Shown: one piece after another, positions 1 to 64,000 of the stretch
Numbering within the stretch: position 1 is the first letter of the stretch
How the letters are laid out: each line of letters opens with the position of its first letter
NCBI GenBank assembly: GCA_026936335.1
Contig: JAPMXV010000062.1
Location: 1-64,000, forward strand
DNA: 64,000 nt
Reading direction: 5' to 3'
Origin: Mantamonas sphyraenae STR306
Taxonomy: Eukaryota > Protista > CRuMs
Position numbers and translations under genes: made by a program
The notes under the pieces: generated by a model
Told to the model about the DNA's origin: nothing
Database searches by the model: none
What the model saw: the letters and a program-made list of their open reading frames with translations, nothing else

Positions 1-38
<38 letters not shown>

Positions 39-156
39 CCCTAACCCTAACCCTAACCCTAACCCTAACCCTAACCCTAACCCTAACCCTAACCCTAACC
101 CTAACCCTAACCCTAACCCTAACCCTAACCCTAACCCTAACCCTAACCCTAACCCT
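1..156 (+). repeat. Telomeric repeat array (CCCTAA)n (TTAGGG type), chromosome end
   Basis: Tandem CCCTAA from base 1 to 156, with one CCCTAAA variant near 14-20. Confidence 0.99.
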
Positions 157-421
157 TTGATCGAGTTTCTCTGTTGTGATGGGTCCGGTCTATGTCGTGT
201 GAGTTGTGCTTGTGACTGCTGGCGCGTGGCTGAGTTGGGTGGTGACATGCGGCAGTGGGCATTGGGTGGGTGTGGGAATGTCGCTGGTGAGTGGTCGTCG
301 TCCTGCAACGCCGCGCAGTCAGCACTGCCCATCCGCCTTCAACCAAAGTATCACCAACACCCACAACACCCTCTACCAGTCCAACACAATTCACATACAC
401 TCCTGTACTACCAGCACCATC

Positions 422-3400
422 ATGGACAAAGACTACTCAAGCACTCCGAAGCAACAACACACACCCAACACCTACCCAGCGTGCGTTCTGCCTCCCACTC
501 CGTTTTTTCTGACTGCCCGCTTCTCCCGCTTCCATGCCTCCTCCATGCCTCCGTCGCTTCCCTGCATTCCTCCCCTGCATCTCCCCTTCCCCATCACCAC
601 CGCTGCTACCTCCTGCGCTCTTCTCCGATCCCCTCTCCCCTGTCACTGCCCTCCCCGTTGCCAGTTTCTCCGTCTGCCAATCTCCTCCGTTTTCCCCTCT
701 CTGCTCGTTCCAGCCTCCCCTCACCCCGCTTCTGCCCTGACGGCATCCATTCCGCCTTCCGCTCACCGTTCCCACCCCACCTTGCCCCTCCCCGTCTCCC
801 CACAGCTACGGGTACATGGTCCCTCCCATGGCTGCCCAGCCGTTTCCGAACATGCTGCCCGTCTCTGGCGTACAAAACCCGTACCAGCACCCACAACCAC
901 CCATCATCTGGGTTCCTGTCAACACCCACTCTCAGCAGCACCACGCATATGCTCATCAGGGCCACCCATACTACGCCTACCCTCCTCAGCCGCCTCCTCA
1001 GCCGCGACAAACCGCCCAGATGCATTTCGCTCAGCCTCCGTTGCACCCTCCGCCTGCTCAACCCACCACAAACCACAACCGCGTCCCCAAACGCGTCAGC
1101 CCTGCCTTTGTCGGCATCACACGGACCACATCCACCACCACATCGTCGTCCTCCTCCCAGCAGGCCACACGGCAGACTGGAGACAGCGACGACAACGACG
1201 CAGACCAACACACACACACACATGACACTGGCGACGTGGAGGACCTGATGTTCCTGAACTTTGGCCACCGTGAACCACGTTCAATCTCCAGCAACTCAGA
1301 GTGGATGACCAGCTCATGGATGGAGGCGTACGAAGAACACGGCGAGGCAAAGGACGCACCCCAGCAGCACGTGGACGACGAGTTGGAAACTCAGGGCCCA
1401 CTCAGCGTTGCAGACACTGTTGATGCCATGGATGAGGAGTACATGCCACACAACGAGAGCGACGACGACACAGACGACATGGAGCAGGAGGAGGAGGACG
1501 AATGGCAGCCGAGGCGCACAGGTAAAGGCCGCGCACAACGACGCAGAGACCACATCGACCGTCGTACTGGTCCACAAAAGATGAACGGTAGCGGACAGCG
1601 CAGGCGCAGGGTCACGGCTGGCAGTGGCACCGAGACAGGAACGTCGAGCACACGGGCAAGGAGATCCAAGAACGGAGACACCGGCGCACGGAAGACAGCA
1701 AGCGAAGACAAGACGAACAAGTTGCCAGATGGTGTTGTGCGCAAAGGGTGGTCGATGAACTGGCGCAAGAGCGAGCGCATGCACAGCAACAAAAAGGAGC
1801 ACACGGCACTGCTGAACCACATGCACAACCTGGCCAACGAACATCCCATTGACGACATCCCTGACCTCACGAACCTGCAGGCGCGTGTTGTGGTCTGCCA
1901 TGGCACCCTGAAAACGCTGATCCGACAGATTCAGCTCGCTCTGGGCAACATTCCCCTCTCCCAGGGCGACATGGCATTCTGCCTCACCCTTCTGGGCCGT
2001 GATATGGATCGACTGGTTTGCTGCGCCACTATCCCCCAAGCTGGTCTGGCCATGGGTGTGACAAAGGCTGGGTTGAAGGTGTGCTGGCTGGAGGAACCAC
2101 ACGACCACGGCGACCCCAACTACGCCCTCCTCCACCTGCTCATGACAGAGATGGACACACTTGGTGACAGGCCCCATCCCACCAGCTGGAAGGAGCACCA
2201 GCAGACCCAGCTGTTGCTGCAGGAAGAACGACGCCCTGCTGACAACGGCAGCAACCCACACTGGACACAATGCGACTACGACCACCACCTCACCACCACC
2301 AATGAGGAAAAGTGGCATCCTGAGTCTGTGCTCAGTGGCTGGAGCAAGGGTACTTCCAGCGACGAGCGTGGCAGCTGCACGGCGCGGGAGTTCCAGACGC
2401 TGCTGGCACACATGAAGACACGCGCTGCCAAGTACCCTCGCCATCAGCACGCACACGAGCACCAGGCACTGCGTGCGCTGATCAACAACGGCGACATGAA
2501 GTCCCTGGTGCGACATATCATCCTGGCGCTGGGCAACGTTAGCGTGCCGCCTGTCGACCTGGCCTTCTTTGTCCGCCTCCTCAGACCACGTCACACCTAT
2601 ACACAGGTTCAAGTTGCCATCAGCGACACTCTCACCCGCGGCGTCACCTCCCTCTCCCTGAAGATCGCCTGGCTTGACAATCCCAAACCCAGCGACGCCA
2701 CACTGCACACCCTCCTCCACACCCTCATCGACCGCATCACACCCCACATCACCACCCGACCCACCACCACACACGCCGTAAACGCCCTCCGGATCCATAA
2801 GCTTGTTCTGCCCAAGCCCACAGAGGAAGAGGAGATGATGGTCGTGGAGGATGGACTGCCAGATGGCGTTGTGCGCAGTGGCTGGTCAACATGGCGCAAG
2901 AGCGAGCGCAGCCACAGCAACAGGAAGGAGCACACGGCACTGCTGAAGCACATGCACACCCTGGCCAACGAGCATCCCATCGACGACATCCCCGACCTCA
3001 TCACCCTGCAGGCGCGTGTCGTGGTCTGCCATGGCACCCTGCGCACGCTCGTCCGACAGATTCAGCTCGCTCTGGGCAATATTCCCATCTCCCAGGGCGA
3101 CATGGCCTTCTGTATCACCCTTCTCGGCCGTGACATGGATCAAAAGGCGTGTAGAAATGCCATCCAAGACACTGGTCTGGCCACGGGTGTGACAAAGGCT
3201 GGGTTGAAGGTGTGCTGGCTGGAGGAGCCACACGACCACGGCGACCCCAACTACGCCCTCCTCCACCTGCTTATGACAGAGATGGACACTCTCGGTGACA
3301 GATCCCATCCCACCACCTGGAAGGAGCACGAGCAGACCCAGCTGTTGCTGCAGAAAGCACGACGCCCTGCTGACAACGACAGCGACCCACACTGGACACA

Positions 3401-4019
3401 ATGCGACTACGACCACCACCTCACCACTACCAAGGTGGACAAGTGGCATCCTGAGTCTGTGCGCAGTGGCTGGAACAGTGCCAATCACGACGAGCGTGGC
3501 AGCTGCACGGCGCGGGAGTTCCAGACGCTGCTGGCACACATGAAGGCACGTGCAGCCAAGTACCCTCGCCATCAGTGCGCACACGAGCACCAGGCACTGC
3601 GTGAGCTGATCAACAACGGCAGCAAGATGTCCCTGCTGCGACACATCATCCTGGCGCTGGGCAACGTTGGCGTGCCGCCTGTCGACCTGGCCTTCTTTGT
3701 CCGCCTCCTCAGGCCACATCTCACCTACCAGCAGGTGGTTGGTGCCATCACCAATACCCTCACCCGCGGCGTCACCACCCTCTCCCTCAAGATCGCCTGG
3801 CTCGACAACCCCAAACCCAGCGACGCCACACTGCACACCCTCCTCCACACCCTCATCGACCGCATCACACCCCACATCACCACCCGACCCACCACCGTCG
3901 CACTCGTCAACGCCTACCCCATCCCCTCCTTCACCCTGCCCAAGCGCAAAGACCCTTCCTCCTCCTCCTCCTCCTCCTCCTCCTCCACCACCTCCTCCAA
4001 ACGCCAGCGCCTCGAATGA
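422..4019 (+). CDS. Unknown subtelomeric protein with internal ABAB repeat modules and a C-terminal NLS-like tail; intron 481-805
   Basis: ATG at 422 (MDKDYSS...). GTGCGT...CACAG intron 481-805 splices in phase into the 1067-aa ORF (GC|C TAC GGG TAC ATG at 816). Ends KRKDP...SKRQRLE*. Confidence 0.8.
1722..3950 (+). repeat. Intragenic tandem duplication, about 1.1 kb x2 (1722-~2820 and 2856-~3950)
   Basis: Both units begin LPDGVVR.GWS and end ...TLIDRITPHITTRPTT; long stretches of DNA are near-identical. Confidence 0.95.
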
Positions 4020-4095
4020 ACCCATTCATTTCGCACCCCTCCCCACCCAAGCATCTTTCACCCTCCGTATTCCACATCCACCTGAGGCTTTCCAT

Positions 4096-4557
4096 TCAAA
4101 CCAAATGCTTCACAAATGTCACCTTGTCGTCCCCCACACCCCAGTACTCACGAATCACCGCCTCTTTCTCATACCCACACTCCTCGTACAACCGCCTCGC
4201 TCCTTCATACTCCACCCCTGACGATGTGTCCACCACCACCATCCTGCCCTTCACCTCCCCCTTCACATACGCCTCCACCTCCCTGATCAACGCCGAAGCA
4301 GCCCCTCTCCTCCTGTGGCTCTCCCTGACTCCCAACGCCCGCATGTTCCACACACCATCCGTCATCGCCTCTGTCTGTGCATAGCATACAGCCACCACCT
4401 CACCACCCTCTCCATCCGTCCCAACCATCCACAAATGGTTTTCTGAGTCACCCTGTAGAAACGGATGCATCATGTCCCCCAGCATCTCTGCAGGAAACAG
4501 CACCCCGTCTACGATACCACCCACTGCCTCCATATCCTCCTCCCTTGCCATGCGCAC
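4096..4557 (-). CDS. GNAT-family N-acetyltransferase, bacterial type (5' end uncertain)
   Basis: Motif A LGVRESHRRRGAASAL, then VDTSS, ARRLYEECGY and IREYWGVGDDKVTF. No intron across the domain. Confidence 0.85.
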   Translation of the reverse strand: MRMAREEDMEAVGGIVDGVLFPAEMLGDMMHPFLQGDSENHLWMVGTDGEGGEVVAVCYAQTEAMTDGVWNMRALGVRESHRRRGAASALIREVEAYVKGEVKGRMVVVDTSSGVEYEGARRLYEECGYEKEAVIREYWGVGDDKVTFVKHLV

Positions 4558-4844
4558 CTCTTGTCCCTATCCACCACGTGTCAGCCTCCTTTCCGCAACC
4601 CTCCCCGCGCTTTCCCAGAATCTTGATCTGACGAATTCCCTCCTTCCACCCACCCCCCGCCCCCTTCCAGACCAGCACCATACACCCATACACCCACACC
4701 CATCCCAGTCTCTCCCATCCTCTTACCGCTCCGAAAATGTCTACAGACATCCTTCTCTCTCACTCTCTGCCAATCGCAAAACTTGCCTCCCACATCGCTT
4801 TGGCCATGTTGTCAACACGAATCCACATGCGCACCAAACTGCCA

Positions 4845-5010
4845 CTCTCCTCCACACTCTCATCGACCGCATCACACCCCACATCACCACCCGACCCACC
4901 ACCGTCGCACTCGTCAACGCCTACCCCATCCCCTCCCTCACCCTGCCCAAGCGCAAAGACCCTTCCTCCTCCTCCTCCTCCTCCAAACGCCACCGCCTCG
5001 AATGAACCAC
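4845..5010 (+). pseudogene. Duplicated 3' fragment of the subtelomeric gene (copy of about 3838-4024)
   Basis: Encodes LLHTLIDRITPHITTRPTTVALVNAYPIPSLTLPKRKDPSSSSSSSKRHRLE*, near-identical to the end of the 422-4019 gene, with a shorter poly-Ser tract. Confidence 0.85.
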
Positions 5011-5022
5011 CCCTTCATTCCA

Positions 5023-8000
5023 TCAACCCAAGTCGTGCAATAACCCACCCAACTCCCCACTCACACGCCCACTCACATCACACACCACACACCGCAACAA
5101 CTCCGCCTTGTCCTCCGCCGTCGCCATCTGCCGATGATCTCCCAACACAGCACGCACCACATCCCGCGCCATCGCCAGCTTCTGTTCCAGATCCCAAACA
5201 CGCAACTGCCGTACGCCCATCTTGCACACATCCTCGTCCACCTCCAACGCACTCTTCGCCAGCTCCACCACTGCCGTCGCCGCTGCCACTTTTTCCTTCA
5301 GCGCCTCCTCCAGCTCCAGGACCTTGCTGTTGCTCGGCTGAGCCCTCCCGTTGCCCATTCCAAACACGCTCTGGCCCGTTTCGTCCATTAGCTCCAACGG
5401 ATCTCGCCCGTCAATCAGCGCCAGCTTCATCCGTTGCCGCGACGCCAGCCGCTGCGCCGCCTTTGTCTTGCTCACGTCGCTCACGTCAAAGTTGTCGTTT
5501 GTCGCGTACGTCTCTGCATCTGGCATTTGCGTCAGGTCCAGCGGCTGCCCCGATGCTGCCCGCTCGCGCACGTGCATCTCAAACTCCATCAGATGACGCA
5601 CGTAGTGGCACTTGAAGACGTAGTTTACGTCCTGTCGCATGTTGTGGAACCCAAGGTATTGGTGCACTGGCGCCCACACCCCCGGGTCTCGCAGCACCAT
5701 GTCCCCTCCACCTGCTGCCTGCAACGTGTAGAACAGTTCGTACAGGTCGACCTCGGTCCCATTGAACACAGGCATTTTCTCGATCGCCTGTCCCGTGCTG
5801 CGCTGAAACCGGTACAGGTGCTGGAAAAAGTGGTACTTGAGCTTGTTGTGCCCGCAGATGTTGTTCACGTACAGCAGGTTTGTCTTTTCCTGCTTCGACA
5901 GTTCTCCACGTGGGTCGCACAGCTTCGGCGTCCACCGTGTTTTCAACTGCTCCACGTGCTCTCGCATCTGCTTCGTCAGCCTGTACTTGCGTCGCACGTA
6001 GTACCCGTACCGCACACGCAGGCCCGCGTCTTCGCGCACCTCGTACACCGTTCCAGGGTCCTCCTCCTCCTTCACAGGCTCGTCATCTTCATCCTCCTCG
6101 TCCGCACCCATTCCTCCTTCGATATCCATCCGGCTTCCGTCACCCAGCGATTGTACAAGCGCGACCTGTTCGTTCGGCGCCGTCAAACCGGCCACAAGCC
6201 TCGCTGTCGCCGTCCCTTCGTCCTCCTCCTCGTCGTCGTCATCATCATCCACATCATCGTCATCATTGTCGTCCTCCCCGCCCACTCCTTCAATCTCCTC
6301 TCGCTCCTTGTTCCGCGCAAGCACTGCCGTTTCGTCCGCGATCACTGCCTCCACTGCCTCGTCTGCCACTCCAAACGTGGTCACAAATCCGCTCGACATC
6401 CCCATCCCACGTGCAACCGCGTACCGCACAAGCATGCGTCGAATCAAACGCGTCATCACCCCGACGATCCCCTGTTGCTGAGACACCGCACGCGATCCAT
6501 CCTTGCCCATTTCGGCCACCGTGTGCAGCACCTTGAGCGCCCACAACTGCAGCTTCCACTCGCAGTCCATCTGCGCAACCACAACCACACGCGTAAGGAA
6601 GCTTTGCATCTTCAGCCACGTCGGCAGCATGCTCATCCCCAAGTCCTCCCCTGCAAACAGCAGCACACGAAGCACAGACCGGTTGTTCCGCGACCCGAGC
6701 AGCCCAGCAAGCGTTTCCAGCGCTCCCACACTCATCCTGCGCTCGCTTTCGCTCAGCACACTCTCCAGCTGCAGCGCCTCTGTGCTTCGCTCATCCACCA
6801 GAACACGCCGCGGCACAATGCTCTCCAGCATCAGCGGCAACACGTTGACCACGTCAAACCCGATCCCGTTGCTTCGCTTCAGATCCACCCGGTACGCCAC
6901 ATTTGCAAGGATCTCCATCGCCATAAGCTGCAGCTCCAACTCTTCCGCGTACGCCAGCCGCGCAAGCGCGTCCATCAGGCCCGCGTGGTTGCCCAGCTCC
7001 TCGTGCCAGCTCACGTCGTACGACAGGTTGCACAGTATGTTCAGGCTACGCAGTACACGCGACCGTCGCTCCCGTCCTCCCTGCACGTCCGCCCCGCTCC
7101 ACGACACAAACCCTTCCACAGCCTCTTCGCTCACCTCTTCTTCACTTAGACCCTCCAACTTGCACCCCAGATACTCCTCCGTGTGTGCGTCTCCGCCTCC
7201 TCCGCTCCCACCCAGGCTCATCATCAGGTAGTTCTGCGCCTCGCGCACAAGCACCTCCACGTTCTCCTCGCTCCCGCCAACCAGCGACGGCACGTGCACG
7301 TCCTGCAGAAACTCGTCCACTGTCGGAAACACAAGCGAGTCTACAAGATCGCTGTTGCTCTTCAACACCTGCCCCTTGTCCGCGCTCACAAGCACAAGCG
7401 TTTCCAGCGCCCAGTCCACCTCGCGCTCCACCCCGCTGCGCAGACTCAGCACCACTCGTTTCATGTCCACGTCGTTCGTGTTCACCTTGTCCACGCTCGG
7501 CACAAGCGACGCTGCATTGAACAGCCCTCCCGTACGCTGTCGCTTTGCGCTCTGGCTCGGCATGAAGAAAAGGCCCGTGTACGCCTCCGGATCCAGGCTC
7601 TGCATGTGTGTGTGCTCAAATGTACGCCGCTCCAGGTCTTCAATCTCCCTCCTCGACGATCCGTACACGTTGCGCAGCTTCTTCTTGCCCGACTCGACAG
7701 GGTACACGCCGTACGGCATGTCGTCCACCGCCTCCTCGTCTCCCACAACCTCCTCCTCCTTCCGCTTCCGATCCCTCCGCTGCTCCCGCCGTCCCTTTTT
7801 GCCCTTCTTCCGTCCACCGCCTCCACCCTTCTCCGACCCCTTCTTGCCCGACTTTTTCCGCGCAGCATGGATCGGCCGCAGCGCATCGCTGTACGGCTGA
7901 AACTCGGGATGCTTGTGTTCCTCATACTTTTGCAGAAACTTGATGTAGTTCATCCTTAGCGCATACCCTGCGTTTGTGCACGATGCAGGCAGCTCCAGCG

Positions 8001-8475
8001 CCTTGGCCACAACGGCCCACTTCTTGTGTTGCACAACCTGCCAAAATTTTTCCCGCCACCTCACACGTGTCAGCGCGCCCTCCAACGCCGCTTCCGATTG
8101 CCCCACCCGCTCCTTCTCACCCCCCCCCTCCACCGCGTTTCCCCCTCCCTCCATACACTACCACCCATTCACACATCCTACGCACCCCTCACGCCTTGCC
8201 AACACGTCGTCCACCACGACCATTTCCCTCTCTCCTGATCAACTCCCTACGCCCGCGCCTCCAGCCTCATACACCCTCCCTCCACCACGTGCACCTACCC
8301 GTGTCATGCCACCCAACGCCACCACAGTCCGATACGTCGTGAACAGGTCCAACATCTTCCCACCCAGCGTCGGAAACTTGGCAATCTTCTTCTTCAATTT
8401 CTTTTCATGGAACCGGCTCAGATCCGCCTCAAACAGCTCCCGCTTCTTGCGTTCACTCATACCCGAGCTGCTCAT
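5023..8475 (-). CDS. ARID2/BAF200/Rsc9-like chromatin-remodelling subunit with two ARID domains; intron 8038-8298
   Basis: N-terminal ARID (PTLGGKMLDLFTTYRTVVALGG|VVQHKKWAVVAKAL...LRMNYIKFL) split by a GTAGGT...CAG intron. Then VVLSLRSGVEREVDWAL, ARM-like helices, and a second ARID (PVFNGTEVDLYELFYTL...GGG...W...FKCHYVRHL). Start is 8475 or 8460. Confidence 0.85.
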
Positions 8476-9473
8476 TGCCTTTGATCTTTATCCACTTTGC
8501 CTGCGTCCGCCTGCGCCCCTCGCCCCACACGCGCCTCCTCCACCACGCCCACCAGCACTTTGTTCACAACTTCAGCGTGCTCCACAATCATCATGTGCCC
8601 TCCATGCACCTGCACCTGCTCCGCCCCGAGGTGTGCTGCCAGAAAGTAGCTGTGGTGGGTGTTCACAAGCCGATCGCCGCTCGTCGACAGAACCCGCTTC
8701 GGACAATCCGTCGCCGCCAGCCTCGACAGTCTCTCGTCACTCAAACGATGCGTCGCCACTGCGCAAACTTGGCCCAAAACACCAGCCATCGACGGCGGGC
8801 CGTTTGCCTTCCACAGTGCAAAGTATAGGTCGTACAACCACGACCGATTCGTTTTGCCCACTACATCATCGCTTGAGACGTCCTGCACAGCGTCCAGGAA
8901 CGCCTTGTCGTAGTTCATCCCCAGTTCAATCTGAATCCGCGTCGCCGTCTCGCTCACTCCCCACATCATCAAATCCGGCAGCGTGCTCAACGGCGGCAAC
9001 GTCAGCGGAATCCAGTCCTCGTCAAAGTGGCCGCTATGTGTGTTGATCAACGTCAACGAAGCCAGTTCCAGATCCTCTCTCCCCTCCAGCTTCAGTGCGA
9101 GCTCCTGCGAAATCATTCCACCCATCGAATGCCCCACAACATGCACGCGCTCCCATCCCAGATGCTCCACAAGCTTCAGCGCGTCCTCGGCCAGCTGCTC
9201 CGTCGTGTACCTGCCCCATGGCGCACTCGACCCTCCCCAGCCCCGATTATCAAACACGCACACCTCACACCCTGCGTCCACGAGCGCCTCCACCTGCCAC
9301 ATCCACAATTCGCACGACGTGAGCAGACCCTGCACCAGGAGCACCTTGTCCTCCGCCTCCTCCTCTCCAAACACAGCAAACTTCAGCAGCACGTCCCCGC
9401 TCCACCAACCCCAATCCACACGCATGACCCCGCGCCGTCCTTGCTTCCGTGCACTGCTGTGCGGCGACGACAT
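8472..9473 (-). CDS. Alpha/beta-fold serine hydrolase
   Basis: FDNRGWGGS, nucleophile elbow GHSMGG, GDRLV (Asp) and GGHMM (His). Start is 9473 or 9425. Confidence 0.88.
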   Translation of the reverse strand: MSSPHSSARKQGRRGVMRVDWGWWSGDVLLKFAVFGEEEAEDKVLLVQGLLTSCELWMWQVEALVDAGCEVCVFDNRGWGGSSAPWGRYTTEQLAEDALKLVEHLGWERVHVVGHSMGGMISQELALKLEGREDLELASLTLINTHSGHFDEDWIPLTLPPLSTLPDLMMWGVSETATRIQIELGMNYDKAFLDAVQDVSSDDVVGKTNRSWLYDLYFALWKANGPPSMAGVLGQVCAVATHRLSDERLSRLAATDCPKRVLSTSGDRLVNTHHSYFLAAHLGAEQVQVHGGHMMIVEHAEVVNKVLVGVVEEARVGRGAQADAGKVDKDQRQ

Positions 9474-9534
9474 CTTCCTGTCCCGTCCCGAGTCCTTCGT
9501 CTTGGCCCCAGCCCCGCCATCCCAATCCCACCCC

Positions 9535-11465
9535 ATGACCAGGGAGAGCAAAAAGCGCAAGAATCCGCTCAACAAGAAGAACAAATCGGGGCACCCTGAC
9601 TTTAAGCGCCAGAAGGTCAAGGTCGGCCGCCGCATCGCTCCAAAGGCCGACACCGACACCACCGTGCGCTCCCGCAAGCTCATGATGCCCACCCAGAACG
9701 CAGTCATGGGCAAAAAGGGCAAGGCCGTAACCAAGCGTGCTCTCAACCTCAACGACCTCCTCGCCCAATGCAACCACTACAGCGAGTCGGTCCGCAAAGA
9801 CGCTGTTCTCGGCCTTCGCGAGCTCGTCACCTCCCACCCGCACGTCCTTGAAGGCCACCTTTCCCGCATCATTCTTGCTGCTGTCAAGCGCCTCACAGTA
9901 AGCGTCCACCCCCACCCCACCCCACCCCACCCCTTCTCCAGCCCCCACTGACCCCGAAGTACCAGGACGATGCCAAACTAGTCCGCGACGCCGTCAAGCT
10001 AATGGTCGAGCAGCTTCTCGACCAGGTCTCCCACACGGCAATGGGTCCGTTTCTTCCCACCATGTACCTTTACACCTGCACTGCCCTCACCCACGTCAGT
10101 GAGCGCGTCCGCCTCGACGCTCTGCATTTCGTCAACCTCCTTGTCCACCGCTACCCGGACGTCGCCTCACACTACCTCGACAAGCTACTGCCCAACTACA
10201 CTACCCTTCTCTCCTCCAAACGCGCCACTCTCAGCACCTCCCGCTCAAAGTCGCCTGCCCTCAGCAAAAAGGCTCGCCTCTCCGTCCTCCAGTCTCTTCG
10301 AGCCCTTCTCGAAGCCACCTCTGACCACCCTCTCCACGATGTCCAACCCGACGTTGACCACACCGACCATGTAACCATCTCCTTTGATCCCCACCGCCGC
10401 ACAGACGCCCGCTTCGCTCGCCGACTCCCCACTCAATCCGAAACCAACGACCTCCTCGACCTCGACGTCATCTCCTCCTCTTCCTCCACCTCCTCCACCT
10501 CTTCCACCACCACCTCATCCCTCTCCTCCTCCAACCCCCTCCTCCCGTTTGCTCTCGACGCAATCCCCCTCCTCGTCGAACTGTGGCTGGAGATCGACGA
10601 GGATGACGGCGACCTCCTCGACACCCTTGTCCACAACCTGTATTTATTGGTCGGCATCTGCACACATGCAGACACAGATCTCGGCCGTGGCCTCGACCTC
10701 TTTGCCGCCCATCTCGTCGCCGACTTTCCTTACTCCGTCAAGGACAATGCCATCGACCGGCGCGTCGCTCGCAAAGTCGACGCCTACATCGCCGCCACCA
10801 TGGCCCTGCTCCTGCGTGACGACTGGCTCCCGCTCCTCACTGAATATGTCGTCCACGAGCTCGACCTCTTTGCCGAACAAGAAGAAGACGACCTGTCCTA
10901 CGACAGCGAGCGCCTCGTTGTACACGTCGCCGTCGCCATTCTCGACCACTGTACAGACACTGACGACTCGAACGAGTTTTTCCGCGAGGCTATCCTCGAC
11001 GCCCTCCTCCGCCTCGAAGCCTCGGCACACACGCGCTCCAGACGCAAGGCTCTCTGCATCGACACTCTCGCAGAACTCATGCACTGGCCAGACATTGGTG
11101 TGCGCGAGCCCTGGATCCACCTGTTTGGCCGCCTCCTCTGGGAACTCAAGGATTCTCAGCCTCACCGTTCCGCCCTCATTCTCCGTGCCCTCCTCGACCT
11201 CGTCCGCCGTCCTGCAGGAGCCGACGTCCTCCCTGCCATCTCTCGTGCCCTTGTACCCTTCTTCCACGTCTCCGTCTCACGCAACGGCTCCACCCGCAGC
11301 GTCTACGGGCCTTTTGTCGCTCTTCCGCTCTCTGTCCGCAATCTCGCCCTCAATCTCGCCTGGTACCTTGATGATGCCCAATCGTCCTCCTCATCCTCGC
11401 CATCATCATCCCCTCTCAACGACGCCGTCGCTCTCGCCAAGGCCAAGCTCGAAACTGAACTCTGA
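9535..11465 (+). CDS. TEX10: TEX10/Ipi1 rixosome subunit (pre-60S processing); intron 9898-9965
   Basis: DFKRQKVKVGR, LLAQCNHYSESVRKDAVLGL and ALTHVSERVRLDAL. GTAAGC...CAG intron restores frame. Confidence 0.85.
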
Positions 11466-11481
11466 ACCTCCATTGCCTTGA

Positions 11482-13215
11482 TCATCGCCTTCCCCACTGC
11501 GTCTGCGACCTCAACCTCCTAAAGAAACCCCCACCCGCGTTCTCTTCACTCCCGCCACTCCCTTCACTCTCCAGCATCTCCTTCAGCTCCCCCAAATCCC
11601 CATTGTCCAGTGTTTTCGACGCCCTCTTCTCCTCCACCCCCTTCCCACCGTGCTCCACGCGCGCAATCATGTCCGCCACACGTGTCCCACGCACAGGAAA
11701 CTCATCTCCTGTACCCGCACTCAACGACCGTCGTGCTCCCTTGCCTCCTCCTCGCCCCACGTACGCTGAAGGCCTCCCCCCGCGTTCGGATTTCGTAAAC
11801 GCGCGTTGCCTCCTCTCCTCCGTCTTCTCCACGCCGCTCTCCGACGACGAAGATGCCGACGACGACGATGATGATCCAAACCCAAACCGCGACAACAACC
11901 CACCTCCTCCTCCGCCACCACTCCCGTCCCCAATCCCATCTCCTCCCTCCTTCCGTTCCCGAATTCGCTCGTCCAGAACGCTCTCCGCTCCCAATTGCCC
12001 GTCCTGCGCATACATGGCGTCCCCTTGCTCCGATAGGTACATGTGGCACAGCTGTGTCTCAAAGAACGCCTCCAGAAACTTGCGCGTCCCGCGGTTCCGG
12101 CTTTTCAGAAACTTGGTCTCGTTCAGAGCCATTGTCATTCCCCGCCTCCGCTCCGTCTCCTCGTAGTACTCTGTATATCCTTCAAACAGTGTGGCGAAAA
12201 AGTCCAGAAACGCTTCCAGACACGCCCCTTGGTCGGGCGTCTTTCCTCCCAAAGCCCGTTCCAGCCCTTTCGACAGCGCAGACAGCGCCCCGGACGGCAG
12301 CAGCGACTTGTCTTTGTGGACACCATACACAGCCCCCTTGTCCAGGTCCACAAACACCACGTCCTCCAGCGGCAGCCGCTGCACGTACTCCATGTACTCC
12401 GACAACACGCCCACCAAAAACGGCATGGGCGCCGTGCACGTGTCCAGCAGGTTGCCCGGCAGCACGGGAATAAAGATATGTTGCCACGTAAAGGGATTGA
12501 TGCACGCCGCAATCGCCAGACACGCCTGGCTCAGCAGCGCCAGCTGGCTCCCGTAAATGATCAGCCTCCGCTCCATCAGCACGCTCGCAAACACCTGCAG
12601 AAACACAGAAAGCGGCAGCGCTGCAAACAAGGCCTCCAGATCCACATACTCCAGCAGCGAGTCTCCCTGGGCCGGCCGTTCCAGCGTGTACCGATCCCGC
12701 GTCGCCGATTGCGTGCTGAACACTGCCACGTCCACCTCCTCCCCCGGCGCCGGAAATGCCTGGCCCAGCACCGTCTTCAAGAACGTAAACACTGCCACCG
12801 AAGAGATTGCCCGCCGCTGCTCCACAATGTCCAGCACTTGCGAAAATAGCGCGTAGCACGGCAGCGAGCTAATCAGGCAGAAGCACTCTGGAACACGAGC
12901 ACCCTGCCCGGGCGGCAACAGACGCCGACAGTACCCGTAGCGCTTCGACCCGTCTGTGGCCGTCAGCACAAAGCTGAACGTCTCGCTCGCAAACTCCTCC
13001 GTCGCCTCCAGAAACACCAGGTCCGGAAAGCAGAACCCGGGCGACGACGCGCACAGGGCATCCAGAGTCTCCGAGTTTCCTGCTGGCGGAAACTGGTACG
13101 TGATTTCCGTCACATACCCTCCTCCTCCCTTGCCTCCCGAGCCCGCTTTTTCTCCCTTGGCTTGCAGCCCCACCACAACAAAGCAGTCAAATAAGCTCTG
13201 TTCCTCCCCAGACAT
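11482..13215 (-). CDS. DENN-domain Rab GEF (DENND1/2-like)
   Basis: LFDCFVVVGL, FCFPD, FSFVLTATDGSKRYGYCRR and PFTWQHIFIPVLP...APMPFLVG. Confidence 0.92.
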   Translation of the reverse strand: MSGEEQSLFDCFVVVGLQAKGEKAGSGGKGGGGYVTEITYQFPPAGNSETLDALCASSPGFCFPDLVFLEATEEFASETFSFVLTATDGSKRYGYCRRLLPPGQGARVPECFCLISSLPCYALFSQVLDIVEQRRAISSVAVFTFLKTVLGQAFPAPGEEVDVAVFSTQSATRDRYTLERPAQGDSLLEYVDLEALFAALPLSVFLQVFASVLMERRLIIYGSQLALLSQACLAIAACINPFTWQHIFIPVLPGNLLDTCTAPMPFLVGVLSEYMEYVQRLPLEDVVFVDLDKGAVYGVHKDKSLLPSGALSALSKGLERALGGKTPDQGACLEAFLDFFATLFEGYTEYYEETERRRGMTMALNETKFLKSRNRGTRKFLEAFFETQLCHMYLSEQGDAMYAQDGQLGAESVLDERIRERKEGGDGIGDGSGGGGGGGLLSRFGFGSSSSSSASSSSESGVEKTEERRQRAFTKSERGGRPSAYVGRGGGKGARRSLSAGTGDEFPVRGTRVADMIARVEHGGKGVEEKRASKTLDNGDLGELKEMLESEGSGGSEENAGGGFFRRLRSQTQWGRR

Positions 13216-13240
13216 GTCTGATATCACTCGCTCTCTCGCT

Positions 13241-13241
13241 T

Positions 13242-13276
<35 letters not shown>
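13241..13276 (+). repeat. (CT)n microsatellite in the DENN/RhoGEF divergent intergenic region
   Basis: Direct inspection. Confidence 0.9.
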
Positions 13277-13279
<3 letters not shown>

Positions 13280-13444
13280 CCTCGCGAGTCACGCCCACGA
13301 GCTTTGCTGCCGGTTCTGCTTCGACCCGCGCCCTCTTCCCCAAACCAACACCTTCTCCCTACCCTCCATCCCAACACCCCTGCCCCCCCCCCAGCCCAAA
13401 CCCCCCCTCCCCAATCCCAACCCACCCGTCACCTCCCACCCACA

Positions 13445-15413
13445 ATGTCCAAATGGTCTGACCTCCTCCACTCCGAGGAGGAGTACCTTTCGCGCCTGCG
13501 TTTGCTAACGGAACGCATCAAGTTCCCGCTTATGGACCAGGTGCCCAGCAACTCTGTCGTCCAAGGTCTCACCTACGAAGACGTCGGTGCCATCTTTTCC
13601 TGCATCGGCTCTCTCGTCTCCCACCACAGCATCCTTGGCGTCGAGCTCAATCGAACCCTTTTCGACCACAAGACATCCAAAACCGTCAACGACGTCTTTC
13701 TCGACCTTCAGACTTCCGATTTCCTCGCCCGCTACTGCCAATATGCTGCCAACCACCAGCGCGCCATGGACACCCTCAATCGTTGCCGCCTTGAGTGTCC
13801 TGGCCTCACCGAGTTTCTCGCCATCATCAAAGACGAGCTCTGCGACAACAAGAGCCTCGACTGGCTTCTCCTCCAGCCCATCCAGCGTCTCCCTCGTCTC
13901 AAGTTCTTTTTCGCCTCATTTGCCAAAGAGCATCACGACGACGACGCCGCCGCCGTCGCAGACCTCCTCGACACTTGGATCCACGAGATGCTCAATCAGG
14001 TCTCGCACAACGAAACGCGTGTCCTCATCCAGGCCGTCCTCTGGTCCCATGCACGACCTGCTGCCTATGCCGACGACGCAGATGCTGACAATGCCTCTCA
14101 GGCTCTTGATTTCGATTCGGTTGCACACAACTTTGTCTACCAGCTGCCCATGGACGCGCCCGTCCTCCACCACGTCTCCCACGCCGCCACAATTGCCATT
14201 CTCCACCACGATGACCCTCTCGCTTCAGCAGACTACCTCCAGGAAGCGCCTTTGCTCGACAACCCGCCCACCGACGACCAGCTCCTCAAGCTCTGGGTGG
14301 TGCCTCACGCGCGCATCTCCCTCCTCAAGCTCTCTCCCGATGACACTGGCCACGACCTCGTCACACGCCTCTGCCAACTCAACGACTGGCAGCACGCTTC
14401 GGACGAGCTCGTTCTCCTCGCTGCCCCCGAGCAGTCCGACGAGCCTGTTTCCGATAAGCTCGACCGCTTCCTCCGCATGCGCCCGCTTCAGCAAGACCTT
14501 GCCCAGCAGCACATCTTTGTCGAGCAAGAGTCCAGCCAAAACTTCAAGCAGTCTGCCGCCAAGCTCGAGCTCTTTCTCGCTTCCGACCGCCCCTCTCCGC
14601 CCGAGGACCGCCACCAGACCTCTGTCCTCGACGAGCACAAGCAAGCTGCTGCCGCCATGGAGAAGGTCATTGTCCGCACCCAACAGCGCATAGTCTCTTC
14701 TGCCAACGGCGTCGTTGTCCCGCGCAAGCCACGCCGCAGCGCCCCTGCACCCCCTGTCGCCGTCGACGACATTGGCCTCGACCTCGACCTCGACCTCGAC
14801 CTCGAACCTGAGCCTGAGCCTGAGCCTGAGCCTGAACCTGAACCTGAGCCTGAATCTCAACCTCAACCAGAATCCTCCCCCTCCCCCTCCCCCTCTCCCC
14901 TCCCCCTCCCCCTCCCCATCCACAGACTCCCTCCGCTCTGTCATCGCAAAAAAGTCTGCACCTCCTCCGACCCCTCCCCCAAAGAAGATCTCCTCTTCAT
15001 CATCCCTTCGCTCTATCATCGACAAAAAGACCCCGCCCCCTCCTCCGCCTGCCAAAACAATCCACACCGCCTCCTCCGACCTCTCCGACTCCTCCGAACC
15101 CTCGGAAACCCCCCAACCCTCCGAATCCCTCTCTCAACAACAACAACAACTCAACAAACTCATCACCGGCAAGAAATCCCCTGCCCCACCTCCCCCCGCG
15201 AAAAAGCCGCAGTCCCTCACCTCCCCTCCGCCTCCGGCAAAGAAGCCCTCCATGCTCACCACACATCCATCATCTCCGGGCCCTCCTTCCAAGAAACTAC
15301 CCCCTCTGCGCCGAAACAAAAACTCCCCAGGCCCGCCCCCTCCCCGCAAGCCCAAATCCCTCAACACCACCACCACAACAACAACAACAACAACAACAAC
15401 AGACTCCACATAA
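13445..15413 (+). CDS. RhoGEF (DH domain) with RPEL-like motif and Pro-rich tail; probable frameshift error near 14880-14920
   Basis: LLHSEEEYLSRL, IFSCIGSL, YCQYAANH and LDWLLLQPIQRLPR match a DH domain. The Pro-rich tail continues in the 14715-15413 frame after a poly-C tract. Confidence 0.8.
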
Positions 15414-15470
15414 CACAATGTATGTATGCACCGTAACACCTCTCATTCACTCAGTGAGCCGCGCTCGGGC

Positions 15471-18400
15471 TCACTCCTGTCGACGCGGAGGCGGCGGCGG
15501 TGGAGGCGTCTCTGTCCTGCTCGTCGTCCTCCTCGGCGGCGGCGGCGGCGGCGTCTCTGTCCTGCTTACCGCTCTACGCGGTGGCACAGGCAACCCTTGC
15601 CCAGGTGCCTTCTCCTCTTCGCCATCCTCGTCCACACGAATCTCAATTCCCGCGGTTCCAACCCCGCCCTCTTCCTTCTCCTTCTCTTCCCGTTCTGCCC
15701 TCTCTGCACGCTGCTTTTCTGTCGCCTTCCGAATCAAACTCTTAAACTTCCGATTCCCTCCGCTTTGCCCACCCAGCGTTGTGCTTCGCTGCAACCCGGC
15801 GTCTGCCATCGCCTCCTCCACAACCGCCTCCATTCGGCTGCGTGTCGCAGGGGGCGTCTTTGTGCGCTTCATCATGCTCGTGGAACGTGCAAAGCCCGTT
15901 CGCGACGTCAGCCGCGCACGCGTGTCGGGCAAATCCAAGCTCTCCCGCGAATCCTCGCTCCCGCTCGCCGTGCTGTCCATAGAGATCCGGCTCATCAGGT
16001 CGCCGCTGCTTCCCTGGCTTCCGGCCTCCTTCAGTTCAGACATCTGCTTCTTTGTCGGCGTCCCGTGGATCATGTCCTGCAGCTTGTTCAGCTGGCCCGT
16101 CCCCACCGCCGCCGTCATGTGCGCCTGCTTTTCCTGCGCCAGCCGAACCAGGTCCACCCCTCCCTCTGCATTCAACGCCTGCAGGTTCTCCTGGTCTGCC
16201 AACTCCAGTTCCTCCTTGAACATCTCTCGCGACCATCGGTGCTTCTTCTTCCACACCTTGACCACCTTGCGCGCCGTCTCCTGCTCCTCTTCGTTCATCT
16301 CCTCCTCGTCATACGCCTGGTTCTTGATCTCCAGCAGGATGGCCCCCGACCCGCTTGTGTCACTGCGCAGCAGCGCAAACGTCTCCAGAATCAACGCAAT
16401 CAGCAGATTCATAATCACCACCACCACGAAAAAGTGAAACGTCACAAAGTACCAGCTCACGTACGGATTGGTCGCCTGGATGCCCCAGTACATCACGTCG
16501 TGCCAATTTGACGTCGTCAGCAGCTGGAACAGCGTCAGGAACGCCGCGCCCACATCGTCAAAGCTCGCCAGTTCGTTCGTGAAATCCGGCAGCGAGTCGT
16601 TGTACTTCTTGTAGAACACCTCCATGCCCACAATCGCGTAAAAGTAAAACACTGCCAGCAGCAGCATGCCCAACGACGCCATCACAGGCGCAATCTTCAG
16701 CAGCGCAGAGATCAACCGCTTGAACCCGGGAAACACAGGGATCACTCGCAGGATCTGCAGCGCAGACAGTGCATGCAGGAACCGCGGCAGCCAATACATC
16801 CCTTGCACCGTCGGATCAAACAGGACAAGGTGCACAATCGCCCCGCCCATAATCACCCAAAAGTCAAACCGGTTCCACCGCGAGCCCCAGAACCGTGAGA
16901 ACCCCACAGCCGTCACACGCATAAACAGCTCCACCGCAAACAGCAACGATATCGTCGCGTTCACCGCATTCAAAGCAACAAACGCCTCCGCCGACATGCT
17001 GTTGTCGTACGTGCACAGCACGATTGTGTTGCCCACAATCAGCACCATGATCGTGTAGAAGAACCCAGGGTGCGTCACAACGTCAAAGAACCATTCCCGA
17101 GACACCCAGTCCTCCCAAAAGCTCGACACAGACGTACATGGGCCCAGCACGCTCCCCGAACTCCCGTCGTACTCCTTCTGAAACCGCAGCAGCAACACGT
17201 CGCACAGTTGGAAAAACTCGATGATGTCGATCGAACCCGACCCGTCCGTGTCCATCGCCTGGAACAGCACACGGATCTCCTCGCTGTCCGCCTCGGGCAT
17301 CACCTTGCCAAGCAACGCAATCCAATCGTTCCACTCGATCGACCCCGACGCATCCAGGTCGATCGCTGCAAACGCTGCCATCAGGCAACGCCTCTCCTTG
17401 ATGCGGTCGTAGATCACGCTCACCTTGCGCTCCTCCTTGTAAGCATAGAAAATCACTGCCACCACCACCGACAGCAGCAGGTACAGCGCCACAAACAGAA
17501 ACAGGATAAAGTACAGCGCAAACGCCTTGTTCACACGCGTCGCAGGAAACATCACGTCCGGGTAGTTCTCCGTCGTCAGCAGCACATACAGCGTCAACGC
17601 CGCGTTGCTAAAGTTGTCAAAGTTGGCAATCAGCACCTCCTTCGTCTCTGGATCCACGTAGATGCCTCGGAACAGCTGCACGCCGAGCACACTCCACAAC
17701 AGCAAGATGATCCCAAGCGACATCAGCGTGTCCTTCAGCCTCGGCACCGCCGCCATGATCGATCGAAACACTGCACGCACCTTTCGCTCCCGGATAATCA
17801 ACATAAAGCCGCGCAGGGGCCTGCTGAACCGAAAGCTCGTCGGCGTGATAAACGCCACCGCCACGTCCAGAAGCATGCATACGATCGTAAACGACGCCAG
17901 TAGATTCCACGTTTTCCGCACAAACGCAACGCGCCCGTTGTGCACATACTTCAGAATGTTGTCCGACGCATACACCCCGATGCACAGCAACTCCACAAAC
18001 AACAGGCCAAGTCGCGTCCCTTCCTCCAGCGGGGGCGAGCGAGTCGACGCTGGCTCAAACACGCACAGGAACATGTGCAGCACCATCACCGCGTAAAACA
18101 CACGGAAATAGCTCTCGCTGTAGTGCCAGATGTACAACTTCATCTTCCACGGGTCCTCCCGCACCAGGTACTCTCGCCCATGGATTGCGTCCTGGATAAA
18201 CGCCGCTGCCTTGTCGATCCGCGCCGCAATGTCTGCCGGCCGCTTCCTTTTGCTCACATACTTGCCTCGGTCCGCATAAGCCCATCGTCGCTTCTGGTCT
18301 CCCTCATCCCCCTCCTCTGCCACTCCTGTCTTCCCGACTTCTCCCGTCTTGGACGCGTTCATCGCAGCCTGCGCCATCAACGCATTCCTCCCGCGCAGTC

Positions 18401-19533
18401 CTCCGCGTCCTCCTGCCTCTCCGTTGCCCTCACTCGACACCCCTCTCGTGCTTTTGTTTCCTCCGTCGCTGTCCTCCGAGCTTGTTTCGTGCAGCGTCCC
18501 GCTCTGCACCTCGTCTGCCGACGGCGGCGCTGGCAGATCCGACTTGTCCTGGTGATACTTGCGGAAGAAATACTGGTCAAAGTCCCGCGCCGTGATGTTG
18601 TTCGACTCCAGTTCGTTGTGAAACGTGTGCATGTTGCTTGCGTCGCGCAGCGCGTTTGCCACTCCCTGCGTTTTGTCCCGCAGGTACGCTTCCTCCTCAT
18701 CGTCCTCGCCTCCTCCCGTCTCTCCGCCACCGTCACCTCCTCCTACGCCTCCACCCACCTTCCACGGCGACCGTGTCGACCGCCCACGCCGAGACTCGCT
18801 CTCTCCCGCTGGTGCGTTGCTTGCTGCCGCTGCGCTCGCCGGGTACTCGTTCAGCGCCTTCGACAACACACGTCGCGACACACTCTTGCGCTTCGCCGCG
18901 CTGCCGTCGTCCAGATTGTCAAACACAATCGCCGTTGCCCGTACGCTCTTACGGTTCGTCATTGATCGCTTCGGCGGCAGCGACAGGATGGACGTCGTCC
19001 GCGGCGCTGCCCCTCCAGACCCGCTTGGTGTGCTCGCATTGTTCGCGGACAACCCGGCCCCTCCCCGACCACCTCCTGCGCTCCCCACGCCCCGTCCGGC
19101 CTCGCTCCCTCCATTAGACCCTGTTCCACTGCTCTTTTGCCACGGCTTGGTACCCTTAGGCGTCCGTTGCACCCCTCGCGACCCAGCTGCTCCAGGAGAC
19201 GACAGAAACCCGCCCGTCGAGAGTTTCCCTCGCCGCGACGGTGTCTCCAGCTCCCCTCTCCCGCCCAACGACGGCTTCTTTCCGCCTGCCCCGCCTCCCT
19301 GTCGAAGCGCCTTGCTGATATCCTTCCGCGACAATGCGTCTGGATTGTTGATTGCATCCAGTGCCTCGAAGCGCGACACCAAATCCGCAATTGCTGCGAT
19401 CGGTGTCAGAACTCACCCGTTCCCCACCCCACACCACCTCTCTCTCTCGCTCTCACTCTCACTCTCACTCTCTTCGCTTCCCTCACACGTCACTCCCTCG
19501 CTCTCCACACTCCCTCCGTCCCAACATACACAT
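15471..19533 (-). CDS. TPC: Two-pore channel (TPC) with two EF-hands; 4-nt first coding exon, intron 19394-19529
   Basis: AAAFIQDAIHGR signature, two 6-TM repeats, pore loops LTTENYPDVM and LTTSNWHDVM, EF-hands DLDASGSIEWND and DTDGSGSIDIIE. ATG T|GTATGT...CAG|CA gives MSIADLVSRFE. Confidence 0.92.
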
Positions 19534-19581
19534 CCTTCTTCTTGCCACATCCCGCGCAACACCGTCAGCACAAACAACACC

Positions 19582-21300
19582 ATGCACCACAAGCGCAAGT
19601 CCAAGAGTGCCATGGCCGAAGACCTGCACAGGCCCCTTCTGGACATGGCGTCTGGCAACGCCGACGATCCTGAACTCGTCGCCATCGACGTCGAAAACCA
19701 GTTTGACGACGAGCTCGTCAAGAACAGCCTCAGTGCCACGGCCACCCTCTTTCTCGACAAGGAAAAAGACGCAGAGGTGCGCCGCAAGTCTATCATCATG
19801 TTTCTCACCGGGCTCGTAGGCATCATCCTCATGATGATCGAGCTCGAGGTCGCCTGGGCCACAAGACGTCCCGTCCCCGAAGGAAACCCACCCGACCTCG
19901 GCAGCAACACCTTTTGGTGCGAAGCCCTCAAGGTAGCCCTCCTCTGCGACTCGGTTCTCCTCGGTACGTCTGCCCTCCGCACAACATCCTCCTCTCCACA
20001 CCGGCCCGCCACACATCACGCAAATTCTTCCACAAATCCAGTACCAACTCTCCCCACCCCCTCTCTCGCTCCCCTCCCCTCCCCTGCCTTGCATCTCCTC
20101 ACCATACCCGCCATCGCACGTATGTGCACCCCTTTTCACTTACGCCTGACCTCTCGCATCCTCCCCATGCCTCCTGCAGTCAGTCAACTCATCGACTACT
20201 ACCGCTTCCAAATCTACCTCGTCTCTCAGGAGTGGAAGGTGCTGCAGCTCAGCACCATGCAGCTCCTCCGTTCCACAGATATGTCTTGGTGGTTCTGGCT
20301 CGAGTTTCTCGTCTGTCTCGTCCATCCCATCCCGTTTCTCGACGCAGAGTTCAATGGCCACCCGCTCCTCAACGACAAAGTCGGCCTCTTTATGTTTGGC
20401 CGTCTCTACCTCCTCGTCCGCGTTCTTCGTGACACCAGCGATGTCTATCTCCAGCGCCGCGAGATTATCCAGGAGGACGAGCTGAACCGCGTCAAGGCAC
20501 CCAAGTTCAACTGGTTCCTCTCTGTCAAGAAGCTCTTCTACCAGAGCACCACTGCCTTTGTCATTGCCCTCTCATCTCTCGCCGTCCTCGTCATGGCCTT
20601 TTGCATTTATGTCTGCGAACGTGAACGCAACTACTCTCGCGACTCTGGCCAGTTCACACTCGCCACCAGTCTCTACTTTACCTGTGTTACCATGACCACC
20701 GTCGGCTACGGTGACATGACTCCCCTCTCCGACTGGGGCCGTGTCATGGCCATGGTCGCCGCCCTCCTCGGCCTGATCCTCTCCAGCTTCATGGTCGCCA
20801 TGGTCACCAACAAGCTCACCCTCCAAGAAAACGAACGCAGTGCAGTGCAGCACGTCAATCTCCGTGCCCTCGAGCGTGAAGAGATGCGTGCCGCCGTCCG
20901 CCTCATCGAACATCTCTGGTGGGTTGTCAAACAGGTTCGCGAACAACGCCGCCGCTCCCGTTCCGTCGCAGAAGCTGACGCCATCAGCCCCTGGTCCACC
21001 CATCAACGCAAGACCCTCCTCCTCGTCCGCCAGCTCCATCGCATCCGCAGGCGCCTCGGCCACGAACGCGAGCTCGACAACGATCGCTACGAGCGCGACT
21101 TTCAGGACATCAACGCACGCATCCTTCGCATCGAAAAGCGGCAAATCGATCTCACACGCGTGGTCAACAAGCTTGTCTGCGGCCAAGACGAGTCCCTCAC
21201 CTATGCCACTGTACGCGACCACCACCAGAGTCTACAGGAGCAGCTCTCCTCCATTCACGACATGGTCGCCACTGCTCTTGATGACAAGAAGCACTCATGA
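19582..21300 (+). CDS. SK/IK-type Ca2+-activated K+ channel (KCNN-like); intron 19964-20179
   Basis: [18 protein letters not shown], filter [12 protein letters not shown], a post-S6 calmodulin-binding-like region and a C-terminal coiled coil. Confidence 0.88.
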
Positions 21301-23930
21301 GCACATTCACCACCATCAGTCAGTCAAGGGGGAGACTGCACACATCACGCAGGCGCAGCCAACACAAAAGTCCCAACAAACACTCCCACACCCCCATGTT
21401 TGCTCGAAGTAGAGCACACGCAAAGAACACCCCAGGCGTCGTGTCCGCCTGTGCATTGGTTGCTTCCCACCACTTGACTCCCGCGCGTACAGCAGTCGCC
21501 CGAACAATCACCTCCGTCGCCTCACGACCTGCCGCCCGCCACTCCTCCCACACCACCCTCTCTGCGCGTCACACACACATCTCTACCCACAAACACACCT
21601 CGGCATTTCCTCGACGCGTCTCTCCGCTCGTGGCTTCCCTCTCGCCCGCCTCTTCGGCGGAATTTCCGCTTGTCCGCAGGTTCCACCTCGACGCACGCGC
21701 CCTAGCCCCTCAAGCTGGCCGTGCCGGCAAGCCTGGCCGTGGACCTTCCTCGGGCCACCACGCAGCTTCACAATCCGCAAACAAGGAATCCCTTGGCGAG
21801 ACACTCAGCCTGTACGCGCGAGATCTCAGCGCTGACGCAGAGAACGGCCGACTCGACCCGGTCATCGGCCGCCACGAAGTCGTTCGCCGCGTCATGCAGG
21901 TTCTCTCCAGACGCACAAAGAACAACCCCGTCCTCATTGGCGAGCCGGGTGTCGGCAAAACCGCCATCGTCGAAGGCCTCGCACAGGAGATTGCCAAGGG
22001 CGACGTCCCCGAGTCTCTCCGCAACAAGCGCGTCGTCTCGCTCGACCTCGCTGCCCTCGTAGCAGGCGCCTCCTACCGTGGCGAGTTTGAAGAGCGACTG
22101 AAAAAGGTGATTGCCGACGTTCATGCCGCAGACGGCGAGATCATACTTTTCATCGACGAGCTCCACACCCTCGTCGGCGCTGGCTCTTCCGGCGGCTCCA
22201 TGGATGCCTCCAATATGCTCAAGCCCGCCCTTGCCCGCGGTGATCTTCATTGCGTCGGCGCAACCACACTCAAGGAATACCGCGAACACATCGAGAAAGA
22301 CCCCGCGCTCGCACGACGCTTCCAGAGTGTTCTCGTGCAGGAGCCCTCTGTCGAAGAGACCGTCTCCATGCTGCGTCAGCTCAAGGAAAAGTATGAAATC
22401 CACCACGGCGTCCGTCTCAGCGACCCGGCCCTCGTCGCAGCAGCCACCCTCAGCAACCGCTACATCGCAGACCGCTTCCTCCCCGACAAGGCCATCGACC
22501 TCATCGACGAGGCCGCCAGCCGTCTCCGCCTCGAGCAGGAGTCCAAGCCCGACGAACTCGAGAAACTCGACCGCCAGATCATCATGCGCAAGATCGAGCT
22601 CGAATCCCTCAAGCAGGACAAGGACTCTGTATCTCGTCAGCGCCGCGAGAAGCTCGAGGCCACCATCCGCTCCCTGGAGCAAGAGAGCGCCCAGATGGCC
22701 ACCGTCTGGCAAGAGGAGCGCAAGAAGCTCAAGCAGATGCAGAATGCCGCCGAGGAGCTCGACGCTGCTCGCCTTGCCCTCGAGCGCGCCGAACGCACAG
22801 GCGACCTCGCACGCGCCAGCGAGCTCAAGTACGGTCGCATCCCGGAACTCGAAAAGATAGTTGCCGAGGCCGAAGCCGCAGAGAATGGCCAGGCGTCCAT
22901 GGTCGCTACCGCCGTCACCAGCGACCACATTGCAGAGGTCGTTTCACGGGCCACGGGCATCCCGGTCTCTAGCGTCATGATGGGTGAACGCGAACGGCTC
23001 CTACACCTCGAAGAGGAACTCGGCAGCCGCGTCGTTGGCCAGGATGAGGCTGTACGTGCCGTGGCAAACAGCGTGCGCAGCGCACGCGCAGGCTTGCAGG
23101 GCGTCGACAGACCTCTCGGCTCGTTCCTCTTTCTTGGCCCTACCGGCACGGGCAAGACCCAGCTGTGCAAGACCCTCTCCCAGTTCCTCTTTGACAACGA
23201 GCAAGCCATGACCCGCATCGACATGAGCGAGTACATGGACAAGTTTACCGTGTCGCGCCTCATCGGCGCTCCACCCGGCTACGTTGGCTACGACGAAGGA
23301 GGCGTCCTCACAGAGGCCGTCCGTAGGCGTCCCTATCAGGTCGTCCTCTTTGACGAGTTTGAAAAGGCCCACCAGGACGTATCCAACGTCCTCCTCCAGG
23401 TCCTCGACGACGGACGCCTCACAGACTCCCAAGGCCGCACAGTCGACTTTAAAAACACCATGGTTGTCATGACCAGCAACGTCGGCTCCGAAATCCTGTC
23501 CTCCCTACCCGAGGGAGTGCCCAGCTCCCAGGCACGCGATCGCGTCATGGCCCAGCTCCAAAGCCAGTTCCGGCCCGAGTTTCTCAACCGCATCGACGAC
23601 ATCGTCCTCTTCAACCGCCTCGGCCGCGAATCCATGAAGAACATCGTCGACATTCAGATCCACGAGCTCCAGCGCACCATCCGCGACAAGCGCATCACCC
23701 TCTCTGTCGACGACGACGGCCTTGCCTGGCTTGCTGACCGCGGCTACGATCCGGCCTACGGTGCACGTCCCCTCAAGCGCCTCATCCAAAAGGAGATTGT
23801 CCATCCCATGGCACGCAAGATCCTGCAGGGCGAAATCACAGACGGCCAGACCGTCCGCCTCCATCTCCGCAAGGATGACGGCGCCCTTGTCGACCAAGTG
23901 TTTGTTTTTGAGCCGGAAAAGGCAATGTAG
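21297..23930 (+). CDS. HSP78: Mitochondrial ClpB/Hsp78 disaggregase
   Basis: Two AAA+ modules ([16 protein letters not shown]), a middle domain, no Clp N-domain, and an Arg/Ser-rich acid-free N-terminus like a presequence. Start is 21297 or 21396. Confidence 0.93.
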
Positions 23931-23965
23931 ACCAGGAGTCGAGCCTGTACTCTCCATTCTCTGCT

Positions 23966-25502
23966 CTATTCCTTGTCGTCGCTCTCTCCGGGTACCCAAC
24001 GATGCAACGTGCTCAAACACACCTTGAACTTGCGAATGCACTCGGGCGACTCCAGCTCAGCCTCATCCAGCTCTGGGCGCAACACGTACACAATCAACAC
24101 GCCCTTGTTGACGCCTTCTGCAACTCTGTTTAGCGAATGCACCCGCAGCCAGTCCAACTGGCTCCGAGCACTGCCCTCCTGCTTCCCAGTTTTGGCGTCC
24201 ACCTCCACCACAGCGACCGAGTAGCTGTGATCCGCATGTCTGTGTGTCAGTGTGCCTGTCACCCATCTCCCGAACCCCCCCCCCCACACACACACACCCC
24301 CCGCCCCTCCATCTCTCCGTTCACCAACACCACATTCTCCTCAAACTCCCAACTCACTCGGAATGCGTGTATACCGGTCCTTCCCGGTACAAGATAAAGT
24401 CGGTGCCAAACTTGATCCCACTCTTCACCACCCACCCCTTTGCGCGAAGGTAGTGGTACGCCACATAACGACACACAAACCGCGACACCGCATCCCTGCA
24501 CCTCCGCCACAAGTCCCCCAGCCCAATACGCTCCCCACTCGTCTCGCAGATCTCCAAACAGCCCAGCGCGTATGCAAGAAAGTATGCTTCCTCCAGTCCA
24601 AGCTGAAGCATCTCAAGCATCTTCTCCTCGGGTCCCAGTTTGCCAGGCGAATTCAATGCCTCCTCCTCCTCCATCACGTTCCCGTTGCTCAGCCACTGTA
24701 CTCCATCCCCTTCTTGCCACACCAGTGGCTTCCACATCAGCAATGCCTCCTCGTTGTCCAATGGCCCCTTGCCCAGCTCCGCAAGCCGCCGCCGCAACGA
24801 GTACACTTCCTCGTCAATCTGTGTCTCAGCCTTCAGCTTCTTCTTCAAATTGTTGACTGCCATCCTCTTGCCAGCGCGCTTCCCCGCAGGCCCTCCTCGT
24901 TCCACCAGACCCGCTCCGACTTCTGGAACGCTGCGACTCAGTGTGCCCTTGCCAAAGAACCCCTTACTAAACAGCTCGTCCATCGCCTTTGGTTCGTCCA
25001 CCCACACGGCATACCCTGCAAACACCCCTTTAAACCTCTGCGCCCCGTGCGCTTCGTAGATCAGGCTCGTTTCCACTCCCTCGCGCATCTCCGTCTTTGC
25101 CTCTCCCTCACGCGCCCCAGACACGTTGCTACTGCTGTGTACATCGCCGCCCTGTGCCACTGCGTCCATTGCAGCCAACAGGTTGGTGCCCTGGCCCTCT
25201 TGTTCCCCAGAGTCCTCCACACGCTGTCGCTTGCGCGCCAGAGGGTGTCCACTGCCCGGCAGCACCACGTCCTCCTCCAGCGCGAGGCCAGGCAGCACCA
25301 CACGATCCACAGGCGTACGTGTGCGCTTTCTTTTCAACGACCTCACCTCGCCCGCCTTGCTCAGCCTGCCCGACCCCTGTGCTTCCTTTGCTGCTCTCTT
25401 TACACGCTTTGACCGCTGCTGCTTCTTTCCACGCTTCCCCTGACTCTCATTTCCGTCCTCCCTTCCCTCAAACTGCTTCTCCTCACCCTCTCGCGTGCTC
25501 AT
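23966..25502 (-). CDS. TSEN2: tRNA-splicing endonuclease subunit SEN2; intron 24225-24357
   Basis: GFFGKGTLSRS, LQLGLEEAYFL, YHYLRAKGWVVKSGIKFGTDFILYREGPVYTHS|DYSV and NRVAEGVNK. Confidence 0.92.
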
Positions 25503-25760
25503 TCCGTGCAAGAGGCAAAAACTGGTTGCCGTGGCGCGCCTGCGCTTCTTCCACCAACCCCTCACGCACGCCGTCCACCCGCAACCCTATACAGCGAACC
25601 ACACGTGCACACACACACACACAACCACACATGCAGTCCCAGTCGATCCGCCAGCTGCGCAACGTCTCGGGCGACGCCGTGATCTTTGACAAACATCACG
25701 ACGGCCCCGGGCAGCCGGCCCAAACCACTTCTGGCAAGAACCAGCAACTGCTTGGAGAAG

Positions 25761-28261
25761 ATGCCATCGAAGCCTCCAACTCTGTGGCCGACATGGACCT
25801 TCAGTCGCCTGGCACCACCATCAACGGCCTGCCAAACGTCGCCACCCAATGTCGGTTCAACGTCCGGCCTGCAAAAGACACCCGCCACACGCAGCACAGA
25901 AAGCTCCAGCAGTGGCCCTGAGCACGACGTCAATGTCTTTGCTCCTCACACAGAAGACAGCGACGGCGAGGAGGAGCAGGATCTTCTGCACGAGCTGTTT
26001 GACCTCCTCGACGAATCTCGCAACGACATCCTTACTGCCGTACGTTTTCACCGTGCCTTCCCGCTACTCCATGGCCCGTCCCCATCCTCGCCATGCACAC
26101 ACACGCACGGCCATGTCCAGACCCAGCCCTTTGCAGCACACGCTTTCCTTGCACATCTCTTGCTCGTCCTCGTTTGCTCTGCCGGTTCGCCGGCAGCCGT
26201 TTTCGGAGCTCGCTGCGGACTTGCCCTTTCTCTCGCCCAGCATACGCTCACGCCACACGGCTGCCCCACACGCGCGTCGCCACAGTCGGAAATCGAGCAC
26301 ACTCTGTCCTATTACGGCCTCAAGGCCCTTGCACCGGCCTTGTTCAAGCCATTTGCCGACTCGGAACTGGACGACGGCATTCCGCGCCAGAGTTTCATCG
26401 ACAAGCTTGCCACAAACATGGACGTGAAGAAGATTGTGGCTGCCTTCCACAACAACCTCGTCATTCCCAAGTTTCGACAGTTCTGCGAAACCATGGTTGA
26501 GCTCTACGATGAGGTGGCCCCCAACGACTTTGGCAACAACAGCGACCGCGTCCCGTCCCTCGTCCGCGCAGATGACTACTGGGGAATGTCCATCTGCACT
26601 GTGGACGGCCAGCAATTCACCTACGGCGACGGAAACGTGCCCTTTACCGTCCAGGAGTGTGCCCTGCCCCTCCTCTACGCCTCCGCACTCGAGGAACACG
26701 GGTTGGACTCGGTCCACTCCCGCGTCGGCGTCGAGCCCTCTGCCGACGACAAGTATTCGTTCAAGTTGCTCAACCGCAACCAACCCTACAATCCCATGAA
26801 CATCGCAGGCGGTATCCTCACCTGCAGCATGGTCCAGGACACCAAGCCGCCCGACGAGCGTTTCCGCGTCGTCGACAACGTCTTTCGCCACATGGCCGGC
26901 AACGGTGGCCACATCAGCTTCGACAACAGCACATTTCTCTCGGAAAAGAACGTCGGAGACAAATGCTACGCCCTCGGCTACAACATGCGCAGCGCGGGCT
27001 CCTTTGCAAGCAACGTCCAGGCAAAAGACGTGCCCGACATCGTCGACTTTTTCTTTCAGACCCAGTCCATCGAGGTTGACTGCGAGTCCTTGGCCATTAT
27101 GGCCGGCACCCTGGCCAACGGTGGCGTCTGCCCACTCACGCATCAGTAGGTGGAACGCCCTGTCTCCGCCGTCGCTTTGCCCGCTAGTCACGCACCCTCA
27201 CACCCAACACTCACACCCACACACCCACACACCCACACAGGCCCGTTATCTCTCCAGAGGCCACCAAGAACACCCTTTGCCTAATGTTCACCGCCGGCAT
27301 GAACGACTACTCCGGACAATGGGGCTTCCAAGTGGGCCTTCCTGCCAAGGGCTCCAGCTGCGGCGCCATCATGGTCGTTGTGCCCAACGTCATGGGCCTT
27401 TGTGTGTATTCCCCCCGCTTGGACCCCCGCACGCAGGCAAGCGTTCGTGGCACCGAGTTTTGCCAGAAGCTTACGCGCCGCTTCAACTTTCACATCTTTG
27501 ATCAGCTCGTATCCGGTGTCTCCACCAAGAAACAGAATCCAGGGGATTCTTCGGATAACCAACAAGTCGTCCCGTCGCCCCTGGCCTCGCCCCCTTCCGG
27601 CAAGCGCAAAATGTCCTTTGCTCAACGCCCGCAAAGCCGTACCGTCCGCTACGGCACCCCCGTCGAGGATGACGATGATGCAGACAGTAGCCACGGAGAC
27701 GCAGGAGATGCAGGGGCGCAGTCGTCCTCCACTCACTCTGCCTCCAGGTCACGCAACGTCCAACTCCGCCACGAGTCTCCGCTTGACTCACCCAAGGTGC
27801 CCGGCTCCAATTTCGACAACATGGAGCCTCTGTATCTCGAGGAGACACCCAAAGAGAGCACGCAGCGCACAATGACCAGCAGCGCCAGCGCAAGCAGCAC
27901 CACCAGCATTGGCAGCACAACAAGCACAGGCAAGAAACGACGCCCCAAAAAACAGAACAGCGGTGCAAGCGGCAAGACAACCACACGTTCAAGCGTACAC
28001 GATACGCACAGGCAACAGGACAACGTAGCCAAGAAGCCACCCAAGGGCACGTCCACAACCACCACGACCACAAGCAAGGCTCGCAAGCAATCGGGAACCA
28101 CCAGCAGCAGCACAAACTCCTCGTCCTCCACTCTGGCCAGCAAGTCGCAGCAGGCAACCTCCCCAACGAAACAGTCACCGAGATTCCTTCCGCCAAGCGT
28201 AATCTGGAGGACTCCATGTTGCCCGAGATTCCGTCGTCAAGGCGGTAGACGTGCCAATTGA
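25761..28261 (+). CDS. Glutaminase-like protein with an N-terminal EF-hand-like region and substituted catalytic residues; introns 26040-26285 and 27146-27240
   Basis: WGMSICTVDGQ, VGVEPS, TLANGGVCPLT, GLPAK and VVPNVMGLCVYSPRLD match animal-type GLS. Start is uncertain (25631 or 25761). Confidence 0.88.
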
Positions 28262-28343
28262 AAACGATCGCAAGGACCCCTTTGCCCTTGGCTTTCCCCT
28301 CTTCCCTGTCCTTTGTCGTTCTTGCTGTGGCTGGCGCGCAACA

Positions 28344-30413
28344 ATGACGCTGCCTGTGACGTACCTGGGGATGGCGGTGTCCATTGCTGGCAACTTGCTC
28401 ATCTCCATCAGCCTGCTCCTGCAAAAGTACGCCCACATTGAAAACTCAAAGGTTCCTGAGTCAAGGCGTGCACCGTACTACAAACAGCCCACCTGGGTCC
28501 TCGGCCTCATCCTCATGGTTGCTGGCGAGTTTGGCAACTTCTTTGCCTTTTCGCTCGCTCCCGTCTACCTCGTCGCGCCTCTCGGTGCCGGTACGTCCCG
28601 CATGCCACAGCCCTATCCGCACGCCCTGTGCCCGCGCTGACATGGTCTCTCCATCTTCACTCCCCCATCCCCGCTTCCTCTCTGCCCGCAGTGTCTGTCG
28701 TGGCCAACGCTGTCCTCGCTGCAAAGTTTCTCGGCGAGACGATGCGCAAGCGCGACGTCGTCGGCGTCGCCATGGTTGTCGACGGCGCCACCATCATTGT
28801 TCTCATGGCCCCTCATGTATGTCTCTCTGACCTGCGTTTCCCTTCCGCGCATCCGTGCATCATGTTTCCCATTCTGTGACGCTCACCCGCCCCAAACTCG
28901 ACGTTGCCGTTTCCGGCCACCCTTTCTCACCGCCCCATTTCAGAGCGACGAAAAACTCAACATCCAGCTCCTGTACGACTACCTGTCTGCACCCACCTTC
29001 ATTGTGTACATATCCCTCCTCCTTGTTGTCACAGCCGTGCTGGTTGTCCTCGGTAAGCTCTCCATGTGTGGCCGTACGAGTCGCGTGGACGCGTGCGACC
29101 CTTGTCCCACACACTCGTCAATCTCCGCTCCCAAACATGCCCCTGTGCTCACCTTGCCACCCTTCCTCCCCCCCCGTCTCCCCCCACCTGCAGACAAGCG
29201 AGGGTACGGCTCACAAAATTGCGTGTTGCGCATCTGTATCTGCTCGCTGTTGGGCAGCATTTCCGTGATGTGCAGCAAGGGCGTGTCCACGTTCCTTCTG
29301 CTCACATTCAAGGGCACAAACATGTTTGTGTACCCAATCACCTACATCATGATCGGGGTGGCTGCTTTCACCCTGATCACCCAAATCAACTACCTCAACA
29401 AGAGCATGGAACGGTTCGGCGCCTCCGAGGTGGTGCCCATCTACTACGTGCTGTTCACCCTGAGCTCCATTGTCGGCGGCGTCGTCCTCTACCGCGAATT
29501 CTACCACATGGGCATGGTACGCGTGTTTGGCTTTGTCGGCGGCTGCATCCTCACCTTTTCGGGCGTCTACCTGATCACGAGCAACAAGGAGGTCGCCGAA
29601 CCCATCCTTGATATGCAAACACAAGACACAGAGGCTGCTGCCACGGGCGACCTTGTCAGCGACGACACCATCCAGGCCACTGTCAAGACTCCTCTGATCG
29701 AGAGCGATGGTAAGCCAGCCGCAGCTGTCCGCTCGGGCAACCACGCACTGTCGATTCGCTCCCGCCACAACGAGAACCTGCTCCTGCTCGACCGAGCACG
29801 CACCCGTCTCATGAACTGGTGTGTCCTGCAATTCCTAATTTCCACCCTCTTTCTCATCATCGGCATCCAACGCGTGTCCAATCCCGTGCCCACCGACGCC
29901 AGCGACGTCTCCAGCTGGAGCCATCTCGGCGAGTTTTACATTGTGTTTGGCTCGATCGGTCTCGTGGTGGGCATGGTGGGCATGTATGCGGCGCGTCACA
30001 CACACTCCAACGCCGCTCGCTACTACCTGTATGGCATGATTGTGCTTGTGGCGGCGTTTGTCATTTTCGCCTTTGTCAGCGCTGTCCAGTTTATCTTTAG
30101 CAGCTGCCCGACGATCGAGGAGGACACCGGTGTGTCCAAGAGCGAGGAATCCTTGGGCGTGTGTCAAACCGCCAAGGGTGTTGTGTTTGTGCCCATTGTA
30201 TTGCTTGTGGGCATCACCTGTCCGGCCTGCTGCTGTGCAGGGTGTTGGTTTTCCATTACCAACCTCCTCGACCGCTTGGCAGACCACAACCGCCTCCTCA
30301 GCCGCCTCTCACTCGGTGTGCACAGTGCCAACACTGTCACGCAGGTGGCAAGCATCGAGTTTGCCAAGCGCGAGCGGCGGAACACCACAACCAGCAGCAT
30401 TGGAAGCGTGTGA
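28344..30413 (+). CDS. NIPA-family Mg2+ transporter with an extra C-terminal 4-TM domain; introns 28591-28691, 28817-28943, 29053-29193
   Basis: WVLGLILMVAGEFGNFFAFSLAP..LVAPLGA, ICSLLGSISV and QINYLNKSMERF..VVPIYYV. All three introns restore frame. Confidence 0.9.
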
Positions 30414-31927
30414 TGTCGAAACGAGCAGAACACGACCACGACGACGCAATGGACGACACCACCCAAGAGGTGGACCACAAACGCCAACGTTCCACACCCT
30501 CGTCGTCGTCCAACTCACGCGTCTTGCTGAAGAACAACGGTCCAGGGGAGACGGCTCCGTTCTGCCACCATTGGCTGGGCCATCGTCGCCGATACTGTGG
30601 CCAGGAGCCTCTGAGCACGGGTGTGCTGTGCGGACAACACGTGAAACACCGCATTGACAGCAAAACGGGCAAAAAGCACAGCGAACGAGTGCCGTGTCCG
30701 CTGTATCCGGGCCACACGGTGTCGCGCAAGCGACTGAAAGCCCACCTGTTTGTGTGTCCGCACAGGCCGCGGGAACACACGCTGCCGTTCTACAACAAGG
30801 ACATCAACGTGCTTGGTCTGTCCTCTAGCTCTTACGTTGGTGAGGAGGGCACAGAGGGCGACCCACAGAGCGAGGAAGGCGAGGAAGGCGAAGGAGACGA
30901 CAACGACAAACACAACGAGGCAGCCGCGGCCAAAGCGGCTCACTACCTCCACCGGGTGCCGCGGGAAGAGTTTGACGCCATGCGGGAGAAAATAGAGAGG
31001 CTGTGGCAAGAGCTGGATGTGGGTGGGCAGATCGTAACCAGCGTGGTGGAGGAGGAACACCACCTTCCCGATGCGCTGAACACATTGGACAGGCAGAAGC
31101 ACCTACGCCAATGCCATGCCATTGTCAAGAACATGGACGCGGTGGGCCTCCTCTCCAAGGAGCACTGCTACGTGGAACTGGGCGCCGGCAGGGCGTTGTT
31201 GACCCTGACGGTGGGTGCTGAGCTGGGTGGCGTTGACGCAGTTGTGGTCGACCGCCAAGCTTCGCGTACAAAGGCGGAAAACAAGATGGCAAGCCTGGAC
31301 GAGTCGTGCCAAACTCGTCGCTACCGCGTGGACATCAAGGACATGGACCTGCGCAAGCTCAAGGTGCCGTTCATCGACGGGAATCAAACAGGGGAAGGTG
31401 GACGAACGGTGGTGGTGACTGGCAAACACCTGTGTGGAGCCGGCACGGATCTGGGGTTGGTGTGTGCGCTGCGAGCAGCCAACGGTGGAGACGCCGGAGT
31501 CGACAAAGAGTCAACCACGGACAGCGAGGAGGGCACACACGTGTCGCGAGTTCACGGCATCGCCATTGCCGTCTGCTGCCACCACGTGTGTAACCATGCG
31601 ATGTACGTCAACCCAGAATATGTGGAGAGCACTCTGGAGCTGGACAAGGAGGGATTTCAGCTGCTGACCAAGCTGAGCAGCTGGGCGACGCTTGCCAAGA
31701 AGACGCTGCTCAAACACGGCCCCAATGCAGAAAACGAACGGGTACAGGGGATGAGCTTCGACGAACGCCTCGATTATGGGCGCAAGTGCAAGCGACTGCT
31801 GGATTGGGGCCGTGTTCTGCATCTGCGCGAGCAGGGATTCGAGGCAGGGCTGGTCGAGTACTGCGAGCCCTCGACATCGGTGGAAAACGTGATGATTGTG
31901 GCATGGCGGGCACAAGATGCACAGTGA
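30413..31927 (+). CDS. TRMT13: tRNA:m(4)X modification enzyme TRM13
   Basis: CCCH and CHHC zinc fingers (RVPCPLYPGHTV...HLFVCP), ELGAGRA, DIKD, KHLCGAGTD, CCHH and RLLDWGR. Confidence 0.93.
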   Translation: MSKRAEHDHDDAMDDTTQEVDHKRQRSTPSSSSNSRVLLKNNGPGETAPFCHHWLGHRRRYCGQEPLSTGVLCGQHVKHRIDSKTGKKHSERVPCPLYPGHTVSRKRLKAHLFVCPHRPREHTLPFYNKDINVLGLSSSSYVGEEGTEGDPQSEEGEEGEGDDNDKHNEAAAAKAAHYLHRVPREEFDAMREKIERLWQELDVGGQIVTSVVEEEHHLPDALNTLDRQKHLRQCHAIVKNMDAVGLLSKEHCYVELGAGRALLTLTVGAELGGVDAVVVDRQASRTKAENKMASLDESCQTRRYRVDIKDMDLRKLKVPFIDGNQTGEGGRTVVVTGKHLCGAGTDLGLVCALRAANGGDAGVDKESTTDSEEGTHVSRVHGIAIAVCCHHVCNHAMYVNPEYVESTLELDKEGFQLLTKLSSWATLAKKTLLKHGPNAENERVQGMSFDERLDYGRKCKRLLDWGRVLHLREQGFEAGLVEYCEPSTSVENVMIVAWRAQDAQ

Positions 31928-31978
31928 ATTTCATCGTGTTTTGGTTCTTTCAAAGATTGCATTGTGCGTGGTGGTCAG

Positions 31979-33083
31979 TCAGTCGGGTGACACGTGCGTT
32001 GTGTTGTTGTTGACAACAGTTATTTGGTTCCTCGTCGGCGATTTGAACGGAGACGAGGATGCTGAACTGTGATTGCTTGGTGATGACCTGGCGGCGGAGG
32101 GATTGGATGAAGCGACAGGCTGTACATGAGTGGACACGGGCCTGCCCATTGGGGCACCAAAGGCCGTGCGGACAACCGGGACCGTTTTGGCCGTGCTGTC
32201 GATGGTATCGAGGGCCCCGAGATCGGCCACCAGCGATCGGGCACAGTAAGCGCATGCGCCCTGTGTGGTGTACGGAAGCCAGTGTGAGCTGTGCAAAGTG
32301 GAGCTGTGGGCGTGGGAAGGGTTGCAAACGTACGCCGATAAGCATAGGAAGCACGATGCCGACCATGACCTGCAGCACAATATATTCCGTTTTGTTGCTT
32401 CGGCACCGCTGTGGGGCAGGTGCAGAGGGTGTGTTGCGCGTCAGCTCCGCAGTTTCGAGTGCAAAATGGGGCGGCGAGTGGGACACGTACGGCATCGCCG
32501 CAGACGACCAAGGCGGCGTCGATGATGGTGATCAGAGCCAGAACCATTTCGATGGCAGCAAACGTAAGCAACATGTACATATACTGCGGTGGCGTGGTCA
32601 ATGGAGGGTGGAAAGAGGGGGATGTGAGCCCGTGCGAAACGACACGGAGAAGGCGACGGAAACGGTTCGGCGAGTGACGTACCCAACGCGCCAGTGTGTT
32701 GTCCTCGCGATAACTTGCGAGGATGCCCATGACTCCTGTGATCATGGCGACCAAACCGCCGACAAACTGCGGCCAATAACTGATGAGATTGCTCGCAAAG
32801 ACGAGTACATAGATGCCGCCGATAATCTGCGGATTGCCTCGTGGTGCCACGTTCCACAGAGAGAGCATTTGCAAAGACCAACGCGCAAAGAGAGACGTGT
32901 GAGAGTGCGGCAGTGGTGGGCGGTGGAGAAAGTGTCGATATGCTGTTGGCATTGTGGAGGAGCGACGGCATGTCGCGATGCCGAGCTTGTTTCGCCACGT
33001 ACAAGGACAATAGAGGCAAAGATGCGCACACGAAACGAGGAACGCTCAAGTTGGGAGAGCACCAGTGCCTTTGAAGCGCGCAT
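31979..33083 (-). CDS. Small 4-TM membrane protein; introns 32827-33002, 32584-32682, 32409-32490, 32261-32333
   Basis: Four GTACGT...CAG introns join in frame to give four hydrophobic helices followed by a Cys-containing segment. Confidence 0.7.
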
Positions 33084-33165
33084 GGAGCCGTGGACTTGCC
33101 TGCGAAAGGTGTAGGCAGGCGGGAAAAAGGCGTTGGCCCGACGGCCGGCAACGAAACCGGAAGCC

Positions 33166-36100
33166 ATGAGCGGCAAGGAGATGGTCGAGGCTATTGCCGA
33201 CTACGAGGCAACCGATGAGGGTTTCCTGAGCATCCATGTGGGTGACCGGATGGAAATCCTGGCCCAGGATCCGAGTGGTTGGTGGCAGGCGTCGTTCAAC
33301 GGGAAAGTCGGCTACGTGCCGTCGACGTTTGTTCAGCTTATCCAGGAAGACGGCGAGGCAGCGCTAAGCGAAGAGGAAGCAGCCAAGCGTATTCAATCGA
33401 TTGTGCGAGGAAGGCAGGCACGCATGGCTGTGGCAGAGAAGAAAGAACTCCTGTCGCGTGTGGCCCCAAACAAGAGCCTTCCCGAGCTTGAACAGAGCGC
33501 CACAAAGATCCAGGCTGTGTACCGTGGGCGCAAGACGCGTAAAGAGATGGGCAAGACCAAGTCCAGTGGGGCATCAAGCAGCGGCGGGGTGCAGAACCCG
33601 CGCAAGGGGGACGGGAAACGGTATGTGATCGCAACTTACGACTATGCGTCTCAAGGCGACGGCTTTTTGGAGCTGAAGAAGGACGAGGTGTTTGAGCTGG
33701 TGCGCGAAGACCCGTCAGGTTGGTGGGTGGGCAAGTCGTTGAAGAGTGGTACAGAGGGTTGGGTGCCCTCATCCATGGTGTCCGCGTACGAACCGCCTGA
33801 AGAAGAGGGCGCCAAGGAAGTGGCCGTTAGTTCGTCGAACGCCGCAAGCGATATGTACCGAGTACTCAGCGACTACGACAGTCAGGGAGAAGGCTTTCTG
33901 GGCATTAAGGAAGGTGACTTGATCAAGATTACATCCAAGGATGACTCTGGGTGGTGGCAGGGCGAGCTGAATGGAGCTGCAGGATGGGTCCCCTCGTCAC
34001 TGCTCGAACAGGCTCCGAATGCACCCAACTCGACCGGAGAAGACACGAGCGCACAGAAGAAGCAAGAAGAAGAGGCTGCCGCTGCCAAGAAGAAGGAGGA
34101 GGAGGCTGCAGCTGCCAAGAAGAAGGAGGAGGAGGCTGCCGCTGCCAAGAAGAAGGAGGAGGAAGCTGCCGCTGCCAAGAAGAAGGAGGAGGAGGCTGCA
34201 GCTGCCAAGAAGAAGGAGGAAGAAGCTGCAGCTGCCAAGAAGAAGGAAGAGGAGGCTGCAGCTGCCAAGAAGAAGGAGGAGGAGGCTGCCGCTGCCAAGA
34301 AGAAGGAGGAAGAGGCTGCAGGGAAGCAGGAGGATGAAGCGGCAGCTGCCAAGAAGAAGCAAGAAGAGGAGGCTGCAGCTGCCAAGAAGAAGGAAGAGGA
34401 AGCCGCTGCCAAGAAGAAGCAAGAGGAGGCTGCCGCTGCCAAGAAGAAGCAAGAGGAGGAAGCCGCTGCTGCCAAGAAGAAGGAAGAGGAAGCCGCTGCC
34501 AAGAAGAAGCAGGAAGAGGAAGCCGCAGCAGCCAAGAAGAAGAAGGAGGAGGAAGCCGCTGCTGCCAAGAAGAAGAAGAGGAAGCCGCTGCCAAGAAGAA
34601 GCAGGAAGAGGAAGCTGCTGCTGCCAAGAAGAAGCAGGAAGAAGAAGCCGCTGCTGCCAAGAAGAAGCAGGAGAGGAAGCCGCTGCTGCCAAGAAGAAGC
34701 AAGAGGAGGAACAGGCAAAGAACAAGTCGGCGTTGGAGATTGCCGAGTCCCGCTCAGGCACCACCACGTCCTCATCCTCCTCTGGCTCGTCGCTGGATGA
34801 GGCACTGCCCATTCTCAAGGCTGCCTACGCGCGCCTGAGTTTGGGTGACGCGGCTGCGCTGCGAGAGATTGCCGCGATGAACAAACCACCCGACGCTGTC
34901 AAACAGGCCTGTGGTGGTCTCATGGTCCTCCTGGGACAGGACTTTTCCTGGACGTCCACCAAGAAGCTTCTGTCGAAGCGCAAGGAGCTTGCGGCCATGA
35001 TTGACCAAGTGGACTTTGCCAAAGTGACACCCGTCACACTGCGCAAGCTCAAGAGCCACCTTCACGGTCTGGACGAGGCCCACGCCCAGTCTGTGAGCAC
35101 CGCCGCTGTTACGATGTTGCGTTTGTGTCAGGCCATCCAGGACGGCGCCACACTGGCCCAATCGCTGAAGGACGATGGCGTCAAGGTGCCTCCGCGCAGC
35201 AAAATTGCCCCCGATGCGACCTGCTTGCCTGCTGGCGCCTCGTCGTCGTCGGGGACACCCAAACGCAAGGGAAAGAAGAAGAGCGGCAAGCGCAAGGCCA
35301 GCAGTGGTTCTGGTAAAAGCAACGAGGACGAGGACGAGCACGAGCACGTGGAGCTGGAGATGACCACCGAGGGCCTGGTGGCCGGCCTGTCGTTGCCGGT
35401 CAAGGTCAAGGTCATGGATTCTGCTTTGCGTGTGTTGCAGAAGAAGCCGGCAAAGTATCCGGTGACGGTGGATCACATCAAGGCCATCTTGGGCGTGCTT
35501 GGACGACGCACCACAGACGGCGAGGTGGACAAGTTTGTGCGCGACGGCAACACCGTGCGTGAGCTGAACAAGGTCGACCCAGACTGGTATCTCAAGACAA
35601 AGAGCAAGCACCACATGCTGGTCAAACTGCTCCAGCCTCACAAGGACATCGGTTACGAAGAGCTGGGCAAGCGCGAACTGCACGATCTGCTTCCACTCGT
35701 GGCGTACGCACGCAAGCACGTGCTGGAACACCCTGTGGACAAGTCTGCAGCGGGAACCACCACAACCGTGCGCAAACTGAAGAAGAAGAAGCCCAAGCAG
35801 GAGGGCGAACTCCCGCCGCTGACAGTAGACACGTCGCGTCCGGCTTCACGCGGGGGTTCCTGGGGTAAGGCAGGCACAGGACGCACCGGGTCCGCATCTT
35901 TCTCGCCTCGCAACCGCTCCATGGCCAACAGCGGAAGCAGCAGCAGCACCGGAAGTGGCAGCGGAGGAGCGGCGTCGGCTGGCTCAGCGCCGTCGCCTCG
36001 ACGACCAAAGACCACAGCCAGTGGCAAGCGCACAAGCAAAAGCCCACGCAAACCAAACTCGGGTGCAAGCAAGGGCGCAGCCGGATCGGAAAGTCCGCGT

Positions 36101-37389
36101 GCACGTCCCACGACCTCGGACGGTGCAGGAAGGCCACGCACGCGCAAGGGACGGAAGAAGAAAAAGGCCAGCTTGCCGCCGCCAGAGGAAAAGTACACGG
36201 GGTACACCAACGAGGAGTTGTACGACACATATGTGGAGATGGACAGCGCGTTGGTCAACTCGATTACGGCCAACCATGTGCTGGAGCTCAAGCAGTACAA
36301 GCAGCCTCCCGAACTGATGCAACAGCTGATGAAAGCCACGATGGTGCTGTTGGGCAAATCCACCGAGTGGGAGGACATCCAACGCGAGCTCAAGCGTGAC
36401 TTTCTCAAGCAGCTTCAGCAGTTTGACCTCAACAGCGTCACGCTGCGCCAACTGTACAAAGTGCAACCCGTGGTGGACAACCCCGACACGACGGCGTCCT
36501 CTGTGCGCAACATGAGTGCCGCAGGCGCCGCCCTGCTGAGATGGCTCAAGGCCATCTACTGCAGCGCCCTCATCACCCGCGAGGCCAAGACACGCGACGA
36601 CTTTGAGGAGTATGCCGAAAAGCGGCAGGACAGCGAGAGTGCCGAGCGCGAGGAGCTCGAGCAGGCGGAGGCTGAGGCTGACGAACATGTAGAGACTCAG
36701 AGTGTGGACGAGCTGGAGGAGCAGGCACAGTCGTGGAAGGACGATGCACACGCCGTGGTGGAAGCCATTAAGGAAAGCGAACTGCGCGAGATGTTTGCAG
36801 GTGCACAGGCACCCATTCTGGTCGTGTTTGTGGTGGAGGCTACCATGATCCTGCTGCGCGCCAAGGGCGGCAAGTGGAGCGACGCCGTGGCCCTGCAACA
36901 GAACGAGGCCTACCTGGACATGATCCGAGAGTTTGACATGGACAGCGTGACCAACGGCATGCTGCACAAGCTGGAGCGCTATACAAGGATCCGAGTTTCA
37001 CCGTAGCCTCGCTGCAGGCCGTGTCGCCTCCTGCCGCCTCTCTGTGTCAATGGGTGCTGTGTGCTGTGGAGCACAGGCGTGTGCGTGCCGCCCAGGAGCG
37101 CAAGCGCAAGCGCAGCAAGGCAGGGTCGCCCAAGCGAGCCAAAACAGCCAAACCCAAGCCCAAGACCGCAGCGGAAATCAAGTTTGAGCACATGGTGAGC
37201 ATCTACAGCAATCCATTTCCCAACGCATCGCCGCGCAAGTCGCCACGCAAGCATCACCTTGACGGGGGGCACAACGACCACGAAGGCATGTATGCCGAAC
37301 AGCATGAGGACGCAGATGTGATTGTGATTCACCACGACGACGATGGCGAAGAGGAGGATGGTCTGTCGGACACGTCCGACGAGAATTGA
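33166..37389 (+). CDS. SH3-IQ-IQ-SH3-SH3 / K-E-A repeat / tandem dynein-stalk MTBD protein; 1-nt frameshifts near 34576, 34674 and 36984
   Basis: Three SH3 domains (A..DY...GWW...G.VPS), IQ motifs IQSIVRGRQAR and IQAVYRGRKTR, and three segments matching the dynein heavy-chain stalk tip. Confidence 0.8.
34055..34712 (+). repeat. Coding minisatellite, about 30-33 bp unit, encoding (KKK[Q]EEEAAAA)n
   Basis: Roughly 20 degenerate copies of AAGAAGAAGGAGGAGGAGGCTGCNGCTGCC. Confidence 0.95.
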
Positions 37390-37399
37390 GAATTTCATT

Positions 37400-38683
37400 T
37401 CACTCACTCATTGTCACCCCATGTCCAACTACCCCGCCAGGCAACTTCACCTTGCCCAAAGCCAACGTTTCGCTGTCTTGCACCAGCTCAAACCCACCGG
37501 AAAACATCTCTTGCGACTTGTCGTCCACAAGGAGGTTTCCGTCGAGATCACCCGACACCGCAAAGGGCAGCATGTGGGCAGCAATGGTGTTGCCCAACAC
37601 AGACACAACCATGATCCCGATCCACACAGACAAGCCATTCGCGTCAGCTGCCTGTGCAGCGAGCACGGCGTGGCGCAAGCCGCCAGCCTTTTCCAGTTTG
37701 ATGTTGACCCCGTCGACAAGCGGCAACAGCGTTTCAATGTCTGATACTGTGCGCATACTTTCGTCTGCAAATACGCAAGGCCCACACGCGTTGCATGCCT
37801 TCTTGGCTTCCTGCCAGCCACTGAACCATGAGTCGCGTTCGTTGTCCGGCACCGTTTCCAGCATGCCGAATGGCTGTTCGATCATCCACACGGCGTTGCT
37901 CAGTGATGGGTCGTCCTCCAGGAGCTCCACAAAACGCATACACAGCTCTGGAGTCCAGGAGGCGTTTGCATCGACACACAGGGTGAGCGTACTCTTCAGC
38001 TCGAGGAGCTTCTGCAGCACAGACACGCAATGTTCGACATCTGCATCTGCCTTTACCTTGATAAAGTCTGTGTGATGGATTCCATACTGTGCAGACTCCA
38101 TCATCTTGTCCGCAGAGTCAAGGCTGACCGTGTAGTAGGAGAAACGAGGCGCAGCGGACACGTTCAGCGCCTCCTGCAGGGAGATGCCTGCGAAGCGACA
38201 CCAAGCATCAATGACGGCATTTTCAATGCCGCATTTAGCTGCTCGGTCACACGAATCGCCATTGCACAGCGTATCCAGGCACCACAGGAGGCATAGAAAC
38301 ACCGGTTGCGGATCGGCAGCCAGCGGCTCAAAGACACTGTTCTTGATGCCTGCAAAGGGCTCGTAGTGTTTCCACGAGTCTGTGGACGATGCGTGCTCCT
38401 GTACAAGGGCACACCACCGTTCAAAAAAGGCCAAGACACTCGATTGGTCCGAGAGGTAGATGTGGGCCTTTTTCGGCGGAAGACCCACTTCGGCAATGCC
38501 TGTGTGTTCTGCCACCTGCACCTGCACCAACACATTGTATCTTTGCGACGTGGACGCGTGTGACGTGCCAAACGCCTGTTTGGTGCGCAGAGTGAGCGGT
38601 TTGACGCTGAGTTTCACGTCCGTGTCGTTCACAAGGCACACACACTCTGATTCACTCGCAGAGGCCTCTTTGGAGGAAGACAT
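37400..38683 (-). CDS. L-Ala-D/L-Glu dipeptide epimerase (enolase superfamily, MLE subgroup)
   Basis: KVK, VDAN, IEQP, ADES, NIKLEKAGG and DLDG motifs; intronless. Confidence 0.88.
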   Translation of the reverse strand: MSSSKEASASESECVCLVNDTDVKLSVKPLTLRTKQAFGTSHASTSQRYNVLVQVQVAEHTGIAEVGLPPKKAHIYLSDQSSVLAFFERWCALVQEHASSTDSWKHYEPFAGIKNSVFEPLAADPQPVFLCLLWCLDTLCNGDSCDRAAKCGIENAVIDAWCRFAGISLQEALNVSAAPRFSYYTVSLDSADKMMESAQYGIHHTDFIKVKADADVEHCVSVLQKLLELKSTLTLCVDANASWTPELCMRFVELLEDDPSLSNAVWMIEQPFGMLETVPDNERDSWFSGWQEAKKACNACGPCVFADESMRTVSDIETLLPLVDGVNIKLEKAGGLRHAVLAAQAADANGLSVWIGIMVVSVLGNTIAAHMLPFAVSGDLDGNLLVDDKSQEMFSGGFELVQDSETLALGKVKLPGGVVGHGVTMSE

Positions 38684-38693
38684 GCTCGAGGGA

Positions 38694-39588
38694 GGCAAAG
38701 GGGAGCACCTGCAGAAATGCTCTGTGTCGTGTTGGACGAGCGTGCGAGGGTGGCACCAACCAAACACCCCCACATCCACACACAAGCAAGAAACCATGTG
38801 CAAGCATATCCTCAACGCCCAAGTTGCCATCCGTGCGCCCTGCTGCAAGGGATGGTTCGACTGTGCCGAGTGCCACGCGGAAAAGGTGGACGAGGACCAC
38901 GAGCTGGAACGCGCGACGGAGATGACGCTGGCGTGCAAAAAGTGCAAAAAGGTGTTTCGTCTGGACATGGAGTAAGTGACAGGGGCGTGATTGGGGACAC
39001 AGGGGGTGGAGCAGGGGCGTGGGGACGGGATGGAGAGCGGGTGCGGATTTCGTTTTTGGCGCCAACGGATCGTGGGAAACGGCTGAGCCGGAAAGCGGAG
39101 AAGAAGGGAGGGAGAGGGTGAAGGGGAGCTGGGGAGGGTAGCGGACATTGGTGGAAGAAGGGAGGGAGGGCACATGGTGTTGGGATGTTGTATGGAGAGA
39201 GGTGGCGGGTAGAGTTTGTTGCAGGTTGATCTGGAGCAAGGAGAAGGGAGGGAGAGAGAGAGAGAGAGAGGGGATGGGAGGGGGTGGAGGTGGAGAGATA
39301 TTGAATGGGAATGGGGAAAGTGAGGATGAACGAGAGCCAGAGGGCAGCGTTGAGCTGACAAGGACGACGGAAAACACGCGCGGGGACACGCACACACGCA
39401 CAGACAGGCAGAGGAGTCGGACATGTACTGCCCGCGATGCGACAACTGCTTCTATGTGGAGGCAGTGACGCCGGAGGACAAGGGGCAGCTTGTGCTGCAG
39501 GTGGAGGCGATCGACGGCAAGGAAAGCGAGCTGATCCGCGACGAGCGCGTCAAGCAGAAGGAGCACTCCACAATGAGCTTCACCTACT
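38694..39588 (+). repeat. Left arm of a ~0.9-kb inverted repeat (partner 43753-44645)
   Basis: Reverse complement of 43753-44645. Differences are mostly in the intron. Confidence 0.95.
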
Positions 39589-39590
39589 AA
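38796..39590 (+). CDS. CHY-type zinc-finger protein, copy 1; intron 38972-39403
   Basis: MCKHILNAQVAIRAPCCKGWFDCAECH...CKKCKKVFRLDME|QAEESDMYCPRCDN...; stop TAA. Confidence 0.88.
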
Positions 39591-39644
39591 GCACTGCACT
39601 AAGCAAAGGTTTTGCTGTAATATATGCTTTTTTCAACCCTCAAC

Positions 39645-41610
39645 CTAACCCGTGCCAAACAACCCCACAAACTCGCTGTCGGGTTTGGTGAGCAACTCTT
39701 GCGGGCTTCCCTGCTCAACCAGCCGTCCCTGGCTCATGACGAGGACGTTTTCGGCGCGCATGACAATGCCCAGCTGGTGGGCAACAAGAAGTACGGTGCA
39801 CTGTTGAGCCATGTCCTTGACCACGTTGAGTAGATGCGTGGTTGTGCGCGCATCCACATGCGAGGTAAACTCGTCCAGCAGCAACACCTTGGGGTCGCGC
39901 AGCAGCACACGTGCCAGAGCCAGTCGTTGACGCTCGCCTGCAGACAGAAGCATTCCGTTCTGACCCACGACAGTGTCCAGGCCATCGGGCAGCTTGTCCA
40001 ACACCTCGTCGGCACCGGATTGCCTGCATGCAGCGAGCATGTCTTTGTCACTGGCGTCGCTGCGTGCACACTGCAGGTTCTTGCGAATGGTGTCGTGCAG
40101 CAGAAACGTTTCCTGCGACATGAGGCACACGTGCTGCTGCAGCGAGCGCCGCTTGATCAACTGCACCGGATGGCCATCGATGCGAATCTCTCCCGAGTCG
40201 ATTTCATACAGACGTGTCAGAAGGTACGCCAGCGTACTCTTGCCCGCGCCGTTGTGACCCACGATGGCCGTGATGCCACCGGGCTGTGCTGTGAAGCTGA
40301 CATCGTCCAGCGCCTTGCGTTCAGAGGTGTAGCTGAAGCTCACGCTGTCAAACTCGATCATGCCCCTGCATTCGGTGAGAGCAAGCAGTTGTGCGTCCTC
40401 GGCCTCCTCCTCTTCGTCCTTGCGGTCCTGCTCGTGGTCCAGATAGTGCAGAATGCGCGTGAAAGCCACCATGGCACCCTTGAACGCCACATGGATGTCT
40501 GTGAGCTGTAGGATGGGACGGTACAGGCGGCCCACGTAGTTTGGAAAACTGGATGATCAGGCCTGACGTGATGCCCTCGCGCACGACCACTGTAGCAAAC
40601 AGGTAAAACAGGATGCCCGATCCCATGGCTGCCAGGTAGAAGCGTCCCTGTGTGTACACACTCGTAGAAGATGCCGTTTGACGCCGTTGTCGCGCATCTT
40701 GTCCAGTGTATCGTTAAACTCGTCGATGCTCTGTTCCTCCAAACCAAACGTCTTTTTCATGATGAGTGCGGGCAGCGAGGTACTGGATGCCACATTGTCG
40801 TGGAGGCTTCCCACCAGATCGAGCGATTCAGAGCGCAGGGACGCCATCTGGCCGCTGAGGTGTCGGGCAGGCACGCGCAGCAGCGGTAGAGAGATCAGCA
40901 CGCATGTGCTCAGCTTCCAGTTGACATTGAACATGGTGTGCAGTGTGTAGAAGAACATAAACAGCTGGTAAGACACGCTGGGCAGCAGCGACTGCAGCGA
41001 TCCTCGCACGTACGAGAGTTGCGTGGTAAACAGCTGTGTGACATCGCCCCCCTTGTTGGTCGTAAAGTAGGACACAGGCATGCGCTGAAGCTTGGCAAAC
41101 AGCTGTTGTCTCAAGTTGTATGACACTCCCTCGCCCAGCTGGGCGCTCAAGTACTCTGTGTGTCGAGCCACGTCAGCGCCCCTGCCATGACCAAACCACA
41201 CACAGAGAGGCCATGCAGTTGCCAAGCTGCACAACGGCGTATCGCTTCCTCCTCCCTCTCCCTCTCTCTCTCTCTCTTGTTTGCATACCTTGAATCAGTG
41301 AGCCGCCCATAGAACCGGCCATTGTGCCGAGTAGCGACAACGTGAGCCAGTTCAGGGCCTGCATGTCCTTCTGCGGCAGGGCCTTGTCCACGAGTTCTTT
41401 GTACAGGCGTGGCTGCTGGCCGTCGCAGTAGACACGGACAATGAGCAGGAGCAGGATGGCCACAAGTTCCAACCAGAATGCGCCGAGGACGCTGCCCACA
41501 CGACGCATCAGCTCCCAGGTGATGGGCGCATCGTCGCTATTCTCATCTTTAGGAGCGTCCTGTGCAGTCACAGCCGGTGTCTGAGTGGCTGGTGGCTGCT
41601 CAGAAGACAT
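39645..41610 (-). CDS. ABCB/MsbA-type half ABC transporter; intron 41156-41288; two compensating frameshifts near 40660 and 40542
   Basis: TMD with LRQQLFAKLQRMPVSYF; NBD with GHNGAGKST, LSAGERQR, LLLDE and VAHQ. Confidence 0.85.
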
Positions 41611-41654
41611 CGGAGTGCACCCGCGGGCGCCGTCGACACCAGACCAGCTCAGAC

Positions 41655-43742
41655 ATGCGGTGGCAGACCTGGGCTGCAGTCATTGTGCTTGTGTTTGGCC
41701 TGAGTGCGGTTGTGCTGAGGCCGCATCAGCCCGACATCGACGAAGACGGGGGCTTTGTTCGCTATCAGCACGAGTGTGGCCTCAAGTCCCCTCGCGACGG
41801 GCCTGTGGTCGTCCTGGCGGGCTTCCGCGAATGGTTTGAGGAGCTGAGACACACTGTGGGTAGCATCCATGCACATGCACCAGATGTGCCCATTCTCGTG
41901 GTCGATGTCGGCTTGTGGCAGCCGCAGAGGCGCGAGGTGACACGCTGGCACAACGTGGTCCTGGATAACTTTCAGTATGAGGTGAGCTACGAGTGCAGAA
42001 CACACCGCACCTGCGCTTTGTTCGCATGCGTAATGCATTGCTCACACAGCCCGTTTCCACCGTGTCACCCCACACACACACAGCTCTACCCACGCCACGT
42101 GCGCTCGGTGAACATTTTCGCCTGGCGGCCGCTCCTGATCCACCAAGCACTGGAGAAACACGAACGCATGGTGTACATTACCAGCGGGGAAGATTGGCGT
42201 GCGTACAAGCATGTCTACGAGCAGATTGCCAGCGACAAGCGAGAGCTGGTTGTCGCGGGAGGCTCCACACACCTTCGCCCCACCGCCTGTACAGGACTCG
42301 CACTGACCTCGTGCACCCATCCATGTAAGTCGTCCCCCTGGTGACTTTGGCCCGTTCACTGTACCCCAATGCTGACATGGACATTGCCACGCTGGCACGC
42401 TGGCTGGCACGCAGATGCGTTCACCAAGGCGGACCTCCTCTTGAGCAAGCTGCAGGATGCACATGTATGTGCAATAGGTGCAATGGGGATCCGACGTGGA
42501 TCAGGCGCCGTGCGAGATGTGTTGCAGCCGTTGACGGATTGCATGTTGGAACACACCTGTGTGGATCCTCGCATCCTTTCTGACCACACGACCATGCAGC
42601 ACTGCCACGACTTGTCCGTCGTGTCTGCCCTCCTCCACACAAACAATATTCCCTGCCAGGCGCCCCTGGTGTCAGAGAGCATCGGTGGTGCAAAGGAAGG
42701 CGAGCGGAAGGCCACGGAATCCCTTGCGTCGCGCATCCTCTACCGCTGCACAGATGATGATTCAGCCCCATCCACACCCACACCCACCCCAATGGTGACT
42801 ACAAACGCCAATCCTGTGCCTTCCGATGCAGAGGTGCCGCATAGTCCTCCGAAGAGGAGGAAACGACCCGCGTCCAGGCTGACGATTGTCACCGCGGCGA
42901 ACGAACGGTTCTTTGAACCGCTGAAGAACTTTGTGGGCTCGGTGCACTTTTGGGAGCCCGAGGTACAGGTTGTCATTTGGGATCTGGGGTGCAACGAGGC
43001 GCAGGTGAGGGAGATGCTGGGCTGGGCACGGGTAACGGTGATGGCCTTTCCATTTGACAGTCTACCAGAGCACCTGCGCAACCTGAAGAATTATGCGTGG
43101 AAACCCGTGGCCATGCGCTACTCGGTGGAACGCTGGGGCAACATCCTGTACCAGGATTCGGGCCAGGAGCTGCGCCGTCCAGTGGATGAACTGCGACAGC
43201 TACTGGACAGCGAGGGCCACTTCTTTGTGGCGCAGGAGGGCAAAGAAACCAACATGAAGTGCTGTGGAAAGATGAAGGACCTGACAGCTCCTGGAATGTT
43301 TGCAGAGCTGGGTGCAGACGCAAAGGAGTTTGAAGGAGCGTTGATGTGTGCAGGCGGCATCCAGGGGTATGCCAAGGACAGCCAGGCGTTCTGGGACGTC
43401 CTTGTGCCCACCACACGGTGTGCTCTGACCGAAGCATGCATTTCACCGGCCGATGCGTCACTGGACAACCACAGGTACGACCAGAGTGCGTTTTCGTTCT
43501 TCATTTCTAGAGCGGGCATCCGCTGCCGCAAGCATCCGCGGTACTGGGCCAATCGCGGCAACCACCCAGAGGGGATCACCCGAGACCCAACCATGCGGAA
43601 CGACGTGCTGCTGTACACGCGGCGTTTGGAGCCCGGAGGCCAGTACGCGCAATTCCTCGACACACAGCCCCGGCTGGGCGAGGTCCAGCACGCCACAGAC
43701 ATCTCCATGTCGGCGTGGTCGACCCAAAAAGGCCGCCAATGA
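41655..43742 (+). CDS. Signal-anchored protein with two DUF1647-like (putative glycosyltransferase) domains; introns 41982-42083 and 42325-42414
   Basis: N-terminal TM. IVTAANERFF...GSVH...WDLG...FPFDSLPEHL...YAWKP...DSG...NHRYDQS, preceded by a degenerate copy (GSIH...DVGL...FAWRP). Confidence 0.7.
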
Positions 43743-43750
43743 AAACCAAA

Positions 43751-44543
43751 TCAGTAGGTGAAGCTCATTGTGGAGTGCTCCTTCTGCTTGACGCGCTCGT
43801 CGCGGATCAGCTCGCTTTCCTTGCCGTCGATCGCCTCCACCTGCAGCACAAGCTGCCCCTTGTCCTCCGGCGTCACTGCCTCCACATAGAAGCAGTTGTC
43901 GCATCGCGGGCAGTACATGTCTGACTCCTCTGCCTGTCTGTGCGTGTGTGTGTGAACCCGTGCGTGTTTTCCGTCGTCCTTGTCAGCTCAACGCTGCCCC
44001 TGGCTCTCGTTCATCCTCACTTTCCCCATTCCCATTCAATATCTCTCCACCTCCACCCCCTCCCACCCCCTCTCTCCTCTCTCCCTCCCTTCTCCTTGCT
44101 CCAGATCAACCTGCAACAAACTCTACCCGCCACCTCTCTCTCCATACAACATCCCAACACCATGTGCCCTCCCTCCCTTCTTCCACCAATGCCTGCTACC
44201 CACCCCCAGCTCCCCTTCACCCTCTCCCTCCCTTCTTCTCCGCTTTCCGGCTCAGCCGTTTCCCACGATCCGTTGGCGCCAAAAAACGAAATCCGCACCC
44301 GCTCCCCATCCCGTCCCCACGCCCCTGCTCCACCCCCTGTGTCCTCAAACACGCCCCTGTCACTTACTCCATGTCCAGACGAAACACCTTTTTGCACTTT
44401 TTGCACGCCAGCGTCATCTCCGTCGCGCGTTCCAGCTCGTGGTCCTCGTCCACCTTTTCCGCGTGGCACTCGGCACAGTCGAACCATCCCTTGCAGCAGG
44501 GCGCACGGATGGCAACTTGGGCGTTGAGGATATGCTTGCACAT
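43751..44543 (-). CDS. CHY-type zinc-finger protein, copy 2; intron 43938-44367
   Basis: Same protein as copy 1; stop TGA. Confidence 0.88.
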
Positions 44544-44645
44544 GGTTTCTTGCTTGTGTGTGGATGTGGGGGTGTTTGGTTGGTGCCATCCTCGCACGCT
44601 CGTCCAACACGACACAGAGCATTTCTGCAGGTGCTCCCCTTTGCC
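43753..44645 (-). repeat. Right arm of the ~0.9-kb inverted repeat
   Basis: Reverse complement of 38694-39588. Confidence 0.95.
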
Positions 44646-44678
44646 ACCAGCGCACACGTACCCATCTCATACGTTGTC

Positions 44679-46505
44679 ATGTCGTCCAGCAGTGCAGGTG
44701 AGTGGGAGGGGTCGCCAACGCGAGCGTTTTGCCTTTTGCGAATCAAACCGTTGCACGCGTTTCCTCCGATTGCACGTCAGGGACACCGCACTCACGCTCA
44801 TCTACCATTCCATCGGATGGACACTATGTGATGGTCTGTTTAAACGTTGGTCACAGACACCAAAAGCACCGTGGGAAGCGCAGGGGCGGACGAATCGGGT
44901 GGGGCAAGCTCGCCATCCGCACGTCCGGAGCCACAGAATGACGCAGGCGCCGCCAACACGGCAGCAACCACGGACACAGAAAAGAAATCAACGCAGGCCG
45001 ACAGGGAAACTCTGTCGGAAAGCCAGGGAAGCTCTGCAGAGCCGGCCTCGGGAGAGAGTGCTGGTGTGAGTTCGACGACGACCAAAGGGGCTTCGCCAGC
45101 GACGGACAAGGCCAAGGCTGAGGATCTGGACTTGGACATGCTCTCTTCATCCTCGGATGAAGACGAGGACGATGCGGAGGAAGAGGAGGAGGAGGCATTC
45201 GACGTGGACAAGGCCGGGTTCGCTGCGGCGACCAAGGCCAGCCGTTCGCGACATGAGGAAAAGAAGCGGGACAAGGCCGACAAGGCACGGAAGCAGTCGA
45301 GCACAAGCGGAAGCAAAAAGGGTGCCCAAGGCAGCAAAGGAGGCAGCAAAGGTCGACGCAAGGCAGGCAAGAGTGGCAGCGAGCAAGGGTCGTCGTCGGC
45401 GGGAGCCGAAGAAGAGCTGCCTGCCAACGTGCCGAGTGTCCAGCAGATGCGTGACCACGCACAGAGTCTGCAGCAGACGGTCAACACACTGAACCGCACG
45501 CTCAGCCGCAATTATTACGAGGAAGAAGCCGTGGCCAAGCAGCTGCAGCAACAGCTGGCCAACATGAACCGGCGGCTGCAGTATCTGAATGGCAAGATTG
45601 CCAGTTTGGAGGGGGGCGAAAAGGTGGAAGAGGTGGAAGCAGCAGAGAAACGGGCGGCAGACAACGCGGAGGAGGCCCAGGAGGAGGAGGAGGGACAGGA
45701 GGAGGCGCAGAACGGCACGCGACGGGCTTCGCCACAAAAGGAGCGGCAGCGCAGGCGCAGGGAAGTGGAAGAGAAGCGTATGAAGAAGCTGGAACAGGGA
45801 TGGAATGATCGATTCAACGTACCCAAGAGCAGAATCACCACATTCGACAGCGTGCGCGCAGTGCCCGAAGCGGACTACAGCGTGTCCAAGTACGTCGACG
45901 TCAACGCGTACTACAGCCCCATTGCCCTGAGGCCCAACGACAAGCGACGCAAGCCCAAGGGCAGCAAGGGAGCCAAGGCAAACAACAGCACAACCCTCTC
46001 GCTTCCAGACATCCAGGTGAAAAAGCCCACAGCCGCACAGCAACGCGCTGCTGTCGAGCGCCTGGCCAAGGGCAGCACAGCAGCGGACACCAGCGGCTCG
46101 GAAGCAGAGGCTTCTGGTGATGACACGGCAGGCACGCAGATGAACAGCAAGAAGCCGCTGCCGGGCATCAACGGGAAGCAGCAGAAGAAGAAGAAGCAAG
46201 GCGCAGCTGGATCGTCGTCGTCGTCTGCCAAGCAACACAGCAGCGGCAAGAAGCAAACCACCACAGCCGGAGCTGCAAAGTCGCCTGCAGCAGGCGTGGC
46301 CGCACGCAAGCAGGCACCCACGGCCGCATCCACAAAAACAACATCCACATCAAGCGGCGCCAGCAAACCGGTGACCCAAAGCGCTGCGGCGCCTCCTGCT
46401 GCTTCAAGCGCGGCCAAGAAGGGGAAAGTCGACGACGACAACGATGACGACGACTACGGGGATGACGACTTTGATGACTACGATGAGGACGACTTTGAGA
46501 CGTGA
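44679..46505 (+). CDS. Hypothetical low-complexity/coiled-coil protein; intron 44698-44856
   Basis: ATG TCG TCC AGC AGT GCA G|GTGAGT...CAG|AC ACC joins the 552-aa ORF; acidic C-terminus. Confidence 0.7.
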
Positions 46506-46560
46506 CACAATCAATGCAGCTGAGAAACACCCCCCATCTTCCCAACACAAAAATCACCGG

Positions 46561-49500
46561 ATGGCAGAGGAGGAAGAGACCCTCAGTGGGGACAAGTTCA
46601 CGTTCATGCTTGCCAACTACGTGCGCAAGCACGAGAGCGAGCTGTTGGAGGGCAGCATGCTGTTCTCGCTGAATCCAAGCTGCCTGAACTACCTCAATCA
46701 CCGCGTGTTTTACGACCGCACGCGCATCCCGCACCCGAGCGGTGTCAACCCGGATGTCAGCGACGAAGAGGCAGAAGCACTCAACATCATCTTTGACGTC
46801 ATTCCCTCGCTGCCGTATCTCCGTGTACGTCGCCCTGTGTGCGAAAAAGGCTGAGCGGTGTGATCAACACCGCCTGACACTCGCTCGCACGCACACCATA
46901 CCTTCACACAGATCGAACCGTCCTTTCCTGGCAAGAGTGACTCGGTACATATCGACCTGTGCCACTTTCGAGGCTTGAAAACTCTCGAGGTAGGTGCAGC
47001 AAGAGCGAAACACGCAAGGCGTGAGGGGAAAGCACTCACCCTGCAGGAAACCTCCCGCCGCCACTGCACAGATCCAACGCTGCCCTGTGGAGCTGCTGTC
47101 GCCCAACATCAAACAGCTACGTGGACAATTACAGAAACTGATGCTCGTCAGCACCGAGGTCCACCAGCTGCGCCAGGTGCTGCTTGTGGACGACGAGAAG
47201 GAACCGAGCAGCATCGACGAGGTCACTGAACGCGGCATCACCTGGTCCAAACTGACCCACTTTATCTGTGCGGACAACCCGGACTTGGAGGGCCTCGACA
47301 CCTCTCTGTTCACCCTCACCAACGCCCAGTACATCGACCTGAGCCGCAACAAGCTCACCGTCCTGGAAAACCTGCACTGTTGCTACTCTCTGCGAGAGTT
47401 GGATCTCAGCAACAACCAACTCCGCACCGTGTTGGGCATCAACAAGGTGCTGGGCAACGTCTCTGCCCTCTCCCTGCGCAACAACGAGCTCGACTCCACT
47501 GCGGGACTTGACAAACTTTTTGGCCTCGTCACTCTCGACATGAGCTACAACATCATGAGCAGTCTCGAGGAGGTGCGTCGTTTGCAAGAGTTGCCGCAAC
47601 TCGCCGAACTGTGGTTCGAGGGCAACCCGTCCGCACGCGACAGCAACGTGCGTGAGCTCATTGTGCGCGGCATCTTCCGACGCGACATTTGGCTCGACGG
47701 CCGATTTGGCATTGATCAGGACACATTCCGACCGCGCACACGCTTCTCCGAAGTAGAATCCATGCCTCTGGCTGACTTTTCTTTCCTGGATGCTCCGCCC
47801 AAGACCAAGAATCTGCGGAACAACGACTTGCACATCGGGTCGCCCTCCAGCAGCAACGTGTCTGCATCTGCATTCAACTTTGAGACCGAAGAGGGCGAGG
47901 GCGATCTTTTGGTCCTCAGCAGTAGCAAGAAGGGACGCAAGGGCAAGAAGAGCAAGAAGCGCAAGAAGAAAAAGTCGTTTGTGCACATCGAGAGCGCAAG
48001 CGGCGACGCAATGGATCCGCTGGCTCAGTTGAATGCCACTTTGGATCAGGTTGAGGAGGCGCGGGAGGCAGCTAGCAAGGTGACGGAGGAATCGGAGCAG
48101 TTCCGAACAAAGATGGAGAACATGCGCGAGGAGGCTGGCAACGCATGGATGGTCGTCCTCAACGAGATGAACGATACCAGCAGCCCGCGCTTCGAGAGTG
48201 CAAAGGCAAAGGAGGCGGCGTCGGTCAAGGTGACATCGACTGCGGCGGCTTCGGCGGCAGCTGCAGCGGTGGCGGATGAAACGGCACGGCGGAAGCGGGA
48301 GGACGACCAGCGCCTGGCGGCCGCCGCCACAAAGAGGAAACAGGAGGCCGAGGAGTCGGCGAGGCAACGGAGTGTACAGGAGAAGAAGGAGGCGCAAGCC
48401 AGGCAGCAGAAGCGAGCAGAGAACGCAAAGGAGCTGGCTTTTATCGACGAGATTGAAGACGACGGAGACGACCTGGCGCACCTGGGCCTCTCGTTGACCG
48501 AGATTCTTCAGGAGGAGTCGCATGACCTGGACAAGATGATGGAAGAAACCGTGGAGGAGAAGAGCACGTCTCCATCGACGAAGGACGAGGGTGCGACCAC
48601 AAGCAGTGGCAGCAGCAACAGCGACGCATCATCGCCTGTACCGCCACAGACAACATCGTCCGAATCGCCCGTGGCCGTGGCCGTGCCTGTGGCAGAGCCG
48701 ACATTCAAGGAGGACGAAGCGGCGATGCTGGACGAGTTTGACGCCTTCTTCCTGGAAACCGACGAGAACGGGAAGCACGTGACGTACATTGTGTTTGTGA
48801 CGCCAGACAATCTGATTGAGCACGATTTGGAGGGCAAGTTTGTGCGACAGTACGCACTGAGCAACCTGAAGAGTGTGGAGATCTTGCCCGAACTTGTCAT
48901 TCGCCTGCACTTTAACGCGGACAGTGCCCTGGGCGTACCTCTTGACTTTACGACGGAAGACGAGGTGGAGATGGACGAGATTGCAGGCCTGTTGAACAGT
49001 GCCATTGCCAAGAACGCAGTTGTGGATGTGCCCATTGATCACAGCGTCGGCGACGACGACGATGACGATGAGCCTCGGACGCAGGAGCAGCAGGTCGTGG
49101 CAACCACCACGCCACCTGCGCAAGAGCCACGGAAAGCAAATGAGGAAGCAGAGGAGAAGGAGGAGGCGGGCGCAGAGGAAAACAAGGAGGAGGAGGAGGA
49201 GGAGGGACTGGTGGAAACGGTACTTGCAGAGCTGGGCCTGGAAGGGGTGATGGACATGATGCCAGGCGGAGAGGAGAAGGAAGACAACGATGTCGCCAAG
49301 GAACAGGAACAGGAGAGCGCGAACGACACAGAGGACAGCAGCCAAGGTGCGCTGGAGGTCCTGGAGGCGGAAGCAGAGGCAATTGCAGCAGAGGTGCAGC
49401 CAAGCGAGCCTGCTGAAGAACCGCAAAGTGACCAACAGGACGAATTGCAAACGTTGTTTGCGCAACAGGTTGCACGCAAAGACGAGGAGTGCCTGCTGTG

Positions 49501-50359
49501 CTGGGAATGCCACGCGGTGTGTGTAGGATCGTTCACGGAGAGGCCTACCATTGTGTATGTGAGCAACGAGATGTTGCATGTGGTCGAGCGCAAGAGCAAT
49601 GGCAAGGGGGTAAAGAAGCTGAGCAGTGTGAAGCTGGCCAACGTGAGCGGGATGTTGATTGGATACAAGAAGCAGTACATGCGCTTCGAGGTGGCGAGTG
49701 GCAATCCTGTGGTGTGTCTACCGCGTGACATGGAGACCAGCAAGCAGGTGATCACAAAGTACGCCGAGACAAGCGGGTTGCATGTGCTGCCGGGTATGAT
49801 GAGTCTGGACAGGTTGTTTGTGCCGCATGTCGATGCAATTATGGCCGAAGAGGTTTCCAATCGCGTGCGCTGCGTGAGCATGTTGTTTGAGAGTGAAGGC
49901 GGAAGCAACGCCGGCAGCAGCAGCAGTGGTAGCAGTGGTAGCAGCAGTGGTGGAGGCGCAAGCGTGCTGTCCAGTCTGTTTGGAGGAGGACGCAACGCGC
50001 TGCAGGGCCTGTTCCCTCGCACTCTGATGGTGTCGGACGACAACCTGTACCTGTGCATTCAGGATTACGCAGGGTGGCCTGCAAGCGGGTACCCAGGCAC
50101 AGCCGACGAGGAGAAGCTAGCCGGCGAGTCCCCCTTTGCCGATGTGCAGACCATGAGCATTATGGACCTTGCCGCTCTGCGTGTGTATGACTCGGACGCT
50201 TTGCGCATGGGAATCCTGGACGACGAGCTCACCGAGTGGAACCTGGTCTTTGCCAGCGCCGCCGAGCTCGAGCGCGTCCTCCACGTCGTTGCCGACTTGT
50301 GGCGCGAGCTGTTCCAGCAAGACCCGGTCAATTTGATTGAACACATGGAAAGGCAATGA
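46561..50359 (+). CDS. STK11IP/nischarin-like leucine-rich-repeat protein; introns 46825-46911 and 46990-47071
   Basis: N-terminal GDKF...LNPSCLNY, LRRs (IDLSRNKL, LDLSNNQL, LSLRNNEL), LRR cap FEGNP and C-terminal PH-like segments. Confidence 0.78.
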
Positions 50360-50418
50360 ATGAGTGAATGAGAGAAGCAACAGTGACGAATGCAAGCCGT
50401 TCAAGTCCAATTTCTGGC

Positions 50419-52023
50419 TCACCTGTGCGCGAGGACCTTTGCTTGCCCTCCCATCCCGTCGCTGCCCCTGTGCACCATCCCATCGTGGCTCTGGGACACA
50501 TATGTCCTGTCTTGTTTACCCTGGATGCGCTGTTGCCTGCGCGTGGACTTGCTGAGTCCCACGGGGTGGAAGCCCAGCGAGGCCCCGTCCTGCTCACTCG
50601 GCGACGCACTGCGCGAGCGCTTGCTGACGTGCACGGCCGAAGTCGTGTCAAAGTCCCATCCGTCCTCGTCGCCGTCGCTGAACAGGAAGCTGTCCCACAT
50701 GTTCATGTCCAAGGAGCGTACGGGCAGGTCTGCGGCCTCACTCCTTTCCTGCAGCACTGCACTCTTGCGCTTTCGCTCTGTCGGTGGCGTGGGCCCCACG
50801 TCGGGTTCCACAGGCTTGCTGCCTGCATCAAACGCCCGTTCGATGTTCTGGCGTGCCTTGAAGGAGCTGTTTGGCCGGTATGCGTCGGCCCAGGAGTTGG
50901 AGGGCGTGCGCTGCGACTTGTCCAGCACGCCAGCAATGCGACTGGCAGTCTTTGCCTTTTCCAGCTCCCGGTAGGCTTCTTTGAGCTGGTTGTTGGCCAC
51001 GTTGTACTTGCGTTGCAGGTCGTCGTGGCCTCGCTTGTAAAAGTCCACCTTGTTGGTCAAGTGTTCAATCACCTTGTCTGCGCTGGCGCCCGTCTTGCGC
51101 AGCGCAGACACTGTCTTGGATGTGTCACTGTGCATGTCCTCCATGATGGACCGTTCCTGCTTCTGCAGCTGTGCGCTCACCAGCTTTGCCTTGCTGCGCT
51201 CCAGCTGTGTCTTTAGGCTTGTGATGGCATCTGTACGCAGCTTCAGCTTCTTCTTGGCCTCGGATAGCGCCGTGGTTGTGTTTTGCAGGCGCACGTCCAG
51301 ATCCAGGCAGGTTTTGTTCGTTTCCTGCAGCAGCCGGGTTTGCGAATCCAGGTTGTTCTTCAGCCGCCTCTCTGTGCGCTTCAGTTCGTTGTTCACCTCC
51401 CTCAACGTTTGCTTGTCCTGTTCTAGTGTCTGTACAGTTGACCTCAGCTCCTGTGTGTGTGCGTGTCAGTGTGCTGTGTCAGCCGCGAGCTCTCGAGAGC
51501 GCCGGATTTCACCCGCTGGCGCCAAAACGGCGCCGTTTGCTCTCGGGACACTGCCGCCTACAACGGCCACCAACGCACCTGGATGAGTTGTGAGTCGGCT
51601 CCGTCGGCACTGGAGCTGCCGCTGCCGCTGCCGCCGCTGCTGCTGCTGCTGGAGGTGTTTGTGGAGGAAGCATTGACGTCGAGAGAGATCTCGTGGCCGC
51701 TGTGGAGAAGGAGCTCGATGTTTGGCGGCGTGTAGTAGATCTGGAAGTGGCCCTTCTTGCCGATCTTGGTGCGACATTGCGGACATTTGCCCTTGGCTTG
51801 GGTGGACGCCAACCAAGAGGCAAGGCTGTGGGAGGGTTTGGTGGGCAGGTGTGAGCAGGTGTGAGCAGAAGAAGGGGTGGGCGGCTGTTGACGGGTTGGC
51901 GGCAGCAGGTGTCCACGCCAATACGTACCAATTGCCGTGAAACACGTGACCACACTTGGTCACGTGTATGTTTTCAGTCATGAGATCCAGACACATGGAG
52001 CATGTGCCATCATTGTGGTCCAT
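50419..52023 (-). CDS. RING-finger plus coiled-coil E3 ligase (TRAIP-like); introns 51826-51928 and 51451-51578
   Basis: CSMCLD...CGHVFHGNCLASW...CPQCR after splicing, followed by a long coiled coil. Confidence 0.82.
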
Positions 52024-52081
52024 GATCGCGAGTTGGCCGGGCCTGCGCTCGAGCCAACACGTGAAGAGTCTGTTGTTGGCC

Positions 52082-53146
52082 ATGGAGGGAGTTGAGGAGT
52101 TTGCACGTGCGGTGACGCGTGCAGTGATTGCACAGGTGGCCCATGAGGCGGAAGTGAACCAGATCGAGTCGTCTGCGATGGACGTGCTGGTGGACGCGGT
52201 GCAAAAGTACGTGACGACGCTGGGCGCACAAGCAAGCACCGCTGCACAACACGCCAGGCGTCGAGAGTGCAACCTGGGCGACGTCCACTACGCCCTTCGC
52301 AACGAGATGTTTGTCAGCATGCAAGAGGTCAAGGCGTTTATGCGCGAAACGGACCCGTTGACCTTTGGCCACTGTAAGTTGATGGGTCTCTCTCGGCGTG
52401 CCCCTTCCCCTCTCGCGCTTTTCCGGCTGCCCGACCTGCCCCGTTGCTGACAACCCGCCTCGCATATCCGCACACCCACAGCCGTCGAAGAGTTTCCGCG
52501 CAAGCGCAAGCAGCCGCTGTACATCAAGGCAAGACGTGATGCAAGCAGCAATTTGGAGGCGAGCAGCAAGAACCGGCGCATTGCGCGTCGGCTGGACGCC
52601 AACGCGGCGGAGGAGGCCAAACGAGGACACATTCCCGCATGGCTGCCCTCGTTGCCCTCGTCCCACGCCTATCGCAACACAGCCGCCACAGCACACACCG
52701 CAGCGCAGCACAAACACGTCCTGCGCACCCTCGGCACACACACTCAAAAGGCCGAAAAGAACCTGTACAAACTCAACAGCGTGGTGTCCAACAACAGCAT
52801 CACCAAACTGAGCGGAGGAATGCGCTCGACCTCCTCCTCCTCATCGTCCTCATCATCATCGTCGTCCTCGTCGTCCTCGTCGTCCTCGTCGGCAGGCAAC
52901 ACAACCACCAATCCGTACCTCCAGGGAGGCGTCAAGGTGGGCCACGACGTAACCCACTCGTCGAAAGACCCTTTCCCCACATTCAACCCCAATGGCAAAC
53001 GCCTGCCTGGAGTCACGGAGGAGCTGATGCAGGGGATGAGTTTGGAGAACGAAGACGCAGCCGTCGACTCGCGCAAGCGACGCAAGATCGACACCATTGT
53101 CGAGTTGACACACAAGAAGGGTCTCGAGTTTGTGTCCATTGACTGA
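52082..53146 (+). CDS. TAF8: TFIID subunit TAF8; intron 52374-52481
   Basis: Bromodomain-associated histone fold (HARRRECNLGDV) and HIPAWLPSLPSSHAY motif. Confidence 0.87.
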
Positions 53147-53247
53147 GCGAGACGAAAAAGGCGGAGAGAACACGAAACAACAAATTGGAATCATCGCTCG
53201 TTCATGTGGACGGCAGCAAAAACAACTCACTCGCCGCCCATTCACTG

Positions 53248-56200
53248 TCAGCTGTTGATCAGGCGCTTGCGCAGATGCTGGTTGATGCGCTTGTTGCGCT
53301 TGCGGTCAACATCAAAGGCTGGGTCGTCGATTTCACTGGGTACGGCGCCAAAGGGCCCCACCATGGCAGGTTCTTTGATGTTGGCCGTGTCGTCGCCGTC
53401 CTCGTGGGTCATGTACACCTGGCGCATGCCGAGGGAACCCATACCCACGGCGACGGCCAGCAGGGTGAGGCTGAGGATTTCAAAGATGAGCATCCAGCCC
53501 TCCACCTCGGGCACACACTGCTTGACCCAGTGGTAGTGCAGGGTCTGGCAGCCCTGCAGACCGATGGCCACTGTAACTACGGCCCTGTCTGGAGACGTGC
53601 TGTTGCACTCGTAGTTGATGACGAGCTGGCGAGCCAGTGTGGTGTTGACCACACCCCCCAGAGCAAGATCGCCGCTCGCCCACACCTGTACATACGGATG
53701 GGCACTCACATTGACATACTTGACCACCTGTGTGGTGCCCGAGAAGCCTTGCAGGCCCTGCGGGTCCACGTACATGGAAAATGCATCCTGCTTGTCGGTC
53801 CACTCGCTGACAAACACGTGTGCACTTCCGTGGGATTTGCCACGCATCCGTGCCTCGGCCTCCTCTCGCTTCCACTGCGCGGTTGTCATGCCATCACGGA
53901 TCACGCCTGTCTTTGGTGCCCCCTCTGCCAGCGCATTCACGCTGAGCCCCTGTCGGAAGCCTGGACATTGTTTGTACCAGCTGATGTTCAGATTCTGGAA
54001 CGGAGGCTCCTGCACGAGCAGCAGCAGCTCTGTGATGCCGCACCATTGGCCGCAGGTGTACGAGGTACTCACCGTACCATTGCCTGTGGCTTCTGTGATG
54101 AGCCCGCCTGTGCCGAGGGTGCCGTTGACACTTGCGTCGAGGAAGGTGGGCTGAGCCACGGTAAGCTGCGGCGCCTGCATGGCCTGCGGTTGAGACTGGC
54201 GCACGTACAGATAAAAGGTGGTTTGGTCCACACTGGTAGGGAGGACGTTCTGCAAGTTGTCGATGTCTGTAGGGTTCCATCGCGGGGCCACCACGCCGTT
54301 GGCAACCACGTCGTGGAACATGCTGCCGCCACCGTCGGGGATGGTCGACACGTACAGCGACGATCGCACACCGCCAGATTTCTTGATCCAACCGACACGC
54401 ACGGCGTCAAAGGGTGGGATGAGAAGGGCAAACTCAAACACCACACGTCCGGGCTTGGAGCAAGCCATGTCAATGTACAGCGTACGAGCGGTTGCGCTGA
54501 GGTTGCCACTCTGTGCAAGATCGCCCGAGAGCACGGGTTGACAAATGCCCGTGGGCGTCAGCGTCAGCGAGGGGGCCTCGTACGGTTGTTCGTGTGCCAC
54601 GTTGTCCATGTTGAAGGACAGCTGCAGACCAAACACCTCGCCCTCCAGCTCCATGACTGGATCTTTGGCCGACCAAGCGGGCGTGACAATGCCATCGATG
54701 ACCACGTCGTTGCGGTAGGGCGCGGAGCCGCCGTAAAGACGAGGACGCCAAGGCCCGCAGATTTTGATCCATGTAAAGACAATCGCTGTGTACGGGGACA
54801 CGTCCATGGTGACGGTGATCTGAGAACGACCGGGCCGAGAACAGGTGAATTGGGTGACCATGGTCTGTGCAGGCTGACCTTGCCTGAGAGTGCCGGCGCC
54901 TGTGATGTTGCCTCCTTGCAAGCGCACCTGGACGACGGTGGGATCAGCCACGTCAATGACCGGTGCCCCAAAGGCCTGATCACCGTTGTTGCCACGCATG
55001 TACAGGTGGAAGGTGTACTGCAACTGGTCGTTCTGCATCTCCAGGTCGCCGTCAAGATTGGATTCCACACCGGTGTGGCCTCGCCGTTGCTGACAATGTC
55101 GTGCAGGCCTGCCGACGTGCCAATGTCAAAGCCTGGTCGGAACACGTGTGTGGCACACTCCTTGACAAAGGCAAAGCTGACGCTGTCAAACGGAGGCAGC
55201 GGAATGGTCACTGTGACAAGCGATTTGCCGTTGCTGGCACAGGTGAACGCCAGCGTCAACGGCAACGCCTGTGCGGTGCCGTTGAGGCGCAGGGCATGCG
55301 ACGCCTCGCCACTGGTGGCCACCGTCAGCATGGTGGGCTGTTGGACAACCACTGTGGGAGTGCCCATCTCCTGGGTGGGAGCTCGTCCTGCGGTGTCCAG
55401 CGACACGTACATGGTGGTGGACAACACCAAATCGTCCATTTCTGTGTGCACAGGCGAGTTGACGGACCACACGGGCTCAGCGACGCCGTTGGAGACCACG
55501 TCACGGCGACCAGGCGCGGTGGACACGAACAAGCCTCGGCAGTTGCTTGCACACAGTTTGGTGAATCCAAACAAGGGTGGGGCAAAGCCCAGAGACGAGG
55601 GCAGCAGAGGCGTGGCCACATGCACAGCCACAGAGCCCGGTGCAAGGCAGGTGAAGTTGAGACGCAGCGGACGCGGGTTGTCGGCACCCACGGTGCCATT
55701 GACAGCCATGGAGCCCGATGCCACCAAGTGGAGGATGTCTGTGTTGGCTACAGTGATGTTTGGTGTGGCGTACGCCTGTTTGCCAGCGTCGGCGCTGGCC
55801 ATCTGCCAGTAAAAGTCGACCGAAGTAGTGTCTGCGCTGATGTCTGTGTCGGGCGGGATGGCTGTGTTCCATGCGGGCTCGGTGATGCCATTGTTGATCA
55901 CATCGAAGCGACCCGGGGCTGTGGACACAGTCCATCCGTGTCGTGTGGAGGCACACACAACTCGGAAGCCAAAGGTGGGGGCCACAAAGCCACGCGGTTG
56001 GAGCGTGATGGAAACCGCTGGCTTGACCGAGGCCTGCAGACAGTGGAGGCCAAGGTGCAATTGCAACGGACTGCCCTCTTGCAAGTTGCCACCGTGAAGC
56101 AGCGCTGCAGAGGTGTTTGCTGTGCTCACTGTGAGCTGGGAGGGCGCAGAGACGGCAATGGTTGTTTGCAAAAGGCTCTGTTGCGGCTGTTCGCTGCCTG

Positions 56201-57019
56201 CGAGCAGCTGCACGACAAAGTGGCTGCTGCTGCTTTCCAGCTCCATGTTGGACGCAGGCAACCAGGCAATTGTGGTCTCCCCGTTGCTGACCACATCAGC
56301 CAGGTTGGTCTGGTCGACACGGTCAGCTTGGGTCGAGCAGCTGCGAAAGTGTGTGAGCGCGTGAGTGGGCAGAGGGTCAGGTTTTTTGGCACAAACGGGA
56401 CACGCGCAAGCGTGTTGCATCATGGGACCTGTGGACGGCATTGGATGGGGGGAGTGTGGGAGGGCTGAAAGCACATACAGTCGCAGATCTTGATCCAGGT
56501 GAAATAGACGGTGTCGTAGCCCGGGAGGACAAGGGCGACGGTGGTCTGCGTGGATCCCTGCACACTGTTGCAGGTGTACTGAATACGCAGAGGGACTTCT
56601 GTGGTGCCCACGTCCAGGGCAGTGGCATTAAATACAGAGGCAGTGGCCATGTTTGGGTGGGCCACAGACACAGTGGGCACAAGGACGTGCTGGGTGCCCT
56701 CTTTCATCCGCAGGTAAAACGTGGTGCTCATGCTTTCGCCATGCACCTCGTACCGCGTGTTAAACGTCACATTCGGGTTCCACAGTGGCTCTGCAATGCC
56801 ATCGTTGACGACGTCTGCAGTTCCGCCGGCCTGCAAGGCGACCTGGAAGTTTAGCTGGAACAAGCCTGCGCAGTGAACGGCCACGGGACATGCATGTGAG
56901 CAGAGAACAACCAGCACGGTGGATGAGGATGCGCATGGAGGATAGGAAGCAGGGAAGGCGTGCCTACCTAGGACGCACGGACTCAGCAGCAGGAGCAGAA
57001 GCAGGGGCAGAAGTCGCAT
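53248..57019 (-). CDS. Type I membrane/surface protein with eight ~130-aa repeats; introns 56866-56967 and 56341-56478; frameshifts near 56308 and 55060
   Basis: Signal peptide MRLLPLLLLLLLS, repeats DVVxNGxxxPxW...C...F.W.K.C, a single C-terminal TM and a short tail. Confidence 0.8.
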
Positions 57020-57184
57020 GGTGGCTGCACCAGCGCACCGCCGCAGGGTCGACAGTATGAGGTTGAATGCCATCCCAGAGTCATCAGTGGGTGTGAAAGA
57101 GGGTGGAGAGATGGACAAGAGGAGCACAGAAGGATGGATGGGTGTGCGTGCCGAGCACGGTGCCAAACAAAGCCTGGCTCCACC

Positions 57185-59359
57185 ATGTCGTCACGACCCT
57201 CGCCAATGTCGCCCGGTGGGAGAGGACGGGGACGGGGGCGAGCAGCTGGGCGAGGTCAGCGGACGAACAGCGGCTTCTCTCCAAAGGTGGTGAAGAAGAT
57301 GCGCGACGAGACGCTTGCAGCAGGATCCAGCAGCACGGGCAAGCCAGCCCTGAACAACGAGGCCAAGGAGGATGCAGAAACGGACGACACCGAGAATGAC
57401 AAGACCGTTCCGGGTGCGGTGGAGACTTCCAACGCGGTGGGGGACGAGAGAAACGACGAGACGAAGAAAGCGCGCGAGGAGGAGAAAGTCAACGCAAGCA
57501 GCCAGGACGAGGTGGCGCAGCTGAAACAGAAAATGGAAGCACAAGAGGCTAGTTTGAACAAACAGATAGAGGAAGCACACAGGGAAACAGAAGCAGCCAA
57601 GCTGGAAGCGACGCAGGCGAGGGAAAAGGCCGATGCGGATTTGAAACGAGCGCACGAGGCAAACGAGGAGATGGAGAGGAAACACAAAGAGGTGCAGGAG
57701 GCCATTGAGGTCGCTCGCAAGGACAAGGAGCAGTCGGATAGGCAGGCACAAGAGGCAGCGCAGCAGGCGGCGAGTCTAGAGTCGGAGCTGCGGGCAACAA
57801 AGACACGCATGGAGAAAGTGTTGAAGGAACGGACGGAACTGGAACAACAGGCAGAGTCACTCACGAGGGAGGTGCGTGAGGAGCACACAAGGAGCGAACA
57901 GTTGGCAGGAGAGGTGCAGGCACTGAAAACGGCGCTGGCAAAGGAGAAGGAGCAGGCACAGAGCATGGTGGAAGGTAAGGAGAAGGCGCTGCAAGAACTA
58001 AAGGAGGAGCATGAAGCCATCAAGAGCAAGCTGAGGAAGGGAGAGGAGGAGCTGAGCAAGGGGCGAACACGATCGAGCACTCTGGACAACACACTTCGCA
58101 CACAGGGGGCTCGCCTTGCAGAGCTGGAAGCTCAACACAAGGCGTTGACAGAGGAGGTGGAGCAAACGAGGAAGAAGGCAGCGAGTGCAGAGCGTCAGCT
58201 GGCGTCGAGTGCGGAGAAACGCAAAACGCTGGAGGCAGAGCTGACGGAAGCGCGCACGGCGCAGAGCAAGGCGGCAGAGGAACAAGCGGTCTTGCAACGA
58301 CAGGTCAAGGACTTGAAGGAGCAGAAGCACGACGTGGCGGAGAGATTGGAGAGGGCGCAGAAGGAACGGGACGAGGCAGTCGCCGCAAAGCGACAGGTCG
58401 AGTTGGCGAGCAAACAGGCGGATTCACAGGTGGAACAAGTGCGCGCAGAGATGAAAGGAAAGGTGGAACAGGTGAGGGCAGAGATGAAGGGACAGGTGGA
58501 ACAGGTGAAGGCAGAGATGGCGGCACAGGTGGCGCAGGAGAAGCAGGCGCGGGAAAAGGCAGAGGCGGAACTGCGACAGCAGGAAAGCGGGGCCGAGGAG
58601 CTCAACTTGCGCATGCAGGAGATGGAAAGGCAGCAGAATGCGGCAACGAGGCAGGTGGAAGCCGAGTTGCAGCAGGCCAAAGACGACATGGCACAGGCCA
58701 GGGCAGAAGAGGCGGACGCCGTGAGGCGGTACACGGAGCTGGAAAAGAAAGTGAAAGAGGCTCAAACAACGTCACAGGAGGCGACGCAAGAGACTGAGCA
58801 GCTCAAGGCCAAACTGAGGGCCAGCGAGAGTCAGTTGAAGAGCGTCCAGCGGGAAAAGGCAAACGCAGAGAAACAAGTGGCGAAACTGGAGGCACAGGCA
58901 AAGGGCAGCGACGCAGAGAAGCAGCGGAGCATCGAAAAGATCAAGCGAGCCTCTGAGCAGGAGGTGAGGAGCTTGGAAAAGACACTGGCCAAGCAGGAAA
59001 CGCGGGAGTCGCAGCGTGAAGCGCAACTCAAGGACTTGCAGCAATCGCTGCAGGAGGCAACATCGGCCCTAAGCAAGGCTCGCGACGATGTGAGTGAGCA
59101 CGAGAATCAGACCCGGGGCTTGCGTGAGCGCGTGCGTGAGTTGGAGCACACACGGAGGGCACTGCAACGCGATCTGATCGATCTGGAGGCCAAGAACAAA
59201 GGCATGGAAACGGCGTTGAGCAACTGGGGAGCAGAATCCGCAACGACATCGGGGTCGTGGCATGGCACGCTCGTGCTGGTTCTGCTGACAGTGTTGTGCA
59301 CCATGCTTCTGAGCAGCATGGTCCAACGAGGTTTCCATCCCATGCGACGACCGGCATGA
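57185..59359 (+). CDS. Long coiled-coil tail-anchored membrane protein (golgin- or KASH-like architecture)
   Basis: About 600 aa of heptads, TM TLVLVLLTVLCTMLLSSMV, and a short tail QRGFHPMRRPA*. Confidence 0.75.
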   Translation: MSSRPSPMSPGGRGRGRGRAAGRGQRTNSGFSPKVVKKMRDETLAAGSSSTGKPALNNEAKEDAETDDTENDKTVPGAVETSNAVGDERNDETKKAREEEKVNASSQDEVAQLKQKMEAQEASLNKQIEEAHRETEAAKLEATQAREKADADLKRAHEANEEMERKHKEVQEAIEVARKDKEQSDRQAQEAAQQAASLESELRATKTRMEKVLKERTELEQQAESLTREVREEHTRSEQLAGEVQALKTALAKEKEQAQSMVEGKEKALQELKEEHEAIKSKLRKGEEELSKGRTRSSTLDNTLRTQGARLAELEAQHKALTEEVEQTRKKAASAERQLASSAEKRKTLEAELTEARTAQSKAAEEQAVLQRQVKDLKEQKHDVAERLERAQKERDEAVAAKRQVELASKQADSQVEQVRAEMKGKVEQVRAEMKGQVEQVKAEMAAQVAQEKQAREKAEAELRQQESGAEELNLRMQEMERQQNAATRQVEAELQQAKDDMAQARAEEADAVRRYTELEKKVKEAQTTSQEATQETEQLKAKLRASESQLKSVQREKANAEKQVAKLEAQAKGSDAEKQRSIEKIKRASEQEVRSLEKTLAKQETRESQREAQLKDLQQSLQEATSALSKARDDVSEHENQTRGLRERVRELEHTRRALQRDLIDLEAKNKGMETALSNWGAESATTSGSWHGTLVLVLLTVLCTMLLSSMVQRGFHPMRRPA

Positions 59360-59401
59360 ATTGAACACACCCACTTTCTCCATTGCTTTGCGTTCCACAC
59401 G

Positions 59402-60460
59402 TCACACATCGGCACTGCTTGTTTGCTCCGTAGTCTCCTCGGCACTCTCTTGGGTGTCGGCGTACTGTGTCATCCACAGCTTCTCCTCGTCTTTGCGCAG
59501 GACCGGGAGCGAGGGAATGACCAGCTCCTGCTTTGTGTAGCCGCCTGTTTCGTCAAAGGAGGCGGCCTTGTTGAGGTCTTCGTAGCCGAGTTCACGTTGT
59601 GTGTACTCGCGGGTGAGGTAGTCAGAGCCAAACACATGATGGACGCGTGTGTCGTAGCAGCGCACGACAACTCCGTCCACGCGCATCCACATGCGCTGCA
59701 GGATGAAGAACCCCGATGGCATCACCCGCACACGTACAGTGACAATGCTTGTGCCGTTGTCCGACAGCTCGTCCTCATATAGAATCACCTCCTGCACAAA
59801 AAGCAGCGGCTCTTCCTGCCGCAGCAGATCATAGTCGATTCCCTCCGTGCTCGTGCTCACCAGAGGCATCAGCCCCTTTTTGCTGTCCTCTCCCTCGTCC
59901 CCCTTGCTTACCACGCTCAGCGTGCCGTTGTAGCAGCTGCTGTATGTCCAGTCGAACGTCTGTTCCTGCAGCTCGATCGACTCGTCCTTGGTTCTGTCCT
60001 CCCCTCTGTGTCAGCCCTACTCGAGAGTCACACGGTCGCTAACCAACGCAATTTGCGTTCCCCTCCTGTGTCTCACCACTCACCGTGCCTCCCACAGGTC
60101 CGAGTACGCCACTTTGATCTTCTTGTCCTCGTCCACAGCGGCACAGGGCGCGAGTGCGTCTCGTGCGTTGAACTCGAGTCGGAAGCCGCTTTCCTCGTGC
60201 TCCACCACCAGCTTGTTCTCTCCAAACACCATCTCTGGCAGCTCGGGCAGATGAAGACTCTCGCACCACTCTGCCCGCTCCGACTCGGTCAGGATGACGC
60301 TGCGTGTGCGCAGTACACTCCAGCCGCGAAAGCGCACCCGTCTGTGTTTCCCTCGTCCACATGCTCCACCTTGAACTGCTCCGGGTGTCAATGGGTGGCC
60401 ATGCGTACGCCCAACTCCGTGCAAGACGAGAAGAGTGAGAGAGTGCGTGATACCCACCAT
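59402..60460 (-). CDS. TIPRL: TIP41/TIPRL PP2A regulator; intron 59994-60083, possibly also 60376-60457
   Basis: LPEMVFGEN, FNARDAL, FDWTY, LYEDELSDNG and RVMP...RVDGV. Confidence 0.92.
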
Positions 60461-60462
60461 GG

Positions 60463-61797
60463 TCAAGAAGTGCTCGTTTGTTCTTTGCTGGGCAGGCGCA
60501 CAAGCACACGAATGCGCTTCTGATCAGTCCCATCCATGGCTTGTGTCTCGCGGTCACCCTTGTCCTTGTGCAGTGTCGTGTCTCCGTCTCCTTCCACCTG
60601 CTTTCTCTTTCGCCTGGCACTGTCTTGTTGTCCTTCAATCTTTGCTTCCTCTCCTACCGTCTCCTGCTGCTCCTCCTCAGGCGGCGTCTCTGGCTGTGGT
60701 TCGGGCAACCCCAACTTTTCGCGCACATACTGCATGTTGATGGTCACTGTGTCTGCCTTGCAGTAGCAGGGCTTTGCCTCGCTGCCGTACTTCTCCGCCC
60801 ACAGCGGTGTGGCAAAGTTGACGCTCTCTGCGCAATTGAAGCCCAGATTGAAGCCGCTGTGGTAACCGTAGGGATACGTGATCATCACCTCTCCCTCTTC
60901 CTGTACACAGCGGGAGACGTGGATGCCCCGTTCTTCGAGCAACTCGGGCTCGATCAAGGCCACCTTATGGCGCAGAAACTGGGAGCAGGTGCGTTTCAGT
61001 TCGGGAAACAGCTCTGCCGCAAGTGCCTCCAGTTTGGGGCCCTCGTCGGGAGAGACGCCGTACCAGAATTTGGGCGCCCCAAAGTGAAGAAAGTTGATGG
61101 AGTGCAGATCCATGTCTTCGGTGTGCCAACAGAAGCAGGCCTTCCAGCTGCCAAAGTAGAGATAGGCCTGATTGATTCCCGGCACGTCGGTGCCGTCGAG
61201 GACGTTGAGGACCGACTTGAGCCGGTTGATGTTCCACGGGTTCTCGCGAACGTTCTTGTCGTCGCTGAGTTCAAACAGACTGCCCAGCATGTCTGCGCCG
61301 TACACGGCAGACTTGACATGTGCCCCCTTCCAGAACAGCCGTTCCACTTCGCGGCAGTAGGCCAGCTTGTGTTGTTCGTCGTCAAAGCCGTTGGCAAAGT
61401 CGCCCTGGGCCTTTCGCCGGCTCACCGTCGGCACGTTGCGTTCGTAGCGGCGGCGATACTCGGCCACCGTCATTGCATGGCCCTCCACATTGGCCACGTG
61501 GTACACTCCGTCCGATCCGTACAGTTCCTGGATGATGGGCGATGGGATATTCAGTGCACCGACCTTTTCTGCCAGCGCCTCGTAGTCTGGACACTGCTCA
61601 CGTCGCCACTCTGCCGGAGGCACAATCTTGGCCACGCCAGCCTGACGGAAACGAGGGTCTGCCTCGCATGACTCAACATACGCCTGGAAGTTGGCAAACT
61701 CGTCCGCGGTGGGGCGGAACACAGGCACGTCCAGCGCGAACGCCGGCGTCTCGCGCTGCGACATCCAACTTTCTGGTTGTTGGTCCTGCGCACGCAT
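60463..61797 (-). CDS. KDM4: KDM4/JMJD2-family histone demethylase (JmjN + JmjC only)
   Basis: PVFRPTADEF, GVAKIVPP, YGAD, FCWHTEDMDL and GYHSGFNLGFNCAESVNFA. Confidence 0.92.
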   Translation of the reverse strand: MRAQDQQPESWMSQRETPAFALDVPVFRPTADEFANFQAYVESCEADPRFRQAGVAKIVPPAEWRREQCPDYEALAEKVGALNIPSPIIQELYGSDGVYHVANVEGHAMTVAEYRRRYERNVPTVSRRKAQGDFANGFDDEQHKLAYCREVERLFWKGAHVKSAVYGADMLGSLFELSDDKNVRENPWNINRLKSVLNVLDGTDVPGINQAYLYFGSWKACFCWHTEDMDLHSINFLHFGAPKFWYGVSPDEGPKLEALAAELFPELKRTCSQFLRHKVALIEPELLEERGIHVSRCVQEEGEVMITYPYGYHSGFNLGFNCAESVNFATPLWAEKYGSEAKPCYCKADTVTINMQYVREKLGLPEPQPETPPEEEQQETVGEEAKIEGQQDSARRKRKQVEGDGDTTLHKDKGDRETQAMDGTDQKRIRVLVRLPSKEQTSTS

Positions 61798-61838
61798 CGT
61801 CCACACAGCACAATTCACATCATACAGCAAACAAAAGC

Positions 61839-64000
61839 ATGAGCACGCCGTTGCCAGAGCGTGTGGTGCAAGAATATGCCGACGGGACTCGCTACGAGGT
61901 TGGTTGTTGCCCCTTCGGCTGCCGCTGGAATTCAGCCTTCCAACCCGCCCCTTGCCTCCATGCATGCACACACTGCCCTGAAGATCCCACCCCAGGCCTC
62001 GTGACTTTGTCAAAGTCCCGGGAAAGCGCCCCATGAACCCATGGCCCGTGTCCCCCCATGCCACCACAGCCCGCAAAACGATCGACCCCGCTGCTGACGC
62101 AAACACACAGGGCGATGTCGTCAACGGCCGCCGCGAGGGCCGTGGGACGTACATCTACGGCACCATGTCACGGTACCGTGGCGACCGCTACGAAGGCGAA
62201 TGGAAGGTGAGCACAAGGCAGTGCAGTGCCCGACGATGGCATTGGAGAGTACAGGAGCAGGGTGAAAATCCGTGTTCGGAGCGTGGAGCTGACCCACATG
62301 CACGGCATGTGTCCTTCCATCACAGAACGACATGGCGCACGGGTACGGAGTGTACTATTCGGCCGATGGGAGTGTGTACGATGGCTTCTGGGAGGAAAAC
62401 AAGCGACAGGGCCGCGGAAAAAAGCGGTGGGCAAATGGTGCGTTTCTGGCAGATCTTTGCGGGCGACAGACGACGATGGAGAGGGCCCAATCCACTGCTG
62501 ACACCGCCACACGGCACATATGGACACACACACACACACCCATACGCACACGCGCGCATCAATCAGGGACGGAATACCAAGGAGAGTGGAAGAATGACCG
62601 GCAGCACGGAGACGGGGTGATGACGTGGGAGAACGGCGACGAATACCGGGGCGAGTGGAAGAACAACAAGCAGCACGGCAAGGGACGCAAGGTGTGGAAG
62701 GATGGCACAGTGTATGTTGGCGAATGGGTGATGGGAGACCGCGAAGGCAGGGGCAAGTACAGGTGGGGCGGAGCGTCGTCGTACAAGCAAGACGAGTACA
62801 TGGGCGAGTGGAAGGGAGACGTGGCACATGGCGAGGGCACGTACCGTTCGTCAGATGGATCGTCGTACTCAGGCGGTTGGAAGCACAACATGCGTCATGG
62901 GTTGGGCGAAGTGTGTCGCGCACGGGAGAACGCTATGTGGGTGAATGGGAAGGCGACAAGAAGCATGGCAAGGGCAAAAAGACATGGGTGGATGGCACTG
63001 TGTACGAGGGCATGTGGTGTCAGGGGATCAGGGAGGGCGAAGGCACCTATGTGTATGGCTCGGCGACAGACTTCCAGGGCGATGTGTACCAGGGAGGGTG
63101 GTGTGACGACAAGGCGCATGGATTTGGGGTGTACATTTCGGCAGACGGGAGCACGTATGAAGGCGAATGGGTGCAGAACAGGAGACACGGCCACGGGAAA
63201 AAGGTGAGCGTGTCGGGGGCCGTGTATGAGGGCGAGTGGGTGAACGACAAGGCCGAGGGCCACGGCACAAAGACATACACGTCGGGGGCCACGTATGAAG
63301 GCGAATGGCGAGGGGGCAAGCGACACGGCCAAGGCACGCTGGTGTTTAGCAACCAGGACGTGTACCACGGCGAGTTTGTGGACGATGCGGCCACGGGGCG
63401 TGGGGTGCTCACCAAGGGGGATGGCACCCTGTACGAAGGCGAGTTTGTGGACAGCAAGAAGCATGGCAAGGGGGTGGTATGTTTTCCAGACGGAACCGAG
63501 TATGAGGGCACGTGGAAGGAAAACCTGCGCCATGGCGAGGGCATCCTCACAGAGCCTGGGGGCAAGCGCTTCCGTGTTGCATTTGACCACGACCACGAGG
63601 TGGCACGCACCGAGGTGTCGCCTCGCAAGCACAACCAATCTGTGTCTGTGCAGGCACATTGGCGCCTAGGACAGCCATCGTCGTACAACGCCAGCGCAGG
63701 CAGTGGCAGCAGCAGCAGCAGCAGCAGCAGCACGACGAGCACGACGACGACGACCACCACCACCACGACTGAGGAGGAACGTGCCGAGGTGCAACGCATG
63801 TTGGACATCAAGTTGGGTCCGATGCGCAGGGAAGGAGCCTGGCTGGACAAGATGTTGGACGAGGTGGGAGAGTTGTCTGACGAAGACGAGGAGACCACGG
63901 GGATTCGGTATGGGACCGGGGCGGGGGCTGGTGTCCATGGTGAACGTGATGATGACAACGACGACGACGATGACGATGACGACGACGATGATTTTGATGA
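61839..64000 (+). CDS. MORN-repeat protein, 3' end beyond window; introns 61899-62110, 62207-62325, 62438-62566; frameshift near 62912
   Basis: Many YxGxWxxxxxxGxG repeats; an acidic tail runs off the window. Confidence 0.88.

Follow-up and report, generated by a model that had tools for sequence, protein, structure and literature searches.

Do overlapping stop and start codons between neighbouring genes of an intron-containing nuclear genome mark bicistronic mRNAs on which ribosomes reinitiate, or are they simply the extreme of very tight gene packing? The question is raised by four head-to-tail gene pairs of Mantamonas sphyraenae in a 64-kb window (that is, the whole stretch of DNA presented here, 64,000 nucleotides in length). 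The four junctions are exactly as first described: ATGA at 8475–8472 (minus strand) between an alpha/beta-hydrolase and an ARID gene (J1), ATGA at 21297–21300 (plus strand) between a K+ channel and a ClpB gene (J2), TGATG at 30411–30415 (plus strand) between a NIPA and a TRM13 gene (J3) and TGAccATG at 60465–60458 (minus strand) between a JmjC-KDM4 and a TIP41 gene (J4). At every one of them, a candidate restart AUG overlaps or adjoins the stop. Pfam bears out all eight gene identities and places functionally unrelated partners in each of the four pairs. A first-pass annotation had counted these junctions as four of seven tandem pairs; the four stand, and the total is only approximate, as a further ATGATG junction had been missed (Table 1) and some apparent tandem pairs on the contig map are exons of a single gene.

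On the basis of the sequence, we consider that the four junctions probably mark the lower extreme of normal gene spacing in an ultra-compact nuclear genome, with independent but overlapping transcription units. Every gene would have an mRNA to itself; transcription of the downstream gene would start tens to hundreds of nucleotides before the end of the upstream coding sequence, its short leader being contained there, and the upstream mRNA would be polyadenylated at or shortly past its stop, a few codons into the downstream gene. The starts of ARID and TIP41 do lie within 0–15 nt of the upstream stop; ClpB and TRM13 may use the ATG that overlaps the stop or else the in-frame ATG that follows (+95 and +35, respectively).

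Table 1. Features at the four junctions and at one further junction (positions in the window)
Feature	Position	Strand	Remarks
ARID exon 2	5023..8037	-	second, complete ARID domain; Pfam ARID 4e-19, ORF residues 774-859
ARID intron, 261 nt, phase 0	8038..8298	-	GTAGGT...CTGAC...CAG
ARID exon 1	8299..8475	-	ATG 8475-8473 overlaps hydrolase stop (ATGA); other ATG at 8460
Alpha/beta-hydrolase gene, ORF	8472..9773	-	first ATG 9705; Pfam Abhydrolase_1 4e-26
K+ channel gene, 3' part	19582..21300	+	Pfam Ion_trans_2, weak SK_channel match; ORF 18625-21300, start provisional
ClpB/Hsp78-like gene	21297..23930	+	ATG 21297 overlaps channel stop (ATGA); Pfam AAA_2 and ClpB_D2-small
NIPA-type transporter, last exon	28641..30413	+	stop TGA 30411-30413; Pfam Mg_trans_NIPA 2e-35
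TRM13 gene	30413..31927	+	ATG 30413-30415 takes its A from the NIPA stop (TGATG); alternative 30449; Pfam TRM13 8e-60
Further ATGATG stop/start-type junction	56425-56420	-	flanking ORFs without Pfam family, may be exons of one gene
TIP41 exon 2, with stop	59402..59993	-	Pfam TIP41 2e-36
TIP41 intron, 90 nt	59994..60083	-	GTGAGT...CTGAC...CAG
TIP41 exon 1	60084..60460	-	ATG 60460-60458, 2 nt past KDM4 stop
JmjN/JmjC (KDM4-like) gene	60463..62154	-	stop TGA 60465-60463; Pfam JmjC 1e-38 and JmjN

How closely the genes abut depends on where the downstream proteins begin. Two of the predicted starts are firm, namely those of ARID (8475 or 8460) and TIP41 (60460), and the earlier observation that their conserved regions follow soon after the junction ATG was confirmed, the domains beginning 11 and 43 residues on. 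ARID profile positions 2–47 match residues 12–58 of exon 1, and the domain carries on in frame into exon 2 (VVQHKKWAVVAKALELP...); given that the profile aligns from residue 12 and that the domain resumes after a phase-0 intron, the ARID start is one of these two ATGs. For TIP41, the ATG at 60460 is the sole in-frame ATG ahead of the conserved block, which is matched by human TIPRL (5w0x) from residue 44 on; the following Met is residue 77, within the conserved fold, where the Pfam TIP41 domain begins. The frame of its second exon agrees with an ORF at 59402–60010 that bears TIP41 profile positions 78–173. For both spliced models, profile searches were run exon by exon and not on the joined proteins. 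The TIP41 gene may also have an in-frame intron of 81 nt right after its ATG, which would leave the start unaffected. The alternative in-frame ATGs noted in the first pass exist (8460 for ARID, 21396 for ClpB and 30449 for TRM13), and in the latter two genes translation may start at either ATG (21297 or 21396 for ClpB; 30413 or 30449 for TRM13).

The packing of the surrounding genes was assessed in 264 kb of the contig (positions 1–264000; that is, the flagged 64-kb window and 200 kb outside it), which is about 1% of the genome, with genes called by a crude in-house caller. The M. sphyraenae assembly comprises 25,061,354 bp in 78 contigs (GC content of about 59%), and 9,416 genes, mostly mono-exonic and 2,282 bp long on average, have been reported in its 25.06 Mb (PMC10492846). 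In the 264 kb, the orientation of gene pairs is random (39 convergent, 38 divergent and 88 tandem), with no directional gene clusters among these classes. Convergent stop-to-stop gaps include values of 8, 10, 16 and 29 nt (median of about 54 nt, n = 39), many of them falling between 8 and 60 nt, and spacers of 55–130 nt are the typical class between tandem genes. Very short spacers are found in every orientation in this sample, as would be expected of overlapping transcription units that arise from compaction. Rfam and tRNA scans of the 64-kb window found nothing, including no Rfam match to an SL RNA (a novel SL would escape such a scan), and a search for promoter k-mers upstream of divergent starts brought out only the intron branch-point-like ACTGAC.

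Given that the stop itself supplies most of the letters of an overlapping ATG (A + TGA gives ATGA, and xxA + TG gives xxATG), such an ATG is expected by chance in about one quarter of the cases in which the downstream frame is open. An A precedes roughly one TGA stop in four (14/54 at convergent and 7/41 at tandem ends), and the letters ATGA or xxA-TG occur at 18 of 69 convergent gene ends (26%) versus 14 of 61 tandem ones (23%; Fisher p = 0.69; 264 kb), so that the proposed excess of −4/−1 overlaps over background is not borne out in the comparison of tandem with convergent ends. Among eligible tandem pairs (that is, those in which the downstream reading frame continues unbroken through the upstream stop), an overlapping ATG is present in 7 of 15 against an expectation of 26% (P = 0.07), and a second count of open-frame pairs gave 8 of 16 (P = 0.035), marginally above expectation; both counts include the flagged window, and in the 200 kb outside it the number is 3 of 9 (26% expected). 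No restart rule was found either: past the upstream stop, the ATG encountered first lies in the frame of the next gene in 14 of 50 tandem pairs (28%, close to the one third or so that chance would give). Such overlaps show no excess over chance in these comparisons, and the four junctions fit extreme packing together with chance.

The ends of genes carry a further regularity. A motif of the AATGAA/TGAATG type is concentrated between −6 and +20 of stops and hardly occurs in sense coding sequence, a position from which we infer that it is a putative 3'-end signal. The hydrolase stop lies in the context AATGAG, which is close to this motif, and the stop of the ARID gene is followed by GAATGA. At J2, J3 and J4, no AATGA, GAATG or TGAAT occurs for more than 1.4 kb past the upstream stop, and fewer tandem than convergent ends have an AATG-type 3' motif (8/38 and 31/60, respectively; p = 0.003), a scarcity that could reflect some upstream genes reading through into their neighbours. 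Upstream of the junction ATGs there are ATG-free stretches of 113 nt (J1), 374 nt (J3) and 70 nt (J4), which would give room for AUG-free leaders within the upstream coding sequence and lend indirect support to transcripts that start inside the upstream gene; the last 371 nt of NIPA have no ATG in any frame, the longest such stretch among 107 gene ends (P of about 0.007).

One rival reading is that at least some pairs yield true bicistronic mRNAs, one capped and polyadenylated transcript on which translation reinitiates at the overlapping or adjacent AUG. We regard this as unlikely, although the four junctions have the geometry (−4, −1 and +2) of known reinitiation sites, the scarcity of 3' motifs past J2–J4 and at tandem ends in general points in its direction, 80S-mediated, cis-element-independent reinitiation is possible in yeast under selection (PMC11952965) and green algae translate polycistronic mRNAs (PMC7896298). 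Against it stand the lack of enrichment of the letter motif at tandem over convergent ends, the lack of a first-AUG-after-stop rule across the contig, the random gene orientation without directional clusters, the unrelated functions of the partners, and upstream ORFs of about 410 aa or longer in which a sense AUG density of one per 60 nt makes leaky scanning implausible. After a long ORF, reinitiation is as a rule inefficient, and where it depends on TURBS it uses motif 1 (UGGGA) as an upstream tethering element within about 40–90 nt; TGGGA is present upstream of J4 only (−72) and absent within 120 nt upstream of J1–J3. The first-pass annotation had offered two branches, and of these the bicistronic one finds no support in these features, whereas a leader or promoter inside the upstream coding sequence fits compaction and is the one that we prefer. 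It is quite improbable, too, that the firmly abutting pairs at least (hydrolase–ARID and KDM4–TIP41) are bicistronic, with 80S or 40S ribosomes reinitiating after the long ORF; the scarcity of 3' signals past co-oriented upstream genes would then reflect frequent read-through co-transcription in a free-living eukaryote of a deep-branching lineage. Should single pairs prove to be bicistronic, they would be an example, rare among cellular genes, of translation restarting after a long ORF. There is very little likelihood that the junctions are artefacts of the gene models, for example, through a 3' intron that removes the upstream 'stop' or an unseen upstream exon that provides the downstream start. 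Introns do occur in the window (in the ARID, TIP41, NIPA and glutaminase genes), and several apparent tandem 'stops' on the contig fall in GTAAGT or GTAGGT donor sites; however, at all four junctions the upstream coding score ends within 0–15 nt of the stop (9 nt before the hydrolase TGA at 8474–8472, 6 nt before the channel TGA at 21298–21300, at the stop itself for NIPA and 15 nt before that of the KDM4-like gene) with no donor-like site overlapping it, and the beginning of the ARID and TIP41 domains 11 and 43 residues after the junction ATG likewise speaks against an artefact. Stop-codon reassignment was also rejected (TGA is the main stop, and the coding score ends there), as was a read-through fusion of the paired genes, the partners of which lie in different frames.

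A refinement that is compatible with separate, overlapping transcription units, and to which we give a little less than an even chance, is that the overlaps at ClpB and TRM13 are unused, translation starting at 21396 and 30449, so that only ARID and TIP41 truly abut their neighbours; starts at the next ATG would mean small but real spacers of 95 and 35 nt, to be set beside the 55–130 nt that are typical of tandem pairs. The 96 nt between the channel stop and the alternative ClpB ATG (21300–21395) are CA-rich and ATG-free, contain AACAAA and resemble other tandem spacers or leaders, and the codon-score core of ClpB begins only at 21777, far downstream of both candidates. For TRM13, alignment of the N terminus with homologues revealed nothing conserved before the first zinc-finger Cys is reached (the best identity in the homologue search was at most 32%, with no Mantamonas relatives among the matches). 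On the other side, the 374 nt without ATG upstream of 30413 would make this codon the first AUG of any leader that starts in that stretch, and when ClpB is considered in both lengths (877 and 844 aa), each candidate N terminus translates into a plausible basic presequence. A Kozak-like start-context matrix built from 31–51 starts is too weak to pick between the candidate ATGs and gave no discriminating consensus.

Compacted eukaryotic genomes with overlapping transcription have been described for the microsporidia Encephalitozoon cuniculi and Antonospora locustae and for nucleomorphs (Williams et al. 2005 and Corradi et al. 2008, as summarized in PMC3629993). In the features given there, Mantamonas resembles them in having near-zero spacers in all orientations, unrelated neighbours and random orientation, and its transcripts would likewise be expected to start in the upstream gene or to end in the downstream one, an overlap that in Mantamonas is predicted. 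Unlike these reduced parasites and endosymbionts, it is a flagellate that lives freely and has a genome of 25 Mb. The polycistronic loci of green algae (Gallaher et al. 2021, PMC7896298) are similar in that they consist of nuclear, intron-containing genes closely spaced in the same orientation, whose two ORFs have been proposed to be translated independently; however, in the algae the upstream ORFs are small, the inter-ORF spacers have medians of 212–260 nt and the data favour leaky scanning, whereas the Mantamonas upstream ORFs are long and AUG-rich, with spacers of −4 to +2 nt, and do not show the combination of a short, AUG-poor upstream ORF and a weak start context on which leaky scanning relies. 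With bacterial translational coupling (ATGA or TGATG in operons) the junctions share the letter pattern, but in Mantamonas this pattern is not enriched over the convergent-end control, the partners are unrelated and not arranged in directional clusters, and the genes are eukaryotic and contain introns. In RNA viruses of the calicivirus and influenza B type, termination–reinitiation at overlapping stop and start codons is TURBS-dependent; the AUGA and UAAUG-like geometry is common to both, but in Mantamonas TGGGA accompanies one junction in four, and the genes are cellular, with long upstream ORFs.

If the compaction reading holds, ATGA overlaps in the M. sphyraenae genome are not to be taken as operons, and gene models and transcript assemblies for Mantamonas must permit starts that overlap the previous stop, leaders within coding sequence and transcripts that end in the gene that follows. 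Polyadenylation signals near or coupled to the stop are known from other compact protists (AGTRAA in Giardia and TAAA in Trichomonas). Mantamonas is similar in having a short A-rich hexamer (AATGAA/TGAATG) on the stop or no more than about 20 nt from it, often taking in the TGA, which would imply very short 3' UTRs; the hexamer itself differs, and the lineage (CRuMs) is unrelated. As the genome paper (PMC10492846) treats neither intergenic spacing nor UTRs, a free-living CRuMs flagellate that combines microsporidian-like packing with a putative stop-proximal signal of the AATGAA type may provide a useful comparison for the shrinkage of promoters and terminators.

The four tandem junctions J1–J4 (that is, sites at which an upstream stop and a downstream ATG overlap or nearly touch) were proposed in the first-pass annotation to reflect a bicistronic or translational-coupling system, or downstream promoters inside the upstream coding sequence. 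The letters at all four match the sequence exactly and Pfam supports all eight gene identities, and we conclude that the pattern is the one that extreme compaction and stop-codon composition would produce; the pairs themselves would probably be independent, overlapping transcription units. All statistics refer to C62:1-264000 (C62, contig JAPMXV010000062.1; that is, the window and the next 200 kb) and to a simple codon-score gene caller written for this analysis.

Coordinates of junctions and associated features (junction letters read from the sequence, gene identities from Pfam)
Feature	Coordinates	Strand	Description	ATG-free stretch before ATG
J1	8475-8472	-	ATGA; alpha/beta hydrolase then ARID	113 nt
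J2	21297-21300	+	ATGA; K+ channel (Ion_trans_2, weak SK) then ClpB	13 nt; 96 nt before alternative ATG 21396
J3	30411-30415	+	TGATG; NIPA then TRM13	374 nt; last 371 nt of the NIPA-type gene (30040-30413) free of ATG in any frame
J4	60465-60458	-	TGA-cc-ATG; JmjN/JmjC (KDM4) then TIP41	70 nt
ARID intron	8298-8038	-	261 nt, phase 0, GTAGGT...CTGAC...CAG	
Convergent stop pairs, 8-42 nt apart	11465/11482, 15436/15471, 23930/23966, 37389/37400, 43742/43751, 59359/59402			
Further stop/start-type junction	56420-56425	-	ATGATG; flanking ORFs without Pfam family	
ORFs possibly representing exons of a single large gene	56420-57190, 54564-56627, 53248-55125			
Inverted duplication	C62:197071-198984 / C62:207760-209671		same gene pair; TGATG junctions and flanks identical	
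Microsatellite-like tracts (examples)	C62:155040-155077, 204800-204835, 230490-230523			

The stop codon itself contributes most letters of an overlapping ATG: TGA makes up ~72% of stops, and roughly one TGA in four follows directly on an A (14/54 convergent and 7/41 tandem ends). ATGA or xxA-TG (a stop ending in A, then TG) was not enriched at tandem ends (14/61) relative to convergent ends (18/69; Fisher p=0.69), at which no gene begins. Among tandem pairs whose downstream reading frame continues open through the stop, in the single frame permitting overlap, an overlapping ATG occurred in 7 of 15 against a control rate of 26% (P=0.07), or in 8 of 16 with J1 added (P=0.035). Both samples include the window, which had been singled out for just such overlaps; for the 200 kb beyond it, the count was 3 of 9. 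At most, overlapping ATGs exceed expectation marginally.

Two of the four downstream starts (ARID and TIP41) truly abut the preceding stop, and here the earlier observation that conserved regions begin soon after the ATG was confirmed by searches of these spliced models, one exon at a time. From residue 12 of its translation onward, the exon beginning at 8475 matches the ARID profile, with the domain resuming in exon 2 past the intron, and the ARID start is 8475 or 8460, in either case no more than 12 nt past the hydrolase stop. For TIP41, alignment to human TIPRL (5w0x) runs from residue 44, the sole in-frame ATG ahead of the conserved block is 60460 and the next Met is residue 77, within the conserved fold; a possible in-frame 81-nt intron directly past the ATG leaves the start unaffected. 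The fallback ATGs at 8460, 21396 (ClpB) and 30449 (TRM13) are alternatives to the junction ATGs, either start being possible. ClpB N-termini from 21297 and 21396 are both basic and presequence-like, and the 96 nt separating these candidates are CA-rich and ATG-free, contain AACAAA and resemble other spacers on the contig. As TRM13 homologues show no conservation ahead of the first zinc-finger Cys, 30413 and 30449 are both possible starts. The ARID gene (5023-8475, minus strand) encodes two ARID domains, the N-terminal one split by the intron and the C-terminal one complete. Introns at 8038-8298 (-), 59994-60083 (-) and upstream of 10002 (+) carry a branch-point-like CTGAC/ACTGAC motif positioned 10-30 nt upstream of the 3' AG; donor sites in window introns read GTAGGT, GTGAGT or GTAAGT.

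Packing is extreme in all orientations. Convergent stop-to-stop distances (8, 10, 16, 29, 31 ... nt) have a median of ~54 nt (n=39), and where stops lie 8-42 nt apart the 3' UTRs must therefore run into one another or into coding sequence of the facing gene. A strong enrichment of AATGAA, GAATGA, TGAATG and the complementary k-mers marks the region from -6 to +20 of stops, the AATGAA-type motif often taking in the TGA itself. The motif is all but missing from sense CDS, and AATGAA was absent from 5,000 random sense-CDS windows; judged from its position, the motif is best read as a candidate stop-proximal 3'-end (polyadenylation) signal, which would imply very short 3' UTRs. Unexpectedly, convergent ends carry AATG-type motifs within -6..+45 more often (31/60) than do tandem ends (8/38 once donor-site-like 'stops' are removed; p=0.003); in tandem 3' flanks the enriched sequences are AACAAA, GAAACA and (TG)n. 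This scarcity at tandem ends would fit avoidance of AATGAA, whose ATG would place an upstream AUG in the following gene's leader, and would also fit read-through of some upstream genes into their neighbours. The hydrolase stop at J1 sits within AATGAG; downstream of the J2–J4 upstream genes, no AATGA, GAATG or TGAAT occurs for >1.4 kb. The ATG-free stretches before the junction ATGs are such as a leader lacking AUGs and lying within the upstream coding sequence would need; only that at J3 is individually unusual, and measured up to the NIPA stop it is the longest at any of 107 gene ends of the contig (P ~0.007). Many tandem and divergent spacers carry microsatellite-like (CA)n, (GT)n or (GA)n tracts immediately ahead of the start codon.

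Bicistronic reinitiation at some of the pairs is, in our judgement, quite improbable. Yeast can be selected for 80S-ribosome re-initiation independent of cis-elements (PMC11952965), and reinitiation is thus not impossible in principle; against it stand the lack of overlap enrichment at tandem over convergent ends and of any general restart rule, the first ATG past the upstream stop sharing the frame of the downstream gene in only 14 of 50 tandem pairs (28%; chance ~1/3). Spacers are not kept clear of other AUGs, and nothing therefore points to scan-on-and-restart as a mechanism acting contig-wide. The junction geometry matches that of bacterial coupling, but overlaps are not enriched, partners are unrelated and no directional gene clusters were found among the orientation classes (39 convergent, 38 divergent and 88 tandem, as at random), all as tested on this contig. 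Viral termination-reinitiation shares this geometry, although the upstream ORFs here are long cellular genes, and TGGGA (TURBS motif 1) lies upstream of only one of the four junctions. In green-algal polycistrons the upstream ORFs are small, spacers measure ~200 nt and data favour leaky scanning (PMC7896298), which is implausible at the Mantamonas junctions given one AUG per 60 nt. The closest match is overlapping transcription in compacted genomes: according to PMC3629993 (citing Williams 2005, Corradi 2008), transcripts often begin in upstream genes in Encephalitozoon and end in downstream genes in Antonospora.

The assembly (25,061,354 bases, 78 contigs, ~59% GC) is reported as a FALCON assembly of 25.06 Mb in 78 contigs with 59.19% GC and 9,416 genes (mean 2,282 bp, 'mostly mono-exonic'; PMC10492846), figures from which ~86% of the genome is computed to be genic. 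Poly(A) RNA-seq of M. sphyraenae publicly exists. The window opens in CCCTAA telomere repeats (1-120). Across the telomere-adjacent 1-28000, plus-strand GC skew is steadily -0.2 to -0.4, independent of gene orientation; beyond these 28 kb, it tracks gene strand.
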